A DNA stretch of 64,000 nucleotides, taken from the IMG/VR virus record IMGVR_UViG_3300028586_000750; one strand, 5' to 3'. Position numbers and translations under genes: made by a program. This stretch comes from a virus. This document shows, piece after piece, positions 1 through 64,000 of this stretch; position 1 is the first letter of the stretch; every line of letters begins with the position of its first letter. Below the pieces are notes generated by a model. It ran no database searches. It was not told the DNA's origin and saw nothing but the letters and a program-made list of their open reading frames with translations.

Positions 1-582
1 ATGGTTACTGTTTACCGCTCTGGTGGCTTATTGTCTGTGGACGAGCTAAGCAATGATAGTGCTGTGTGGTTTGATGCGCAGAGTTCACGTTGGTTAGCTT
101 TTGGTGATGTTGCGCGTTCCCGTACGGTGTTCTCTTCTATGTTTGTGGAGGATGCTTGGTTCTGGGCTGAGCGTCGTATGCATAGTGGGGATGATGCTAC
201 TATCTGGGCTATTGAGGTTCCTGATGAGGTTGTTCTTAAGGCGTACCGTTTTGCGCGTTACGATGATGTGATGCGTGCTAGGGATGCTGGGGAGGATTAC
301 TCTTGGGAACTTGGTGCTTACTGGGGTAGTGGGACGGACGTTTCACATTGGGTTAAGATGTGGTCCCGCTTGTTTGAGGGTTACGAGTTCTCCGGTGATT
401 GGGAGGTCTTAGTGGACGCTGATGTGGCTGCTAAGGCTACTTGGTCTGTGGTGCATTCTCATGATGAGGTTGTGCGTATCCTTGATGAGTTCCCTGCGTC
501 TACTCTTGATAACTCTTTTGTTCCTTACCCTGATGATTGGGATGATGGTATGGATAGTTGGGATGAGTTAGCTTCTGTGTAA
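1..582 (+). CDS. Hypothetical protein (may be truncated at the window edge)
   Basis: 193-aa ORF followed by a terminator hairpin at about 587-631; no family recognised. Confidence 0.7.
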   Translation: MVTVYRSGGLLSVDELSNDSAVWFDAQSSRWLAFGDVARSRTVFSSMFVEDAWFWAERRMHSGDDATIWAIEVPDEVVLKAYRFARYDDVMRARDAGEDYSWELGAYWGSGTDVSHWVKMWSRLFEGYEFSGDWEVLVDADVAAKATWSVVHSHDEVVRILDEFPASTLDNSFVPYPDDWDDGMDSWDELASV

Positions 583-734
583 GGGAGAGTTTTTCAGGTT
601 TTGGCGGATATACCTGAAACTTGAAAAACTCTTGTGGTTCTTTATTTCACGGGTAGTCTTACTTTTCTGTGGATATGAGTAATGCCCCGCTGGCTGTGAT
701 AGCTGGCGGGGCATTACTTTTTAACGGTTGAGAT

Positions 735-923
735 TTACTGTCCGTTAATCATGTTGATTATGGCTAGCTCTTCGTCGGGACCGTTTGCGGTGGCGAGTAG
801 GTGAGTGAGGGAGCAACGGTATACCTCGTTATCAGTGAGGTCTGAACCTGTGGTGGATAGCTCTAGCTGTTGGTGTCGTGTTGTGTCGCCTGCTAGTAGT
901 TGGTCAACGTTTGTGGTAGGGAT
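735..923 (-). CDS. Small hypothetical protein with ATC start, or a start-mutated pseudogene
   Basis: TTAGGAGAACATC RBS is followed by ATC where the consensus has ATG; 62 open codons; in-frame TAG just upstream. Confidence 0.5.
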   Translation of the reverse strand: MPTTNVDQLLAGDTTRHQQLELSTTGSDLTDNEVYRCSLTHLLATANGPDEELAIINMINGQ

Positions 924-950
924 GATGTTCTCCTAATATTTTTGATTGGG

Positions 951-1118
951 TTACTTGGTGGTTTTTGCGGGAAGTGTAGCGAGGACGATAAGTGCGACGA
1001 TGAAGCAGACGGTTTTGAGTGTTGCGCTGATGATGACTGTCAGCCCGGTAATTTCGGTGGGAAGCAGGGCGAAGATGATTGCTAGGGCGAGGACGCTAAG
1101 GATGATGCGGTTCTTCAT
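951..1118 (-). CDS. Small two-TM membrane protein
   Basis: MKNRIILSVLALAIIFALL...; GGGAGAAC RBS; not in the ORF track. Confidence 0.7.
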   Translation of the reverse strand: MKNRIILSVLALAIIFALLPTEITGLTVIISATLKTVCFIVALIVLATLPAKTTK

Positions 1119-1376
1119 TTTGTTCTCCCGTTTTGTTTAACCTGTTTGCTTTATGTTTTCAGTGTACAGCGTTTGGTTAAAAAGTGCAACTGTGATTAAA
1201 AAATTTTTTGGCAGGGGTAGTGTAACTCCGGCTGGTTCACTTTCTAATGTACATGCTTTGATGCGAGGGTGCAAGTCTAGGTGGAGCAGAAGTTAAAAAC
1301 TTTTTGACAATGAGAAGCGCCCCGTACGGTATAGACATGTACGGGGCGCTTTATAAAGTTTTAAGCTGAATGCGAA

Positions 1377-1562
1377 TTATGCTGCTTCGTCAAAAAGCTT
1401 GACCATGAATGCAATGGCGAAGAGGCATCCGGTTCCGAGAAGAACCCAACCGGTGATGAAGAAAGTCTGAGCGGAAGCAGCGGGAGCAACCGTCTGACCG
1501 AAGCAGGCAATGCCTGCAACGTAGAGAGCAAGGGCGATGGAAGCGAAGATGACCTTGAACAT
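1377..1562 (-). CDS. Small two-TM membrane protein
   Basis: Hydrophobic 61 aa; TAGGAGAAAATC RBS; own promoter and terminator. Confidence 0.75.
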   Translation of the reverse strand: MFKVIFASIALALYVAGIACFGQTVAPAASAQTFFITGWVLLGTGCLFAIAFMVKLFDEAA

Positions 1563-1575
1563 GATTTTCTCCTAA

Positions 1576-1652
1576 AGACTGTGTGGTTTGGGTTGTTCCC
1601 TTGCCGTTGGTTCAAGTATGACACACCCTGTTGCAGTGCGCAACACAAAAGG
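1576..1652 (-). promoter_or_regulatory. Promoter plus conserved 5' leader module (AACGGCAAGGGAACARCCCAARCCACACAG)
   Basis: TTGCGC-17-CATACT followed by the leader; near-identical copies at about 1925-1990, 22742-22810, 23303-23370 and 23672-23740. Confidence 0.8.
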
Positions 1653-1733
1653 CAGAAAACTTTTTGACAATGAGAAGCACCCCGTACAGTGCAGACATGT
1701 ACGGGGTGCTTCGGTACAACTTTTGGGTGATTA

Positions 1734-1910
1734 TTAGTCAGCGTCAACGAGGAACGGCGTTGCTACGGCGCTGACAAAGAAGAAGACCGCGAAGAGAGCG
1801 GCGACGATACCCAGAGCGAGCACCCCGCTACCGAAACCGACGAGGGAGAAGAAAGCTGCAATGGCCGTAGCGATGAGGCAGACGGTGACGAGGAAGATGA
1901 TGTGCGCCAT
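1734..1910 (-). CDS. Small two-TM membrane protein
   Basis: MAHIIFLVTVCLIATAIAAFFSLVGFG...; TAGGAGCACATC RBS; same cassette layout as 1377-1562. Confidence 0.75.
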   Translation of the reverse strand: MAHIIFLVTVCLIATAIAAFFSLVGFGSGVLALGIVAALFAVFFFVSAVATPFLVDAD

Positions 1911-2049
1911 GATGTGCTCCTAAGACTGTGTGGTTTGGGTTGTTCCCTTGCCGTTGATTTAAGTATGGCACACCCTGTTGCAGTGCGCAACACAAAAGGC
2001 AGAAAGTTTCTGAAAATGAGTTCAAAAACTTTCTGCCTTGAAGTGTTTA

Positions 2050-2211
2050 TTAGAGGCGTCCGTTGAAGGGGTACTTAGCGGGGTCTTGCTCGTATCCTTC
2101 TCGGGGCTTGAAGTCGCGCAGTCCACCGGGGAGGTCATCGTAGGATGCTCGGTCAGCGGGGTCGTAGTGGTGAACCCAGGGGATAGGGTCAAGCTTAGGC
2201 GAGACGGACAT
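2050..2211 (-). CDS. Small hypothetical protein
   Basis: MSVSPKLDPIPWVHHYDP..., 53 aa, C-ending codon style. Confidence 0.55.
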   Translation of the reverse strand: MSVSPKLDPIPWVHHYDPADRASYDDLPGGLRDFKPREGYEQDPAKYPFNGRL

Positions 2212-2448
2212 TTTAGAGGTTAATCTTTCTGATGAGCGGAAGTGGATTTGCTGGTGGGGTTAGTTGTTTACAATGAGGATGTTTTACTCACATGCAAGTC
2301 AGTAAGTTGCTTTTCTTCTATTGATGACAGTACACGGTTTATAGGTTGCAGTCAAGCATCTGAGTTAACCAAAAGTTTTTAAGAATCGGCCACATACAAA
2401 CTAAGGGTGTGCTCTTATCTAGAGCACACCCTTAGTGGTGAAGATTAC

Positions 2449-2721
2449 TTAACTGAATGAGACGGACAATGTTTCGCGCTGCGCAATGTCGCATTGTGCG
2501 TTGTGCACTGCAAGGGCTTTCCTAAATCCATCATTGTATGACAGGCGGTAAAGGTCTGCGAAGTCTGTATTGGTCTTCTCGTATTTGTTGCTGTAGCTGC
2601 TTTCTTTATATCCACTAGAAAGCGTGTATTGGTATCCTGCTTCGTATCCGTCGCGTTTTCCTTCTTTGGAAACACTAGAGGCAGTTTTGGGCATTAACAG
2701 ATTTTTCAGGAAACGCAACAT
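2449..2721 (-). CDS. Hypothetical protein (GY-x-AG...Y-x-x-GF family)
   Basis: Similar by eye to 5380-5694 and 14870-15181. Confidence 0.65.
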   Translation of the reverse strand: MLRFLKNLLMPKTASSVSKEGKRDGYEAGYQYTLSSGYKESSYSNKYEKTNTDFADLYRLSYNDGFRKALAVHNAQCDIAQRETLSVSFS

Positions 2722-2865
2722 TATGGTATATCCTCATCTAGAGTGATAGTTTTTACTTTTAGCTAAATTGGTTAGCTAATACGTCTAGCTTATCAGATTG
2801 TGTTAGTACATGCAAGAAGGGAGCTAAACTTTTTAGGTTTAGCTCCCTTCTTGCAGTGTTAGCTT

Positions 2866-3117
2866 TTAGTCTCCGAAGATGGTGACTTTGACTTCCCAGT
2901 TCTGGCCGTCCTCCGAGACAGTGACGCTATCCACGGTGTTGACCATTTCGCTAGTGGGGAGTTCCTTGTGGAGCTTCTTCACGGCGAGGTCTGATGCCTT
3001 CTTCTCCGTGTCCACGAGGGGGATTGCCGCGATAGTGGCGATGTTGGGGACCACTGCGCTGAGGGCAGTAATGTCGGCACGGGTGATACGGGGAATGGTT
3101 ACGGTCGTGGTGTACAT
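2866..3117 (-). CDS. Hypothetical protein
   Basis: GGAGG RBS precedes the ATG at 3117 (MYTTTVTIPR). Confidence 0.7.
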   Translation of the reverse strand: MYTTTVTIPRITRADITALSAVVPNIATIAAIPLVDTEKKASDLAVKKLHKELPTSEMVNTVDSVTVSEDGQNWEVKVTIFGD

Positions 3118-3266
3118 TGTATCCTCCATTGCTGAATGTCTGATTGTGTCATTTAAGTGTACCAGCGTTTAGACGCAATTGCAACTGTTTGCGGAAAAGA
3201 TTTTTGGTATGCGTAAAGCCCTAACCTTTTCTTTAGGTTAGGGCTTTACGGTTTGTGTTGCGGGTA

Positions 3267-3389
3267 TTAGCTGAAATATATGGGTGTCTTTGTTTCGTTG
3301 TCTCCCTTGGTGGGTTCAAAGAAAGCGAAGAAGCTGAGAATTCTGCGGTAGGTGTAGTGGATTGCGTTGCGGATGAAGAACAGGTCCAT
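3267..3389 (-). CDS. Small hypothetical peptide
   Basis: AAGGAACTATC-ATG; MDLFFIRNAIHYTY..., 40 aa. Confidence 0.55.
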   Translation of the reverse strand: MDLFFIRNAIHYTYRRILSFFAFFEPTKGDNETKTPIYFS

Positions 3390-3608
3390 GATAGTTCCTT
3401 TGCGGTTGATGTAGCACTATGTGAATACATTCATTCTAACGCGTTACGGTTCTATACGCAATACGCAAGCCTAAGTTGTTCGAAAGTTTTTAAACAAGTA
3501 TGTGCGGGTTGGAACTTAATGTAAGTTCCAACCCGCACATTTTGCGACTAACTGCAAAGTCTGCGTTTCCGCTCAGCGTGATTACTGTCTACGCGAAGAC
3601 GGACAATG

Positions 3609-3896
3609 TTAGACGTTGGCGTACAGGGTGGCGAACTGGTTGAGGTTCACGGGTCGCTGCATCTTGTTTCCGATTTTGACGAGGTACTGCTTACGGTTGA
3701 AGAACATGCGACCTGCGGAGGAAGGGGTGCCACCAATGGGATACAGCACGTTGAGCTTCGTACCGGTACGGTCGTCGCTGAGCGGGGTGGACGTGTAACC
3801 GCTGTCAGTCAGGAAGTTGGCAACGTCAGCCTGCGTTGCGGTGGAGAGGTCAAGGGCGGTGATGACGCGGGTCTGGATGTGGTTGATGACAGACAT
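3609..3896 (-). CDS. Hypothetical protein
   Basis: CAGGAAAAAATC-ATG (MSVINHIQ); promoter TTGCAA-17-TATAGT. Confidence 0.7.
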   Translation of the reverse strand: MSVINHIQTRVITALDLSTATQADVANFLTDSGYTSTPLSDDRTGTKLNVLYPIGGTPSSAGRMFFNRKQYLVKIGNKMQRPVNLNQFATLYANV

Positions 3897-4050
3897 GATT
3901 TTTTCCTGACGTTCTTGGGGAGGCTGTTCCTCCCTGCTGAACTCAACTATACACATGACTGCGCTAGATTGCAAGTTTTTGCTGGAGATTAAAAAGTGTG
4001 ACCCCCTTACTTGGAGAATAGTAAGGGGGTCACACTTTTTAAATATTTGT

Positions 4051-4329
4051 TTATGCGTTGCGGAGTGCTTTACGAACGGCCCTGCGAATGCGAAGCCTGT
4101 TGATGAGGCCGTGCGGGTTCTCAGCATTGAGGTTCTGAACCACTGCAACGGAATTGCTGTACCTGATAATTACGGCATTCCATGTGTTGGGGAATTCGTC
4201 CAGGTTGGTGGAATGGCGAATGAAGCAGTCCCAACCTTCGGAGCGAGTCATTCCGTAGCTCTCGATGAGGTTACCGAGGAAAGTAAGCGTTTCGCCGTTA
4301 CGAAGCATCTGCTGTGTCTTGTAAGTCAT
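4051..4329 (-). CDS. Hypothetical protein
   Basis: AAGGAAAAC RBS; shares the TATAGTTGAGTTCAG promoter module with its neighbours. Confidence 0.7.
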   Translation of the reverse strand: MTYKTQQMLRNGETLTFLGNLIESYGMTRSEGWDCFIRHSTNLDEFPNTWNAVIIRYSNSVAVVQNLNAENPHGLINRLRIRRAVRKALRNA

Positions 4330-4479
4330 GACGTTTTCCTTAGCGTGTGTGAGGGAGGCTGTTCCTTCCTGCTGAACTCAACTATACACACTGCTGGTAG
4401 GAAAGGCAACTCTTGGACTAAAAAGTTGAACCCCTCACTTGGTAAGTTTTTAGTGAGGGGTTCAACTTCGTTGAAAACT

Positions 4480-4632
4480 TTACTTGGTGTCAGCCTTCTT
4501 GGTAGCTTCCGTGCTGCCCGGCTGAACGCCGAAAATGCTGGGGAGGCCGAGGGCGCGGCGGTAGCTGCCACGGTAGATGCGCTCGTGAACTGCCTGAGTG
4601 CGGGGGGTGGCGTTTACCTGAGTGCTGGGCAT
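4480..4632 (-). CDS. Small basic hypothetical protein
   Basis: TAGGAGAACATC-ATG; MPSTQVNATPRTQAVHERIYRG..., 50 aa. Confidence 0.65.
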   Translation of the reverse strand: MPSTQVNATPRTQAVHERIYRGSYRRALGLPSIFGVQPGSTEATKKADTK

Positions 4633-5021
4633 GATGTTCTCCTAAGGCTATGGGAAAAGACTGTTCTTTTCTACTGAACTCAACTATACACATGGCTGGC
4701 AGGTAAAGCAACTAGTGGATTAAAAAAGTTGAACCCTTCACTTGGATAAATTTCCAGGTGAGGGGTTCAATAGTTTTTAAAGCACGAAGTTAGGGGCGCA
4801 GACCGTCGCAGTATGCCATGTAGTAACGGTGAAGGCTCTTGCCGTTCTCCGTAAGCTCGGGAACGCTAGCTGCCTTCATGGCCTTCCACTCTTGGAACGT
4901 CAGCATAATTTTATTCTCTTCCTGTTATTTGTTTAGTAGTGGTTGTTGAGATAAGGCTACCTCAATTTTGGTGTTGGTGCAAGCTTTTGGTGAAACTAAT
5001 TTTCCCGGTAGGACAGTTGGG

Positions 5022-5282
5022 TTACTCGGTGCGAACGCGAATTCGCGTTACAGCGAGGAAGAGGACACCGAAGAGGATGAGAGCGATGGGGAGAACGGTC
5101 CAACCGCTGGTGAAGCCCATGATGACACCGCTGACGATTGCGATGAACGGAAGCAGAGCCATGATGAAACCGAAGAGCATGATGAAAGGTGCCAGGATGA
5201 GGATGATAGCCATACCAGCCTTAGCCTTGTTACCGGTGAGAAGCGTGCGCTGGCCGTTACGGTGGGTGCGGTAGACGTTCAT
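5022..5282 (-). CDS. Two-TM membrane protein
   Basis: Long hydrophobic stretches; GGAGAACACC RBS. Confidence 0.7.
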   Translation of the reverse strand: MNVYRTHRNGQRTLLTGNKAKAGMAIILILAPFIMLFGFIMALLPFIAIVSGVIMGFTSGWTVLPIALILFGVLFLAVTRIRVRTE

Positions 5283-5379
5283 GGTGTTCTCCGTAGTCTA
5301 GGTGGGCTGGTGTTTCCTGCCCTGATGTTTTTAGTCTATGTGGTCACGGCAGGAAACGCAAGTTGTTTTTCCAAATTTT

Positions 5380-5694
5380 TTACCGGCTGGTGAGAATTTT
5401 CTTGTGAGCTTTAAGCATTGCTTCTGCGCGAGTGAGATTACCTTCGACCTGGCCAAGAACGAAGCTTCTATCATACGAGTTCCTACGAGCAGCATCCGTA
5501 TAAGGGTTAGCTTGTATCTTACCCTGCTGGGTTCCTGAACCTACAAGGAAACCGGCTGCGTAGCCTTCTTTACGTGCAGGACGAGTTTTGATGCAACGGG
5601 CAATGAGGTAGACAGTGGTAATGATGATTACGGCGATACCAACCATAGCGAATAGGTAACCCGTAAGAACTCCGTTTGACATTCGTTTCTCCAT
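5380..5694 (-). CDS. Membrane-anchored hypothetical protein
   Basis: N-terminal TM, then GYAAGF...YDRSFVLG; similar to 14870-15181. Confidence 0.7.
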   Translation of the reverse strand: MEKRMSNGVLTGYLFAMVGIAVIIITTVYLIARCIKTRPARKEGYAAGFLVGSGTQQGKIQANPYTDAARRNSYDRSFVLGQVEGNLTRAEAMLKAHKKILTSR

Positions 5695-5870
5695 ATCCTG
5701 GCGTAGCTTATTGATTGCAGTTTATATGTTATGACAATGAATAGTCAAGCTGTTTAGGAAGAAATATCCTATATTATTCTTGTCTTTTTGTGGACACAGT
5801 TTTGAAAAGATTTTGTGTCCATTTGGAGACAAGGGGTGCTTTTAGGTTTTCGTTGTGTTACAGTGAAACT

Positions 5871-6206
5871 ATGAACAAGTTCAGCGTTTACGTCCCGCTC
5901 ACTGGCAAGCGTGAGGCCCTCCTGTCTTACTTCCTGTCCGGAGCCAACTTCCTGTACAAGTTCGAGAACTACGTGTCCACGACTGAGTGCGATGTTTCCG
6001 CTACCGAAGAGGACGTGTCTGGTGTTGGTGGTGGCCTTGCTGCTCGTCTGATGCTTTCAGGCGAGCGTGAGCGTGACATGGAGGTTCATTCCGCTGATGA
6101 CGTTTACGAGGTCCGCGATGAGGAAAACGACCTTCTTGGATGGGAGGTCGTTGTTTACGAGAGCTTCTACGACGACAACATGGTTTTTGACTACGACCTT
6201 CTCTAA
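5871..6206 (+). CDS. Hypothetical protein (leaderless; paralog of 6869-7183)
   Basis: TACAGT-6nt-ATG; MNKFSVY...GWEVVVY. Confidence 0.75.
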   Translation: MNKFSVYVPLTGKREALLSYFLSGANFLYKFENYVSTTECDVSATEEDVSGVGGGLAARLMLSGERERDMEVHSADDVYEVRDEENDLLGWEVVVYESFYDDNMVFDYDLL

Positions 6207-6404
6207 ATAGCTCAACTTTTTAAAGTGCCCTTACTGCGGAACATGTAGTGAGGGCACTTCTGTTTTAGACAAACTATCTTGCTTCTTAAGAGTAGGTACT
6301 TTTCTTTTGGATAGTTCTGTACAAAAGGTTGCAACCGGTTGCAAGAACAGATATACTTGAATTATCAGGGAGGAAAAGCTTCCCTAAGAACTTAGGAGCA
6401 CATT

Positions 6405-6737
6405 ATGTCGGTTGTCACCCTTTCCTTGGTCATCCTTCCCGAAGAGCTTACAGAGTATCTTGACGAAGCGTCGATTTTAACTACTGATGAGAAGAAGGAA
6501 ATTCTTGATACCTTTAAGGACACTGAGCGAGTGTTCTTTACGGGTCAAGTTTCTAAGCTTCCCAATGCCACGTTTTCTCGCATGACTGGTGATGATGGAA
6601 TTAAGTATGATGTGATTGATTTCACCATCACTAGCCGTTATATCATTAGTGGTGAGTATTGGATTGAGGGCGACCGCTTTCGCATCAACCTCACACAGTT
6701 TACTCGTGACCTTTCTTCCAGTGTTTTGGGTCAGTGA
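6405..6737 (+). CDS. Hypothetical protein (paralog of 12460-12780)
   Basis: TAGGAG RBS; SRYII...FRINLTQF motif shared. Confidence 0.75.
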   Translation: MSVVTLSLVILPEELTEYLDEASILTTDEKKEILDTFKDTERVFFTGQVSKLPNATFSRMTGDDGIKYDVIDFTITSRYIISGEYWIEGDRFRINLTQFTRDLSSSVLGQ

Positions 6738-6868
6738 ATTTCATCCGCTGAAGTCTTAAAAAAGACTAAGTTTTTTAAAGCCCCACTGCATATAAGTTAT
6801 GTGCAGTGGGGCTTAGCTTATGGGAAAAGACACTTGATAAAACGCAGTCTTACTGCTATTGTGAGATT

Positions 6869-7183
6869 ATGATGAATAAGTTCAGTGTTTATATCCCAGT
6901 GCACGGGCAGAGAGATACCGTTGTTGCGCAGTTTGATGGGCGGCGCTCTGCGACCGTCCTTGACCACATTGTATCCTCACAGACTGCTGCTGCAAATAGT
7001 TCTGAGGCTGAGGTCTGTTCCATTGCCGAGGATTTTGCTTGGGCTAAGGCTTTGAGGTACCAGGGTGGGGGTCATAACGATATCCTTGAAGTTGATGGGG
7101 CTTACGAGTTATTTGACGACAAGTACGAGGACGGCCCTGTTGGATGGGAAGTCGTTCTGTACAGCGGAGTTTCCGAAGAGTAA
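6869..7183 (+). CDS. Hypothetical protein (leaderless; paralog of 5871-6206)
   Basis: TTGATA-17-TATTGT-6nt-ATG; MMNKFSVY...GWEVVLY. Confidence 0.75.
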   Translation: MMNKFSVYIPVHGQRDTVVAQFDGRRSATVLDHIVSSQTAAANSSEAEVCSIAEDFAWAKALRYQGGGHNDILEVDGAYELFDDKYEDGPVGWEVVLYSGVSEE

Positions 7184-7338
7184 CTAGCTTCTATTAAAAA
7201 TTGCGTGTGTTTGCTTCTAAGCGAAGTGAGTACACGCAATTTCTCTGTGATGAGTTATCCGTTTTTGGTTGCTTATTCCTGATGCATGTAGTAGGCTTTG
7301 TTCTATAAGCTTTTCACCTATTGAGAGAGTTGGATGTT

Positions 7339-7644
7339 ATGAAGGTTTTTGAGCGTGTCAATGGTCGTTGGACTATCACGGCTGACACACTTCGTATTGA
7401 GGAAGTGACTAAAAGCGCGGTCACCGGGCGTGAATATGCGACTACGCTTCTTAGCAACGGTAGAAGCGTCTACGTGATTTGTGAGAATGACACTCACCTG
7501 TACTTCTACACGAGCAAGGGTCGACGTGGCGTTCGCATTTCCCCTAACACTGTTCTTAACTTCTACGTGGACGGTGAACTAGTTGCTGAGGTTGACCACG
7601 AGTGGGCTAAGGAATTTGATGTTGTCCGTGAGCCTGTAGCATAA
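7339..7644 (+). CDS. Hypothetical protein
   Basis: MKVFERVNG...; terminator at about 7660-7697. Confidence 0.65.
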   Translation: MKVFERVNGRWTITADTLRIEEVTKSAVTGREYATTLLSNGRSVYVICENDTHLYFYTSKGRRGVRISPNTVLNFYVDGELVAEVDHEWAKEFDVVREPVA

Positions 7645-7773
7645 GGCACATAAGCCAAAGAGAGGCAGTTACCCTTTATAGGTAACTGCCTCTCTTCTTT
7701 GTATCTGGCACTAAGTGTTATAGGTATAAGGACGGACGTTTTTACTTAACTTTTCGCAGTATCGCTAAAGCCT

Positions 7774-8097
7774 CTACTGTGGGGTATCCGCACTACTGTC
7801 ACTTCTCACTCTTGAATGATTGAGGCTAGGAAGTTTTTGATTATGCAGAGGAAAATTAGGTTGACGCTCAAGATTACGTTTGTGTCGCTCTGCGTTCAAT
7901 TGACGAGCACGCGCATAACGGACGCGTTCAATTTTTAGATACTGCTCATGAAGTTCTGCTGCTACACGTAGTTTCTCTTGATGCCTATGCCAAATGTTTT
8001 TAACGACTAGGTACACTATGGCAAGCGCTAAAGAAATGACTATGACTTGGTAAGGGTAAGGATAGGCGTAGGTGGAAACGGATTGCGCTGTATCCAT
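7774..8097 (-). CDS. Single-TM hypothetical protein
   Basis: TM followed by a basic coiled-coil-like segment; abuts the stop of 8098-8238. Confidence 0.6.
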   Translation of the reverse strand: MDTAQSVSTYAYPYPYQVIVISLALAIVYLVVKNIWHRHQEKLRVAAELHEQYLKIERVRYARARQLNAERHKRNLERQPNFPLHNQKLPSLNHSRVRSDSSADTPQ

Positions 8098-8238
8098 TTA
8101 TCGCACCTTGTCTTTTGTAACGAGGATTTCGTTATCTGCACGGTCTTTGAGGATGTAGGCTCCCCATCTGGTCTTACGAGCAACTTCGTGGATACGGACC
8201 CATTTGCCGTTTCCTTTGATGTACCATGTGGGTTGCAT
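8098..8238 (-). CDS. Small hypothetical protein
   Basis: GAAGGT-ATA-ATG; MQPTWYIKGNGKWVRIHEV..., 46 aa. Confidence 0.55.
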   Translation of the reverse strand: MQPTWYIKGNGKWVRIHEVARKTRWGAYILKDRADNEILVTKDKVR

Positions 8239-8590
8239 TATACCTTCTTCTTTAATGGGGACAGTTATCTGCTTCTAGCATACCGCTTTTGTGTTCCTTT
8301 CGCAACTACTTTTTTGGCGACATGATTTCATCTGCTTTTACGGTTTTCATGTCTGCGGTTGGGAGTTCGTGCCCCTTTTCATGTCGGTGATCTTAAGTTA
8401 GATCCTCGTTCGCTCTTTTGTTTTGCGTTGCGTTAAAAACTTTGCGTGTTTGCGGTTTCAAATGTTGCGGGAGTTTTATCCTGCGTGCTCCGTTTAACTT
8501 TCGAACTTGTTCTGAACTGCGGTCCACTGCTGCTCTTCACTGCTGATTACAATTCCTGGGTACTTTGATGTTTGCTGCTAGAATTGCGTT

Positions 8591-8851
8591 ATGGACACTA
8601 CTTCTAATTTTGCTAAAAAACTTGATGCTTTAATTGAAAGCTCTGGCTCTTATGGGACAGAATCGCAAGTTAAGCTTTTAACGCCGGAGTTGCCAGCCCG
8701 TGCTGCGGTGGAGGTTGCCTTCATTGATGCAAATGCTCGTAAGGAAGTTGCTCGCATCCAAGCTTTAGGGGAAGCATTGCGTTCACCTGCTGTTGTTAAA
8801 GATCCTGAGTTAGCTAAAAAAATCTTGGCTGCTCTAGGTGTAGAGGTCTAA
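8591..8851 (+). CDS. Hypothetical protein (leaderless; paralog of 20068-20322)
   Basis: TAGAAT-6nt-ATG; shared C-terminal SPAV-x-x-DP-x-L-x-x-x-IL-x-x-LGV. Confidence 0.75.
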   Translation: MDTTSNFAKKLDALIESSGSYGTESQVKLLTPELPARAAVEVAFIDANARKEVARIQALGEALRSPAVVKDPELAKKILAALGVEV

Positions 8852-8934
8852 GCTGCGGCGTATCTTTTTAACGGGAGTATACGTAAAGGGGCGGTAACCG
8901 AATTAGTTTCGGTTACCGCCCCTTCTGTTATAAA

Positions 8935-9231
8935 TTAGTTCCTGCGTGAGTTAGGGTCATGTGGCTTCGCTACACCTTCTAGTGCTTTAGCGATACATGC
9001 TTCAATGCCGTCTTCGTATTTGTGTTGGAAGATGAACCCGTTATCCCATTCGTTGTTGCTGGGGTAATCAATTGTGTATTGGCGTCCACCTGGTAAACGG
9101 CGGGTGTCTGATGTGCGTACTACCGCTGAGTAGGTGTTTAGGCTCTCTGGGTTAGCTGAGCCTTCTATCCTGCCAATGTGTAAGGTTTCAATTGGGCGAC
9201 CGTTGACTTCAATATAAACTTGGATGGGCAT
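8935..9231 (-). CDS. Hypothetical protein
   Basis: 98 aa with TAGGAA RBS, bounded by a terminator. Confidence 0.7.
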   Translation of the reverse strand: MPIQVYIEVNGRPIETLHIGRIEGSANPESLNTYSAVVRTSDTRRLPGGRQYTIDYPSNNEWDNGFIFQHKYEDGIEACIAKALEGVAKPHDPNSRRN

Positions 9232-9344
9232 GATGTATTCCTAGGTAAGACGGACAATGTTTTATCCTATGTTTATCTTACTGCATTGAATGCAAGTTGT
9301 CAAGGAAATAGGCGTTACTTCACAATATGAAGTAACGCCTATTT

Positions 9345-9509
9345 TTAACGAATGCTGAAATAACGAGCGTCGTGGTTCTCTCGCTCTACATTGCGCTGCG
9401 CTCGGTCTGCACGGAACTTGGTTACTGCTCGCTGAGCACGGAGAGTTGCTGCTGCTCGCGCGTAACGAGCATCACGCTGTGCTCGGTCAGTTTGGGGAAA
9501 AATTTTCAT
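9345..9509 (-). CDS. Small Arg/Ala-rich helical peptide
   Basis: MKIFPQTDRAQRDARYARAAA..., 54 aa. Confidence 0.6.
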   Translation of the reverse strand: MKIFPQTDRAQRDARYARAAATLRAQRAVTKFRADRAQRNVERENHDARYFSIR

Positions 9510-9535
9510 GATTTACCTTGTCTGCTTGTACTTTG

Positions 9536-9715
9536 TTAAAAAGTGTCCATGTTGATTGCACCGGACTTGACAGCGATGAATGCGAGGGGGAGTGCAACGA
9601 TGGGAATGATTACCCATGCGAACACTGCGGTGACGCCAAAGGCGAGGAAGATGAAGTAGAACGCTGCAATGAATGCAACAGCAAATCCGACGAAGCTGCG
9701 GATGAAAAGCTCCAT
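9536..9715 (-). CDS. Small two-TM membrane protein
   Basis: AGGGAGAACATC-ATG (MELFIRSF). Confidence 0.7.
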   Translation of the reverse strand: MELFIRSFVGFAVAFIAAFYFIFLAFGVTAVFAWVIIPIVALPLAFIAVKSGAINMDTF

Positions 9716-9849
9716 GATGTTCTCCCTAAGTTTGTGCGCCTTGCTTGATATCTCTACTATACACAAATTGCAGACGTTTAACAAGTGTCTTTAAAAAGAC
9801 GTATTACCTCACCGGAATTAATTGGTGAGGTAATACGTTTAGGAGTTAC

Positions 9850-10155
9850 TTAGACGCGAGTTGCCTTCTGGTACTCTGCGAGCTTCTTGTTCGTGGCCTT
9901 GATGATTGCACGACGTGAGGGGTTGAGGTCTTCACTGTAGCAGTCCACGTACCACACGTCATCGTAGGTGCCACGGCGGAACTTACCGCCGAAGCCAAGC
10001 GCACCCATGAAGCGGAACTCTCCAACGAAACGAGTGGTCTGGCTGTAGATGAAGCTTTCGCGGCTGTGGTCGTCCTCAACCTCACCAGCCTTCTCAATGA
10101 GGATATCATACACGTCGTTGGCCTGCTGAAAAGTCAGAGCGTTGTTGTCATCCAT
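9850..10155 (-). CDS. Hypothetical protein
   Basis: TAGGAGAACATC-ATG; EFRFMGALGFGGKFR motif. Confidence 0.75.
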   Translation of the reverse strand: MDDNNALTFQQANDVYDILIEKAGEVEDDHSRESFIYSQTTRFVGEFRFMGALGFGGKFRRGTYDDVWYVDCYSEDLNPSRRAIIKATNKKLAEYQKATRV

Positions 10156-10317
10156 GATGTTCTCCTAGAGTTGATGATTTGGCTTGTTGCTGTTGGTTTC
10201 ACTATACACGCATGGAAGCTATATGTGCAAGTTTATTCAAGAAATTTTTTGTCTACAAAAAGACAAAGCCCTGAGCTTTACCTACTAAAGGTAAAGCTCA
10301 GGGCTTTGGTGCTGTTC

Positions 10318-10527
10318 TTAGCTTTCGTTCGCCTTGTGCAGGGCCAGGACGTAGGCTTCGCTTTCCTTACGAGCGGCAGCGATACGTTCCAGGGCCTCTT
10401 CCGCTCCGTAGAAACCGTAGTCCACGTCCGCGAGGATAAGACCGATTTGGGCGTCAACACTCAGGTAAAGCTCTTCGGCGGTTTCGTAGCCCTCAGGAAG
10501 TTCAACCGTCTTCGTGGTGGTGTCCAT
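10318..10527 (-). CDS. Hypothetical acidic protein
   Basis: GAGGA RBS; own promoter and terminator. Confidence 0.7.
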   Translation of the reverse strand: MDTTTKTVELPEGYETAEELYLSVDAQIGLILADVDYGFYGAEEALERIAAARKESEAYVLALHKANES

Positions 10528-10790
10528 GTTCTTATCCTCTGTTCGGTGTTGCTCTGTCTTGATGCTCTTACTCTATTCGATGAAAATCAGAAAAGCAACT
10601 CCTTTGGCAAAGTTTTTGTTGATGAGTAGGAAGAGGCGATATAGACCAAAAAAGTGCGAGGCTGCTGCGAAGAAAGGACGGACGTTTTTAGTTAAAGCAG
10701 CAACGATAGGTCATCCAATCCGTCAAGGGTTGGGGAAGTAGGTAAATGAGTAGTGGTGCGGAAGTTTTTAACTAACTTCCGCACCACTAC

Positions 10791-11156
10791 TTAGTCAAGA
10801 TTGGGTTTGCTTCCCTTTTTTGCGTTACAGGGGCTACACATAGGGTCATAGTTCTCTAGTGCGTTCAATCCACCTTTGCTCTTAGGAACAATGTGGTCTT
10901 TGGTCATTAGTACAAGCTCTCCCTTTACATTCATTCCGTAAAGGTTAAGGTGCGGGGTAACTGTGAGGTCATGAGTTTCTAGGATGAACTGGGTACCCTT
11001 GATGCCGCATCTGACGCATACCGTTCCTTTGGTCTTAAAAAGGACTAGACGAGCACTGTTCTTTCTGAACGTACGACCGTCAGGGAGAGTTGCTTTTCCA
11101 CGGGTGTTCATGGCAGCAAAAACGTCAGCGGCTGAATAAGACGCTATCTGTATCAT
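10791..11156 (-). CDS. HNH endonuclease
   Basis: CVRC...KDHIVPKSKGG-x4-N-x4-CSPCNAKKG. Confidence 0.85.
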   Translation of the reverse strand: MIQIASYSAADVFAAMNTRGKATLPDGRTFRKNSARLVLFKTKGTVCVRCGIKGTQFILETHDLTVTPHLNLYGMNVKGELVLMTKDHIVPKSKGGLNALENYDPMCSPCNAKKGSKPNLD

Positions 11157-11318
11157 GCGTGGGTTCTCTTAATGCTAAGTGGATTGATATACGATTGCTC
11201 TAAGCATACGGGATGTACAAAGTTTTGTCAATTATGCTTTTTGAGTTGCATCTACTGGTTTGGGGATGTAGGGTTGAGTTATTCAGTCAACGGGTCACCA
11301 CAAGAAAGAGGAACTATT

Positions 11319-11540
11319 ATGAACGTCACCGACAACCTCCGCTACGTTGAGCTTTACTGCGTGAACCAGGGTGACAAGTTCCGTGGTATGTCGGAAGATG
11401 TGCTGGTTATCCTGAACGGTGACGCTTCGGAAACTGAGAAGGTCGCTGAGGTCCGTACGGTTGTCGCCGGTTACGCACCGAAGTACCAGTACCACGTGAA
11501 CCGCATCGTTGAAACTCTTGACCACGATGATGAGGACTGA
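11319..11540 (+). CDS. Hypothetical protein
   Basis: GAGGAACTATT-ATG (MNVTDNLRY). Confidence 0.7.
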   Translation: MNVTDNLRYVELYCVNQGDKFRGMSEDVLVILNGDASETEKVAEVRTVVAGYAPKYQYHVNRIVETLDHDDED

Positions 11541-11698
11541 AAACTAGTCTTAAAAAAGACAACTTAATATAACGCAACATTCAGGTAGGTACGCTCTTGG
11601 GAAAAGACAAGAAAATACTTGCTTGACTGTTGCGTTTTTGTTTGCTGCGTGATAGCTTTAACTCATCAGCAAAACAACCCCAAACTTTGGAGAACAAA

Positions 11699-12007
11699 AT
11701 GCTTGGACTGTTCAAGGGTAAGAGCAAGACGGTCGCACCTGTTAAGGTTGCCCGCAAGGCGCTTCGCCAGGATTTGCCTGTTCCGAACTTCACCATCCTT
11801 ACGGCTGAGCTTGGAGATTTCTTTGACTTCCTGACCAACGACTTCCCTGAGGTTTACTACTCGTGGGTTTACGGTGAGGACGGCGTGGAGGGTGTTACGC
11901 TTTTCACGCACGTCACTCTGCACGGTGATTTCTTTGAGATTGCAGAGTGCAGCCGTCAGATGGGGCAGAAGTTCATCACGGACTACCCGCTGAACGTTCG
12001 CGGCTAA
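11699..12007 (+). CDS. Hypothetical protein
   Basis: TTGGAGAACAAA-ATG (MLGLFKGK). Confidence 0.7.
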   Translation: MLGLFKGKSKTVAPVKVARKALRQDLPVPNFTILTAELGDFFDFLTNDFPEVYYSWVYGEDGVEGVTLFTHVTLHGDFFEIAECSRQMGQKFITDYPLNVRG

Positions 12008-12117
12008 GTCCTTAAAAAGACAAGGTGCTGGCCAAGAGGTCAGCACCTTGTCTTTTTAATAAACGTTGTGTTACAGTTAACCTACTAATCCATTCTACTG
12101 AACAGAAAGAATAGAAA

Positions 12118-12375
12118 ATGAATAAGCGTTTCAAGTCAGTCCTTAACTTCGTTGTTGCTGTTGCCCGTGACCCGAAGGGGTTTGCTTCCGGCGTTGGCGA
12201 AGCTGGGGCTTACATCGGAGAACTGATTTCTGAGACTACCCGTGAGCGCCGTGAAGAGCGTGTTATCCGTGGCTGGTCACCTGAGCGCCAGGAGGCTTTC
12301 CGTCTCCTTAGCTATGACGCTCGTGTTGAGAAGCTTCATGGACAGCCTTCCCCTGTGCGTATCACACGCGACTAA
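12118..12375 (+). CDS. Hypothetical protein
   Basis: 85-aa ORF with upstream TACAGT -10. Confidence 0.65.
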   Translation: MNKRFKSVLNFVVAVARDPKGFASGVGEAGAYIGELISETTRERREERVIRGWSPERQEAFRLLSYDARVEKLHGQPSPVRITRD

Positions 12376-12459
12376 AACTGTCATTTTTTGTATTGAAGAT
12401 TATTGTCATACATGATAGTCTTGTTGTAAATCACTCACTTATATATTTAGGATTAACTA

Positions 12460-12780
12460 ATGTTCGTTTTGTTCCTTGACCCCACGCCCACTAAGCTTGC
12501 GGAAATGCTGGAATATTCCGGAAGTTCTAAGACAAGCCTTCGTAGGTCTTTGGACCAGGGCGTTGACAGAATGCTTAATAAGCCGCTCGCAGATATTCAG
12601 TTTGTTCAGCTTATTAGTGCGACAGGTAGAAGCTCTATTGAGCAAGTCGAATTTAAGGATATTGAATTTATCCCTGTTAGTCGTTATATCATTGATGACG
12701 AAACAGTTATCTCTGGTAATGAATTTAGGGTTAACGTTACTCAGTATCAAAAAGACATTGCTACTGTATTTGGCGACTAA
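12460..12780 (+). CDS. Hypothetical protein (paralog of 6405-6737)
   Basis: TAGGA RBS; shared C-terminal motif. Confidence 0.7.
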   Translation: MFVLFLDPTPTKLAEMLEYSGSSKTSLRRSLDQGVDRMLNKPLADIQFVQLISATGRSSIEQVEFKDIEFIPVSRYIIDDETVISGNEFRVNVTQYQKDIATVFGD

Positions 12781-12902
12781 AATAATAGGTTGAGAAAGTG
12801 GGGATGAACTTCGGTAAAGTTCATCCCCACTTTTGTTCTTCCCCTGCTTGTGTGCTAGAGTTACGGTATTCACTAGTTCGGTTACATCGGTTGGAGTTAC
12901 AC

Positions 12903-13106
12903 ATGAAGAAGCTCATTGCAGTCTGGGTTGTCTGCGCTGTCGCAGCTTTCGTTCTGGTCAAGGTTGTGAAGATTGGTCCTGTCATCTTCACAATTTCTGC
13001 TGAGCACGGTTGGGGCGTTCACTCTGGCGACCTGCTGGTTATCATTCCGGCAGCCGTGGCTCTGTATGCTGCTGTTCGTTACTGGAAGAAAAGGCAGAGC
13101 AAGTAG
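12903..13106 (+). CDS. Small membrane protein
   Basis: GGAG RBS; two hydrophobic segments around a GWGVHSGD loop. Confidence 0.7.
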   Translation: MKKLIAVWVVCAVAAFVLVKVVKIGPVIFTISAEHGWGVHSGDLLVIIPAAVALYAAVRYWKKRQSK

Positions 13107-13335
13107 TAAGAGGTTTAAAAACTTTGGTTGCGGTTATCAGATGCAAATTCTGGTAACCGCAACTTTTTGTTTGTACTGCTACTTTGAAGTAGGGTTGTTA
13201 CATCCATTAAAGACGAACAATGATTGTTCCGAAAAAGTTTTAGGAAAAGTTTGGCTTTTGGGTTGCACTGTCGTATTTGGGGTGATAGTTTTAACTCATC
13301 AAGCAAGGCACCCACTCCAAACAAAGGATGAGAAA

Positions 13336-13500
13336 ATGGCTACCACCACGAAGATTGAGCGCACCGCCACTTTCACGAAGAACCTGCTGTTCCGTGGCTA
13401 CGATGTTTCGTTCAAGGAGGACGGTGTGACCATCGACAAGAAGCTCGTGGGTACCGTGGAGCTTGCAGAGAAGGCTGTCACGGCCTGGTCCAAGCAGTAA
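13336..13500 (+). CDS. Small hypothetical protein
   Basis: AAGGATGAGAAA-ATG (MATTTKIERT). Confidence 0.65.
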   Translation: MATTTKIERTATFTKNLLFRGYDVSFKEDGVTIDKKLVGTVELAEKAVTAWSKQ

Positions 13501-13712
13501 GCTTCCAAGCTACTAGAAATGCCCCTACTGAATTAGTAGGGGCATTTCTTCGTTACTCTGGTATCTGCGCTAGAGTAGAGACGGACGTTTTAATCGTAAG
13601 ATGCAATTATCAAATTTAGTTGTCAGTTATGCTCTAAAGATTTGCATATTATTGGCGAGGGTGATAGGTTTAACTCATCAAGCAAGGCACCCACTAAAAG
13701 AAGGATAAGAAC

Positions 13713-13844
13713 ATGGCTGTTACCCTCGCGGATTACATTGCACACCTGGAAGCTGAGCAGGCGGCAGCGTTCGACTCCGGTGATGAGAAGCGTATTCTCG
13801 CTGCGTGTGACAGGCTCAATCACGCTGATAGCTTTAACTGCTAA
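13713..13844 (+). CDS. Small hypothetical peptide
   Basis: GAGGATAAGAAC-ATG (MAVTLADYIAHLEAE); shares a promoter module with 13336. Confidence 0.55.
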   Translation: MAVTLADYIAHLEAEQAAAFDSGDEKRILAACDRLNHADSFNC

Positions 13845-14104
13845 CAACGAGAACCATTAAACACATAAGGCCCCACCAGTCATCTGGTGGGGCCTTTGCT
13901 TTAGTTATAGCGTCTAACCCGCTAATAGACACCTGATAGGGGCTGTGAGCTATTCTGCGGCCCTGATACGGCTAAGACGCGTAAGCGGACGCATAGAAGC
14001 TCTGAGGCTTAGGAGAGGCGCACAAGGCGTTATATCAGCTATTAGTCCGCTTATAGACATGAGCTAATGAAGGTCACTAGCTGGGTTATTAAACGATTTA
14101 CCTT

Positions 14105-14166
14105 GCAATATGCGTGAAGCCCTTACCTATCAAGTTTTTAATAGGTAAGGGCTTCACGCATATTGC
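14105..14166. repeat. Perfect 26-bp inverted repeat with 10-nt loop
   Basis: GCAATATGCGTGAAGCCCTTACCTAT-CAAGTTTTTA-ATAGGTAAGGGCTTCACGCATATTGC. Confidence 0.9.
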
Positions 14167-14171
14167 TTGTT

Positions 14172-14339
14172 TTAGTGGCTGCGCACCTGCTTGAGGAAAG
14201 CTGCTGCTTGCGCATTTCCCTTACGAATTTCACGACGGCGAACACGACCGGGGTGGGAAAGGACCATGATGATGACAAGGATTGCAGTGGGCCATGCCAG
14301 GATGCTGACGAGCGAAGCAATAAGAGTGAGAATGTCCAT
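14172..14339 (-). CDS. Small single-TM protein
   Basis: AAGGAAAAGCTC-ATG; MDILTLIASLVSILAWP... Confidence 0.65.
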   Translation of the reverse strand: MDILTLIASLVSILAWPTAILVIIMVLSHPGRVRRREIRKGNAQAAAFLKQVRSH

Positions 14340-14461
14340 GAGCTTTTCCTTTGCCTAGAAGAGGAACTAACTTGATGATTTGAGCTTAGCAGTTAAAAAC
14401 TTTTGGTGCAACAGGTAATGCTCACCAGTTAAGTCTGGTGGGCATTACCTGTTGGCTGGAA

Positions 14462-14737
14462 CTACTTACCAGTCAGGTCGGTGAGAACTCCGTCTGTGAT
14501 TGTTGCTCGGAGCGGCTGGTGAAACTTGTTACGGACGGGTCCACCTGCTCCACCGGAAAGCGAAATAACTTCGTAACGGTGACGAGCGTTAAGGAAGAAG
14601 CGGAGGAAGAAATATCCGCCGCGCTGACCCTTGAGGTAAACGGTGGTGTCGCTGGCGGAAGACAGGTCTACAGTGAACTTCTTGCCACCAATGACAAGCG
14701 GCTGACCGTGTTCAATCGTCTGGGTGAGGGTAGGCAT
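14462..14737 (-). CDS. Hypothetical protein
   Basis: GAAGGA RBS; 91 aa. Confidence 0.7.
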   Translation of the reverse strand: MPTLTQTIEHGQPLVIGGKKFTVDLSSASDTTVYLKGQRGGYFFLRFFLNARHRYEVISLSGGAGGPVRNKFHQPLRATITDGVLTDLTGK

Positions 14738-14869
14738 TTTGTGTTCCTTCCTAAGGGGTGATGCTTTGAGTGTATCTAATTAATCTGGCCACTGCAACAA
14801 CTAAGTCATAATAAGGACGGACATTTTTAACTAAGTAATCCCCTCACCATAATCAGTGAGGGGATTACT

Positions 14870-15181
14870 TTACTTCTGATTGAAGTTAACGAGGTTTTCC
14901 TGCTGTACGACCTGAATTCGCTTACCTTCCTCTGTGCCTTGCTTGAACCCCTCATTGTAAGCCTCAATTTGAGTAGGATTAGCGTACTTGTTCTGGTAGT
15001 AAATGTTTAGGTCGCGGTTCATGCTCTGACCATAACGCTTTCCGGCCTGAAAGCCAAGGTATGCTGTGTCATCGTATTGCTTTTGTGCGTCACGACGGGG
15101 CTTGAAGTGGCGAATCTCTGCGTAAAGATACGACACGAACAACAGGACCAGAGCGAGGATAATAGTAATTTCAACGTGCAC
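14870..15181 (-). CDS. Membrane-anchored hypothetical protein
   Basis: TTGGAG RBS then GTG; TM followed by GFQAG...YNEGF. Confidence 0.65.
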   Translation of the reverse strand: MHVEITIILALVLLFVSYLYAEIRHFKPRRDAQKQYDDTAYLGFQAGKRYGQSMNRDLNIYYQNKYANPTQIEAYNEGFKQGTEEGKRIQVVQQENLVNFNQK

Positions 15182-15269
15182 GATAATCTCCAAAGTAGGT
15201 TAAAGCTTTGTGTTTTTCTTAGTTTTAGCTTACGCCATTACGAACTGATTAACAACTTAACTTGTAGGT

Positions 15270-15512
15270 TTAGTAGCTTGCGCTGATTGCGTCAATGCTG
15301 GCGAAGTACCAAGTCATCAGCGCGGCGTAAGCAAAGACCCCGCTCATGATGACCGAAATGTAACGAACCGGACGAAGCTGGACGGTGGTACCTTCCATGC
15401 AGTTCTGCTTGCTGGGGAAGTAGTATTCATCTGCAAAACCACACATACGACGAGCGGCGTAGGTCAGGACGAGCGAAGCAGCGGCGAGAACGAGGAGGAT
15501 GAGCGAAATCAT
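15270..15512 (-). CDS. Two-TM membrane protein (tandem paralog of 15661-15891)
   Basis: ADEYYFPSKQN...GTTVQLRPVRYIS loop. Confidence 0.75.
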   Translation of the reverse strand: MISLILLVLAAASLVLTYAARRMCGFADEYYFPSKQNCMEGTTVQLRPVRYISVIMSGVFAYAALMTWYFASIDAISASY

Positions 15513-15660
15513 TTGGAACCCCTTAGCTTGGTGGTGTGTCTTGCTGATAGTTCAACTATACACACCGTGCTGGTTTGGCGCAACCTATTGCCTAAATTTT
15601 TCGTCCTTCTTTGGACGAGCTTGGAGCACTCGCTTTTGCTTAAGGCTACTGTATAACTGC

Positions 15661-15891
15661 TTACACGCTGTAGACAGCATAGCTAATGTATGCTGCGAAG
15701 CAGAAGACCAGAAAGCTTACTCCAACGACAACAGAAATGTAGCGAACCGGGCGAAGCTGAATGGTGGTGCCGACCATAGGGTTCTGCTTGTTGGGGATGT
15801 AATATTCATCCGCGTAACCGCGCTTCTTTCGCGCGAAGATGGTGATACCGAACGAAGCGATAGCGGCGGCGAGGAAGATGAAAGTGAACAT
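15661..15891 (-). CDS. Two-TM membrane protein (tandem paralog of 15270-15512)
   Basis: ADEYYIPNKQN...GTTIQLRPVRYIS loop. Confidence 0.75.
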   Translation of the reverse strand: MFTFIFLAAAIASFGITIFARKKRGYADEYYIPNKQNPMVGTTIQLRPVRYISVVVGVSFLVFCFAAYISYAVYSV

Positions 15892-15991
15892 TTGAAACCC
15901 CTTAGTTTGGTAGTGGGCCTTGCTGATAGCTCAACTATACATGTTATGGCTATCTCAATGCAACTCTTGGTCTAGAAATATTCGTCTTTCT

Positions 15992-16303
15992 TTAGACGAG
16001 TTTTACGCCAAACGACTGACCGTGCTTATAGACCACCCAACGGCCTACGACTTGTGCGTTCCTGAGTGCGTCTGCTTTGATTAATTCAATTAGGTAGCTT
16101 TTGAGGATGTTGTACTTGATGCCAGTTCCAATGTCGCGGACTAGGACACCGGAGCGAGACAAGCCTTCAATTTCTAGGGTTGCGTCAAAAGGTGTGTTTG
16201 GCTCCCATGTGAACATGTTAGGGTTCTGGTATTTTAGTAGCGTGAAAGCTAGGCTTTTCTCACCATTGGGGCTGATTGAATAGGGAGCTTCTTGGATAGG
16301 CAT
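15992..16303 (-). CDS. Hypothetical protein (paralog of 18121-18432)
   Basis: MPIQEAPY...WEPNTPFDATL. Confidence 0.75.
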   Translation of the reverse strand: MPIQEAPYSISPNGEKSLAFTLLKYQNPNMFTWEPNTPFDATLEIEGLSRSGVLVRDIGTGIKYNILKSYLIELIKADALRNAQVVGRWVVYKHGQSFGVKLV

Positions 16304-16449
16304 ATTTTACTTCTTTCTCTATTCATCTAGTATATCAAATCATCCACTATAAGGCAAGCTTATAATGCGGTCCTAAGTATATGCCTTTGGGAAAAGACAA
16401 AGCTTTAGCCTCTACCAAAATATTTTGGTAGAGGCTAAAGCTTTAGTGA

Positions 16450-16749
16450 TTACTTGCTGGTGAGCTTACGATAAAGCTTCGCGGCGACACTCTGGGAAGG
16501 GGTGATAACCGCTGCGATGTGGTAGTTCTCGCTGTCATCCTTGAAAGCAAGGCTAGCAATCATTTCAGCGGTAGCGTAAGTGCTGCACAGAACCAACTTT
16601 TCGTTGAACTGACGCATAAGTGCCCAGTCTCCGGTGTAAATGCCCACGTACTTCACCTTGGAGAAAAGAGGGGCAGCGATGTTCCCGTGCACCTTGTGCA
16701 GAGCGGTTGCACCAGCAAGGCGAGGGTTGATACCAGCGAGGTTAAGCAT
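16450..16749 (-). CDS. Hypothetical protein (paralog of 16902-17201)
   Basis: GGAGAACATC-ATG; YVGIYTG...NYHIAAVITPS. Confidence 0.75.
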   Translation of the reverse strand: MLNLAGINPRLAGATALHKVHGNIAAPLFSKVKYVGIYTGDWALMRQFNEKLVLCSTYATAEMIASLAFKDDSENYHIAAVITPSQSVAAKLYRKLTSK

Positions 16750-16901
16750 GATGTTCTCCAAAGTTTTTGTGTTGCTCTTTGTTTTGATGCTTTTACTCTA
16801 ACCTACCGCGAACAAGCAATGCAACTGATAAGACAAGTTTTTAAAGAAAAGTGCGGCTCACCAGTTAATTCTGATGAGCCGCACTGCAACACTGGATTAG
16901 G

Positions 16902-17201
16902 TCACATCCCAAACATTGCTTTAAAAAATTCTGCTGTCTTGGATGGGGTGACAACCGCTGCAATGTAGTAGTTCTGCGGGTCGTCACTAAGAAAGATTTG
17001 AGCCAAGTTGCGGGCCATGCTGTAGGTCGTGTACAAGTTAAGAAACCTGACCATCTTTTTGGCCTCTGCGTTAGTTCCAGTGTAAATTGCAATGTACTGG
17101 ACTTCCTTGAAAAGACCAACAGAGAACGAACCCCTTGTTTCAAAAACCTGAGCGTTGGCAGGAATGCGGGGGTTCTCAATAATAGTGACAGTAGCGTTCA
17201 T
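16902..17201 (-). CDS. Hypothetical protein (paralog of 16450-16749)
   Basis: TAGGAG RBS; YIAIYTG...NYYIAAVVTPS. Confidence 0.75.
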   Translation of the reverse strand: MNATVTIIENPRIPANAQVFETRGSFSVGLFKEVQYIAIYTGTNAEAKKMVRFLNLYTTYSMARNLAQIFLSDDPQNYYIAAVVTPSKTAEFFKAMFGM

Positions 17202-17320
17202 GTTTAGCTCCTAGTTGGATTTGCCTTGACCTGGTGCATTTACCTTACGCTGTTTTGCCTATAAGCGCAAGCTTGAAGGGTGGACAAACTAAATTGTTTG
17301 TCCACCCTTCAAGTGACGGT

Positions 17321-17566
17321 TTAAGAGTAAATCAGAATGTACTCTTCGTATTCGGTTTTTACTGTGATGCTTACGCTTTCACTTGTTTCTTTAATGTCGG
17401 TAATATCCCACCATGTGTCCATGTGGTCACAATCGCAGAAACCATCCTGTTTGTCTAGATAGCCGTTTTCAATATCAAACTGCAAGCTATTCAAAGCGTT
17501 AGTGGAGAAAATGTAATTTGCTGCTTCTCCGGTGTTTGTTGTCCAACTTTTTTCAGTCATCATCAT
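17321..17566 (-). CDS. Hypothetical protein
   Basis: 81 aa, acidic. Confidence 0.6.
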   Translation of the reverse strand: MMMTEKSWTTNTGEAANYIFSTNALNSLQFDIENGYLDKQDGFCDCDHMDTWWDITDIKETSESVSITVKTEYEEYILIYS

Positions 17567-17696
17567 TCTTTCTGTTGTAGTTACATGAATGTGTCACAAG
17601 ACACCGCTTGTTTATTCATGTGATAACAGTAAGAACGTTTGCTTGGTTATAGTGTATCGCATTGTGAGGATGAATGCAACAGCTAATGTGAGGCAG

Positions 17697-17830
17697 TGGG
17701 AAAAGACGGTCCATCTGATGAAGAATCACTGTCCGGATCTAGATTCTTGCTTTCGTTTTTGACACTCAAAAACTTTGCCTGTTCAACAAGTAATGGCCCC
17801 ACCAGAATTAACTGGTGGGGCCATTACTTG
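17697..17830 (+). repeat. Duplicated non-coding composite module (second copy at 21391-21528)
   Basis: TGGGAAAAGAC, then CTGATGAAGRATCACTGTYCGGATCTAGATTCWTGCTTTCG, then AAAAACTTTG, then a CACCAG hairpin, in both copies. Confidence 0.8.
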
Positions 17831-17836
17831 TGTGGG

Positions 17837-17995
17837 TTACTTCTTGGCCTGAGCAATCTGCTCGCGCATCGCTGCGGCCTGACGCTGACGCTTGTTGCCG
17901 TACGCGGCCATGATGCCGTCCGTTCCGGTCTTACCGTTGACCGGCTTACCCTGGCCCTGGAGCTTCTGGCGGCGCTTAGCGGAAGTGATGTTCAT
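17837..17995 (-). CDS. Small basic peptide
   Basis: TTGGAGTAATC-ATG; MNITSAKRRQKLQGQGK... Confidence 0.6.
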   Translation of the reverse strand: MNITSAKRRQKLQGQGKPVNGKTGTDGIMAAYGNKRQRQAAAMREQIAQAKK

Positions 17996-18120
17996 GATTA
18001 CTCCAAAGGGTTGGTGTCGCTCTGTCTTGATGTGTTTACTCTACACGGTTGAACCAGGTCATGCAACACTAAACCGAAAAAGTTTTGTCTTTTTTGAGAC
18101 GAGCTTTTAGCTGGCTCTAG

Positions 18121-18432
18121 TTACATGCGTTTCAATGCGAAACGTGTTCCTTTGCGGTAAACAATCCATGTTCCCTCAATTTTAGACTGACGGATAACGT
18201 CTAGCTCAATTAGCTCAAAAAAATGACTTAGGAAAAGGTTGTAATAAACCTGAGTGTCAACATCCTGCATCATTACACCAGTGTCTGTGTTGCTGACAAT
18301 TTTGATTGTGGCTTCAAAAGGAACATTCGGTTCCCATAGGTAGTTATCACGATTTTCGTATTTACCTATGATGTAAGCTAAATGTTTATCTCCATTGGCT
18401 TCAACGAAGTAGGGCGCTTCTACAAGTGGCAT
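18121..18432 (-). CDS. Hypothetical protein (paralog of 15992-16303)
   Basis: MPLVEAPY...WEPNVPFEATI. Confidence 0.75.
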   Translation of the reverse strand: MPLVEAPYFVEANGDKHLAYIIGKYENRDNYLWEPNVPFEATIKIVSNTDTGVMMQDVDTQVYYNLFLSHFFELIELDVIRQSKIEGTWIVYRKGTRFALKRM

Positions 18433-18563
18433 GAGGTTACTTTCTATAAATGTAGAATTAGTATAGCACAAAAGTATCTTCATGACTAGGGGTAAATACC
18501 AAACACAAAAGCGTAGACACACTAGTAAATAGTGTGTCTACGCTTTTTGAAGATGTTGTGGGA

Positions 18564-18821
18564 TTACTTCTTGGCTCGCTCTGCGCGGAGGGCCTTGCAG
18601 CAGTCAATTGACAGCATGACAAGTTTGGTGCTGATTGAGATAGCGAAGATACCGAAGATACCGAAGCTCGTGAAGCGCATGCCCTCTTCCATCACGGCAA
18701 GGGAGCCGAGGTAGATGCTGAGAGCAGCGAAGGCAAGAGCGGTGGCCATCAGAACGGCAACAATCAGGACCAGGAAGAAGGTGTCTTCCTTGCTGTGCTT
18801 GATTTCTGTGGTGTTCGTCAT
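18564..18821 (-). CDS. Two-TM membrane protein
   Basis: GAAAGG RBS; hydrophobic pair. Confidence 0.7.
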   Translation of the reverse strand: MTNTTEIKHSKEDTFFLVLIVAVLMATALAFAALSIYLGSLAVMEEGMRFTSFGIFGIFAISISTKLVMLSIDCCKALRAERAKK

Positions 18822-18961
18822 GATGTGCCTTTCGTTAAGTAATCCTGGCTTGTTCTTCCTTGTGGTTATGAGACTACACGGATGCGCCTGTCACTGCAAC
18901 TCCTCAATCAAAGTTTTTAAAAAAGTAGGTGCTCACTCTAATTTCAGAGTGAGCACCTACT

Positions 18962-19177
18962 TTATGCAGCTTGTGCTGTTGGAGTATTTTCGTTTACCGC
19001 TACTAGCAGCTTACGCATAACCCCTGGTGAGATTTCACCTTTGTGTTGCGCTAGGGGGAAAGAAAAGACTGAATTTTCTGGCCCCCATAGTTCGTGACTT
19101 CCGGTTTGTCGTTTAAAGACCCAACCTTTGCTTCGTAGAGTTTTTACTACATCTTTATATTTTTGAGCTTTCGCCAT
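18962..19177 (-). CDS. hicA: HicA-family toxin (mRNA interferase)
   Basis: 71 aa with L-x-x-x-GW-x-x-x-RQTGSH...H-x-x-EISPG-x-x-x-x-L, the HicA/YcfA pattern. Confidence 0.8.
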   Translation of the reverse strand: MAKAQKYKDVVKTLRSKGWVFKRQTGSHELWGPENSVFSFPLAQHKGEISPGVMRKLLVAVNENTPTAQAA

Positions 19178-19219
19178 TGTATACCATGAGCTTTCTCTTA
19201 GTGGACGGGGATTACTGAA

Positions 19220-19435
19220 CTACTTCTTGGCGCTTTCCTTGTTCTTGGCTTCTTCCTTGTTCTTGTTGATACGACGCTGTACGAAGAAGATTGAGATTGG
19301 AAGCCAAATGAGCAGGTTGGGGATAGTGGGGGCGTGCTGGAACATGACGAACATCAGCCCGGTGTAGATGAGCAGTGAAACTGCGTAGTGAGCCAGGCTG
19401 GATGCAGAGAAGTGGTTCTTAACGGACTGAGGCAT
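19220..19435 (-). CDS. Small two-TM membrane protein
   Basis: TTGGAGATAAA-ATG (MPQSVKNH). Confidence 0.65.
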   Translation of the reverse strand: MPQSVKNHFSASSLAHYAVSLLIYTGLMFVMFQHAPTIPNLLIWLPISIFFVQRRINKNKEEAKNKESAKK

Positions 19436-19603
19436 TTTATCTCCAAAATATATGGTTTGAATTACTATGACTGTTGCTGTGTCTCTACTATACACAATTC
19501 CGAGAGGTATTGCAACAGCTAGAGAAGATTAGGACGGACGTTTTTACCGGAAAATACAAGGGGTGGAACACTACGTTGTTGTAGTGCTCCACCCCTCAAA
19601 GAC

Positions 19604-19921
19604 TTACTTCACTCGGTAGATTGAGTGTCCAGTCTCTTCACCATGCCAGTCAGCAACGATAAGAACGTCGTGACGGTCATCCTCTAGGAAGCGACCCCAT
19701 GTTCCGTCGCCTCCGTGGGAAGCGGTACGGCGCTTGATGTGACGACGGCCCGTACCGTACCACTCGTTACCAAGGCGAGACTGCTCCACAGTGGTTCCGA
19801 CCCAAACGTAATCAACTCCGTAGCTGTTCTCTACGTAGTGAACAATTGTGTCACCGGGCTTGATATCCGCGAACGCGACACTCTCAGTGTCAATCTTCTC
19901 TTTGTCAAACTGAAACAGCAT
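19604..19921 (-). CDS. Hypothetical protein
   Basis: 105 aa, bounded by a terminator. Confidence 0.65.
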   Translation of the reverse strand: MLFQFDKEKIDTESVAFADIKPGDTIVHYVENSYGVDYVWVGTTVEQSRLGNEWYGTGRRHIKRRTASHGGDGTWGRFLEDDRHDVLIVADWHGEETGHSIYRVK

Positions 19922-20067
19922 TGTATTTCTTTCTAAGTAAGGGGAACAACGATTACTTAGATGCTACACCATTTACTTGAAACTCACAAGCTTTTGTCCT
20001 TATTTAGACATGAAGTTGAAGAAGATATTCCATTGATATTTTAGGCTATTCATGGTAATGTTGATAC

Positions 20068-20322
20068 ATGGGTACTATTATCAATAAACATGATGCTTCC
20101 GAAATCTTTGAAGTCCTTGATAGGGTTTGGGAAGATGCAGGCGACGAGGGATATTCCCGCGAAAGCAAAGTAGCTTTCATCGGTGCTGCGGCAACCATTA
20201 TGGCTTCTGTTGAAGCTGCTCGTTTGAATTCTTTAGCCGAAATTGCTAAATCACCTGCGGTTCTTCGTGACCCTAAGCTAATGGCTAATATTTTAAAAGA
20301 ACTTGGCGTTAACGAAAATTAA
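20068..20322 (+). CDS. Hypothetical protein (leaderless; paralog of 8591-8851)
   Basis: TAATGT-6nt-ATG. Confidence 0.75.
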   Translation: MGTIINKHDASEIFEVLDRVWEDAGDEGYSRESKVAFIGAAATIMASVEAARLNSLAEIAKSPAVLRDPKLMANILKELGVNEN

Positions 20323-21188
20323 GTTCTAGCCAAATTTGTACTGAACAACATGAGTACGTTACCTAACACACGGTCAGCGTCTTCTGGTGCTGTAGCGTTT
20401 TCCAGCACCAGGTTCTCTTCTGTTTTTAGCCAGAAACGTGATGAACCCCCACCATCTAAATTAAGCATTACTTCTAAGTCTAAATAAAGACCAATTTCTT
20501 GCAAGTCCAGTAATGTCAAACCTTTACTATTTCCGGCCCCTTCACCTTCTGCGATAACGAAGACTAGATTGCCATTCTTTTTGCTTCCTACTACTGTCCT
20601 TGCATGCTGCTGTAGTCCGTGACCTAAGAAACTTGGTGGGTTGATAGTTCCTGTAGGGACTGGTGCCATTTCTTCTTCCGGCAGAGTTAAAAACTTTCCT
20701 TGGTCAATCAACAAAGGACGAGAATTGAGGATGTACTTGCTCTTCAAATCAGGCTTTGTGGTGATAGACCACACTTTGTCTTGATTGCGTTCTAAGTAGC
20801 CATTCAACTCTGGGTAAACAGTGTCATCGTATAAGTGTTGACGAATTTTAACCGTACCTACTGGGTCGCCTACGTGGTAATTGTCATGCTGCCAATCGTA
20901 AAAGTTTTTACGGTAATGGGAGTATGTTCCGTTGACTGCTAGACGTAAATCAGTTTGGGAAGCAATAAGCTCGTCCAGTGTTCCACCTTCACCTTGGTGA
21001 TTATTCACTTGGTCCGGTTTTAGCGCTTCTGATGCTTTAGACGCAATTAGTTTTAAGTGCACAAGCTTTTGGTCGTACTCTATGACGTGAACAATGCTGC
21101 TCTCTTGCGGACTTGTTTCTACCTCTATCTGCTGGTATCGAAGACCATCCAATTTGTTGTCTATTTGTAGACGTGTGTGCAACTTCAT
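20319..21188 (-). CDS. Phosphodiester glycosidase family protein (NAGPA/DUF2233-like)
   Basis: AVNG...ARTVVG...LVFVIAEG...GLTL...LNLDGGGSS motif set. Confidence 0.8.
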   Translation of the reverse strand: MKLHTRLQIDNKLDGLRYQQIEVETSPQESSIVHVIEYDQKLVHLKLIASKASEALKPDQVNNHQGEGGTLDELIASQTDLRLAVNGTYSHYRKNFYDWQHDNYHVGDPVGTVKIRQHLYDDTVYPELNGYLERNQDKVWSITTKPDLKSKYILNSRPLLIDQGKFLTLPEEEMAPVPTGTINPPSFLGHGLQQHARTVVGSKKNGNLVFVIAEGEGAGNSKGLTLLDLQEIGLYLDLEVMLNLDGGGSSRFWLKTEENLVLENATAPEDADRVLGNVLMLFSTNLART

Positions 21189-21534
21189 GATGTTAAATCA
21201 ATCGGCGTTGAAGTGCTCGTTCTATGCTGCTTTGCTGTGCGAGAAACAGGGTTAAAAACTTTGGTCCTTTTTTAGACATGTCATGTTGCTTGATTTTGAA
21301 TGCTTTTTGGGGTAAGCTTAATACTGAACCAACCGGAGTTACACTACCCCTGCCATTTTATTCACAATATGGTCCTTGAAAGGTAGTAGATGGGAAAAGA
21401 CACTTCTAGCTGATGAAGGATCACTGTTCGGATCTAGATTCATGCTTTCGTTTTGTAGTGTGTTAAAAACTTTGATAGTCCCAACAAGTAATGGCCTCAC
21501 CAGAATTAACTGGTGAGGCCATTACTTGTTTAAT

Positions 21535-21840
21535 TCAGATGCTTCGCACGTAAGAGTTCAGCAGAAACGCTTCCTCAGCGGAGACTTCGGACTTAAAGCT
21601 GGTGCGAGCTACGGTAAGCTCAACCTCTCCCGACAGGCGAGGCGTGACCGTGAAACGGAGGTTACCAGTTTCTTCGGTCCACTTGTATTCCTGGTAAGCA
21701 TCGCCATAGGAGGACACGTCAAGAATTCCCTTGATGAAAGCAACACGGTCAGCCTTGCTGATGCTGCAAGCGGTCAGGATTTGGGTAAGAGCAACGGTCT
21801 GAACTTCGGTGAAGATGATGGGCTTCATACGGTTCGTCAT
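21535..21840 (-). CDS. Hypothetical protein
   Basis: TTGGAGAACAAC-ATG. Confidence 0.7.
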   Translation of the reverse strand: MTNRMKPIIFTEVQTVALTQILTACSISKADRVAFIKGILDVSSYGDAYQEYKWTEETGNLRFTVTPRLSGEVELTVARTSFKSEVSAEEAFLLNSYVRSI

Positions 21841-21971
21841 GTTGTTCTCCAAGTTTTTTAGGAAGAAGACTGTGGCTTCCTCTCTTGATCAATAGCTTAA
21901 CACTCTGTGGCACTTGATGCAACAAGGAAGCGCACGAACTTTTTAAAGTTCGTGCGCTTCCTTGTTTAGAA

Positions 21972-22196
21972 TTAATTGAGCTTGACGTGCTTTCCGTCAC
22001 CTTTGTAGTTGCTACCAACCGCTATTAGCCACGAGGCAAGCGCGCTGTAGACAAGGATTAGAACAACGTTTAGCGCAACGTCAAACAACGTCTGGCTTTC
22101 AACGGCATCGCGGATGTGTCCAAAACCTCGGTAGAATAGTTGGGCACCAAAAACGCAGGTGATAAGGAACAGGTGACGGGTAATGAACTTTTCCAT
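21972..22196 (-). CDS. Two-TM membrane protein
   Basis: GGGAGA RBS; hydrophobic. Confidence 0.7.
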   Translation of the reverse strand: MEKFITRHLFLITCVFGAQLFYRGFGHIRDAVESQTLFDVALNVVLILVYSALASWLIAVGSNYKGDGKHVKLN

Positions 22197-22218
22197 TATT
22201 TTTTCTCCCTAAACGAGG

Positions 22219-22455
22219 TTATACTTTGTGTCGCTTGCGCATTGAAATGTAGAAGAGCACTACACCTAGGATTACTATAGCAGCAAGTAGACCAGTAAGC
22301 AAAGGGTTATATTGCCAAGTGATAATTCCAATTTCGAAGTTGGAAGTTAGAAGAGTTCTACCGGATTTGCTAAGCGCCACCATGCTAAGAAATAAGCTGG
22401 ATAGCCCGCCTACCATGACCAGGATGAACCCTACGATTGCGTAAGGAAATTTCAT
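22219..22455 (-). CDS. Two-TM membrane protein
   Basis: TTGGAGAATA RBS; hydrophobic with a basic tail. Confidence 0.7.
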   Translation of the reverse strand: MKFPYAIVGFILVMVGGLSSLFLSMVALSKSGRTLLTSNFEIGIITWQYNPLLTGLLAAIVILGVVLFYISMRKRHKV

Positions 22456-22558
22456 TATTCTCCAAAGTTAGGTTATTTTAACTTTACATGATTATTGAGT
22501 AAAAAGCAAATAGGTAAAGCCCCTCGCCTAGATAGTGAGGGGCTTTACCTATTTCAGG

Positions 22559-22726
22559 TTACCAACCGTAGTTGATTGCAACCTTCTTGTTGACCGAGCG
22601 GGGACGCTTGCGGTCCTCGCGGCTTTCCTGGGGAGAGGCAGCAGCGGAAGAGTTCAGGCCGTGCATCGCCTGCGACAGGGGCAGGTTGGAGTGGTTGCGG
22701 TGCTTCTTCGCCTTGTTCTGAGCCAT
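22559..22726 (-). CDS. Small basic peptide
   Basis: GGGAGAACATC-ATG behind the conserved leader module. Confidence 0.65.
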   Translation of the reverse strand: MAQNKAKKHRNHSNLPLSQAMHGLNSSAAASPQESREDRKRPRSVNKKVAINYGW

Positions 22727-22915
22727 GATGTTCTCCCTGAAACTGTGTGGCTTGGGCTGTTCCCTTGCCGTTGGTTCAAGTATACACAGATGTGTCATGC
22801 TGTGCAACACGGTGAAGCAACAATTTCTAACTTATTTTGAAACGGTCTTGGGAAAAGACAAGCCTTAGGCCCTAGCTAAAAACTTAGCTAGGGCCTAAGG
22901 CTGAGGCGGTTGAAG

Positions 22916-23077
22916 TTAAGCGTTCACGTTTGCGTCGTACTCTGCATCACGCGTGGCCTCGGTCCACACGTCAAAAGCAGCGTCGTTGTAGACCGCGACA
23001 GCAGCAGGGGTAGGCTCGTCCTTAATTCCCTGCGCAAGAAGGATATCGCGGACAATTTCCTTGTCTGACTTTGCCAT
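22916..23077 (-). CDS. Small acidic peptide
   Basis: TTGGAG RBS; MAKSDKEIVRDILLAQG... Confidence 0.6.
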   Translation of the reverse strand: MAKSDKEIVRDILLAQGIKDEPTPAAVAVYNDAAFDVWTEATRDAEYDANVNA

Positions 23078-23103
23078 AATATTTTACTCCAAGTTCTAAG
23101 TTA

Positions 23104-23286
23104 TTAGGAAGCGATGTGCTTCTGGTTCGCACGACGAATGTCGGACGTGATGAAGGAAGCGGTGGAAGCACCAGCGAACAGGACGGTGAGGACGCCAGCG
23201 AGGAAGCTCTCAGTGACACCCGTGTAGATGCCGACGACAACCGCTGCGAGGACGAAGATGACTGCCAGGCGGAAGAAGGTGTCCAT
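23104..23286 (-). CDS. Small two-TM membrane protein
   Basis: TAGGAGCACATC-ATG behind the conserved leader module. Confidence 0.75.
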   Translation of the reverse strand: MDTFFRLAVIFVLAAVVVGIYTGVTESFLAGVLTVLFAGASTASFITSDIRRANQKHIAS

Positions 23287-23423
23287 GATGTGCTCCTAAA
23301 TCTGTGTGGCTTGGGCTGTTCCCTTGCCGTTGGTTCAAGTATGGCACGCTCTATCGCAGCGCGCAACACCTAGACGAAAAATTTTTGGAAGAAATTAAGT
23401 CTGCGTGAGGTTTTGGAAGTTGG

Positions 23424-23657
23424 TTAGCGGGTGGGCTTGACGTAGTTGGCGGGGAAGCCGTTCCAGTCGGAAGCCTCAGCACCAACCTCAAGGACCGGAC
23501 GGGCCTCGTTGATGATAAGGTGATTGTGAATCATCTTCTCTTTGCGGTCCTGCTTCATGAAGTCTTCGGCAGCCTTCTTGTTCTTGAAGTGACCGAGGAA
23601 CCTGAAAGGCATGTCCAGCCAGTTCGAGTAAACCGAGTAACCGTTCTTCTTAGCCAT
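23424..23657 (-). CDS. Hypothetical protein
   Basis: GGGAGAACATC-ATG behind the conserved leader module. Confidence 0.7.
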   Translation of the reverse strand: MAKKNGYSVYSNWLDMPFRFLGHFKNKKAAEDFMKQDRKEKMIHNHLIINEARPVLEVGAEASDWNGFPANYVKPTR

Positions 23658-23819
23658 GATGTTCTCCCAGAAGCTGTGTGGTTTGGGCTGTTCCCTTGCC
23701 GTTAATAGAAGCATACACATGTTGAGCAGGATGCGCAACTACGAACGGAAAATTTTTGTCTAAAAATAGACAACAGCCTCTTACCTTAAAAAATAGGTAA
23801 GAGGCTGTTGGAAGTGGAG

Positions 23820-24074
23820 TTAGTTAGAGCTTACGAGAGTGTCTACCATCACGATAGTACCATCCATAGCAGCGGAGGTAGAAGCAATAAGCTTATACCC
23901 CACCGTTGCGGAAAACTCAAGAAGTTCTGCACGCTCGCGCATTGCACCTTCCCTACGGACGGGCGTAAAGGTGGTTGTCACGATACGGTGTGTCTCGTTA
24001 GGCGATTCCTGCACTAGTGTGTAGATGTTCTTAGGACGGGTGCCGCAAGAAGATGCAGTGTAAAGACGGTCCAT
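23820..24074 (-). CDS. Hypothetical protein (similar to 24471-24731)
   Basis: GYKL...VDTLV motif shared. Confidence 0.65.
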   Translation of the reverse strand: MDRLYTASSCGTRPKNIYTLVQESPNETHRIVTTTFTPVRREGAMRERAELLEFSATVGYKLIASTSAAMDGTIVMVDTLVSSN

Positions 24075-24150
24075 GATGTTTCCAATCGTTTTAGGAAGAA
24101 AAGGTGTTGTTACAACAATACTGGTTTGGTATAACTAATGCAAGTGCTTC

Positions 24151-24399
24151 TTACTTCTTTTCCGAAAGCTGTGTACCGTACTTCATGTGAAGCATGTAAT
24201 CCTTGACCACATCAGCTTTCCCCTCCACCGTGACAATGAAGTAGCCGTTTCCGAACGGAACCGTCATGCCGGGGGCCAGAGTAATAAAGCCACGGCTGTT
24301 GGGCTTAGTGCGGTTTACCGTAGCATCAGTGGTGCGGAGGAACATGTTGATTTGCTCTTCGGTGGCCCCATCCGTGGGAAGGGTATCAATGTTCGTCAT
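24151..24399 (-). CDS. Hypothetical protein
   Basis: TTGGAG RBS; 82 aa. Confidence 0.7.
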   Translation of the reverse strand: MTNIDTLPTDGATEEQINMFLRTTDATVNRTKPNSRGFITLAPGMTVPFGNGYFIVTVEGKADVVKDYMLHMKYGTQLSEKK

Positions 24400-24470
24400 G
24401 ACTACTCCAAGGGCTAGGTGGCTTGCTTTCTAACTAAAGCCTACCACTATTTGGAGCAGTTAGGGAGCGG

Positions 24471-24731
24471 TTATTCAAAATTTAGGACAAGTGTGTCCAC
24501 AATGCGGTTTTTCACCGTGGACCCATTCACGATAATTTCACTCATTGAGGTTGTAGTTAGCTTATATCCATTGCTGATATATTCGGATAGAGCAGCAACC
24601 CTCTCATTCAACATAGTATCGTATGCGGACGGAGAAGAATTTACAGAAATTAATGTAACAACTACTGGTTTCGCTTCTTTATCCATTTCATGGAAGATTG
24701 CTTTTACATATTGCGAAATTTGATTTTGCAT
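24471..24731 (-). CDS. Hypothetical protein (similar to 23820-24074)
   Basis: GYKL...IVDTLV. Confidence 0.65.
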   Translation of the reverse strand: MQNQISQYVKAIFHEMDKEAKPVVVTLISVNSSPSAYDTMLNERVAALSEYISNGYKLTTTSMSEIIVNGSTVKNRIVDTLVLNFE

Positions 24732-24782
24732 GATTGTTTGTTCTTTCTAAGAAGAGCTTGATTACATTAAGGACGGACGTTT

Positions 24783-25082
24783 TTACTTAGCTTCTGCGTC
24801 AAAGAAATCTCCGACACTGAACTTGTCATAGGTGGTTTTGTCTACGCACTGGTAACCGGTGTCTTTGTCCTTGGAAGCCTGGTCAATAAGCTCAAAGCAG
24901 TAATCTTCGTCATCTGTGTGCCACGTTGTGATAGGCACCTTTCCAGCCATAGTGGTAGTGGCATAGCGACGCTCAGGCTCCACCACCTTGCCTGTGATAG
25001 TTCCGGCAGAAATGCCAACACAACCGGTGAGAGCGAAAGCGCTAATCAGGGTGAGGCCAATAAGAGTAAGAGTTTTCTTCAT
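24783..25082 (-). CDS. Putative lipoprotein
   Basis: MKK + hydrophobic stretch + LTGC lipobox; ends with YDKFSVGDFF. Confidence 0.75.
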   Translation of the reverse strand: MKKTLTLIGLTLISAFALTGCVGISAGTITGKVVEPERRYATTTMAGKVPITTWHTDDEDYCFELIDQASKDKDTGYQCVDKTTYDKFSVGDFFDAEAK

Positions 25083-25174
25083 AGGAAAAATATAGCACAA
25101 GTTTTCGCCACCTGCAACAAAAAGACGAATTCCCCGTAGTTTAATGGCTACGGGGAATTCGTCTTTTTGTTGCT

Positions 25175-25390
25175 TTAAATCTCGTCTATGGGAATGGAGT
25201 AAAGAGCCTTCACTTCTTCTTCACTGTACAGTGGACGAATTGTGCGCTGAAAAGCTGTGCAAGCGTTCAGAGGAAGATACTCGTCTGACCAGTCTTGCGC
25301 TTCTTTTAGAGTCATGTTCTCGGGGTTGTGGTTCTTACCGAACATGATACCGAAACGTATTTCCTGTGCTTTAGCGGTAGAAATCTTCAT
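25175..25390 (-). CDS. Hypothetical protein
   Basis: 71-aa ORF, bounded by a terminator. Confidence 0.6.
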   Translation of the reverse strand: MKISTAKAQEIRFGIMFGKNHNPENMTLKEAQDWSDEYLPLNACTAFQRTIRPLYSEEEVKALYSIPIDEI

Positions 25391-25815
25391 GAGCTATATC
25401 CAAACGATTAGGTGGAAGCGAATAGCTTTACTCTATCCCACTGCAATGAGAAAAGTCAAGCTTAGACACGTTTTTGAGGAATTTAGCGTTCAAGCTTTCG
25501 CTCTGCGATTGCTGCAAGAATTGCGTCACTACGGCGAATAGCATTGTTATTACCGTTAGACTTGAAACCCATCTTAACCCGTGCAAAGAAGGTTTGTGGT
25601 TTACGGCAAAACCTGGTGAAGACAAGCGGCATGATTTTCCAAAGGATGTTGTAATTGACTATTAGATAAAGCTTACGTTATTTTCGGCTATAAAGCAACA
25701 ACCTTTTGGAAAAAGACGCAAAATTATAGGTTATTGCACCTGCTTTTTAGTTGCGAAAAAGCTCTAGGACGTGATACCTTTAGGTTATTCATCCACTTCT
25801 GAGTAAAGGCTAAAA

Positions 25816-26151
25816 ATGTTTGCACGCACTTTCCCTCACTCTTCTGGCACGATTGTCATTGACAGCAGCGCTACCCGCTTCCTGAAGACGACTTTTACCA
25901 ATACGTTCTTTGGCATAATTAAGGCCAGCCTTAGCGACCTTGGCCACTCTTCTTTCCCCAGCGAAACGTATGAGCGTGTCACCATCACGGTTGAGCTTGA
26001 CCTGTTAAGCGAAGGACACATTGTAACCATTAGTAACCGCAAGGCTACTCACAATTATGCTATGACGGGGTACCAGGCTTCCAGCATTCTTTCTCACCTG
26101 TCTGTTTATCACAAGCACGAGCTTGCTGCATCACGCCGTCTTGTTAGCTAA
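25816..26151 (+). CDS. Hypothetical protein
   Basis: AAAGG RBS; 111 aa. Confidence 0.65.
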   Translation: MFARTFPHSSGTIVIDSSATRFLKTTFTNTFFGIIKASLSDLGHSSFPSETYERVTITVELDLLSEGHIVTISNRKATHNYAMTGYQASSILSHLSVYHKHELAASRRLVS

Positions 26152-26513
26152 TTAAAGATAAACTTTGGCCCTACACGAGATGAGTGTAGGGCCAAAGTTT
26201 TTAAGGCAAAACTAGAAGAAGCCCTCACTTAATTGTGAGGGCTTCTTCTAGTTTCCTAGCTGTTCCTTGTAGCTGATGTTCGCTGCGTTCTGCTTGCGAA
26301 CTCGGATGGACTTCTTAACGGGGGTGTTAGCCTCGTTCTTCTTGATTGCACGAGTTGCGTGCTTTCCCTTTCGCATAATTACAGTGTATCACAAGAATAA
26401 AGCTTCATGCAAACATCTATTGGGAAAAGACATGAGCCTCACCAGAATTAACTGGTGAGGCTCATATCTACTTTGAAGTGGTATAACTCTACAAGTTTTT
26501 AATTAGCGGAAGA

Positions 26514-26816
26514 TTAGCTCTTCGTGTAATCCCCGTAAACTCCATCCCACTTGGCGCTGTACGCGACCTCACGGGCAATGAAGTTTGCGGCAGATGTAAC
26601 CGCCTCGCCAGGCTCACGAGGAACGCGACGACCGTCAACCTCTTTGTAGAAAGCCATACCAAGCTTCTGGACGCTCACAGAGAAGAACCAGACCTTCTTA
26701 CGAAGCTCAACGCTATCCATGATAGTGCCACGGATGACACGCCAGAAATACTTATCTCCAAGGTCCGGCAGGGTAAGCCCCGCGAGGTTGTAAGTGATGG
26801 TTACTTTGGTGTCCAT
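26514..26816 (-). CDS. Hypothetical protein
   Basis: TAGGAAAAACAC-ATG. Confidence 0.7.
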   Translation of the reverse strand: MDTKVTITYNLAGLTLPDLGDKYFWRVIRGTIMDSVELRKKVWFFSVSVQKLGMAFYKEVDGRRVPREPGEAVTSAANFIAREVAYSAKWDGVYGDYTKS

Positions 26817-26937
26817 GTGTTTTTCCTAAGATTAGGGGCAGCTTTTCTGTCCGTTGAAGTCAACGTTACCTGCCTTAAAGACAGAATGCAAGCTTAAGAC
26901 GAAGAACCTCAGCTAGATTTTAGCTGAGGTTCTTTAC

Positions 26938-27288
26938 TTACTCTGTAAGCTGAGCAAGTGGACGAATGTAGTGTCCAATGTCTTTCATGTGGCGTGCAAT
27001 ATCAGTAACCCTATAAGAGTTTTCCATAAGCTGAGTGTAGAAAACAATCATTACAATGCATGCGTCAAATGTGCCTACAGCGTCAGTAATGCGCTTGAAG
27101 TCTGCGTTGTAGTCTTCGGGGTCAATGTCAGCCGCTTCTTCGGACTGATAGTTAGAAAGTGCGTCTACAGTTTCGTAAAAAGATGCGCTATCGAAAGGAC
27201 TAGTTCTGATGCTGCTTTTGCTAAGTTTAGCGTAGGCATACACGACCCTTTCCGCCGCTGCGATTTCGCTATTACTAATTGTTGTCAT
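26938..27288 (-). CDS. Hypothetical protein
   Basis: GAGGT RBS before MTTISNSE. Confidence 0.65.
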   Translation of the reverse strand: MTTISNSEIAAAERVVYAYAKLSKSSIRTSPFDSASFYETVDALSNYQSEEAADIDPEDYNADFKRITDAVGTFDACIVMIVFYTQLMENSYRVTDIARHMKDIGHYIRPLAQLTE

Positions 27289-27367
27289 TTTATTACCTCT
27301 GAAATAGTTTGGCCAGATACAGTATTTAACTATACCGTATCTGGCCAAGTATTACAACCTGTTAAAT

Positions 27368-27763
27368 TTAGTATCCGACCTTCCAGTAACGGCGGGTCAT
27401 GCCCTTTTTGAGGAGGCTCTTCTGGATGATTGCGCGGTCGGAAGCTCCGTCAGCCCACAGTTCCTGCGAAAGACGGTTGAAAAGCAGTTCGGTCTTCGTA
27501 GCCAGGTCACGGTCAGGACCAGCGATTTCCGTCTTCGCGTCAACGAGCTTGACGGAAACTTCGGGAAGCGGAAGCCACGGGTCGCGGTCAGCGGAAACAA
27601 AAGCGGACACCGGGAGGCTGTTGTAGTGGTCGTAGACCTTCTGAGCCTGAGCCAGGTCGTTGGTCATACCGGAAGCCGGACGAAGCCAGGTGCGGCCACC
27701 CGTGAGCGACAGCAGGACGGTGTAGCGGGGGTTCTTTTCGGTGAAGACCTTGGGGAACGTCAT
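27368..27763 (-). CDS. Hypothetical protein
   Basis: CAGGAAACATC-ATG (MTFPKVFTEK). Confidence 0.7.
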   Translation of the reverse strand: MTFPKVFTEKNPRYTVLLSLTGGRTWLRPASGMTNDLAQAQKVYDHYNSLPVSAFVSADRDPWLPLPEVSVKLVDAKTEIAGPDRDLATKTELLFNRLSQELWADGASDRAIIQKSLLKKGMTRRYWKVGY

Positions 27764-28161
27764 GATGTTTCCTGTCTGTGTGATGTAGCGGGTGGCTGAT
27801 AAGACCAGCATACACATAAGTCCCATTCAAAGCAAACCATTTTTCTAAATATTTTCAGTTGGCATTGAGAGCCACAGTGTGATACAGTTCTTATATAGAG
27901 AAAACAAGACTACATCAAGTTCATGACTTGAAGCGCAAGCTTTAGTACGTTTCTTTGTAAGCTACCTTTCATCCCTTCGCCAATGTAGGGGTCTAGACAA
28001 GAGGGGTAAGTAGTGTGACACAGAGAACTGGCCAGGAACCTGTGTAGCTGGCTTAAAACCATTGGCGCGACTTATGGTTATGGGAAAAGACAATTTATTT
28101 TCCTTCACCCAATCAAAAGAAGCCCCTCACAACCAAGTGAGGGGCTTCTTCATGTTTAATG

Positions 28162-29361
28162 CTAATCTATGACGTTGGACACATGAAACATTTCGCTTTG
28201 CTCTGTCCCAAGCTTAGTGACCCAAATGAATTCACCACAGAACAACGAACTAGCGAATTTATCATTTTCTTGATTGAAAGTTAGTCTGTCAGAATATTCA
28301 GCACTGTAGTCAACAGTAGGAGAAACTACGCTAATCATTATGTTTTTTTGACGGGCAGTTCCAACAAAACTTTTTACTAACTCTTCTTGAAGAAGTTCTT
28401 CGTTAGTTCCAGTTGCTTTGTCTTCTTTGTATGAACGAATATCCACAAAGGCTAAATCTGCTTTAGACACAGTATCGCTTATATATGCTTTGAAGAAAGC
28501 ATGAACTGCGTTTCGTGTTTGCAAATCGAATTCGGCGTACGCGTTAAGATTAAGGGTAGAAAGAATTTCTACTGTGTTATCGCTAATCATTTTAGCTTTG
28601 TCGTTGTATCCAAATAACGCTGAGGCCAATTTGCTTCCATGTAACTGTTCTAGTAAAACGATGAAAGAATTAATGACTGCAATTCTGTCAGATGCTTTCT
28701 CCTTGTTAACTTGTGTTTTAAGCGCTGCTAATAAGTGTTCCATCGTAGGTTTTTCAAAAGAAGACACAGAGGATACAGCTTTCATGAGAATATTGCGTAA
28801 CTGTGTTACATAATATTCTTCGCTATATTGCGTTACGCTAACAAGTAATTCAACAATATTTGTATCACTTATATTCATTTGAAATAAATTAAGCTGACCT
28901 TCTGATAATGCGTTTAAGTCGTTTACTTGATGACCTTCAAATCTGTAATCCATATACAAATCAGCAAGAATTACTGATTTTAAGTTAACACTTGAAGCCA
29001 TATCAGCTAATCCTTGAACAGCAAAGGTTTTTCCACTTCCTGGTTTACCAGAAATATTAATGAAAGGCTTTGTCGTGTTGTTTTTTCTAGAGCGAAGAAC
29101 TAGCTGAGAAAGTGGGCTTGGAATAGAAGCTAAAGTTGTACTTTTTTGAGTAGACGCAGGGTATTTGATGAGTTCGTGTTCCTCTAAAAGGTCACGTAAA
29201 GCAACTTCTGTTGACGTGTTACGGTTTAAGGTGAGGAAGAACGACCCTTGTGGAATTTCAGGATCTGATGAGGTTAGATGAATTGTGTCATCTTTGTGAT
29301 TGTATGAAACGCGAACGTCTTCTAATTCGAGGTAACGACCTCGTTTTGGTTTGTGAACCAT
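28162..29361 (-). CDS. P-loop NTPase, possibly a degenerate VirB4/HerA-FtsK-like fold
   Basis: Walker A GKPGSGKT; no clear hhhhDE Walker B; AT-rich gene. Confidence 0.55.
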   Translation of the reverse strand: MVHKPKRGRYLELEDVRVSYNHKDDTIHLTSSDPEIPQGSFFLTLNRNTSTEVALRDLLEEHELIKYPASTQKSTTLASIPSPLSQLVLRSRKNNTTKPFINISGKPGSGKTFAVQGLADMASSVNLKSVILADLYMDYRFEGHQVNDLNALSEGQLNLFQMNISDTNIVELLVSVTQYSEEYYVTQLRNILMKAVSSVSSFEKPTMEHLLAALKTQVNKEKASDRIAVINSFIVLLEQLHGSKLASALFGYNDKAKMISDNTVEILSTLNLNAYAEFDLQTRNAVHAFFKAYISDTVSKADLAFVDIRSYKEDKATGTNEELLQEELVKSFVGTARQKNIMISVVSPTVDYSAEYSDRLTFNQENDKFASSLFCGEFIWVTKLGTEQSEMFHVSNVID

Positions 29362-29526
29362 AAGGTTATCCTTTGTTAATTGAGTAAACTGGTTTACTGC
29401 CAGCGCAGCCCACCGAAATGGGATTAACTATATTATAGGCTAATATATTATTTTGTCTTAGTTTGGACACAAAACAGCTAAGGCCCCTCACCAGATAGTT
29501 GGTGAGGGGCCTTAGCTGTTTTGTTG

Positions 29527-29952
29527 TTAGCGAACGGGAGCGGCCTCAACAATGTTGGGGAGAAGACCCAGGTTGGGCTTGTTCAGGCCCGTAGCGGTGA
29601 AGTTGTAGGTGTCGCCCTCAACGATGCCGCTAGCAAGACCCGAGCCGGTGACCTGACCGTAGAAGAGGTTGCCGTCAGCGGTGAATGCACCACAGGAAGA
29701 AAGGACACGGTACGTCTCGAAACCATCTTCGTCAATGGCGAACTGGACGGTGTTGACGGTGCAGTTCGTGTAAGCGTTGACCTGCGAAACGTGAGTGACA
29801 CCCGAGAAGATGACCGCACCGAAACCCAGTCCGATGATGGTGGCGACGATGCCGAACATGACCTTGAAGCCGGTGGGAGCGCCACCAAGGAAGCTACGGA
29901 AGCCGAAGGAAGCCTTGCGGTTGTTACGAACGGAGAAGGTGGAGTTACGCAT
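29527..29952 (-). CDS. Membrane-anchored extracytoplasmic protein
   Basis: TM + CTV...Y-x-V-x-SSCG...G-x-TY-x-F; similar to 32471-32824 and 32842-33141. Confidence 0.7.
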   Translation of the reverse strand: MRNSTFSVRNNRKASFGFRSFLGGAPTGFKVMFGIVATIIGLGFGAVIFSGVTHVSQVNAYTNCTVNTVQFAIDEDGFETYRVLSSCGAFTADGNLFYGQVTGSGLASGIVEGDTYNFTATGLNKPNLGLLPNIVEAAPVR

Positions 29953-30189
29953 GATAACTACTTTCGTCGTGGTGAGCTTTGGCTTTTCCGCTGCCCTGTT
30001 GATTACAGCTTACACACTTAGATGGGCCAGTGCAACTCAAAAACAAGAAACTTTTCAGTTTTCTGACGATTGTTTAAGTAGCTTCAAATAACAAGCAAGA
30101 AAGACTAGCTTTTACCTGGTAACTGCAACCAACACTGGTATATGTACTGAAAATAGTGTATGCTATGGGTAAAGACATTTAAGGAAAAT

Positions 30190-30498
30190 ATGTTAACTTA
30201 CGAACAAGCAAAAGAAGTGCGAGAAGGCATTCACTTAGCGCGACGTAACTTTGCGGATAACCGCAGTATTGCTTACGACGTTCAGGTGCCTAAAGGCAAA
30301 CTTCGTAGCATGGCATATCACCGCACTTGGAGAAGCCTCGTGCAAGGTCGCGTGTACTTCCCACCTAAGGGTAGCAGTACGCGTTTTAACGCTAAAAGAT
30401 TTGGCCCTACAATTGAGCAGCAGAGGGAAGCTTTAGAGAACGGAACAATTTTTACTACGTTCTATGATGACTTTTATGCAGGCCGCATCAACAAGTAG
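30190..30498 (+). CDS. Hypothetical protein
   Basis: AAGGAAAAT-ATG (MLTYEQAKEV). Confidence 0.65.
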   Translation: MLTYEQAKEVREGIHLARRNFADNRSIAYDVQVPKGKLRSMAYHRTWRSLVQGRVYFPPKGSSTRFNAKRFGPTIEQQREALENGTIFTTFYDDFYAGRINK

Positions 30499-30549
30499 CT
30501 CTAACTAAGAAACACCCCGACTTGGAAGAAGTCGGGGTGTTTCTGTTTG

Positions 30550-30638
30550 TGCTCATAGTTGGATTCGAACCAACGTTTCTAGGTTGTCGCCTAACGTTTT
30601 GACCAGTTCCGCTTGATAGGAACTCAAACTATATGAGT
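30550..30638 (-). ncRNA. tRNA-like RNA with 26-nt D-loop and 6-nt anticodon loop (CGACAA)
   Basis: Acceptor CTCATA/TATGAG, D-stem GTTT/AAAC, anticodon stem TTAGG/CCTAG, T-arm GTTGG-TTCGAAT-CCAAC. Confidence 0.8.
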
Positions 30639-30684
30639 ATCACCGTTCTGTTTTTTCAAGAGCTTTGAACCTCTGCTCTTTTCG

Positions 30685-30757
30685 TGTTCGTAGAGGGCCG
30701 CGAGCCAACTTCTCCACTATAGCGTGGTATTTTAAGCGAATGTTAAACTATACGAAC
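30685..30757 (-). pseudogene. Degenerate tRNA-like element (73 nt)
   Basis: Acceptor GTTCGTA/TACGAAC, TA linker, D-stem GTTT/AAAT, CCAC/GTGG stem with 6-nt loop; T-loop degenerate. Confidence 0.6.
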
Positions 30758-30773
30758 TTGTTTTGTTGTTGCG

Positions 30774-30898
30774 TACCCATAGCAGGATTTGAACCTACAG
30801 TCTCCGTAGACCCTACGGTATTTTGCCAGTGATTACTTGACAGCATATGCTACTAAGGCACCGAGGCTGTCGTTGTAGTAATTCTAAACTATATGGGT
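30774..30898 (-). ncRNA. tRNA-like RNA with 62-nt D-loop and 3-nt anticodon loop
   Basis: Acceptor ACCCATA/TATGGGT, D-stem GTTT/AAAT, CCGTAG-GGT-CTACGG, T-arm GTAGG-TTCAAAT-CCTGC. Confidence 0.8.
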
Positions 30899-30952
30899 GA
30901 CCGTTCTGTTTTTTTAGAGCTTTGAACCTCTGCTCCGTTTGCTTATATCTCT

Positions 30953-30981
30953 ACTATACACACCGTTTCTGGTTTGTGCAA
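30953..30981 (-). promoter_or_regulatory. Promoter for the tRNA-like cluster
   Basis: TTGCAC-17-TATAGT; terminator hairpin at about 30509-30543 after the third element. Confidence 0.8.
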
Positions 30982-31111
30982 CCTGAAACCAAAACTTCTT
31001 CTTAAAATCTAAGAAGCCCTGCAAGACCATTAGCCTTGCAGGGCTTCGGAAAGCTATCATGGCCCTCTAAGCGGGACTTCACCGGACTTAGGGACTTGCT
31101 TTCCTTATAGA

Positions 31112-31483
31112 TTAAGCATACCACCCTGTTTGAGGTTTCGCAACTTCATCAACAGGATTGGCATAAAAATTCTCTAGAAGACGTTCACGCATGTTGAAAG
31201 CAGTTTTGGACATACCTTCTTCTTCAAGCTCGTTCTTCTCAGAAGCGCCAAACAAACCAGCAAAAGTCAGTTTGCCTTCACGGTCTTCAACTCCGGCCAA
31301 GAATAGGAAAGCTGGCTTCCCTGTTTCTGGGTTTCTTTTTAACATTAGCCAGTCATAGCCTTCTGCTAAACCAGGAACAGTAATCTCTTTGCCGTCTTCA
31401 TCTTTAGTAGTGGTATCAGCACCAACAAAGATTCTGTCGTACTGAATTTCTGGTCGGTGATAGTCACCCATTATGGCGTGCAT
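31112..31483 (-). CDS. Hypothetical protein
   Basis: TTGGAG RBS; 123 aa. Confidence 0.7.
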   Translation of the reverse strand: MHAIMGDYHRPEIQYDRIFVGADTTTKDEDGKEITVPGLAEGYDWLMLKRNPETGKPAFLFLAGVEDREGKLTFAGLFGASEKNELEEEGMSKTAFNMRERLLENFYANPVDEVAKPQTGWYA

Positions 31484-31507
31484 TTTTCTCCAAGTTTTTA
31501 ATGTGAG

Positions 31508-31939
31508 TTAGTTGCTCTTCAAGCAAATTTCTTTTTGTTCGTTAGCGTCCCAGATAGCTTTTTGTTTACGTTTTGTGCCAGTCACTAGTGCTTCTTCTTT
31601 ACCTCGCACAATTGTGACTTTATTTACTGTCACTGTGTCGTTGCTCTTATCATGCCAAAACCCGAGGTAGTTGTCTGGGTTTGTGAACCAGTCTTTATGA
31701 GCACGGATGAAGTTGATTACTGGGTCCATTCCTTTGTGGTTAAAAAATTCGTGTGCAGGAATGATAGGGTAATCGCCTTCTTCGCTAATAATGAAACCTT
31801 GTGTTGGCTCTTTACCTGTTGCGGGGTGGATTGTTAGACCACCGGTTTGGCTTACTCTTTCCACTATATGCTCTGCTGGCCACACAGGGACGGACGTTTT
31901 ATTACAATGTTTTGCTGTTTGCTTTTTAGGCAGTGACAT
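31508..31939 (-). CDS. Hypothetical protein
   Basis: AGGAAG RBS; LGFWHD...Q-x-AIWD motif. Confidence 0.7.
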   Translation of the reverse strand: MSLPKKQTAKHCNKTSVPVWPAEHIVERVSQTGGLTIHPATGKEPTQGFIISEEGDYPIIPAHEFFNHKGMDPVINFIRAHKDWFTNPDNYLGFWHDKSNDTVTVNKVTIVRGKEEALVTGTKRKQKAIWDANEQKEICLKSN

Positions 31940-32153
31940 ACGTTTCTTCCTTTTAGAAATCTGCTGTTACCGGTCCAAATTTTGATATGCAGTAATAGCT
32001 CTATCTATAATAGTACAAAGAACCGTTTTACCTAAGAATTTAAAGTAGCAATTGCTAATCAGTAGAGCCTCAGCTACACCATATGGGAAAAGACAAGACG
32101 ACTACATACAGAAAAACCCCACCAGTTATTGGTGGGGGTTTTCTGTATGTTCT

Positions 32154-32384
32154 TTACATGAACGGAGCGGCAGCGTTTGCCAGACGGTGAAGCTTCCTCA
32201 GACGCGGACGAGCGATGCAGCTAGCGATGAACACCAGACCAAGAACGACAGCGGGCGTCCACGTGAGGATACCCATGATAGCCAGGATACCGGTGACAAT
32301 GCCGCCCCAAAGGCCAACACGACGGGCGATGATGTCAAGACCAAGGATGAACCCGATGAGGATGAAAGTACCGCGACCAATCAT
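32154..32384 (-). CDS. Small membrane protein
   Basis: Two to three hydrophobic segments with a basic tail. Confidence 0.7.
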   Translation of the reverse strand: MIGRGTFILIGFILGLDIIARRVGLWGGIVTGILAIMGILTWTPAVVLGLVFIASCIARPRLRKLHRLANAAAPFM

Positions 32385-32470
32385 TATGTTTCTCTTTTCT
32401 AAGTTAAGGGGAACTTGCTGATGAGTTTAGTTTACACACTATGGAACCTCAACGCAACTTCAAAGTGAAA

Positions 32471-32824
32471 TTAATTTTTGAGGCTTTTTAGTTCATACAC
32501 AGGGGAGATATTACCCATCTTGACAAAATCATAGGTTTTACCAACTGCTACTTTGTCATACGTTTCTTTGTGTGTAGTTAATTTACCACAAGCTGTTTCT
32601 ACACGATACGAATGACCTCTGCGTGTGTTCCAATCACGTTTATCTTCAACTTTGCAGCTAGCCACCGTTTCTTGAAAAATCGCGCGGTCCAAACTAATAC
32701 CACCAATGATAAATAAAGCTATCCCTAGAATAATACTTCCAAGGATAATCCCGTATTTTTGTTCTTGCTTTTGTTCTGGGGTCAGTTCCTTCTTGTTGCT
32801 TCCCTTAACGTTTTTATCTACCAT
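32471..32824 (-). CDS. Membrane-anchored extracytoplasmic protein
   Basis: TM + CKVEDK...YRVETACG...YD-x-V-x-VGKTY-x-F. Confidence 0.75.
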   Translation of the reverse strand: MVDKNVKGSNKKELTPEQKQEQKYGIILGSIILGIALFIIGGISLDRAIFQETVASCKVEDKRDWNTRRGHSYRVETACGKLTTHKETYDKVAVGKTYDFVKMGNISPVYELKSLKN

Positions 32825-32841
32825 ATCAATATTTTACCAGG

Positions 32842-33141
32842 TTAGCGAGTTTCTTCACTAATACGGGCAGTGGGGATGATTGAACCAGAAACGTCAAAGG
32901 TGTAGGTTTCACCAATCACAATGTCATCGTAAGTGGAGCGAGTAGTTGAATAGTCAGCACAAGAGGTTTGTAGCTTGTAATGCCAGTTCTTATTAAAGAA
33001 ACGGGTCTTGTCCGTGACAGTGCAGTTAGTGACTGTTTCATTAACAGTGACGTGATTGTAAATGAAGACACCGAGGAACCCAAGAAGGAAAATTCCACCG
33101 AGCAGAGAAAATACGGTCTGAACTTTTTCAAACTTACTCAT
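32842..33141 (-). CDS. Membrane-anchored extracytoplasmic protein
   Basis: TM + CTVTDK...YKLQTSC...YDDIVIGETYTF. Confidence 0.75.
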   Translation of the reverse strand: MSKFEKVQTVFSLLGGIFLLGFLGVFIYNHVTVNETVTNCTVTDKTRFFNKNWHYKLQTSCADYSTTRSTYDDIVIGETYTFDVSGSIIPTARISEETR

Positions 33142-33149
33142 TGTTTTCC

Positions 33150-33500
33150 CTACTTGAAGATGTTGTAACGAGTGATGGACGCGCTAAGAATGGTGCGCTT
33201 TGCGCCTAGCGAGATAACAGCAAGAACTTCATCAAGCTCTTCCTCGTTGCGGTCACCGGGACGGCTGAAAAGGTTGTTGTGGATGACGACTTCAAGAAGT
33301 TTGGTGGCTACTGAAAGCCCCGGCTCATCAGGGTGACCCAGAACAGTCTGGCGAGCAATGGACGCCTTAATGAGGCGGTCAAGAGGCTCACCCTTGGTAC
33401 TCATGATGATATCAGTGAGCTTGTCCTTATCCGTGTCAAAAAGAGCATCCAGCATGGGCAGGGTCTTAGCGGAGATAGGGTCAATAACAAGAGCAGGCAT
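33150..33500 (-). CDS. Hypothetical protein
   Basis: Start moved to MPALVIDP (ATG 33500). Confidence 0.65.
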   Translation of the reverse strand: MPALVIDPISAKTLPMLDALFDTDKDKLTDIIMSTKGEPLDRLIKASIARQTVLGHPDEPGLSVATKLLEVVIHNNLFSRPGDRNEEELDEVLAVISLGAKRTILSASITRYNIFK

Positions 33501-33605
33501 GAGAACATCTTTCTGTGGAATGAACGATTTAATCCACTCTATCATAAGGTAATGGGAAAAGACAGGGTATTCACCAAACATTTGGTGAATACCCTGTCTT
33601 CAAAA

Positions 33606-34088
33606 TTACATTCTGACGGTTACTTGATGTTGAACAAGATTTTCGTCGTAGTAAAAAACTTTGTGGTTATCGTAAGCAGCAACAGTATCTTCATTAGTTA
33701 CGTCAAGAGGCCAGTGGAGCCTGAACCCACCGTTCTTTTCATAGAAAGCGTCAGCAACATCTGCTCGTACTTTGAATTCCTGATAAGAGAAAGGTGAATT
33801 CCTATACCACTTACCATAGTTCTTTTCCGAAATGCGACCTGATGAGTTAAACCATGCAGCGAAACCTTCTACGTTTTCGTATGTCTCGCTTCCTTCAAGG
33901 TAAACTTGGCTAATTTTTTCAACAACAGCAAGTAGTTCTTGCAATGCAGGCTCATCTTGATTTTCGTAAAAAGGGCCAGTAATTAGTTTCTTGTAGGCGT
34001 CACCGTCACCATGCATAACTTCAATTTCAACCTCAAAGCTTTTAGGCTTGTTTTTCTGTGGTAAGGCTGCGCCAATAATAAGTTCCAT
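33606..34088 (-). CDS. Hypothetical protein (paralog of 38308-38784)
   Basis: FEV-x-I-x-x-M-x-GD-x-D...YD-x-HK-x-x-x-YDENLV. Confidence 0.75.
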   Translation of the reverse strand: MELIIGAALPQKNKPKSFEVEIEVMHGDGDAYKKLITGPFYENQDEPALQELLAVVEKISQVYLEGSETYENVEGFAAWFNSSGRISEKNYGKWYRNSPFSYQEFKVRADVADAFYEKNGGFRLHWPLDVTNEDTVAAYDNHKVFYYDENLVQHQVTVRM

Positions 34089-34168
34089 ACCATCTAGTAT
34101 ATCCCAAATACCCCTAAATAGCAATGACCCCTACCAGATTTCAACTGGTAGGGGTCATTGCTATTACG

Positions 34169-34459
34169 TTACTTGTCCAGGTGCACCTGAGCGAGAGCAG
34201 CCGCCTTCATGGCGAAAGTTGCAAGCGACTTAGCGGAGTACACCGCGACCGCAGCGGCAGCAATTGCGGTGAGGCCAAAAGCTGCAACCCACGCAGTGCC
34301 AACGATGGAGAAGATAGCCAGGAAGAGGCTAATGAAACCGGCGATGCCCATGACAACAGCAACACCCACCGAGAGGGCCATGATAGGCGCGAAGAGAAGG
34401 GGAGCAGCCGAGATAGCGACCTGGCCGACCGTCTTGCCGTTGCTGGTGATGTTGAGCAT
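34169..34459 (-). CDS. Hydrophobic membrane protein
   Basis: AAGGAGAATGAA-ATG; two to three TM. Confidence 0.7.
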   Translation of the reverse strand: MLNITSNGKTVGQVAISAAPLLFAPIMALSVGVAVVMGIAGFISLFLAIFSIVGTAWVAAFGLTAIAAAAVAVYSAKSLATFAMKAAALAQVHLDK

Positions 34460-34611
34460 TTCATTCTCCTTGTTGGAAGTCCGTGTGTTGCTTACAAGAG
34501 AGACATTACACGCCTTTGTGACGGAACGCAACTCATTACCCAAAGTATTTTTAGACAAGAAATAGGTGTGGCCCTGACTGCATCAAAAGCCAGGGCCACA
34601 CCTATAGTTTT

Positions 34612-34839
34612 TTAAGCCTCTACAAGGACAGGGTAATCGTTAAGGCGCATCTTTGCCTTGCTTTCAGTGAAAAGAGTTGCGCTTGTGAAAAGACCGAAAG
34701 AGTTCGGAATTGTGGCACGCATTGCGGGAATGTAATCACCCGACTTGAACGGGTAAAGCTGAGTGCCCATGAGCGTGTTACCGGCGTATACAGCGGAAAC
34801 ACCAGTGGGACCGTTGACAACAAAAACATTGTGAGACAT
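34612..34839 (-). CDS. Hypothetical protein
   Basis: AAGGA RBS; 75 aa. Confidence 0.65.
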   Translation of the reverse strand: MSHNVFVVNGPTGVSAVYAGNTLMGTQLYPFKSGDYIPAMRATIPNSFGLFTSATLFTESKAKMRLNDYPVLVEA

Positions 34840-34869
34840 ATTAAATCCTTAAAATTTTGAAGAGGAAGC

Positions 34870-35148
34870 TTAGATGTGGCGAGTGAGGAAGTGAGCCGCG
34901 TGCTTACGGGTGTTGTGGGCAAGCTGCAAACCGGACTTCAACTCGTCAAGGTGGACAAGTCCAGCCCAACCCTTGTGACGGTAAACGCGGTCAGGGATGC
35001 TAGGCGAGGGGTGAGACACGATACCAGATGCAACGTAGCCGTACGTACAGTCAGCGTCCTCAGCGTCAACAATCAGGTAGACAGCACGAATGTCGTCAAC
35101 CATCGTCAGGTCAGTGGTGTCAATTTTAGTGAAACGAACCTCAGGCAT
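34870..35148 (-). CDS. Hypothetical protein
   Basis: AAGGAAATCCA-ATG. Confidence 0.7.
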   Translation of the reverse strand: MPEVRFTKIDTTDLTMVDDIRAVYLIVDAEDADCTYGYVASGIVSHPSPSIPDRVYRHKGWAGLVHLDELKSGLQLAHNTRKHAAHFLTRHI

Positions 35149-35312
35149 TGGATTTCCTTAAAAGTGGGGGCGTGTTTTGCTTACAAGTTAGACACTACAC
35201 CAAGTTTGCGATTTTAGCAAAACTATTTAGTAATTCTTTTTATGCTGATGAGGTTGCTTTTAGTAACCGTGGAGACTATACTAGTGATAACAACTTATTA
35301 AGGGAGAACATC

Positions 35313-35474
35313 ATGGCTCAACCCACTAAAAAGCAGATTTCCGCCGTTCGTCGTCGTGAGGCTCATTTCACTAGGAAGGCTGTGAAGGCAATGATTGACG
35401 GAGACATGGTTAAGTATCGTGAGTTAGCTGATGAGCGCGACTGCCAGACTTCATGGCTTTACCGTTACGCTTGA
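35313..35474 (+). CDS. Small basic protein
   Basis: AGGGAGAACATC-ATG. Confidence 0.65.
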   Translation: MAQPTKKQISAVRRREAHFTRKAVKAMIDGDMVKYRELADERDCQTSWLYRYA

Positions 35475-35530
35475 ATAATAAGGAAAGGGCCACAACCTAA
35501 TTTAGGTTGTGGCCCTTTCCTTATTCCTGG

Positions 35531-35779
35531 TTAGATAAGCTTACGTCGGTAGCTGTTTACGAAACCGTTGTAGAAGTAGCGCCAGATGAACACGAATGCT
35601 GCAAATCCAACGGCAAAGACTACAAAAGCGCCGACACTGAGTGCGTTAGTCACAACCGCTGCAATGACAAGAGCGAAGATAAATGGAGCAAGTACCCCGC
35701 TGAGGATGAGCACAGCAAACGTAACGGGCTGGTCCTTGATTGTTGCCAGTACAGGCTTAAGAGTTTTGAGAGCCTTCAT
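35531..35779 (-). CDS. Two-TM membrane protein
   Basis: GAAGGAAAATA-ATG; hydrophobic. Confidence 0.7.
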   Translation of the reverse strand: MKALKTLKPVLATIKDQPVTFAVLILSGVLAPFIFALVIAAVVTNALSVGAFVVFAVGFAAFVFIWRYFYNGFVNSYRRKLI

Positions 35780-35995
35780 TATTTTCCTTCTGTTGTAAAC
35801 GGATAGGTACATATACCATTATACGCCCCCTAAAGGGGCATGTCAACTAGCAACTATGGGAAAAGACACTTAATTCTAGCTAGTAAAGCTTGGGTTAAGT
35901 CCAGCCAAAATATGTTTTCGTTTAGACTTGCGTTTGCTAGCGAAACCTGTTAAGTTTCCCTTGTAACCACTTCCCGCTCACAAAAGGAACAAACC

Positions 35996-36277
35996 ATGTT
36001 CATCCCTACGGCTACCGCTGACGTTAAGAAAATGGCTGCTAAGGCTTCCATTGCTGCTCGTCCGGCTAAGAGCATTCAGAGCCTTGATGCTCGTCGTCAG
36101 GCCGCCGCTACGGCTCACCGTGTGGCTGTCATGACCACTGACCTGTGTGCAATGACTAACCGTAACGTCACTCACGGTATGCCTATTCGTAAGGCTTACG
36201 CTGATGCTCGTACTCGTGTTGCTAACACGTCTGATGCTCTGGCGCTGGTCAAGTGGGTTGAAACTTTCTCTCGTTAA
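35996..36277 (+). CDS. Ala/Arg-rich hypothetical protein
   Basis: AAGGAACAAACC-ATG. Confidence 0.7.
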   Translation: MFIPTATADVKKMAAKASIAARPAKSIQSLDARRQAAATAHRVAVMTTDLCAMTNRNVTHGMPIRKAYADARTRVANTSDALALVKWVETFSR

Positions 36278-36360
36278 CAAATGCAGTATCGCCAAAACAC
36301 TTTGGCGACCTTACAAAAATATGTCTTGTAAAAGACAAGAAAGCGTGCTAGCCTAATATT

Positions 36361-36630
36361 ATGTCTGATACCACTGCAACTACTACCCCTAAGTACCCTG
36401 CTCTCAACAAGATGATTGAGAAGCTTGACAACCGCCCTGCTGGTCACGGCGGTTATGTCACAGGTCGTGATGAGGTTATTGATATTCTCAGTAGCCTTTC
36501 CAAGCTTGTCCCTGCAAGCGTCATCCTTGACCGTAGCTATAATGACACTGACGGTGTTTCAGCAACCATTACGGTCAGGGTCACGGTTTCTCGTTCTGAG
36601 CTTGCTGAGCTAGACGCTGAAAACGCCTAA
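36361..36630 (+). CDS. Hypothetical protein (leaderless)
   Basis: TAGCCT-6nt-ATG. Confidence 0.7.
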   Translation: MSDTTATTTPKYPALNKMIEKLDNRPAGHGGYVTGRDEVIDILSSLSKLVPASVILDRSYNDTDGVSATITVRVTVSRSELAELDAENA

Positions 36631-36765
36631 CCCTTCCTATTACGCAAACTAAAACTGCCCCTACATTATCTGTAGGGGCAGTTTTAGTTTGCGTAATAGC
36701 GAATTGTAGTGTAGGTTTTATTCAAGCAAGCAAACCACTTCAAATTTAGAGAAAGTTGATTGATT

Positions 36766-37101
36766 ATGAACGGCATCAAGAACATTCAGGACAACTACAA
36801 CCTCACGCTTAACCGTTTGCTGGCGGTGGAAGGTGAAACTTCCCGAATTCTTGACATTCGTTTCCGTCTGACCCTCAGCGATGGAACCGTTCTTCCTGCT
36901 TCCAACCTCATTCTCAACGGTAAAAGCATTGGGGACGCAACCATTCCTGACACGACCACCTTTGAAGGATGTACTGAGCTTTGCATTCAGACGATGCGTA
37001 TTGTTCTTGACCTTCCTGCCCCTCTGTTCCACCCCATCCTTGAAGTTTCGGCTTATGCTTTTGAGACTAGCGATATTGATGTGAAGGTTTACGTTCAGTA
37101 G
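36766..37101 (+). CDS. Hypothetical protein
   Basis: 111-aa ORF bounded by terminators. Confidence 0.65.
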   Translation: MNGIKNIQDNYNLTLNRLLAVEGETSRILDIRFRLTLSDGTVLPASNLILNGKSIGDATIPDTTTFEGCTELCIQTMRIVLDLPAPLFHPILEVSAYAFETSDIDVKVYVQ

Positions 37102-37237
37102 TTTTTACGAGAAAGCGGCCAATCGGTTAATCCTGGTTGGCCGCTTTCTCGTGTCTATGGGAAAAGACAAGCTGAATGTTCCCTTCAATATTCAGACAGA
37201 GTTGACACTAGGCAGAAAGAAGGGTTAGACTGTACCT

Positions 37238-38179
37238 ATGTTCAAGAAGCTCGCCGCACTGCTCCCCGTGCTCGCCCTGACCCTCACCGGCTGTGCCGTT
37301 AACATGGAGTTTCAGGATGACACCACGCCTTCGGTTTCGCAGGAAGCAACTACCCTTCCTGCTGAGGCCCCTACCGTTGAGGGTGTTATCTCCGCTGAGA
37401 CTGTTACCAAGCTGAATGAGCTTGTTGTTGCGGATGAGGCCCACGATGACACGTACAGCCAGGATGAGTTCAAGTTCTGGGTCCGTAAGAACGACACCGG
37501 GTGTGACACTCGTTTCGCTGTTCTTAAGCGAGACAGCCTTTCCGGTTTCAGTGCCAACAAGTGTGAAATCACTGGTGGCGAGTGGTTCTCTTCGTACGAT
37601 GCTCTAACGGTCACTGACGCTTCTAAGCTTGACATTGACCACATGGTTCCTCGTTCTGAGGCATGGCGTTCTGGCGCTTCTGAGTGGACCGCTGATGAGC
37701 GAGAGAACTTCGCCAACGACCTTAGCAACCCTGCTACTCTTGTTGCTGTTTCCGCTTCTTCTAACCGCTCCAAGAGTGACAATGACCCTAGCAAGTGGAT
37801 GCCTGCTACGGATGCTTGTATTTACCTTACGAACTGGGTTGATGTGAAGCACCAGTGGAAGCTTACGGTTGATGCAACAGAAAAGACGAAGATTGTTAGC
37901 ACTATGTCTTTCTGTGCTATGGATGAGGCGACCGCTGCTCTTCTTCCTGACGTGACTAATGTTGTCAACTCGGATGGTTCTATTCCTGGTGCGGCTATTG
38001 CAACGGATGCGCCTGCTGAGACTGCTGCTCCCGTTGAGGCTGGTACGGACGGTAACGACCCTCGTTTTGACACTTGCGCTGATGTTAAAAAGAATGGTTA
38101 TGGTCCTTACACTCAGGGAACTGACGTTGAGTATGACTGGTACCGTGACGGTAACAGCGACGGTGTTACTTGCACCTAA
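37238..38179 (+). CDS. Lipoprotein: DUF1524 (HNH-like nuclease) plus C-terminal Excalibur Ca-binding domain
   Basis: LTGC lipobox; LDIDHMVP-x-SEAW, LVAVSASSNRSKSD; FDTCADVKKNGYGPY...YRDGNSDGVTC; leaderless TAGACT-6nt-ATG. Confidence 0.85.
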   Translation: MFKKLAALLPVLALTLTGCAVNMEFQDDTTPSVSQEATTLPAEAPTVEGVISAETVTKLNELVVADEAHDDTYSQDEFKFWVRKNDTGCDTRFAVLKRDSLSGFSANKCEITGGEWFSSYDALTVTDASKLDIDHMVPRSEAWRSGASEWTADERENFANDLSNPATLVAVSASSNRSKSDNDPSKWMPATDACIYLTNWVDVKHQWKLTVDATEKTKIVSTMSFCAMDEATAALLPDVTNVVNSDGSIPGAAIATDAPAETAAPVEAGTDGNDPRFDTCADVKKNGYGPYTQGTDVEYDWYRDGNSDGVTCT

Positions 38180-38307
38180 GAATTAATGAGTGTGGCCCTT
38201 TACCTGATATCAGGTAAAGGGCCACACTCATTTTTATTACCTTTTCGTAATCAAAAACATCTAATTACGAAAAGGTAATAATGATTAGCTATTGGGAAAA
38301 GACATTA

Positions 38308-38784
38308 TTACTCTACTGTTACGAAATGAGCAACAAGGTTTTCATCATAGAAAACAATCTTGTGACCATCGTAGCTATTAGGGCTATCAGTGAATTCGGA
38401 ATAAGGCCAGTTAGGATAGTTATTTGTTTTCTTGCAGAATTGTAAAACCCTTGTTTTGTAAGCAATTAGCTCTTGCTGCTTTTCTTCATCGTCAAAGAAA
38501 TAACTGGCTATTTCTGGGGTTTCAATAATTTCATCACGGAACCAGGCTAAATGGCCTACTAGTTTGGAGTATCCACTACGCCTTCCACCATTGGGGTAAG
38601 TATCATCCATTTCTTTTAACGTAGCAAGCAAGCCTTCTAGTAACTCTTCATCTTGACCTTTAGAGAACGGACCTACAACTACATCCTCATATCCGTCAGC
38701 ATCGCCAAGCATTGTACTTATAGTGACTTCAAAGGTGTTGGGCTTTTTCTCAGTTGGAATTACATCACCAATAACAAATTTCAT
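38308..38784 (-). CDS. Hypothetical protein (paralog of 33606-34088)
   Basis: Shared N- and C-terminal motifs. Confidence 0.75.
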   Translation of the reverse strand: MKFVIGDVIPTEKKPNTFEVTISTMLGDADGYEDVVVGPFSKGQDEELLEGLLATLKEMDDTYPNGGRRSGYSKLVGHLAWFRDEIIETPEIASYFFDDEEKQQELIAYKTRVLQFCKKTNNYPNWPYSEFTDSPNSYDGHKIVFYDENLVAHFVTVE

Positions 38785-39038
38785 TTCTTATCCTCAATTT
38801 GAGTACCATCATTAAATACAACGTCATAGCCAATGACAAATTCTAGAGAATTAGCAATCCAACGGATTTGCGCCATAGTAAGGTCAACCCCACCATGAAC
38901 ACACAAGTAGGTGTATTCTAAGGAGTAATCAAGCTTACGCGCTAACTCTTCAAGGGAAATTGGGGACTTCTCAAACTGCTCTTGGATGAGAGCTAATAGA
39001 GGGTCACCAGCGGCTAAGTTTTCTAAAGTTTTGGGCAT
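38781..39038 (-). CDS. XRE-like helix-turn-helix protein
   Basis: SLEELARKLDYS...G-x-x-DLTMAQIRWIANSL pattern; 4-nt overlap with the next gene. Confidence 0.6.
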   Translation of the reverse strand: MPKTLENLAAGDPLLALIQEQFEKSPISLEELARKLDYSLEYTYLCVHGGVDLTMAQIRWIANSLEFVIGYDVVFNDGTQIEDKK

Positions 39039-39300
39039 ACTATTCTGTCGTAAATGATGGGACTTGTGTATCTCTAGTATATCAGATTATGAACCCGAAT
39101 TCAAGCTTTATGCACACCCTAGATACACGCTCTAAGCCTTTCTGCGCCATTCTGAGCGCCTTGCACGGTATGAGCGCAAGGACGCCGGTACTTTACTGTG
39201 CAAAGGCTTAGAATAGCTTCTAGCATCGTTGTATTTTCGCAGGTAACCTGATAGTGTTAGTAACACTTAATTCTATTTTAGACGAAAGCAAGGTTATAAC

Positions 39301-39639
39301 ATGACTGTTCTTCTGCTTGACGATGAGCGTTCTTTCAAGAATGGACGCAGAAGCTTCGTTGCCCGCACTGTAGATAAGGCAATTGAACTGACGGACCCGT
39401 TGGATGAGCTTGATGAGCTTTGGTTGGACTATGTTCTAGCAGGATGGGCTTCCACTGACGAGTTCCTTTACCACCTTCTAAAGAGGAAGCGTGAAGGTAA
39501 CCCTTTGGTCCTAAAGACTGTGTACATTCACACTTCTTCCTTCTCGGCAGTTGAACTTCTTCAAAAGCTTCTTTCCGACCTAGAGGTTCCGGCAAAAGAC
39601 ATTATTGTTGTCAACTACAAAGATTACATGAACGACTAA
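39301..39639 (+). CDS. Cyclic-phosphate-processing receiver-like domain protein
   Basis: VLLLDDER...VART-x-x-x-AI...LWLDY-x-L pattern. Confidence 0.65.
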   Translation: MTVLLLDDERSFKNGRRSFVARTVDKAIELTDPLDELDELWLDYVLAGWASTDEFLYHLLKRKREGNPLVLKTVYIHTSSFSAVELLQKLLSDLEVPAKDIIVVNYKDYMND

Positions 39640-39653
39640 AAGGGAGAAACGAA

Positions 39654-39818
39654 ATGGCAACTTTCACGTCCAAAGAAAAAGCAATGAAAGTCATCTGGGA
39701 AGGTGAAGGCCACAAATGGGATGACCTTTACGAGTATCCCTATACTGACCATGAGCGTGAAGAAATTCTTACTCGCTTGAAGCTAACCGTAGAAAACTTG
39801 CAGAAACTCATTTCTTAA
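39654..39818 (+). CDS. Small hypothetical protein
   Basis: GGGAGAAACGAA-ATG; 54 aa. Confidence 0.6.
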   Translation: MATFTSKEKAMKVIWEGEGHKWDDLYEYPYTDHEREEILTRLKLTVENLQKLIS

Positions 39819-40093
39819 AAAGTGTGGCCTTACCAGAACTAACTGGTAAGGCCACACTTGGTTCCATCAAAAGTTTTTAAATACCAGCCAGCCTGAACAT
39901 GATGTGAAAGTACAGCTTTTATGATCTTTTGTTGAATTACATTTTTACATTAAAGCCTCGTTGAACGAGCACTGTTTACATGTCATTGGCTCACTAGTTT
40001 CCATCAAACTGCCAAAGTTTTTAATGGCTACTTCACAATAAAAGCGTAGTTTGAAAGAAGGATCTTTTCGGAACTACGCTTTCGTTGTTAAAG

Positions 40094-41788
40094 TTAACGT
40101 TGGGTCTTGTGAGTATTCGCGTGCTCTAAAAGCTCTGCTGCGTGAGCGCGACCAGTTTCACTGTTGCTCATACCAGATAGCATACGAGCTAATTCTTCAA
40201 GGCGGTCCTCTGTACTTAGCTGCGCAACGCTTGTTTCTGTGAATGTATCAGTGCTGCTCTTTTGTACACGCAAGTGGTTATCTGCATATGCTGCCACCTG
40301 AGGTAAGTGAGTGACAACAATTACTTGTGCTTCTGCTGCGAGGGAAGACAACCTTTTACCAATTTCAATAGCTGTAGCTCCACCAACTCCACTGTCTACC
40401 TCATCAAAAATGAACGTAGGCGTGATATCTGGGTTTGCTAGGACAACTTCTAAGGCAAGCATGATACGTGATAGTTCTCCACCGCTTGCTGCTTTATTGA
40501 TAGGACGAGCATTAGTTGCACCAGGCATTTTGAGCATGAAATTTACTTCATCTGCGCCTGTACTTGAAAAACTTCCTACGTTGATTTCAATGACTAGTTT
40601 GTTTCCAGCCATTGCTAGACCAGCGAGTTCTTTGTTCACTTCTTTGGATAGACGTGCTGCTGCTTCTGTCCTGATTTTTGTGACAATACCAGCATGTTCT
40701 TCAAGTTTTTTAGCTAGTTCAATAAATTGGCGATCTAGCTTCTCAACATTGTTTGCCTCAGGGTTGAGGTCTACTAGTTTTTCATCGCTTTTCTGCCAGT
40801 ATTCAATGACATCATCAAGGGTCACGCCATATTTTCTAACTAGGCGATTCAAATCAGCAAGACGTTCTTGGGCCTGGTTTAGACGGTAGATGCTGTCTCC
40901 ATCAATGTTGTCTAGGTAGCTGCTGAGAGCATCTTTAAGTTCTTGGGCTTCATCAAGGACAGTTTCAGCTTTGTCGGAAATCTTCTGCATTTCTGGGTCG
41001 TACTCTGCTGCACTTTGAAGAGCTTTGACTGCTACTACCAGTTGGGAAAAGACATTAGCTACTTCGTAATCTTCGGGGTCAATAGCTGCTAACGCTTCAA
41101 CTGCCGAATTTTTTAATGCATCCACGTTTGTTAGTGTTGCGATCTCTTGTTTAAGAAGATCATCTTCGTTGGGTGTTGGGTTTACTTCACTGATTTCAGC
41201 TACAGCTAAAGTCAAATCATCAAACTCTCGTTGACGAGCGGAGGCGTTAACTTTAACATCCTTGATAGTACGAGCTAGCTCTTTCCACTCTTGGTGAACT
41301 TCGCCGTATTTTTTTAATGCAGAAGTAAGCTTGTCTCCGGCATAGCGATCTAAAGCATCAAGCTGAGCAACGCTGCTTTTAAGACGAATTTGGTCTGACT
41401 GACCGTGAATGTTAACCAACCCGCCACCAATTTTTGCAAGAATGCTGGCTGGCGTAGTTTTTCCGCCTAATACTGCTCGGCTTTTGCCATCTGTGTTGAC
41501 GGTACGGTTAATGTACAACTGGTCATCTTCTACTACTGCGCCTGTTTCCAAAATGTCAGGCAATGAGTTTAATCCTGCGACGTTCCAACACCCTTCAATA
41601 GATGTGAACTCTTTACCGTGACGCACAATACTGGCGTCACTACGTTTACCTAGTAGCAACTGGACTGCGGTAAGCACCATTGTTTTACCTGCACCAGTTT
41701 CACCAGTGATAACGGTCAGCCCTTTCGTAAAAGGCAAACGGGTATGACTGATAACACCTAGGTTGTGAATTGAAATTTCTTCTAGCAT
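40094..41788 (-). CDS. recN: DNA repair protein RecN (SMC-like ATPase)
   Basis: TGETGAGKT Walker A, long coiled coil, ASGGELSR signature, IFDEVDSGVGG Walker B/D-loop, VTHLPQVAA H-loop; 564 aa. Confidence 0.93.
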   Translation of the reverse strand: MLEEISIHNLGVISHTRLPFTKGLTVITGETGAGKTMVLTAVQLLLGKRSDASIVRHGKEFTSIEGCWNVAGLNSLPDILETGAVVEDDQLYINRTVNTDGKSRAVLGGKTTPASILAKIGGGLVNIHGQSDQIRLKSSVAQLDALDRYAGDKLTSALKKYGEVHQEWKELARTIKDVKVNASARQREFDDLTLAVAEISEVNPTPNEDDLLKQEIATLTNVDALKNSAVEALAAIDPEDYEVANVFSQLVVAVKALQSAAEYDPEMQKISDKAETVLDEAQELKDALSSYLDNIDGDSIYRLNQAQERLADLNRLVRKYGVTLDDVIEYWQKSDEKLVDLNPEANNVEKLDRQFIELAKKLEEHAGIVTKIRTEAAARLSKEVNKELAGLAMAGNKLVIEINVGSFSSTGADEVNFMLKMPGATNARPINKAASGGELSRIMLALEVVLANPDITPTFIFDEVDSGVGGATAIEIGKRLSSLAAEAQVIVVTHLPQVAAYADNHLRVQKSSTDTFTETSVAQLSTEDRLEELARMLSGMSNSETGRAHAAELLEHANTHKTQR

Positions 41789-41907
41789 TTTCTTTTTCTG
41801 TCTCAGTAACTACATAAGTCTACCTTATAAATAGAAATGGGATAAGTTTTACTGTACCTCCGCGTTTTCCACGTTAACCAAAGTTTTTGATGCGTTAGAT
41901 ATAAAGC

Positions 41908-42642
41908 ATGTCTAGAAATATGCACAGAGCAGGCAGTGGTAAATTCACTGGCCAATGGGTAACATGCGATGCTGGCATTCAATGCAAGCTAGGTGGAACT
42001 CACACACAAGCTTCAACATTACAAGAAGCAAAAAGATGGGTTGGAAAGAAAAAAGCATCAGACGTAACCGAAGAAGATTATGCTAATTTCCTTCGTAGTA
42101 AAGTTTCTGAGGCAGCAACCACATCTACACCCGATCAAGCAACATCAGCTAAACCAGCAAATATGTCACAAGAAGACTACATCCGTTCTCTTCGTCAAAA
42201 ACTTGCTGACAAAACAAGAACTGAACAACATACTGTTCAAGCTACTGCTGCACTTAACGAACGCAAAGCACAGCGTGCATCCCAAATAGGTACTTCTCTT
42301 GACGAACGTAGGGCGCTTCGTGCTCAACGTAGAGACGAGCTACTTATGGGAGAAACCCGTGACGAAAAAGACCAACGTTATGCACGTGAAAATAATCTTG
42401 ACGGCTTAGTTCCTTTTGAACAGAACTTCTCAATCAGGACACGTTTACGTTGGAACGCTTTCCATGAAACAGCTATGGAAATGGGTGTACATATTCCTCT
42501 TGACACTGTTAAAGAAGCTGGACGCTATTTCGCACAAGGTGGACGTAACTTTGAGTTCAAGAATGTTCCTCTTCGTTTGAAGGCAGATAAAATGGATGAG
42601 TTCCTATTTAAGACACAAAACTTCATTCAAAAGATTGATTGA
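41908..42642 (+). CDS. Hypothetical protein with N-terminal C-x5-C-x5-H motif and a charged helical region
   Basis: WVTCDAGIQCKLGGTH near the N-terminus. Confidence 0.7.
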   Translation: MSRNMHRAGSGKFTGQWVTCDAGIQCKLGGTHTQASTLQEAKRWVGKKKASDVTEEDYANFLRSKVSEAATTSTPDQATSAKPANMSQEDYIRSLRQKLADKTRTEQHTVQATAALNERKAQRASQIGTSLDERRALRAQRRDELLMGETRDEKDQRYARENNLDGLVPFEQNFSIRTRLRWNAFHETAMEMGVHIPLDTVKEAGRYFAQGGRNFEFKNVPLRLKADKMDEFLFKTQNFIQKID

Positions 42643-42782
42643 TTTACCTCATTATACAAAAAGCGACGCTTAGTACATTTACTAAGCGTCGCTTTTTGTA
42701 TAAATGCTTTGAAATCCCCGATACTCTTCTGCGTATAGCAAATAATTAGAGGCTTTACTATCTGTATAAGGAGAGAGTTACA

Positions 42783-44102
42783 ATTTTTAATTTTAAAGCA
42801 GCCACAATTGCAGGCTTAGTAGCAGCATTGAGTTTAAGTTCAGCGTTACCAGCAATAGCGGCGGTAGAGACGAGCATTAATGTCAACGGTTCAGTGTTAT
42901 CAGGAGCCACATTAAACAGTAGTGTTTTTACTGTTGATGCTTCTACCCCTGCTGATACCGAAGACGTAAGATTTTATCTAGATGGCACGTACTTGGGAAA
43001 AGACAGTAGTGCGCCTTACTCTTGGCCAGTAAATACAACAGCAGGTAATCACGAATTAAAAATTCGTGTTGATGGGAAAACTAATTCTCGCGCAGAAGCA
43101 AAGTTTGTAGTTAAAGCAGGTTCTCCTGTAACACCTACTCCACAACCTTCCACTCCACCTGTTGTAACTCCACCCCCTACAGCGCCAACCCCAGTACCTG
43201 AACCTTCACAACCTGCACCTGGTAGCGCAGTTGTAAGCGTGTCCACAGCAGCGCAATTAGACACAGCCCTAAAAAATGCTACACCAGGGTCAACTATTTC
43301 ACTTGCAGATGGTAAATATGTAGGGAAGTTCATTGCTCCAAAAGATGGAACAAAAGACCAGCCTATTAATTTAGTGGGTTCTAGCAAAGCTGTTCTAACT
43401 ACAGATAGCCTTTCAAAAGGTTACGGCTTAAACATCACTGGTGATTACTGGAATGTCAAAGGAATTAGTGTAACAAAATCAGGTAAAGGTATTATGCTTG
43501 ACGGTTCTGTGGGTTCTGTAGTGGATAACGTTGACGTTGGAAACATTGGAGACGAAGGTGTTCATTTCCGCAAAAACAGTAGTGATGGAATAATCATGAA
43601 CTCAAAAATTCATGACACAGGTCTTGACTCACCTTCTTACGGTGAAGGCGTTTACATTGGAAGCGCAAAAAGTAACTGGGCTTCAATCATGGGTTCTTCT
43701 ACAACACCTGACAGAAGCGACCGCGTTGTAGTTAAAAACAACCAAATTTTTAACACAACCACAGAAGGTGTTGATGTTAAAGAAGGAACTGTTGATGGAA
43801 CAGTAACTGGTAACGTATTCACTAACTCTGGCTTCTCTGGTGCAAATTACGGCGACTCATGGGTTGACGTTAAAGGCAACAACTACACTATTTCTAATAA
43901 CAGTGGAAATGGAACTCTGTTGGATGCTTTCCAAGTTCACCAAGCTTTAGCTGGATGGGGAAACAACAACAAGTTCAGTAATAACAGCGCCACTGGTATT
44001 AAAGGTTACTTAGTCAGTGTACAAAAAGGCGTAACTGGCACTGTTGTATCTTGTCAAGACACGACAGCTAAATTGGGTCTGTCTAACGTTTCATGCTCAT
44101 AA
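42783..44102 (+). CDS. Exported protein: Ig-like domain, Pro/Thr linker, right-handed parallel beta-helix (polysaccharide lyase-like)
   Basis: VSTAAQL-x-x-AL-x-x-A-x-PG-x-x-I-x-LADG-x-Y opening and Asn/Gly-rich beta-helix repeats; signal peptide is complete only if the start is upstream of the track TTG at 42828 (ATT at 42783 after AAGGAG). Confidence 0.75.
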   Translation: MFNFKAATIAGLVAALSLSSALPAIAAVETSINVNGSVLSGATLNSSVFTVDASTPADTEDVRFYLDGTYLGKDSSAPYSWPVNTTAGNHELKIRVDGKTNSRAEAKFVVKAGSPVTPTPQPSTPPVVTPPPTAPTPVPEPSQPAPGSAVVSVSTAAQLDTALKNATPGSTISLADGKYVGKFIAPKDGTKDQPINLVGSSKAVLTTDSLSKGYGLNITGDYWNVKGISVTKSGKGIMLDGSVGSVVDNVDVGNIGDEGVHFRKNSSDGIIMNSKIHDTGLDSPSYGEGVYIGSAKSNWASIMGSSTTPDRSDRVVVKNNQIFNTTTEGVDVKEGTVDGTVTGNVFTNSGFSGANYGDSWVDVKGNNYTISNNSGNGTLLDAFQVHQALAGWGNNNKFSNNSATGIKGYLVSVQKGVTGTVVSCQDTTAKLGLSNVSCS

Positions 44103-44178
44103 TCAAACAATCCAATCTACGTAAAATTAATTGAAATGTTTGGTTGCAAAGCTGTTTAATCTATGCTATAGTAAATAT

Positions 44179-44348
44179 GTGTTCAGGAACGGGCCTGGGA
44201 GCTTATCGTAACAGACAGCAAATCCGAGGGCACGGCAGAGATAGCCGTAACACAAATCATTCTGGTGGATTTGACAGTTTAGCAATTGGAACTGTGACCT
44301 ATTTATTGAAGGGGTTCAGCACTGGTAATTCAGTGTTGGACCCCTTTA
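44179..44348 (+). ncRNA. Putative small non-coding RNA
   Basis: TTGCAA-17-TATAGT promoter (44144-44172), three internal hairpins, strong terminator at 44309-44346, no RBS-led ORF. Confidence 0.5.
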
Positions 44349-44424
44349 GTAATTCCCTGACTTAAAGCAATGGGAAAAGACAAGCGCCTCACCAGTTAAT
44401 TCTGGTGAGGCGCTTGTCTTTGTG

Positions 44425-44700
44425 TTACTGAGCGGCGATACGGGCAATCGTTGCAACGCTGCTGTAGACGTTACCAACTTCGCTGTAGCCACTTGCATGA
44501 CCCTCTTCAAAAGCATAACCGTAGATTGCGGCCTGAGCTTCATCAGAAAGATGAGCAACTTCATTTTCAGTGGCAAGCCAAAGCATCCACTTAGCCTCTA
44601 AAGCACCACGCTGCTCGTAGTAATCCTTACGACTAATGTTCTCTCGTGCGTAAACCTTGTCCAGTTCACGAACGCGCTGGACCAGTGTTTCGGTATCCAT
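44425..44700 (-). CDS. Hypothetical protein
   Basis: TAGGAG RBS; 91 aa. Confidence 0.7.
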   Translation of the reverse strand: MDTETLVQRVRELDKVYARENISRKDYYEQRGALEAKWMLWLATENEVAHLSDEAQAAIYGYAFEEGHASGYSEVGNVYSSVATIARIAAQ

Positions 44701-44885
44701 ATTTTTTTACTCCTAATTACTGAGGCTTGTTTTGTTCCTCATGTGTTTTGATTAATAATTACATCCTGTCATAAAATTACGTTAAAGTCAACCGTTTTCC
44801 ATGTAGCTTTCGTCAGTGGTTCGTGATACGCTATCCATATCAGGAAGCAAACGGTCTTCCTCCCCCCCAATCTACGGAGAACAAA

Positions 44886-45185
44886 ATGTCGCTTGAGCCT
44901 CGTTACCAGCACCACTCGCAGAAGACGCTTGACACCATTGCTGACCTTGACCGCTTGGAGCAGGTTGCCGCTGCCGCAGGTCACGGTTACGCTAGAATTC
45001 TAGTGGAGCACAACGCAGGATGGACCGAGGTTGCCATTGCACCTGAGAACAGCCGTCCCAACTACGACCTTCGCCACATCGCTGCTTTCTCCCCTGATGT
45101 CATCCAGGCTCTTCTTTTTGAGCTTAGCGAGTCTCGCAAGAAGCTTGCTGAGCTTGGTGAGAGCATCGTCATTCCTGCTCGCTAA
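44886..45185 (+). CDS. Hypothetical protein
   Basis: CGGAGAACAAA-ATG. Confidence 0.7.
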   Translation: MSLEPRYQHHSQKTLDTIADLDRLEQVAAAAGHGYARILVEHNAGWTEVAIAPENSRPNYDLRHIAAFSPDVIQALLFELSESRKKLAELGESIVIPAR

Positions 45186-45322
45186 TCTCACTTTAAGTGG
45201 TGCAACTTTACGTCTAGAAAAAGACGTAAAGTTGCACCACTTTTTAGTTGACGAATGACGATGGAGCATGTTAGGCTGTAATCAATTAGTTCGTAACCGC
45301 AAACATATTGTTAGGAAAACAC

Positions 45323-45559
45323 ATGTCAGACTTCGAACAGTTCCACCGTCACGGTATGCGTGAGGTCTTGAAGCGCAACATCGCCCGTCGTGAGGACATG
45401 GTGGTGTTCGCGGAAGAGCGCCTCGCCACGGCCAAGAGGCTCACCCTCGCTCCCGAGTTCCAGGCGCGAGCGGAAGAGCGCCTCGAAAACGCCAAGCAGC
45501 GCGTGGACGAGGCGAAGCAGGAACTCGCAGACTTCAAGGCCGCAGGTAAGGTGTCCTAA
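45323..45559 (+). CDS. Coiled-coil hypothetical protein
   Basis: TAGGAAAACAC-ATG; GC-rich relative to neighbours. Confidence 0.7.
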   Translation: MSDFEQFHRHGMREVLKRNIARREDMVVFAEERLATAKRLTLAPEFQARAEERLENAKQRVDEAKQELADFKAAGKVS

Positions 45560-45689
45560 AAAAGACATAAAGCAAAAGCCCCAGTAAATTATACTGGGGC
45601 TTTTGCTTTATGTTAAGCTATTGGGAAAAGACACCTTGCTTTTATTGCTTAAAAATGTTATGCTTAAAGTTCGTAAATAGGAGATTTAT

Positions 45690-46004
45690 ATGAGTTCAAC
45701 AGTAGGCTATGGGGTTGAAGTAGACCCCCAGAAATTTGACGGTGACGACCAATATCAGTTAGAGCTAGAGCAGCCTAACTTACAGGTTGTCGTTTCACGC
45801 GCAGAATATGGCGACGAAGAGCGAGTGTTCGTTATGGAGAAGAGCACTGTTCAGGAAGCCGGTAAAAGTTCTGGCACTGCAACACGTTTAGTATTTAGGC
45901 TCCCTGGTGGCACTGATAACCTTGATGTGTTTGTTTCTGCACATAAAGACGCAATTATTGACCAGCCCAACTGGTTCCTCGTAGACTATTACGTATACAG
46001 CTAA
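45690..46004 (+). CDS. Hypothetical protein
   Basis: TAGGAG RBS. Confidence 0.7.
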   Translation: MSSTVGYGVEVDPQKFDGDDQYQLELEQPNLQVVVSRAEYGDEERVFVMEKSTVQEAGKSSGTATRLVFRLPGGTDNLDVFVSAHKDAIIDQPNWFLVDYYVYS

Positions 46005-46016
46005 GGCTTAAAAACT

Positions 46017-46196
46017 ATGCCTATTGAAAGACCAGTAAAAGCACCTTACCGTAGTGAAGTTCACACAGCAGCTTGGGAAGCCTGGGATAAGCAAATTGAG
46101 AAGCTTGTTGCAGAAGGCGCTGACCGTAAACGTGTAGATACAACAATTCATCGTATGATGTTCATTGACGGTTTCATTAGCGGTTTAAACGCTTAA
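46017..46196 (+). CDS. Small hypothetical protein
   Basis: AAGG RBS; MPIEKPVKAPYRSEVH..., 59 aa. Confidence 0.6.
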   Translation: MPIERPVKAPYRSEVHTAAWEAWDKQIEKLVAEGADRKRVDTTIHRMMFIDGFISGLNA

Positions 46197-46247
46197 TCTA
46201 TACATCAAGTGGGGTATGTACTTATAGAGTATGTGCCCCACTTTTGC

Positions 46248-46276
46248 TTGACATTTCAGTGTTTTGATGCTAATAT
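46248..46276 (+). promoter_or_regulatory. Near-consensus promoter upstream of the tRNA-like RNA
   Basis: TTGACA-17-TAATAT. Confidence 0.8.
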
Positions 46277-46290
46277 TATAGTATAAGCAC

Positions 46291-46444
46291 AAGGTAGAAG
46301 CTTGATGGACGGTCAACCGGAGCTTTCCGTATGGGAAGGTTAGGCGCTTGCAAAAGTAGCTCGGCTAGCGGGGGCATTACTGTTCGGAAACTGGAAACGG
46401 TTCCTTACAAGTACGTCGCGTGGGTTCGATTCCCTCCTATCTTG
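46291..46444 (+). ncRNA. tRNA-Val(UAC)-like RNA with 91-nt branched D-loop
   Basis: Acceptor AAGGTAG/CTATCTT (extends to 10 bp), T-arm GTGGG-TTCGATT-CCCTC, CT-TAC-AA loop on a weak stem; insert closed by TGGACGGT/ACTGTTCG. Confidence 0.7.
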
Positions 46445-46479
46445 TGTTTTAACTTTTTAACCAACTCTAAGGGAACATT

Positions 46480-46689
46480 ATGAAACTCAATTTCAAGGAA
46501 TACCTCCACGGTGACAATACTTCATATGAGTTAGCTGAATGGATTTATTCACAAGTAAAAGATAAGTTTGAAGGCACTGAGGAAGACCTTCTTGCTCTCA
46601 TTGGAAACAACCGTCCTTTCTATGAAGTAGGACTAAACTGTGAGCTTGATACAGTTACAGGCGATATTCGTATTCTTGGTCTAGCATAA
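46480..46689 (+). CDS. Hypothetical protein
   Basis: AAGGGAACATT-ATG. Confidence 0.7.
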   Translation: MKLNFKEYLHGDNTSYELAEWIYSQVKDKFEGTEEDLLALIGNNRPFYEVGLNCELDTVTGDIRILGLA

Positions 46690-46809
46690 TAAAAGCTTTG
46701 GCTGTACGTAAACAACTACGTACAGCCAAAGCTTTTGGGAAAAGACATATAAAAATAGGGTGTTCTACCGAAAGTTGGTAGAACACCCTATTTGTTTAAA
46801 GCTTGGAGC

Positions 46810-47019
46810 TTAGAGGCTCGTCACCATGTCGTTGCGGTGGAAGGCATCCAGAACAGCCTGGTCGTCAGCGCCAGCGATGACACGCACGAACTCGTCAGAC
46901 CAACCAGTCATCACATCCCAAATGGCGTAGTAGTCAAACCCGTTCGCAGTCTCAGCAAGCTGGAACTCAAACGCGTTCGGAACAACGAGAATGGTCTTCT
47001 TCTCAGCGACAACAGACAT
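46810..47019 (-). CDS. Hypothetical protein
   Basis: TAGGAG RBS. Confidence 0.7.
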   Translation of the reverse strand: MSVVAEKKTILVVPNAFEFQLAETANGFDYYAIWDVMTGWSDEFVRVIAGADDQAVLDAFHRNDMVTSL

Positions 47020-47222
47020 TTTCTAACTCCTAGAACTTTGTGTGTAACCAGCAGGTGTTCCCGGTGGCTTATGACTAAACCTTATCACGCTCAAAACACA
47101 CATGCAACACCAGAAAGAACTTTTTCTAGAAAAATCTTTTTGGGCATTTACGTTGCATGTAAACCCGCATCCTGCTAGAGTACAAGTATCAAGTTATTCC
47201 CCCTTCTTCTTTGAGAGAGAAA

Positions 47223-47450
47223 ATGACTACCACTACGAAGACCACCACTCGTTACATGTACACGGTTTCTGATTGGGTAGCTGGTCAGCCTGAGCGTGAT
47301 GCTCGTGAGGCAGAGTACCAAGCAGAGAGCGCTGCGCGTGAAGCAAAGTACCAAGCAGAGCGCGTTGCGCGTGAAGCAAAGTACCAAGCAGAGCGCGCTG
47401 CTCGTAAGGCAAGGTACCAAGCAGAGCGCTCTGCACGTCTTGCAGAATAG
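47223..47450 (+). CDS. Small protein with four 11-aa AREAKYQAERx repeats
   Basis: Four 33-nt tandem units at 47301-47432. Confidence 0.75.
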   Translation: MTTTTKTTTRYMYTVSDWVAGQPERDAREAEYQAESAAREAKYQAERVAREAKYQAERAARKARYQAERSARLAE

Positions 47451-47669
47451 AATAATGCCCTCGCCCTTGCTTTCACCGAAAAGATTGCTCTTAATCAGGC
47501 GGACATTTTCTCAGCTATTTACGCACCGTGGGGTAAAAGCTTATTACCGCGTAAGCAAAAGCAACTGCATGGGAAAAGACATATTTTTCTCATGCAGTTG
47601 CTTTTTTGTTCAATCATCGTTACGATAGGTAACACCGCAACATTCCCCCTTCAAACAAAGGCAAAACTC

Positions 47670-48038
47670 ATGGACGTTCAGTACAGCAGCGCAGACACCT
47701 ACCCTGTCACCAAGAGCATCACCGTTGGCGATATCACTATTGAGGCGGGTGCTGGTACAGACGCTTTCAACCGCATTAGCGACTTCCTGCACGTTACCCT
47801 TGGGTACAATGAAGATGGCGAGTTCAACGAAAGCTCGGACCCGTTCATCAATGATGTGAAGGCGCTTTATAGGCGTTACAGCATTGCTCACTCTACGGTG
47901 GAGGCTATCGCTTCGGGTGCTTTCACTTCCACGGATGAGAACCCCCAGTATGCTGGCGGCGTTGTTACCCCTTCGCACCGTATTTTCACGCCTCAGGAAG
48001 CAGCTAAGAACGGTCTTAGGGATATCGCAAAGCACTGA
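47670..48038 (+). CDS. Hypothetical protein
   Basis: AAGG RBS before MDVQYSS. Confidence 0.7.
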   Translation: MDVQYSSADTYPVTKSITVGDITIEAGAGTDAFNRISDFLHVTLGYNEDGEFNESSDPFINDVKALYRRYSIAHSTVEAIASGAFTSTDENPQYAGGVVTPSHRIFTPQEAAKNGLRDIAKH

Positions 48039-48139
48039 CTTTTACCACGTAGTTACAGGCAGGAATAGTTGATTTCTCTGCAACTACGTGGTAAAATTGT
48101 ATACACAACAATACTTATTTTATGCAGAAAAGGCCACAA

Positions 48140-48679
48140 ATGAAAGCTCCTACATTTACGACGTTTGATAAGCAAATTAGTCAGGTTCAGGAAGAACTTC
48201 ACGACGCAAGACGTGAAGCTAATAGTCGTCAAGCTATCGTAAAGATGCTTGTTATGGATGCTAAAAAGTTCACCAAAGCCAACCCCGACAACCTTGTAGC
48301 ACTTCTTGAAGCTAATGCTACAGCGCAGCAGCTAGCTCGGAATAATGCTAAAGAAGCTGGTGATGCAGTAAAAGCGTTGAAGGGTAAAGAAGGTGCCCTG
48401 TGGGAAGCTCGCAATAAAGCTAATCGCGCTATGTGGGAAGCTGAAGAGCAGCGTGATAGGGACGCTAAGCTAAAAAGTATTACTGATGCGTTTTCACCTT
48501 TGTGGACTAGCGCAGTAAACGATGGAAGACCTATCCTTATTGCTACCGACGACAGCGAAGGTCTTGGTATTTGGGTTGAGGACGATGAAAGCGATGACGG
48601 TTTTGGGCTTGTTTTGTCTACCCAGGAAGAGGAAGAGCTTCGCGCTCTACTTAATGCACGTCACAACCGAACGCAATAA
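48140..48679 (+). CDS. Coiled-coil hypothetical protein
   Basis: AAAGG RBS; heptad-rich N-terminal part. Confidence 0.7.
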   Translation: MKAPTFTTFDKQISQVQEELHDARREANSRQAIVKMLVMDAKKFTKANPDNLVALLEANATAQQLARNNAKEAGDAVKALKGKEGALWEARNKANRAMWEAEEQRDRDAKLKSITDAFSPLWTSAVNDGRPILIATDDSEGLGIWVEDDESDDGFGLVLSTQEEEELRALLNARHNRTQ

Positions 48680-48837
48680 AAGACAAAGTTTTTTAATATA
48701 ATTTATCAACCAAAAAGCAAGCGGTCCCAGTAACTTACTTACTGGGACCGCTTGCTTTTTAGCGTGTGTAAGGGTATACTTATAATAAGAGAAAAGCCCT
48801 GGTGAAAGGGCAAATAAGACAGCTTTGGAGAATAAAA

Positions 48838-49035
48838 ATGGCTAAGAACGTTATCGACCTGAACAACAGCGAGTACGCAGTTATTGACCTTGACAGTGGA
48901 ACGGTTCTTGGAACCAATGTCATGCTTGTTCGTGTGCCTCAGGACGAAGCTGAGTGGGAAGAGATTATCTCCAACGACAGCGTTGCATTTGACTATGCTC
49001 AGAAAAACGGTATTGCACTTACCGCTGAGGTCTAA
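48838..49035 (+). CDS. Hypothetical protein
   Basis: TTGGAGAATAAAA-ATG. Confidence 0.7.
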   Translation: MAKNVIDLNNSEYAVIDLDSGTVLGTNVMLVRVPQDEAEWEEIISNDSVAFDYAQKNGIALTAEV

Positions 49036-49214
49036 ACACTAAAACTTTGGGAGCACAGATACGATTATCTGTGCTCCCAAAGTTTTCTCTATATCAACAA
49101 GGTAATGGGAAAAGACACCTTAGTTATTGATTTGATTGAGGTTTCAGACATCAAGTTCTACAACCGTGAAAATAGGTTGTTGCTTTTTCGCTAGAAAACA
49201 GTTATAGTAGACCT

Positions 49215-50021
49215 ATGACTACTTCAACTACCGTGGGTATCGCTGGCGACTGGCACAGCGCAGAAAGCTGGGCTATCCTTTGCCTTGACCAGTTCGCTGC
49301 TGCCGGTATCAAGCGTGTGCTTCACGTTGGAGACTTCGGTTTCTGGCCTACCCCGCTTGGAGTGCAGTTCATCAAGAGCATGCAGAGCAAGCTTGCTGAC
49401 AACGACCAGACGCTTTACGTGACCCTTGGCAACCACGAGGATTACGTTCACATCAGCACGTTCGTTGCTCACCCTGACATGCCTGGTTTCGTCTACAGCC
49501 CTGAGTTCCCCAACATCCTTGTTGCTGAGCGCGGCGCTCGCTGGAACTGGGACGGTGTTAGCTTTGTTTCCCTTGGTGGAGCGGCAAGCATTGACTTTGA
49601 GGGGCGCACTCAGGGCATCAACTGGTGGACCGAAGAGCGCATTACTCTCGGTGACGTGTTCCGCACCATTCAGGACGGCCATGCAGACGTTATGATTGCC
49701 CATGACGCAGCACAGGGCGTTAACCTTTTTGGTTCGCACCGTGACGACCGTGGCGCTTGGAGCCAGAAAGCGCTTGCTTACGCAGATGAGTCCCGTGCAA
49801 TGATGCGTCAGGCAGTGGACAGTGTGAAGCCTGACCTTTTCTTCCACGGTCACTACCACCACTACCTTGATACTCAGGTTCACCTTCACGACGGGGTAGA
49901 GGGTTACACGTACCGTAACGTTAGCCTCAACAAGGACGGTAGCAAGAACAACCTTGCAGTGCTTACGCTTCCCACAATGGACGTAAGTATCCTTCCCGTT
50001 CCTGGTGAGACTGAGTTCTAA
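49215..50021 (+). CDS. Calcineurin-like metallophosphoesterase
   Basis: GDWH, HVGDFG, GNHED, HD and HGHYH motifs; leaderless TATAGT-6nt-ATG. Confidence 0.9.
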   Translation: MTTSTTVGIAGDWHSAESWAILCLDQFAAAGIKRVLHVGDFGFWPTPLGVQFIKSMQSKLADNDQTLYVTLGNHEDYVHISTFVAHPDMPGFVYSPEFPNILVAERGARWNWDGVSFVSLGGAASIDFEGRTQGINWWTEERITLGDVFRTIQDGHADVMIAHDAAQGVNLFGSHRDDRGAWSQKALAYADESRAMMRQAVDSVKPDLFFHGHYHHYLDTQVHLHDGVEGYTYRNVSLNKDGSKNNLAVLTLPTMDVSILPVPGETEF

Positions 50022-50072
50022 AAAGTTTGCCATGTCCTTGCCTTAACCCCTAAAAGCGTGTAAGGTAAAGAC

Positions 50073-50600
50073 ATGACTACTTCAACTGCTACTCAGACAC
50101 TCCGTAACAGCGATGCTGTGAACATTGCTGCTGGCCTGGTGAACGCTTTCATGGGAAATGAGGATGGAGCGTATGCATCATTCCCCGTGGACACGGTTAA
50201 GATTGCTAACGCTTACGGGGTAGAGGTTACAACGGTTACCTTCCCTGACAAGGCTACCGTTTCTGTGCTGGTCAAGGACAATGCAGACACCAACCCTAAA
50301 ATGATGTTTGCTAAGCGTCTGAGGAACCGTAAGGAAATCCGTTACATGACTGCTCTCAACTTGGGTCATGCGATTGAGAACCAGGACAAGGACAGGTACG
50401 GTTTCTACTCCACCAAGTTCGGTCTGTCTGGTGTGGAGCGTAGTGGTTTCGCTGCTACTTTCGCAACAAACCTTCTCATGCCTGCTGACGTAATGCGTAT
50501 CATGTACGCATCTGGTGCTAGCATCCGCAAGATTGCACGCACTTTCGGTGTGAGTAAGACGCAGGTGTTCATTCGCCTTGCTCAGCTTGGCCTTGCATAG
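50073..50600 (+). CDS. ImmA/IrrE (DUF955)-like protein with degenerate metal site
   Basis: IRY-x-x-ALNLGH in place of RF-x-x-AHELGH; FA-x-x-LLMP; IARTFGVS...RL HTH-like tail. Confidence 0.7.
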   Translation: MTTSTATQTLRNSDAVNIAAGLVNAFMGNEDGAYASFPVDTVKIANAYGVEVTTVTFPDKATVSVLVKDNADTNPKMMFAKRLRNRKEIRYMTALNLGHAIENQDKDRYGFYSTKFGLSGVERSGFAATFATNLLMPADVMRIMYASGASIRKIARTFGVSKTQVFIRLAQLGLA

Positions 50601-50794
50601 GCGCTGGGAAAAGACACTGAGTAACCCCCTTGGCTAGATAATCTAGTCAAGGGGGTTACTTCTGTTACAGGGAAAACCAAAAAAGTTTTAAACTCAGCTT
50701 GCATCCACCAAAACCTTCTGATAGAGTTTACTTATACGCACAAACCGTGCACAACACTTTCGCCCTACTTTTAATAGGATAAGGAATTAGAACC

Positions 50795-51406
50795 ATGACC
50801 GCTCCGCTCACCATCGCTGAGGCCCTCGACCCCCGTAACGTCACTGACCAGTTCAAGGGCATGACCGACGACTTCATTCGTGGAGAGCAGGAAAAGCGTC
50901 GCATTCCTCTCGTCACCATTGCGCTCAACATGACGCACGACTTCAACAAGGCCACCGTTCTTCGCACCCACTCTGGTGTTGCCGGTCAGGCGTTCTACTT
51001 CCTCAACAAGCCCAACGACCAGAAGCCTGGCCACCCTGAGGGAACCAAGAAGTTTGACAAGCGTGGAACCGTTGGCACCCACAACTACAACACCGTCAAC
51101 CACTACAGCATTGAGCGTTACATGGAGCTTTTCGCTGAGCTTCGTGCAGATGGTTACACCATTGTTGCCGTTGACAACGTGGACGGCTACGACGCCAAGA
51201 TGGTCTACGACGTGGAGCTTCCTGAGAAGGTTGCGTACATTTTGGGCGAGGAGAAGCTCGGAATCCCAAAGGAAATCATTGAGGCTGCTGACATGATGGT
51301 GTTCCTTCCTATGATGGGTGTTTCGCCCCGTTCATACAACGTGTCCGTTGCTCACGCGGGCGTCGTGTTTGAGTACGTTCGTCAGAACCGTCACCTAGTC
51401 AAGTAA
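50795..51406 (+). CDS. SpoU/TrmH-family RNA 2'-O-methyltransferase
   Basis: HDFNKATVLRT (motif 1), ILGEEKLGI (motif 2), LPMMG-x3-SYNVSVA (motif 3). Confidence 0.88.
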   Translation: MTAPLTIAEALDPRNVTDQFKGMTDDFIRGEQEKRRIPLVTIALNMTHDFNKATVLRTHSGVAGQAFYFLNKPNDQKPGHPEGTKKFDKRGTVGTHNYNTVNHYSIERYMELFAELRADGYTIVAVDNVDGYDAKMVYDVELPEKVAYILGEEKLGIPKEIIEAADMMVFLPMMGVSPRSYNVSVAHAGVVFEYVRQNRHLVK

Positions 51407-51544
51407 GACGTTAAAATAAAGAAGCGGTGCCCTTCAACTTAGGGCACCGCTTCTTTATTTATTAAGTAAGCGTAAAAAGACGCTAAATATAAAGATGTAA
51501 AAAAGATCATTGTTCGGTAGATCGCTATGTTGTTGCCTATGAGA

Positions 51545-51805
51545 TTAAAAACTTTGGAAGTTGTTCTATCTCGTATGTACTACTTGCTACTCACTAGTTA
51601 CTACTCATCAACTACTTGCTTACTACTCACTAACTACCCACTAGTGAGTGATGAGTCATATATTAAAAACTTTGGTAGTTTTTCTACTTGCTAGTTACTT
51701 ATCAACTACTTGCTAGTTACTTATCAACTACTTATCAACTACTTGCTAACTACTCACTAACTACTCACTAGTGAGTGATGGGTCGCAGATTAAAAATTTT
51801 GGAAG
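51545..51805 (+). repeat. Non-coding tandem-repeat region (candidate origin or protein-loading site)
   Basis: Two units of about 120 nt, each starting TTAAAAACTTTGG, filled with CTACTTG/CTACTCA/TTACTTA-type repeats and ending CACTAGTGAGTGATG; a third unit start at 51790. Confidence 0.8.
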
Positions 51806-51969
51806 TTACTGTTTATTTTTATGCGCACGCTAAATCTCATTTGCGATTTAGCGTGCGCATAAGGCGGAAATAATTTTTAGATGTTTTTGGTATGGGTTGC
51901 AGAGAGATTTTTGGTCTGCTATTGTTGTTCTTGTAAGCAACACAGACAACTTCTACGAAAGGTAAAATC

Positions 51970-52305
51970 ATGCAGCAGGTCGGCCAGAAGAGCTTCACGG
52001 AAATCGAGAAGTCCGGTTCGTTCCACGGTAAGGGTTTCCTGTCCGTTGCTCTCTTCACTGACCGTCTGGTGGCGCTGGATGCCATTGGTGGTGTTGGTAT
52101 CAAGAGCTACCCGCTGTATGTGTACCACGTAGTCAAGCCTTACAACGACACGGTTCTTTCGCGTTTCTTCAAGAAGGCCAAGAAGGCTAAGCCGATTTAC
52201 GCTCAGGAGTGCGTGGACGTGTTCACGAATGAGCAGCAGGCTCGTCGTGCGTTCACCAACCTGGTGGAGAACCGCAAGCGTGAGGGTTACGTTCTCGCCA
52301 ACTAA
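51970..52305 (+). CDS. Hypothetical protein
   Basis: AAGGTAAAATC-ATG. Confidence 0.7.
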   Translation: MQQVGQKSFTEIEKSGSFHGKGFLSVALFTDRLVALDAIGGVGIKSYPLYVYHVVKPYNDTVLSRFFKKAKKAKPIYAQECVDVFTNEQQARRAFTNLVENRKREGYVLAN

Positions 52306-52497
52306 ACTAAAATAGGTAAGGGGTGACAGTCATATGATTGCCACCCCTTACCTATTTTAGCTGGTATGTAACTGTGCGGTGCAATTGATAACCACTATCA
52401 ATTACATTGCACGGCAGTTATTTAGTTGCTTATATGCACTTGATAGGTTAGAATTAGACTATTAAAGGTAAACATCAATCTTATTAGGAGAGACAAA

Positions 52498-52884
52498 ATG
52501 TTGTATAAAGATGTGGCTATTTCCAACGAAGTTATCAATGAACTGCGTGTGCTTGTTGCTACTACAGAAAATTTGAAGGTTCTTCAGCAGCCTGGTTTCG
52601 TTTTCCGTAGAGGCAAGAAAATCAACACTGAGTTTGAGAAAATGTTTAGTGCTGCCAGCAATGTTGCTGATTTCTTCAATAGTAGCGGTGAAACTGTCAA
52701 AGAAGAGTTTGCTAAGGTTCTTCAACCTATGAAGCTTATCCGAAGAACTATGGAACATGAGGGGACGGAAGACATCAGTAAAATGTCCTCTTTCAGCCAA
52801 GCTGTTGTTGAGCGTTGCATGACAGATGCCATTGATGGGCTTAATAAGCTTGCAGTCAAGGTGCTCACTAATTTGGAGAACTAA
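52498..52884 (+). CDS. Hypothetical protein
   Basis: TAGGAGAG RBS. Confidence 0.7.
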   Translation: MLYKDVAISNEVINELRVLVATTENLKVLQQPGFVFRRGKKINTEFEKMFSAASNVADFFNSSGETVKEEFAKVLQPMKLIRRTMEHEGTEDISKMSSFSQAVVERCMTDAIDGLNKLAVKVLTNLEN

Positions 52885-52989
52885 AGTTTAATATGCAAGA
52901 GTGGATGCAACTATCATTAGTTGCATCCACTCTTGCATTCTGGTACAATTGATACATACTGTTTCAATTTAATCGAAAGTTACTATTTT

Positions 52990-53469
52990 ATGTCTAAGTC
53001 AACTGAGCCAGCTATTTTCGTTGATGTTCATTCATCTGGTGTGACTGATATTCTCGCTAAGTCTCCTCTTTTTGAGAAGACTGCAACTGTGACGGCTGTT
53101 CAGATTACTGAAGCAGAGCATGTTGTTACTGCTTTCGGTGATTTTATTGAGACTGAGCGTGATGCTGTTGCTGGTCAGTGGAAGGTTACTAACCCTGACG
53201 GTGAGCAGTACATTCTTGATGATGAGGTTTTCAAGGCTCGCTATAAGGCTTTGGGAAAAGACAAGTACCAGGCTATTGGCTTCATTCGTGCTACTAGTAA
53301 CCCTTGGGGTGTTCCCATTGAGATTACTGCACCTTGGGGTGAACCTCAGTTCGGTGATGAGGATTGCATCGTAGCTGTTTCTGTCCTTAATGGTGAACCT
53401 GTGTGGACTGACCGTTATATTATTGAGCGTAAGGCTTTTGAGAATACTTACGCTTCCGTTACTGCTTAA
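52990..53469 (+). CDS. Hypothetical protein, PGDYG-like
   Basis: GQWKVTNPDGEQY...F-x-ARY and WGEPQFG-x-x-DC-x-V recall the PGDYG family. Confidence 0.5.
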   Translation: MSKSTEPAIFVDVHSSGVTDILAKSPLFEKTATVTAVQITEAEHVVTAFGDFIETERDAVAGQWKVTNPDGEQYILDDEVFKARYKALGKDKYQAIGFIRATSNPWGVPIEITAPWGEPQFGDEDCIVAVSVLNGEPVWTDRYIIERKAFENTYASVTA

Positions 53470-53488
53470 TTAAGAAAGACTGACTATA

Positions 53489-53812
53489 ATGACTGAAACC
53501 ACTTTTGCTCCTAAGCTCATTTCCTATTACCAGATGGATTACTATGAACTGGAAGAAATTACTAAGAAGGTTTACGGTGCTGACACGGACTACAGTGTTC
53601 AATCTGCACTAGAGTGCGGGAATGACACTTCCCACACGTTTAATATCCAGACAAGCGATATCGATATGTTTGAGCGTTTTGATAAGGTGAAGCTAGATGA
53701 TTTCTTTGCTGGCAAGGCTTGGAGAGAGCCTTATGTTGAATATGTGCTTATTGATTTGTGCATGAAGAAGCACCTTCCTTTTGGAAAGTACGTCATTAAC
53801 GTTTCTTACTAG
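53489..53812 (+). CDS. Hypothetical protein
   Basis: 107 aa; ends with G-x-YVINVSY. Confidence 0.7.
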   Translation: MTETTFAPKLISYYQMDYYELEEITKKVYGADTDYSVQSALECGNDTSHTFNIQTSDIDMFERFDKVKLDDFFAGKAWREPYVEYVLIDLCMKKHLPFGKYVINVSY

Positions 53813-53907
53813 TTGTCAAAAGGTAAGCGCCCCGTAACGCAAAGTTATGGGGCGCTTACCTTTTGACACAAATGATGTTTTAGTTTAGAGAATGTTATAA
53901 TTACGGT

Positions 53908-54147
53908 ATGGACATAATTTTTGATGCTGAGTACAGAGAGAAAGCTACAGGCAACATTGTTGTTGTTTTGGGTTTAAAAAGTTCTGGTGTTGTTGTACGT
54001 GACAAGCGTACTGATACTTTGAGCACTTTTAAAGATGCAGATTTTTTGACACGCTATGAAGATACTGGTGTTCATGATCATAAGAAGAGTTGCTGTACTG
54101 TTCATGAAACTCATACTTCCCCTCATATGGGTTGCATTTTACGTTGA
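53908..54147 (+). CDS. Hypothetical protein (leaderless) with C-terminal CC-x-x-H-x-x-H-x-x-PH-x-GC-x-L motif
   Basis: TATAAT-6nt-ATG; Cys/His cluster. Confidence 0.7.
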   Translation: MDIIFDAEYREKATGNIVVVLGLKSSGVVVRDKRTDTLSTFKDADFLTRYEDTGVHDHKKSCCTVHETHTSPHMGCILR

Positions 54148-54213
54148 CTTTAGTAGGCAATTGGAGTATGCTTTAGCTATACCACTTCATCCCTACTTTA
54201 AGGACTAACTTTA

Positions 54214-54600
54214 ATGGGCACCAAGATTGTTATTCAGCCGCTTCTTCCTAAGATTTCTGTGGAGAAGGTTGACTGGGACAACATTGAGAACATTCTTGCT
54301 CTGTTGAAGAGTAATTCTGAGCTTTTCACGGTTTTCGCTAAGCAGCTTGATAACCGTGAGGCTCGCAGCCGTCTTTTCATTGATGATGACAAGATTGTTC
54401 TTCCTTCTACTGGTTCTTATCTGGGGACGCATAAAGTTATTGCCACGGTTGGCGATTTCTATGCAGTTTCGGAGAACGGCTACCGTCACTTCACTCACCA
54501 GACCGCTATTCGTCATGGAGTGTTGAACACTCTTCCTCGTGAAATGTTCATCCCTCTTACTGGTGATGTTCTTGACGAGGTTTCGTTCATGGCGTTGTAA
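54214..54600 (+). CDS. Hypothetical protein
   Basis: AAGGA RBS. Confidence 0.7.
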   Translation: MGTKIVIQPLLPKISVEKVDWDNIENILALLKSNSELFTVFAKQLDNREARSRLFIDDDKIVLPSTGSYLGTHKVIATVGDFYAVSENGYRHFTHQTAIRHGVLNTLPREMFIPLTGDVLDEVSFMAL

Positions 54601-54857
54601 TTAGCTAAAAAGTGTGTGGCCCGTTTTCTTCCTAGGAAACGGGCCACACCTATATGGGAAAAGACATGCACCATAACTGCGTTAACCAAAAGCTACGCAT
54701 ATATTACTTTTGTTTAGAGCGGGTTAGCTATACAAACGAGCACAAATGATAATAAAAATGAGCGTTCTTTACTTTAGCGAATATTTTGATACCAACTTCC
54801 CGATGCTTACAAGTAAGCAAGTCGCTAGAAGTTCTTTTAAGTTCACAGGAATGAACC

Positions 54858-56006
54858 ATGAAAATCAAAACAAAGTTAAACCAAAACAAACTTGGTTCGT
54901 TCAGGGACGAAGGGTTTACTCTTGCTGAACTTATGATTGTTGTGGTGATTATTGGTATCCTCGCAGCTATCGCTATTCCTATTTTTTCCAATCAACAAAG
55001 AGCCGCTATTGAGTCAACAATCAAGAGTGACGTTAAATCTAACTCTGATATGGTAGCTCCGGGTGCCAGTGGTAAACTTTATGTAACACCTAACGTGTTC
55101 ATGGCTAATAGCAACTCTACTGATGCAAACCAGCGTGGTTACACTGTAAATGCTGCATTCAACCAAGCATGTACATGGTCTTGGAGAAAATTTAGTGAAA
55201 CTGATGTAGTTCAATACAACTTCCAAACTTCTACAGGTAAAATGACAGAAGGCCCATGCCCTGATTTAGGCACTAATTCTTCTTCCGCTACTACTGCTCC
55301 ACCAGTTTCAGCTAATCCTTCTGGTTCAACTCCAGGTTCAACAAATCCTGGTCCAGTTACACCAGTAGCATCATTAACTACTATTCCAACAGCCGTAGCA
55401 GGTAGCGGAGAATACTCATGTTCTTACGCTGCCTTTAACTTCCATAACCAATATCAAAAATCTATAGGTAAAGCTAGTACCGATTTAAGTGTTACTAAAA
55501 TTAGTGGTAACCCAACAGATTGGAGTTGTACCATTGATTATTCTAAAGCTCCATACTTTGGTGCAATTCCAGTAACATACGACTCCGAAGTTGTATTAAC
55601 TAACATTGGCAACAGTCAGGTTAAGATTAGTAACAAAAATGCAGATAGTGGTTTATCTGGCAAATCTAAAGAAGGGCCTTTTGGTTTAACAACAACTTCT
55701 GGCATTCTTTATCCTGAGTCTGCTGATGATTACAAATTCTCAGTAGTCAGAGTTAATGCTAATTGTGTTCGTGTTAACGTGGAAACTGCTTCTACCGTTC
55801 CTGTCGCATGGAGTGGAACAATTAACTTAGATGAATGGTTTACAGGAAACATGGCAACTGTGGCTTACCCAAACAACATCGTTAAGGTAAAAACAACAGG
55901 AAACACTTACAAGATTTCGGGCGGCGGGTTCTTATATGCTCTTAACAGCGAAAGACCAATCAACGAAGAGCAAGAAACTTATACCAAATTCTGTAAATAC
56001 AATTAA
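54858..56006 (+). CDS. Type IV prepilin-like protein with long C-terminal extension
   Basis: Basic leader, then DEG|FTLAELMIVVVIIGILAAIAIPIF; Pro/Ser/Thr linker; Cys pairs. Confidence 0.88.
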   Translation: MKIKTKLNQNKLGSFRDEGFTLAELMIVVVIIGILAAIAIPIFSNQQRAAIESTIKSDVKSNSDMVAPGASGKLYVTPNVFMANSNSTDANQRGYTVNAAFNQACTWSWRKFSETDVVQYNFQTSTGKMTEGPCPDLGTNSSSATTAPPVSANPSGSTPGSTNPGPVTPVASLTTIPTAVAGSGEYSCSYAAFNFHNQYQKSIGKASTDLSVTKISGNPTDWSCTIDYSKAPYFGAIPVTYDSEVVLTNIGNSQVKISNKNADSGLSGKSKEGPFGLTTTSGILYPESADDYKFSVVRVNANCVRVNVETASTVPVAWSGTINLDEWFTGNMATVAYPNNIVKVKTTGNTYKISGGGFLYALNSERPINEEQETYTKFCKYN

Positions 56007-56132
56007 CCTTTAAAAACTGCGGTGGCAACTTATTACAAGTTACCACCGCAGTTTTCATTTCTATCTAGTCTTTATTGCTGATGAGAAGGCTAGTTAAGGA
56101 TGGGAAAAGACATGTTATGGTAAGCTTAAGAT

Positions 56133-56495
56133 ATGCATACTATTATTGATCGCAAGAGCTTAACTCAGGAAGAGTATACTGAGTTCTTCCAAGAGACAAT
56201 CCTTGAACCAGAAGGTAAGGCTGTTAGCCCTACACAAATTAAGAAGACAAAACATAAACTTCGTAAGTTTTTAGAGCGTGTTACTTTGGAGCACATCTAT
56301 GAAACAACTGGTACTGATTTACGCACAGAGGAAGCTCAATGGGCAATCAGAGTTGCTGTTCATTTTGATTTTGATGTTTCACCAGAAGGCGATGTTGTTG
56401 TTAGGGTGAAAACAGATAACGGTTGCCACCAAAACAATAGGAACAGACTTTATAACGACACTTATCGTATTAGCAAGCAAGAACTTTTGAAATAA
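56133..56495 (+). CDS. Hypothetical protein (leaderless)
   Basis: TAAGCT-6nt-ATG. Confidence 0.7.
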   Translation: MHTIIDRKSLTQEEYTEFFQETILEPEGKAVSPTQIKKTKHKLRKFLERVTLEHIYETTGTDLRTEEAQWAIRVAVHFDFDVSPEGDVVVRVKTDNGCHQNNRNRLYNDTYRISKQELLK

Positions 56496-56615
56496 GTTGG
56501 TTTTAGGTTTGCTTTTTGATAAAAGTGGGAGTATGCTTTAACTGTAAGCAAGAAAGACCGAGGTTACTTGAACGCTCGGCATTAAACAAAAACAACAAGA
56601 AAGAAGTACCACGTA

Positions 56616-56948
56616 ATGAAGAAAGCAACTTACCTCAAGAAGCTTGCAATTGCGCAGGCTAAGGTAACTGATGCAACTACTGTAGCTGACCTCAAAAAGC
56701 GCAAAGCTGCAAAACGTGCACTTGAACTTTTCTGGGAAAAGGCTGCTATTGCTTGGATGGAAAAGAACATTTGGCACAAGCCTTACGCTGAATGGCTTGC
56801 AGGTTGGCAGTCGGCTAAGTTCAACTTCACCCTAAACCCTGGTGGTAAGGTGACTGTTGCAACTTTTGGTCACGACTTCTCGTGGGCACGTGGAACTACA
56901 ACGGAGCCTATGAAAGAATATGTCATCCCTAAGGCTGTTCTACTTTAA
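56616..56948 (+). CDS. Basic hypothetical protein
   Basis: Behind leader hairpin copy 1. Confidence 0.7.
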   Translation: MKKATYLKKLAIAQAKVTDATTVADLKKRKAAKRALELFWEKAAIAWMEKNIWHKPYAEWLAGWQSAKFNFTLNPGGKVTVATFGHDFSWARGTTTEPMKEYVIPKAVLL

Positions 56949-57008
56949 CAACCGAGGTTACTTGAACGCTCGGTATCAACTAAAACAACAAGAAAGAAGC
57001 AACACATC

Positions 57009-57284
57009 ATGATGGAAATTAACATCAATAACAACCTTGTCGCTAAGCGTGTGGGAATGCAGAAGAACCTCACCCTTCGTATGCCCACTACTGAGCCTCA
57101 GGACATTTTTGACGAGGCTCAGGCTCACATTACTGTTGGTGACGAAATCACCATCAGTGTCGTGCAGGGAGCCGGAGTTTTTGACAATAACTTTGAGGCA
57201 GAAACCACTACTCGTGAGCTTCGCAAGGGCTTTGTTACCGGCATTGTCAACGGTAAGGCTATCGTTGATTGGGTTCAGGGCTAA
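57009..57284 (+). CDS. Hypothetical protein
   Basis: Behind leader hairpin copy 2. Confidence 0.7.
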   Translation: MMEININNNLVAKRVGMQKNLTLRMPTTEPQDIFDEAQAHITVGDEITISVVQGAGVFDNNFEAETTTRELRKGFVTGIVNGKAIVDWVQG

Positions 57285-57402
57285 CACTGTCACAGGTTGC
57301 TTTTTGCGCCTGTTAGGTGTATGATTTAACTGTAAGCAAGAAAGACCGAGGTTACTTGAACGCTCGGCATTAAACAAAAACAACAAGGAAAGAAGGAACA
57401 AA

Positions 57403-57708
57403 ATGTACGCTGTTAACAATTACGAGAAGATTGATAACCTACGCGCTGAGCTTGCTAAGGCAGAAGCAGAGCGTGACAAGTTCGAGAAGCTCACCGAGGA
57501 CAAGCGACTTGCCACTACCATTCATGAGGACCAGTGTCACTGGAACCATACGGATGGTTGCGGTTGGTTCTATAATGACGAGAAAGACCCAACTATTTGG
57601 GTTAAGGACACTACTCGTGCCCGTTACCTAAAAAAGGCTAATGACCTTTTGGCGGTTGTTGATTATGACACTGCTTTGAAGGTTATGAAGGCTCTAAAGG
57701 GTCGTTGA
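57403..57708 (+). CDS. Hypothetical protein with H-x-x-x-C-x-x-x-H-x-x-GC-x-W-x-Y motif
   Basis: GAAGGA RBS; behind leader hairpin copy 3. Confidence 0.7.
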   Translation: MYAVNNYEKIDNLRAELAKAEAERDKFEKLTEDKRLATTIHEDQCHWNHTDGCGWFYNDEKDPTIWVKDTTRARYLKKANDLLAVVDYDTALKVMKALKGR

Positions 57709-57872
57709 TACAAAGCAAATATCCCCACCAGAACTAACTGGTGGGGATATTTGCTTTTAGGCTATGGGAAAAGACAACATGTAACGTCTGAGTTCTGAAG
57801 TTCCTTAAGATCCTCAAGATCGCTTTAATATAGAAAAGCGATTAGTTTGGTGTTTGTTAAAAACTTTGGCAG

Positions 57873-58691
57873 TTAACTACAATATTTACGAAACGTGTCC
57901 CAACCTTGTTCGTTCCAGTTAAGACCAGGGTATTTACCTGCAATGGGTGGAATAACATCATCAGAGTGACCTGCGTGACCGTTAATAAGTCCGGAGTAAG
58001 GCAACATCAATAAGTGCCATTTTCCACCAGCGCCATGACAAACAGGGTATTTGTTCTTTGTGCTGCTGTAAGTTGGAGCGGTCGGTTTAACTGTAGGCTG
58101 AGGTTGCTGCACAACAGGGGCTGGCTGGGTAACAACTACCGGTGCAGTTGAAGGTGTTGACTGCTGTGGGACAGGTGTAATGACAGGAGGGGCTGGTTGC
58201 TCTTCTACATGGTCGCCAACTGTTGGGTCTGTGGTTCCTGGTCCACTACCTACAATTACTACGCTTTCATCAGGTACCACACCAAGACAACTTCCATCCC
58301 CAATTTTTCCTGTTTGGGAACTGTAGTGATAAGAGACAATATCTGTCTCACTGAATACATGACTGCCCCAGATGCATGCTACTTGTCCTGGTCCGGTTCC
58401 ATCTACCATGAGCACAAGGTTATTTTCACCTGTTATTGCTGCGTTCTGGTTGAAGTAATCTTCACCAACGATGAAACCATCAGCGTCAAGTTGTTTAACT
58501 AAAATATTTGCGCTGCTGCGAATATCGCTTTTGACTGTTGCCAGTATGGCGTCACGTTGAAAACTGTTATTCAGAGGAATTACGATTGCAGCTAGTGTCC
58601 CAATAATTACAATAACGATTAATAATTCAAGCAGTGTGAAGCCGTCTTCCTTGTCTTTCAGGGCTTTAAGTTTAGGAAGAGTAAAAGTCAT
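57873..58691 (-). CDS. Type IV prepilin-like protein with Pro-rich linker and His-rich C-terminal module
   Basis: EDG|FTLLELLIVIVIIGTLAAIVIP; C-terminal VCHG...GHAGHSDDVIPP...YPGLNW. Confidence 0.85.
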   Translation of the reverse strand: MTFTLPKLKALKDKEDGFTLLELLIVIVIIGTLAAIVIPLNNSFQRDAILATVKSDIRSSANILVKQLDADGFIVGEDYFNQNAAITGENNLVLMVDGTGPGQVACIWGSHVFSETDIVSYHYSSQTGKIGDGSCLGVVPDESVVIVGSGPGTTDPTVGDHVEEQPAPPVITPVPQQSTPSTAPVVVTQPAPVVQQPQPTVKPTAPTYSSTKNKYPVCHGAGGKWHLLMLPYSGLINGHAGHSDDVIPPIAGKYPGLNWNEQGWDTFRKYCS

Positions 58692-58849
58692 ACTATTAGT
58701 TTCGGTTGATTATAGATAATTTTGTTTTCTGGTGGTTATACGTCTTCAAAAAGACAAACAATTTTTCTTAGTTATGGTTGCATATCTGCTTGATGCTGTG
58801 TATGCTGGGTTTATCAGCAACAGTCACCTTCACAAAATTGGAGAACAAA

Positions 58850-59227
58850 ATGTTCGGTAAGCGTAAGAAGCAGGCTCAGGCAATTCAGACCGTCGTTCGC
58901 ACCGTTCAGGTTCGTACTGACGAGGACAAGACGCTGCGTGCCAATGTCAGCCAGTACGTGGAGAACGCCGAGAACGAGTACGCTCGACTGGCCAAGTCCG
59001 TCAGTGATGCCCTGGATGCCCGCGACGAGGGTCGCTACTACGACCGTGGTCAGATGGACCGCGACCAGGGTAAGATGCATGTTCTGGTTGCTTCTGTCGC
59101 TGCGGTTACGGGAACTGACCTCATCGTGATGTCGTTCAAGATGGACAAGCTTGCTCAGGCTCGCCGTAACGGTCGTTTTCCTCTGAACTCGTTCCTTTCC
59201 AACGGTTCCCTCATCTACGCTAACTGA
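58850..59227 (+). CDS. Hypothetical protein
   Basis: TTGGAGAACAAA-ATG. Confidence 0.7.
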   Translation: MFGKRKKQAQAIQTVVRTVQVRTDEDKTLRANVSQYVENAENEYARLAKSVSDALDARDEGRYYDRGQMDRDQGKMHVLVASVAAVTGTDLIVMSFKMDKLAQARRNGRFPLNSFLSNGSLIYAN

Positions 59228-59310
59228 ACAAAATAGGTAAGGCCCCACCAGAATTAACTGGTGGGGCCTTGCCTATTTTAGGACTACATGGTAATGGGAA
59301 AAGACAAGCT

Positions 59311-59748
59311 TTAGTTGTTTTTGCGGATTTCAGCCTTAGCGTTAATCTTAATCTCTTCAAACTTACGCATCCAAATATCTTGTGCGCTTTGTGCTTGTTC
59401 TAAAACTTTTTCACACTGTTCAACATATACAGCTTTTGCTTCTGCAAGTGTACGGAAAATGTTGACGCTGATACCTGTGTACCCACGGTAACCAGTGTTG
59501 TCGTAGGGAGCAATGATTGTAGAAAGGGCAGCACCATTCTTCCCTACAGGTCGGAAGTGGTAATCTGCGTAGTACACTGTTTTTCGTGGAGGAAGCTCAG
59601 TGTTGGGGAAAAGGATAACCTCTGTTGGAGCAATATTACGAATAGGTTTGTTGAGGATATCACCATGACGGAAGTCAGTGATGAATAGCTTATCTCCAAC
59701 GCTAATTTCACCAGTATTGATAGCTTCAGCTAGCTCTTTGTAATCCAT
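59311..59748 (-). CDS. Hypothetical protein
   Basis: 145 aa; overlaps the upstream gene's stop. Confidence 0.7.
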   Translation of the reverse strand: MDYKELAEAINTGEISVGDKLFITDFRHGDILNKPIRNIAPTEVILFPNTELPPRKTVYYADYHFRPVGKNGAALSTIIAPYDNTGYRGYTGISVNIFRTLAEAKAVYVEQCEKVLEQAQSAQDIWMRKFEEIKINAKAEIRKNN

Positions 59749-60149
59749 TAAACATTTTCCTTTTCTAGAAGTTCGTGTTGAGCAATCTTTTTAGCTTCGT
59801 GTTCTAATATAGCGCGGTTCATTTGTTCTAGTTCTGTTTGATGTTCAAAAGCTTGTCCCAAATTGTAATCTGGGTTACTAGAAAGAATTAAAGCTGGGGC
59901 GTACTGTATAGGGTAATAGAAAGTCTTGAATGCAGAGGCTTTTTTATATACATGATTGCCCTGCCATGCCGCTTCTTCACGTACTGCTTGCGCCATAACA
60001 ATTTTTAAGTTGTTGTCTTGATATTCAACTGAATGCGCAACTGGTGGGATTGAGTAATCAGAGCGAGCATTACCATTTAACTCAATTAAATATTGGTTAC
60101 AAGCTCTGACGTGAAGAGAAACAGTAAATGGTTGTTGTAATTTAGTCAT
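59748..60149 (-). CDS. Hypothetical protein
   Basis: GGGAGAG RBS before MTKLQQP. Confidence 0.65.
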   Translation of the reverse strand: MTKLQQPFTVSLHVRACNQYLIELNGNARSDYSIPPVAHSVEYQDNNLKIVMAQAVREEAAWQGNHVYKKASAFKTFYYPIQYAPALILSSNPDYNLGQAFEHQTELEQMNRAILEHEAKKIAQHELLEKENV

Positions 60150-60507
60150 CACTGTCTTCTCCCTCATATGGTCTTACAATATAATCTAAATATTCTTCAT
60201 TAACAGTTTTAACAAAATTTGGAATATTTGCAATCAAAAAGTAATAAACAGCTCTGTTTCTTGGTTGAAATGTTTCGTTTGCAACTGTATCTGTATCCAT
60301 TTCAGTGTTCCAACGATAATTAGGAATCCAAGCTCCATCTTCGTTGACATGAATAAGCATCATTCCGTTTTCAAAAGAGAACTCATGTGCATAGCTAGGG
60401 AATTCGACTGACGGATTAATGCGCTCGTTGAGTCTCAGTCTATATCTATTAGTTCCACGCAAAGCTAAGACTTTTTCGTCTAGCTGAATGAATTCTTGCT
60501 TATCCAT
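60142..60507 (-). CDS. Hypothetical protein
   Basis: AAGGAAATA-ATG. Confidence 0.7.
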   Translation of the reverse strand: MDKQEFIQLDEKVLALRGTNRYRLRLNERINPSVEFPSYAHEFSFENGMMLIHVNEDGAWIPNYRWNTEMDTDTVANETFQPRNRAVYYFLIANIPNFVKTVNEEYLDYIVRPYEGEDSDD

Positions 60508-60642
60508 TATTTCCTTAATAAAGTTGTATTATAACCTTACCAGAAAACACTTAGAATATCAATCTTTATATGAGTTAAGGACGATGGGAAAAGACAAAGG
60601 TGAGTTGCAGTTCAGTTCAACTGCAACTCACCTTTGTAGCTG

Positions 60643-61305
60643 TTAGGCGCTTAGTGCCACCCTGGACGCGTTACCGAGAACGTTAGTCGCGCTAAGAAGA
60701 GCGATAAGCTCACGGATAGAAGTGGAGCGGGCAAGCTTCACAACGTCCTTAGAGAAGCCAAGGAAGTTGTTGTTAGAGGAAGCTACGAAGCCGTGAGGGC
60801 CTTTGCCCTTTGCAAGGACATACACAGCCGTGTGGCCCCATTCCCAACCGTCACGACGGTCATTGGTGGCAGGGGTAAGAGGCTGGTCTACCACGTCAGG
60901 AAGAACAAGAAGCTGTAGGGCTGCCGAACCGTAACCCTCAGGGATACCGTAACCGCTGACGGTAGGCATCCAGTGGTTCCAACCAAGCTGGTCATAGCTG
61001 GGAGACACGTGCTTGCGCATGTCACTTTCGGGAATGCCCATGTTCTTAGCACCTTCGTAGTCCATGATTGCACCCTTGAAAGTACCCTCTAGGATGGTCA
61101 CAGTCTCGGCACGATAAGAACCGTCGTAAGACCTGACCTGCTTGCCAGTCTGAGCTTCCCAAACGGCAACCCACAGGGCCATAGCGGCAAGAGGCGTAAC
61201 GATTGCCTCAGTACCTGCAAGGTAGCGGGTGCGGGCGTCCTTGCGCTCATCCATTTCGCGCTCGAACTCTGCATCGTCAAAATCGTCGTAATCACGGTTA
61301 GACAT
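60643..61305 (-). CDS. Hypothetical protein
   Basis: 220 aa, C-ending codon style. Confidence 0.75.
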   Translation of the reverse strand: MSNRDYDDFDDAEFEREMDERKDARTRYLAGTEAIVTPLAAMALWVAVWEAQTGKQVRSYDGSYRAETVTILEGTFKGAIMDYEGAKNMGIPESDMRKHVSPSYDQLGWNHWMPTVSGYGIPEGYGSAALQLLVLPDVVDQPLTPATNDRRDGWEWGHTAVYVLAKGKGPHGFVASSNNNFLGFSKDVVKLARSTSIRELIALLSATNVLGNASRVALSA

Positions 61306-61502
61306 GTCTAATAACTTTCTAAAAGAAGGTGTGTTGCTCTGACTTCATAAGACTACATGAAGCAGGCCGTACTTGCAACATCTTGTTGAACTTTTTGGGA
61401 AAAATTATTGAACAAGATTTTTCGGTTTTGGTGTTGCATCTTTGATTTATCCGGCGTATGATTGTCTTAGACGTTGTTCACCCCTTTGAAAGGTTTAACA
61501 TT

Positions 61503-61670
61503 ATGGCTTCCATGCTGGTCAACCCCAAGTCCGCCCGTAAGTGCTGCAAGGGCTGCTCGTCCGAGTACGGTGAGCGCGCTCACGGCAAGGGCAAGCAGGA
61601 GTTCAAGCGCATCATCCGTCACCGTGACAAGCAGAACTTCAAGCGCGAGGTCATCCGCAACGAGTTCTAG
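61503..61670 (+). CDS. Small basic protein with CC-x-x-C motif
   Basis: GAAAGG RBS; ARKCCKGC...KRIIRHRDKQ. Confidence 0.65.
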   Translation: MASMLVNPKSARKCCKGCSSEYGERAHGKGKQEFKRIIRHRDKQNFKREVIRNEF

Positions 61671-61748
61671 TCTTAAATAAGTATCGCCTCTCACCTAAAA
61701 CTAGGTGAGAGGCGATACTTATTTGTAGGCTATGGGAAAAGACGGATG

Positions 61749-62228
61749 TTAGCTTTCTTGCGTCGTCATTTTGCCGGTCATTGAAATGTACAATACGCCA
61801 AAGCCGTTACCGACAAACTTGTATTTTTCCACTCCATCTGCTGTCAAACCTACCTCAGGGGCAATAGTTACATTTCTACCTAAGATGAAGTAGTTATTCC
61901 ATGAGCCGCTAACAGTAATAGAGGTATTTATGTCAGTTTTGACTATTTTGTATTTTGCGAGTGAAGTAGCATCTTGTGTATTACCAGCCGCATAACCATA
62001 GACGGTATCTGCGGTAGGGTTCTTTACCAAGTAGGTAATGACGTTAGTATTAGTGTTTTTAACGTCAGACTTAACACCTGCAATTAAAGCAGCTTTTTGT
62101 TGATTGGCAAAAATAGGGATAGCGATAGCTGCTAGAATACCAATAATTACTACAACAATCATAAGTTCAATAAGAGTGAAACCCTCTTCTGAACCTGTTG
62201 CTCGTAAAGTGCGTAGTTTTTCTACCAT
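61749..62228 (-). CDS. Type IV major-pilin-sized prepilin
   Basis: GAGG RBS; MVEKLRTLRATGSEEG|FTLIELMIVVVIIGILAAIAIPIFANQQ; 159 aa. Confidence 0.9.
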   Translation of the reverse strand: MVEKLRTLRATGSEEGFTLIELMIVVVIIGILAAIAIPIFANQQKAALIAGVKSDVKNTNTNVITYLVKNPTADTVYGYAAGNTQDATSLAKYKIVKTDINTSITVSGSWNNYFILGRNVTIAPEVGLTADGVEKYKFVGNGFGVLYISMTGKMTTQES

Positions 62229-62342
62229 GTTAACCTCGAAGTATTTGTTATCTTCATTATCTGGTTTCTCTGTGTTTAGCTCGGGCCTTACCAAAAGATG
62301 ATAATGTATCTTATCGTTTCTTATCTTTTGCATAATGTATGG

Positions 62343-62391
62343 GTGTCTCAATAATGAGACATTCTATGAAACTATCTCATTATTGAGACAC
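62343..62391. promoter_or_regulatory. 17-bp inverted repeat (candidate operator) between divergent genes
   Basis: GTGTCTCAATAATGAGA-15nt-TCTCATTATTGAGACAC; abuts a TTGCGT -35. Confidence 0.7.
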
Positions 62392-62454
62392 TTGCGTTGG
62401 CATAACAACATATGCTATTCTTAAATCCTTAATCTTCATTTAGAATGGAACACT

Positions 62455-62850
62455 ATGGTTGCTTTTATTGCACAAATTATTATCTCTTTCGATCCGCTGC
62501 GCGCTTGGGTCAACAAGAAGCCAAACAAGAGCGCATATGTTCTTTTAGCTCTTAACGTGGTGGCTTTCATCCTAAGTTTTGCCCTACTTTCTAGTGGCTC
62601 TTGGCCTACTATTAACTGGCTAACTCTATTTGGGCTTGTTGGGTTGGTAGCTTCAATTCTTTGGCTTGGAGCTAACCTAGCTAATCTTTATGCTGTAGGC
62701 GCTTTTGATGGTCTAGTGACACGTTATGGCGTATTCGGTAAGCGAGTACAAGAGGAAGTTGTTTTCCAGCGTATCCAGCAAAACACTGTACGTGAAGAAA
62801 TTCGTGGCAATGGAAAAGACGACAAAGCATTAGAACACCTAATTGGCTAA
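62455..62850 (+). CDS. Membrane protein (paralog trio, copy 1)
   Basis: DP-x-x-x-W N-terminus plus two TM. Confidence 0.7.
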   Translation: MVAFIAQIIISFDPLRAWVNKKPNKSAYVLLALNVVAFILSFALLSSGSWPTINWLTLFGLVGLVASILWLGANLANLYAVGAFDGLVTRYGVFGKRVQEEVVFQRIQQNTVREEIRGNGKDDKALEHLIG

Positions 62851-62960
62851 TTGAAGAAACCCTCTCTAGATATTCAGAGAGGGTTTCTTTTTGAGTGATT
62901 ATATGATAGGCTCAATGGGTAAAGACATTATTAATTGCAACTTATTGATTGGAAAAAATC

Positions 62961-63398
62961 ATGACCCAGCTTTTTGCCAAATTTCTTGTCCTTTTTGACC
63001 CTATCGTTGACTGGGCTGACCGTGGCGATACGGACGCCCGTAAATACTTCTCGTTCTCTGTGCTGTACTTGGTGCTCACAGCTATTTTTGTTGTAATAGC
63101 TAATCTATTTGGAATGCCAGAAATGAACTGGGGAACAGGTCTTAGTGGTCTAGCTTTCCTTATCTTCGGAATTATGAGCTTTGGGGCTATGCTTTGGGCT
63201 TGCCTAGAGTTCTTCAACTCGAACCGCTGGTATTCTATTTGGGACGCAACAGGTGGAGCTATCAGCAACAAGGTTGATAAGGCCAAGAATGAAGTCCGCA
63301 ACCAGAAGCGTGCCAGCCAGGACGAAGCAATTACCCATTCGGTTGCTCTATACGACCCTTCGGCTTCTCGTCGTGAAGACATTGAGTACATGCGTTAA
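62961..63398 (+). CDS. Membrane protein (paralog trio, copy 2)
   Basis: FLVLFDPIVDW...two TM...DIEYMR. Confidence 0.75.
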   Translation: MTQLFAKFLVLFDPIVDWADRGDTDARKYFSFSVLYLVLTAIFVVIANLFGMPEMNWGTGLSGLAFLIFGIMSFGAMLWACLEFFNSNRWYSIWDATGGAISNKVDKAKNEVRNQKRASQDEAITHSVALYDPSASRREDIEYMR

Positions 63399-63514
63399 CC
63401 ACTAGTTACAAAAACACCCTCTTTTTCGGAAGAGGGTGTTTCTTTTTAGGTACAGGTGTGATAGGCTAAATGGGTAAAGACATTTACTGACAAAAACTTA
63501 TTGATTGGAAAATC

Positions 63515-63928
63515 ATGGCTTACATCATTGCACGGTTCCTCATCCTGCTTGACCCTATTGTGGCTTGGTCTAAGAGGGGGAAGCATGGCGAGTCGCGCCA
63601 GTTCTTCTTGGTCACATTGTCATTTCTTGCCGGGTTTAATATTTCGGTTGGACTAACTAAACTTTCTGGTTTTCCTGCTTTTAACTTCGGAACAATTTTG
63701 TTCTTTCTTACCGCATTTGTGTGCATCCTTGTAACTATTGTGTCAGCCATAGTGGCGGTTTTCGAGTACATGATTAACGGAGGATGGGCAAGTACAGGGG
63801 ATGTTTTCTTTAAGCAGATTAGGAAGGCTAAGCAGGACATTCGCGCACAGAAGAATGCCGCTGAGGCCCCTGAGAACGTTCAGGTATCTAAGGCTTACAC
63901 GCCTGATGACCTTGAATATCTTCGTTAA
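63515..63928 (+). CDS. Membrane protein (paralog trio, copy 3)
   Basis: FLILLDPIVAW...two TM...DLEYLR. Confidence 0.75.
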   Translation: MAYIIARFLILLDPIVAWSKRGKHGESRQFFLVTLSFLAGFNISVGLTKLSGFPAFNFGTILFFLTAFVCILVTIVSAIVAVFEYMINGGWASTGDVFFKQIRKAKQDIRAQKNAAEAPENVQVSKAYTPDDLEYLR

Positions 63929-64000
63929 AGCTTAACCAATGAGTAGTGCCCCACCAGAATTAACTGGTGGGGCACTACTCATTGGTATTAAAGTTGACTT

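Follow-up and report, generated by a model that had tools for sequence, protein, structure and literature searches.

A short DNA word confined to one strand of a phage-like element, and its resemblance to sites of strand-specific nicking in phages T5 and tf

Why would a short DNA word recur throughout a region in which genes run in both directions, and yet always be found on the same strand? This question is raised by a stretch of 64,000 nucleotides (the window), which is part of a ~790-kb circularly assembled, phage-like element. When both strands of the 64-kb window were counted, TGGGAAAAGAC was found 29 times, exclusively on the + strand, which reproduces both the number and the positions in the original prediction. 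The variant TGGGTAAAGAC is present three times, also on the + strand (30166, 62916, and 63471), bringing the ratio between the strands to 32:0; as claimed before, neither form occurs on the - strand within the window. Read from the - strand, the word is TTTTCCCAT. In shuffled sequence, TGGGAAAAGAC had 0.09 matches on average and 1 at most, in agreement with the chance expectation of far below one.

With a tolerance of one mismatch, 36 matches were found in the window, every one of them on the + strand (Table 1). The ratio of + to - strand matches is 29:0 without mismatches, 7:0 with one, 10:11 with two, and 95:68 with three. Thus, the strand bias is gone at two mismatches, which indicates a sharply defined word, as expected of a tight protein site. 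The core can be written as W-TGGGAAAAGAC-A, i.e., 11 invariant bases followed by a nearly invariant 3' A, 12-13 nt in all. Its information content is ~23 bits, to which a weak upstream TA(A)GGCTA is added, and an inverted-repeat core is absent from it.

In four strain variants, no differences were found in 252 columns of the core, vs. 65 in 1,264 columns (5.1%) of the flanks, and SNPs directly abut the invariant core. Purifying selection preserves the word. The same word and polarity were also found in relatives. One relative, with a RecN 79% identical to the one encoded here, contains two exact and additional near copies with the same polarity relative to RecN, and another, with a RecN 63% identical, has three exact copies on the same strand relative to RecN and none on the opposite strand. 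The word is kept despite a difference in GC content (35-38% in the relatives vs. 45% here), at a density of only one copy per 4-7 kb. At the place equivalent to the copy within RecN, a relative carries the one-mismatch form TGGGAAAGGAC, which makes a Leu codon of the Phe codon (F to L) where the protein is variable; the RecN-internal copy is counted here as apparent selection on the word within coding sequence.

According to crude gene calls made in the analysis, 28 of the 32 copies are intergenic. The three copies expected in coding sequences (41043, 42994, and 53252) were found there, and the one at 33553 additionally overlaps a doubtful ORF start. The flanking genes are oriented ++ at 12 copies, -- at 8, convergently at 7, and divergently at 1, with four copies being intragenic. 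Only one of 15 divergent spacers holds a copy, vs. seven of 16 convergent ones. Usually, the word is located 50-130 nt past a stop codon, just outside a terminator hairpin, in either gene orientation. The earlier observation that copies usually lie by such hairpins holds as an association: a hairpin of at least nine perfect pairs lies within 40 nt of at least 16 of the 32 copies, a lower bound since the strict hairpin finder misses some, vs. 28% of random intergenic positions. The word is a DNA-level signal with a polarity that is set by the molecule and is independent of neighbouring transcription, unlike that of L5 stoperators. In this general respect, the original prediction stands, and its interpretation as a whole is partly supported.

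The copies are on average 1,897 bp apart (median 1,499, range 555-4,790), close to the one per 2 kb estimated before, and the array occupies a block of small genes, with 2, 1, 4, 3, 5, 6, 4, and 7 copies in successive segments of 8 kb from the left of the window. Spacing is somewhat regular (CV 0.54; P = 0.036 vs. random intergenic picks), which lends moderate support to the proposed match with the scale of Okazaki fragments; the lower density in the relatives does not.

Table 1. Exact, variant, and one-mismatch copies of the word in the window
Position	Strand	Form	Context
4651..4661	+	exact	between - genes; 5' leader, 18 nt from start codon of - gene 4480-4632
6821..6831	+	exact	++ spacer; terminator hairpin before, sigma-70-like promoter after
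11598..11608	+	exact	++ spacer
14254..14264	+	one mismatch, TGGGAAAGGAC	
16388..16398	+	exact	-- spacer; 21-bp hairpin abutting 3' side
17697..17707	+	exact	-- spacer; homology with site 21391 starts precisely at word
21391..21401	+	exact	-- spacer; pairs with site 17697
22849..22859	+	exact	19-bp hairpin abutting 3' side
25707..25717	+	one mismatch, TGGAAAAAGAC	
26421..26431	+	exact	-- spacer; abuts hairpin
28081..28091	+	exact	-- spacer; hairpin 24 nt away, 3' side
30166..30176	+	variant TGGGTAAAGAC	TATGCT 1 nt before; RBS/start of + gene 30190-30498 12 nt after
32084..32094	+	exact	-- spacer
33553..33563	+	exact	3' end part of 19-bp hairpin; overlaps doubtful ORF start
34684..34694	+	one mismatch, TGTGAAAAGAC	adjoins small hairpin
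35857..35867	+	exact	divergent (-+) spacer, sole copy in such context
37158..37168	+	exact	++ spacer; hairpin before
38293..38303	+	exact	convergent spacer; - gene stop 3 nt away; right edge of 4.2-kb block missing from relative
41043..41053	+	exact	within RecN (- strand gene); codons N-V-F-S-Q
42994..43004	+	exact	within + strand beta-helix gene; read L-G-K-D
44371..44381	+	exact	convergent spacer; 3' half pairs into 20-bp hairpin
45622..45632	+	exact	++ spacer; hairpin one side, promoter TTGCTT-17-TATGCT other
46736..46746	+	exact	convergent spacer; hairpins both sides
47570..47580	+	exact	loop of terminator-like hairpin
49106..49116	+	exact	++ spacer; hairpin 19 nt before
50605..50615	+	exact	stop codon 4 nt before, hairpin after; relative: TGTGAAAAGACA at matching place
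53252..53262	+	exact	within + strand gene; read L-G-K-D
54655..54665	+	exact	++ spacer; hairpin 5 nt before
56101..56111	+	exact	++ spacer
56733..56743	+	one mismatch, TGGGAAAAGGC	within + strand gene
57765..57775	+	exact	convergent spacer; hairpin 7 nt before
59295..59305	+	exact	convergent spacer; - gene stop 4 nt away
60585..60595	+	exact	-- spacer; abuts hairpin
61733..61743	+	exact	convergent spacer; hairpin 8 nt before
62916..62926	+	variant TGGGTAAAGAC	TGaTAGGCT (extended -10-like) 3 nt before; + gene 33 nt after
63471..63481	+	variant TGGGTAAAGAC	arranged like site 62916; the two units are tandem paralogues

In the examined parts of the element, no capsid or terminase genes were seen, and it may not be a virus; a Replic_Relax marker gene is also characteristic of plasmid-like 'Inocle' elements. 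About 3-4.5 kb to the left of the window, a 1.85-kb non-coding, hairpin-rich stretch is found where both the GC and the AT skew flip. This region is likely the replication origin (the presumed origin or end region). Within the window, the skew declines from +0.23 at the left to ~0, and it reaches up to +0.47 in a relative. Copies set in 8-9 kb rightward of the flip and are on the G/T-rich strand, which also carries the word in both relatives, and the copy-free first 8-9 kb (16 kb in a relative) form the zone of strongest skew. The earlier suggestion to look for a polarity switch at an origin was thus followed in part: the flip in skew was found, and the ~39 kb to the left of the flip contain no copy on either strand. 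At least locally, this one-sided array is a poor fit to signals that are symmetric between replichores, such as Chi or KOPS. The skew flip is adjoined by the gene for a 598-aa winged-helix protein, which is conserved in contigs of 0.5-1.0 Mb. Its winged helix matches MarR proteins with Z scores of 8-9, it contains a PD..ExE..K motif, and matches to Pfam Replic_Relax were obtained for six of 25 homologues. This family is classed with the PD-(D/E)XK nucleases and has been linked to the replication of plasmids and the relaxation of DNA (PMC3424549). Within the window, a gene for a small HNH nuclease (10791-11156) is 61% conserved in a relative; phage HNH enzymes often have nicking activity (PMC3017599).

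Of known signals, the word most resembles the sites in phages T5 and tf at which one particular strand is nicked. Tentatively, W-TGGGAAAAGAC-A may be a cis-acting recognition site for strand-specific nicking of the + strand. A sequence-specific protein of the element would then read the word on one particular strand, i.e., an element-encoded nuclease would recognise the asymmetric 12-13-bp site and cut only the strand bearing the word. The resulting nicks would create swivel or entry points every ~1-2.5 kb among the small, individually transcribed genes by the presumed origin or end region. Candidate nickases are the Replic_Relax-family protein by the skew flip and the HNH nuclease, and the nicks might relieve torsional stress between transcription units or serve in DNA packaging, entry, or replication restart. 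The nicking, the identity of the enzyme, and the purpose of the nicks are all inferred. The rarity of the word in divergent spacers and its commoner presence in convergent ones, beyond terminators, fit a lesion that is kept out of transcribed DNA. In phage tf, experiments have demonstrated nicks at all 14 TACTRTGMC sites, which are retained in relatives (PMC3517423). Our re-count of this motif in tf gave a ratio of 14:0 between top and bottom strand; the sites are dense, at intervals of 1.0-2.6 kb, in the left arm with its small genes, and are present also in the oppositely transcribed arm. Against nicking, known systems have 4-14 sites in genomes of 40-120 kb vs. 32 copies in 64 kb here, and a + strand nick at the RecN copy would hit the template strand of this - strand gene. 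Furthermore, neither the association with hairpins nor the moderately regular spacing is explained by nicking alone.

Both of these features would suit single-strand priming sites, although we consider this function unlikely. A primase or RNA polymerase would read the word on exposed ssDNA and start the complementary strand, with the + strand being, rightward of the flip, the lagging-strand template or a displaced strand, the hairpins staying free of SSB, and the 11 invariant bases plus the 3' A serving as primer template and cryptic nucleotide. The word is indeed on the G/T-rich strand, which is expected to be single-stranded longest, here and in both relatives; the array starts beside the skew flip and the non-coding hairpin-rich region, spacing is on a 1-2.7-kb scale, and at least half of the copies adjoin or lie close to long hairpins, with one in a loop. 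Placement beside hairpins recalls G4-type ssi signals and mitochondrial OL, which are likewise strand-specific, although ssi signals are structures of 50-100 nt. Kilobase spacing is also shared with the primase sites of the T7 5'-GTC-3' family. However, no primase is known to require a 12-nt site; the primases of T7 and T4 and DnaG use 3-5 nt. The earlier argument that the word resembles the T7 GTC core proved weak: T7 primase specificity lies 5' of GTC, whereas the conserved bases of the word lie 3' of it, and GTC is on the - strand, although, judging by the skew, the lagging-strand template on this side is the + strand. Also the lack of a - strand mirror array in the ~39 kb left of the flip, the absence of copies where the skew is strongest, and the low density in the relatives argue against priming.

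The position of the copies at transcription-unit borders, just past terminators, would also be expected of an asymmetric docking site for a regulator or architectural protein acting as insulator or roadblock, a possibility that seems quite unlikely. Co-orientation would be needed for head-to-tail assembly or for a one-sided block of a loop-extruding SMC-type motor. The ~23 bits of information, the weak upstream motif, and the purifying selection on the core agree with such a site, and the stoperators of Cluster A mycobacteriophages (L5 gp71; 13 bp, asymmetric) similarly occur in dozens of copies in short intergenic spacers. However, their orientation tracks transcription, whereas that of the word does not. 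A simple operator or roadblock gives no cause for a 32:0 polarity across both gene orientations, and the three in-gene copies are hard to account for.

The strict co-orientation on the G-rich strand is reminiscent of Chi (RecBCD/AddAB) and KOPS/SRS (FtsK/SpoIIIE), over-represented polar words on leading strands that are read by machines moving directionally along DNA. The word could thus tame a RecBCD/AddAB-type nuclease entering at one end, or orient an FtsK-type pump in entry, packaging, or segregation. The occurrence of copies within genes as well as spacers, the conservation across relatives, and the presence of an own RecN gene on the element are in line with such a polar guide, which we nevertheless find improbable. 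The Chi and KOPS words known so far have a length of 5-8 nt, are located for the most part within genes, and change strands at origin and terminus. The word found here has 12 nt, is mainly intergenic, and is not mirrored within ~39 kb left of the flip, and its density is lowest beside the flip.

Just as improbable is a function as a one-stranded promoter or start site for the host polymerase with a sigma factor of the element, or for an element-specific polymerase, where transcripts without a + gene downstream would meet a two-way terminator or yield short RNAs. At all three TGGGTAAAGACA variants, TAGGCT or TATGCT (in two cases with TGn) precedes the word by 1-3 nt, and a + strand gene follows after 12-33 nt; a TANNNT hexamer is present 1-3 nt upstream of 11 of the 32 copies vs. 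~2 expected. Copies in -- contexts mostly have a hairpin 0-80 nt after them; at sites 17697 and 21391, homology extends from the word onward over ~135 nt to the terminator, with a compensatory change in the stem, and a sigma-70-family gene is located left of the skew flip. However, about half of the copies would be unproductive, yet they are perfectly conserved, and four would send antisense RNA into genes. In addition, positions -8 to -40 upstream of the word contain <0.3 bit, without a conserved -35 or other block, and many of the genes downstream have an ordinary sigma-70-like promoter between themselves and the word.

Very improbable, finally, is a border of gene cassettes, where gain, loss, or swapping of modules at the word would keep one orientation: like integron attC sites and T4-type PeSL cassettes, the copies are co-oriented at small-module borders in an array with a defined start, here near the distinctive non-coding region, the two-copy module (17697/21391) begins exactly at the word, and, of six blocks present in the window only and not in the relative with the 79% identical RecN, four have a copy within 100 nt of the right edge and none of the left edge, but the empty junctions of the relative contain neither a copy nor a remnant of the word, six indel or replacement breakpoints at 1-13 kb in the strain variants miss the three copies there, the inverted-repeat core of attC and tyrosine-recombinase sites is absent, no integrase was seen adjoining the array (neither its 322-aa nor its 598-aa neighbour matches a recombinase), and, unlike PeSL, 12 bp is too short for homologous exchange.

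Among other known repeated words, the DUS of Neisseria and the USS of Haemophilus are similar in length (9-12 nt), frequency (one per 1-2 kb), and frequent location by terminators, with a type IV pilin-rich genome as a further likeness, but they occur in both orientations, whereas the word strictly keeps a single direction and is limited to one region. The nick sites, or localized single-strand interruptions, of Pseudomonas phage tf (5'-TACT/RTGMC-3'), of phiKMV-like phages, and of T5/BF23 have in common with it a short asymmetric consensus on one strand. Apart from the number of sites, differences are the length of the word (12-13 nt vs. 9 in tf), the status of the nicks (demonstrated in tf, proposed here), the nature of the ~790-kb element, which may not be a virus, and the location of the copies mostly in spacers beside terminators, tf sites being often in genes or at gene edges. 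Like the word, the tf sites are independent of the direction of transcription, reach their highest density towards one end, in the arm of small genes, and are kept at similar places in relatives (PMC3517423).

In the 64-kb window, 29 copies of the 11-mer TGGGAAAAGAC are present, every one of them on the + strand, as against a mean of 0.09 copies in dinucleotide-preserving shuffles, which bears out the original prediction of about 29 copies restricted to the + strand. When one mismatch was allowed, 36 matches were found, again on the + strand only, and these include three times the variant TGGGTAAAGAC, which is counted as a copy of the word, giving 32 copies. A count on both strands, originally proposed for the whole genome, was made over the window and gave no copies on the - strand at zero (29:0) or one mismatch (7:0), whereas the ratio between + and - strand matches was 10:11 at two and 95:68 at three mismatches. 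Thus, the word is sharply defined. In the one-strand test as used for the nick (sci) sites of phages, i.e., sites of localized single-strand interruptions, the window scores 32:0. A position-by-position count of the 32 copies yielded W-TGGGAAAAGAC-A as the core, with A (20/32) or T (10/32) before the initial T and A (29/32) after the final C, and a weak TA(A)GGCTA directly upstream. Twelve to 13 positions are informative in this count, which revealed no information outside -8 to +12 and no symmetry within or around the core. The copies are on average 1,897 bp apart (median 1,499; range 555-4,790), and their spacing is somewhat more even than that of random spacer picks (CV 0.65 for the intergenic copies, P = 0.036; CV 0.54 when the genic copies are added). 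Searches of known RNA families gave no match at the copies, a literature search for the word itself returned unrelated primers only, and searches on polar phage motifs gave nothing on such a word.

Genes were called with a self-trained codon model combined with a Shine-Dalgarno score, and the 131 genes obtained in the window match the calls that public contigs of this element display. Twelve copies are located in spacers between + strand genes (++), eight between - strand genes (--), seven in convergent spacers and one in a divergent spacer, and four overlap called genes. In all, 7 of the 16 convergent and 1 of the 15 divergent spacers are occupied. The claim that the polarity follows the chromosome and not transcription was confirmed, as the word keeps to the same strand in ++ and -- spacers and within genes on either strand. 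Moreover, ten + strand copies are present between 16 and 36 kb, where nearly all genes are on the - strand; hence, word polarity is independent of transcription. The original prediction of three copies within coding sequences also stands, and the number of intergenic copies, put at 26 of the 29 exact copies before, is 28 of 32 by our calls. In the ++ and -- spacers, the word typically lies 50-130 nt beyond the stop codon of the gene reading towards it, just past the terminator hairpin and ahead of the next promoter. At least half of the copies have a hairpin of at least 9 perfect pairs no more than 40 nt away, vs. 28% of random intergenic positions; the word had been described as usually lying beside a terminator hairpin.

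Other explanations of the repetition were rejected. The word is not a shared protein start (M-G-K-D, encoded by ATG/TTG-GGA-AAA-GAC), since the frames from the overlapping ATG or TTG are only 5-35 codons long in 27 of the 32 copies; the five copies with longer frames include the two that are located in + strand genes. The reverse complement, TGTCTTTTCC, constitutes the T-run of some - strand terminators, but about half of the copies are placed otherwise, and the word is, therefore, not a terminator component. Nor is it part of an extended repeat or MITE, since conservation stops at -8 to +12 and the flanks are without general homology. Two sites, 17697 and 21391, form a module with homology from the exact first base of the word over ~135 nt to a terminator, comprising ~55 conserved nt (CTGATGAAG...GATTC) followed by a hairpin whose stem shows a compensatory change from C-G to T-A. 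This module, which has no match in Rfam, may be a small + strand RNA. Long terminator-like palindromes in the window share a common core, CCCCACCAG/CTGGTGGGG, with locus-specific outer arms, and this core is also found at a convergent junction in the relative with a RecN 79% identical to that of the window. The sequence CTGGTGG in this palindrome family corresponds to seven of the eight bases of E. coli Chi.

Four strain variants, which are 83-97% identical to the window across the aligned stretches, indels included, have all 21 comparable copies intact. The 252 core columns are free of differences, whereas the ±30-nt flanks contain 65 in 1,264 columns, and SNPs directly abut the core; the nominal P of 2e-6 for this comparison is optimistic, because the strain variants are related to one another. 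The word and its polarity are also kept in more distant relatives of the element. In the 79% relative (GC 38%), two exact and several near copies are present in ~30 kb, all in one polarity relative to RecN as in the window, and a relative at 63% RecN identity (GC 35%) contains, in 21.7 kb, three exact copies of TGGGAAAAGAC(A/G), each on the matching strand, while the opposite strand has none. No copy was found in a relative at 51%. In both relatives that carry it, the word is on the G-rich strand. Two word positions are orthologous between the window and the 79% relative. The copy in RecN, reading N-V-F-S-Q, is a one-mismatch copy reading N-V-L-S-Q in the relative, whilst RecN proteins further off differ throughout this stretch, and behind the homologue of gene 50073-50600 the relative has a one-mismatch version of the copy that follows this gene in the window. 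These sequence comparisons clearly point to purifying selection on the word, which survives a 10-point GC shift among the relatives. Thus, the feature is real, under selection and polar relative to the DNA molecule. The small-gene region itself is highly plastic, with six blocks of the window missing from the otherwise collinear gene order of the 79% relative, and the conserved backbone includes RecN, a cREC_REC protein, a metallophosphatase and a SpoU methylase.

Coordinates of features in the window and in L145, a public contig stretch left of the window
Feature	Position	Strand	Remark
Word copy inside coding sequence	41043	+	RecN; gene on - strand
Word copies inside coding sequence	42994, 53252	+	+ strand genes
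TGGGTAAAGAC variants of the word	30166, 62916, 63471	+
Two-copy module	17697-17831, 21391-21530
Second one-way word, GACGGAC(A/G)TTTT	2203, 7731, 10677, 13580, 14816, 19533, 24772, 31889	+	left half of the window only
Blocks found in the window only	30499-33149, 34089-38307, 42643-44424, 44701-45689, 46005-49214, 51407-56615		vs. 79% relative
Palindromes (examples)	32117-32137, 57712-57757, 59239-59270
HNH endonuclease gene	10791-11156	-	121 aa
Rfam tRNA match	30774-30898	-	37.8 bits, spanning 125 nt; not called by ARAGORN
Gene of 598-aa protein	L145:16532-18328	-	window orientation
Gene-free stretch	L145:19334-21188		1.85 kb
Near copy TGGGTAAATAC	L145:19375	+	left edge of gene-free stretch
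Near copy TGGGAAAACAG	L145:19449	+	left edge of gene-free stretch

A gene-free stretch rich in hairpins and repeats is located ~3-4.5 kb left of window position 1, the distance depending on the strain. It is a candidate origin or, alternatively, a candidate junction of genome ends, and near copies of the word are found at its left edge. Both GC and AT skew change sign at this stretch. Left of the flip, the GC skew of the + strand is as low as -0.26 and its AT skew as high as +0.3, whilst right of it the GC skew rises up to +0.3 and the AT skew is strongly negative. The skew decays over ~35 kb on either side regardless of gene direction, which is unusual for ordinary replichores. At window positions 1-8000, the + strand is extremely G+T-rich (GC skew +0.23), with the mirror image left of the flip. 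The 617-kb contig of the 79% relative (Ga0540644_0000004, 617,315 bp) starts in the same skew zone, and the GC skew of its first 4 kb amounts to +0.42 to +0.47 in window orientation.

The array of words is one-sided with respect to this flip. Its first copy lies ~8-9 kb to the right (in the relative, 15.9 kb separate it from the start of the contig), and 2, 1, 4, 3, 5, 6, 4 and 7 copies are found in the successive 8-kb segments of the window. In the ~39 kb left of the flip, there is no copy with zero or one mismatch on either strand, vs. 32 within 60 kb rightwards. Thus, the switch in polarity at an origin that the original prediction had proposed to look for did not appear, as there is no mirrored - strand set in these ~39 kb. 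A second one-way word, GACGGAC(A/G)TTTT, occurs eight times on the + strand and never on the - strand of the window, and most of its copies are preceded by G or GG.

Immediately left of the gene-free stretch, a protein of 598 aa is encoded that has a disordered, proline-rich N-terminal half and is conserved among contigs 0.5-1.0 Mb in length. A fold search confidently assigned it a winged helix (Z 8-9 against MarR-type proteins), its PD..ExE..K pattern is invariant, and 6 of its 25 homologues match the Pfam family Replic_Relax. This family, a marker gene family of giant 'Inocle' elements, has been placed in the PD-(D/E)XK nucleases and tied to plasmid replication and DNA relaxation (PMC3424549). 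The fold searches confirmed the winged helix only. For the nuclease half, Foldseek gave just weak matches (E about 0.003-0.02) to chains that contain nucleases, namely Can2, YaeQ and FokI, and a wide fold search gave no match; hence, the nuclease assignment rests on the Pfam family and the sequence motif. Further leftwards, a sigma-70-family gene, a DNA methyltransferase and SIR2 are found. A complete type IV pilus operon (PilM/O, MshE/PilB-like, PilT-like, PilC) and a complete Tad operon (CpaF, TadB/C, TadE, RcpC) are located 10-42 kb left of the window (contig stretches L146, L163 and L164), with at least ten pilin genes alongside. Thus, the machinery for the pilin paralogues of the window is present in the same element.

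The RecN of the window recurs without a single change on public contigs as long as 788 kb, and its relatives at 50-79% identity come from contigs measuring 617-728 kb. The ENA contig ERZ27250822 k141_903752, 791,061 bp long, terminates at window position ~63,977, a region that is internal in the JGI contig Ga0540624_0000004 of 787,832 bp. Hence, the element is ~790 kb in size and assembles as a circle or circular permutation. Several independent public assemblies stop at this position, which lies in tandem pilin genes with near-identical N-termini; the stop is a repeat-caused break and not a genome end. Most genes of the element are small and without a family match, and some match PHROGs. Since neither capsid nor terminase genes were seen in the ~110 kb examined, "phage-like" is an assumption. 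A phage collection contained no megablast match, and tblastn matches of RecN in it were only 30-34% identical. Protein scans of IMG/VR revealed no close relative, a 14-mer scan of IMG/VR gave, among the matches listed, single chance matches only, and a JGI metagenome scan with a pilin query found nothing. Among the GTDB species genomes, there was no close RecN, with Companilactobacillus (~31%) as the only match. The element belongs to a very large (~0.8 Mb) family that is essentially undescribed.

As to its function, the analysis leads us to propose tentatively, at considerably less than an even chance, that the word is a site of strand-specific nicking. If one strand were cut just outside the terminators, RNA polymerase would not run into the break, which could then serve as a swivel between independently transcribed units; a strand-specific cut would thus provide a reason for the placement of the word outside terminators. 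Candidate nucleases are the Replic_Relax-type 598-aa protein at the flip and a stand-alone HNH protein of 121 aa with a CxxC...CxxC zinc motif, which is 61% identical to the product of a gene in the corresponding region of the relative. HNH enzymes of phages often nick (PMC3017599).

Priming on single-stranded DNA, for which the word would lie on the exposed strand, beside hairpins and at kilobase spacing, is rather unlikely. It is also doubtful that the word is a dedicated start site for complementary-strand synthesis, i.e., an 11-nt primer template with a cryptic 3' base every ~2 kb, on a strand that would be left single-stranded as replication or transfer moves outwards from the origin-like region of an extrachromosomal element of ~0.8 Mb. 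If so, this would be the first replicon with lagging-strand starts hard-wired by a long specific word. The original prediction noted a resemblance of the opposite strand to the core of a T7-type primase site, which requires 5'-GTC-3' on the lagging-strand template and specificity 5' of it. However, GTC is on the - strand, whereas the skew, from which alone fork direction is derived, makes the + strand the lagging-strand template, and the conserved bases are 3' of GTC; the proposal is, therefore, weak. Asymmetric docking of a protein at the word is unlikely, and a CTCF-like one-way barrier to an SMC-type motor would be a bold reading.

A guide sequence like Chi or KOPS has a low probability. 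The polarity of the array agrees with such a role, but the strand should then switch with replication direction, and no mirrored set exists in the ~39 kb left of the flip. Furthermore, Chi and KOPS are words of 5-8 nt and mostly genic, unlike the largely intergenic word with its 12-13 informative positions. A promoter is similarly improbable. The three TGGGTAAAGAC variants are located 1-3 nt past TAGGCT or TATGCT and 12-33 nt ahead of + strand genes, a two-way terminator usually follows the word directly in -- spacers, and the homology between sites 17697 and 21391 begins at the word and ends at a terminator with a compensatory stem change. However, there is no conserved upstream block, no -35 or -10 hexamers at fixed spacing and no information upstream of -8; a TANNNT hexamer is found just upstream in only ~11 of the 32 copies, many downstream genes are separated from the word by ordinary sigma-70-like promoters, and about half of the copies would drive nothing productive, although their conservation is perfect. 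The border of a cassette is highly improbable: although the right edge of four of the six window-only blocks is within 100 nt of a copy, the left edge is in none, six strain-level breakpoints at 1-13 kb miss all three copies there, the empty junctions in the 79% relative contain neither a copy nor a remnant of the word, no imperfect inverted repeat (R''-L''/L'-R') as in an integron attC is present in or around the core, and the neighbours of the array start gave no recombinase match. Explanations outside the six readings hold the remaining probability.

In the early-gene blocks of phages, most one-way junction words are inseparable from promoters because all genes there point one way. In the window, genes are oriented in both directions while the word keeps a single orientation, which isolates a signal at the level of the DNA strand from transcription and connects this signal with an abrupt skew flip beside a conserved gene of nuclease type. 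As a single 12-mer, the word offers a ready handle for finding its reader protein by pull-down, nick mapping or footprinting. If the sites serve for priming or are recognised by a motor instead of being nicked, the mechanism would be new. Localized nicking is known from phages of 40-120 kb and, to our knowledge, has been without explanation since the work on T5 in the 1960s. If the word is nicked, this phenomenon would reach to giant elements, and a testable purpose for it would be suggested by where the sites lie, namely between transcription units.

Among known systems, the stoperators of Cluster A mycobacteriophages have an orientation that follows transcription, whereas that of the word does not, and the unlikeness to those of L5 noted in the original prediction is upheld. 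The closest likeness to strand-specific nicking is offered by the Pseudomonas phage tf, in which 14 nicks were mapped experimentally within 5'-TACT/RTGMC-3', all in the top strand, at sites that are kept similarly placed in relatives (PMC3517423). Our re-count in the deposited tf sequence gave 14 sites, with the top strand carrying all of them. They are 0.7-2.6 kb apart along the left small-gene arm and sparser beyond, with two in the oppositely transcribed arm and several exactly at gene borders. Like the word of the window, the tf site is short and asymmetric, confined to a single strand, indifferent to transcription, conserved in relatives and concentrated in a region of small genes near a landmark.
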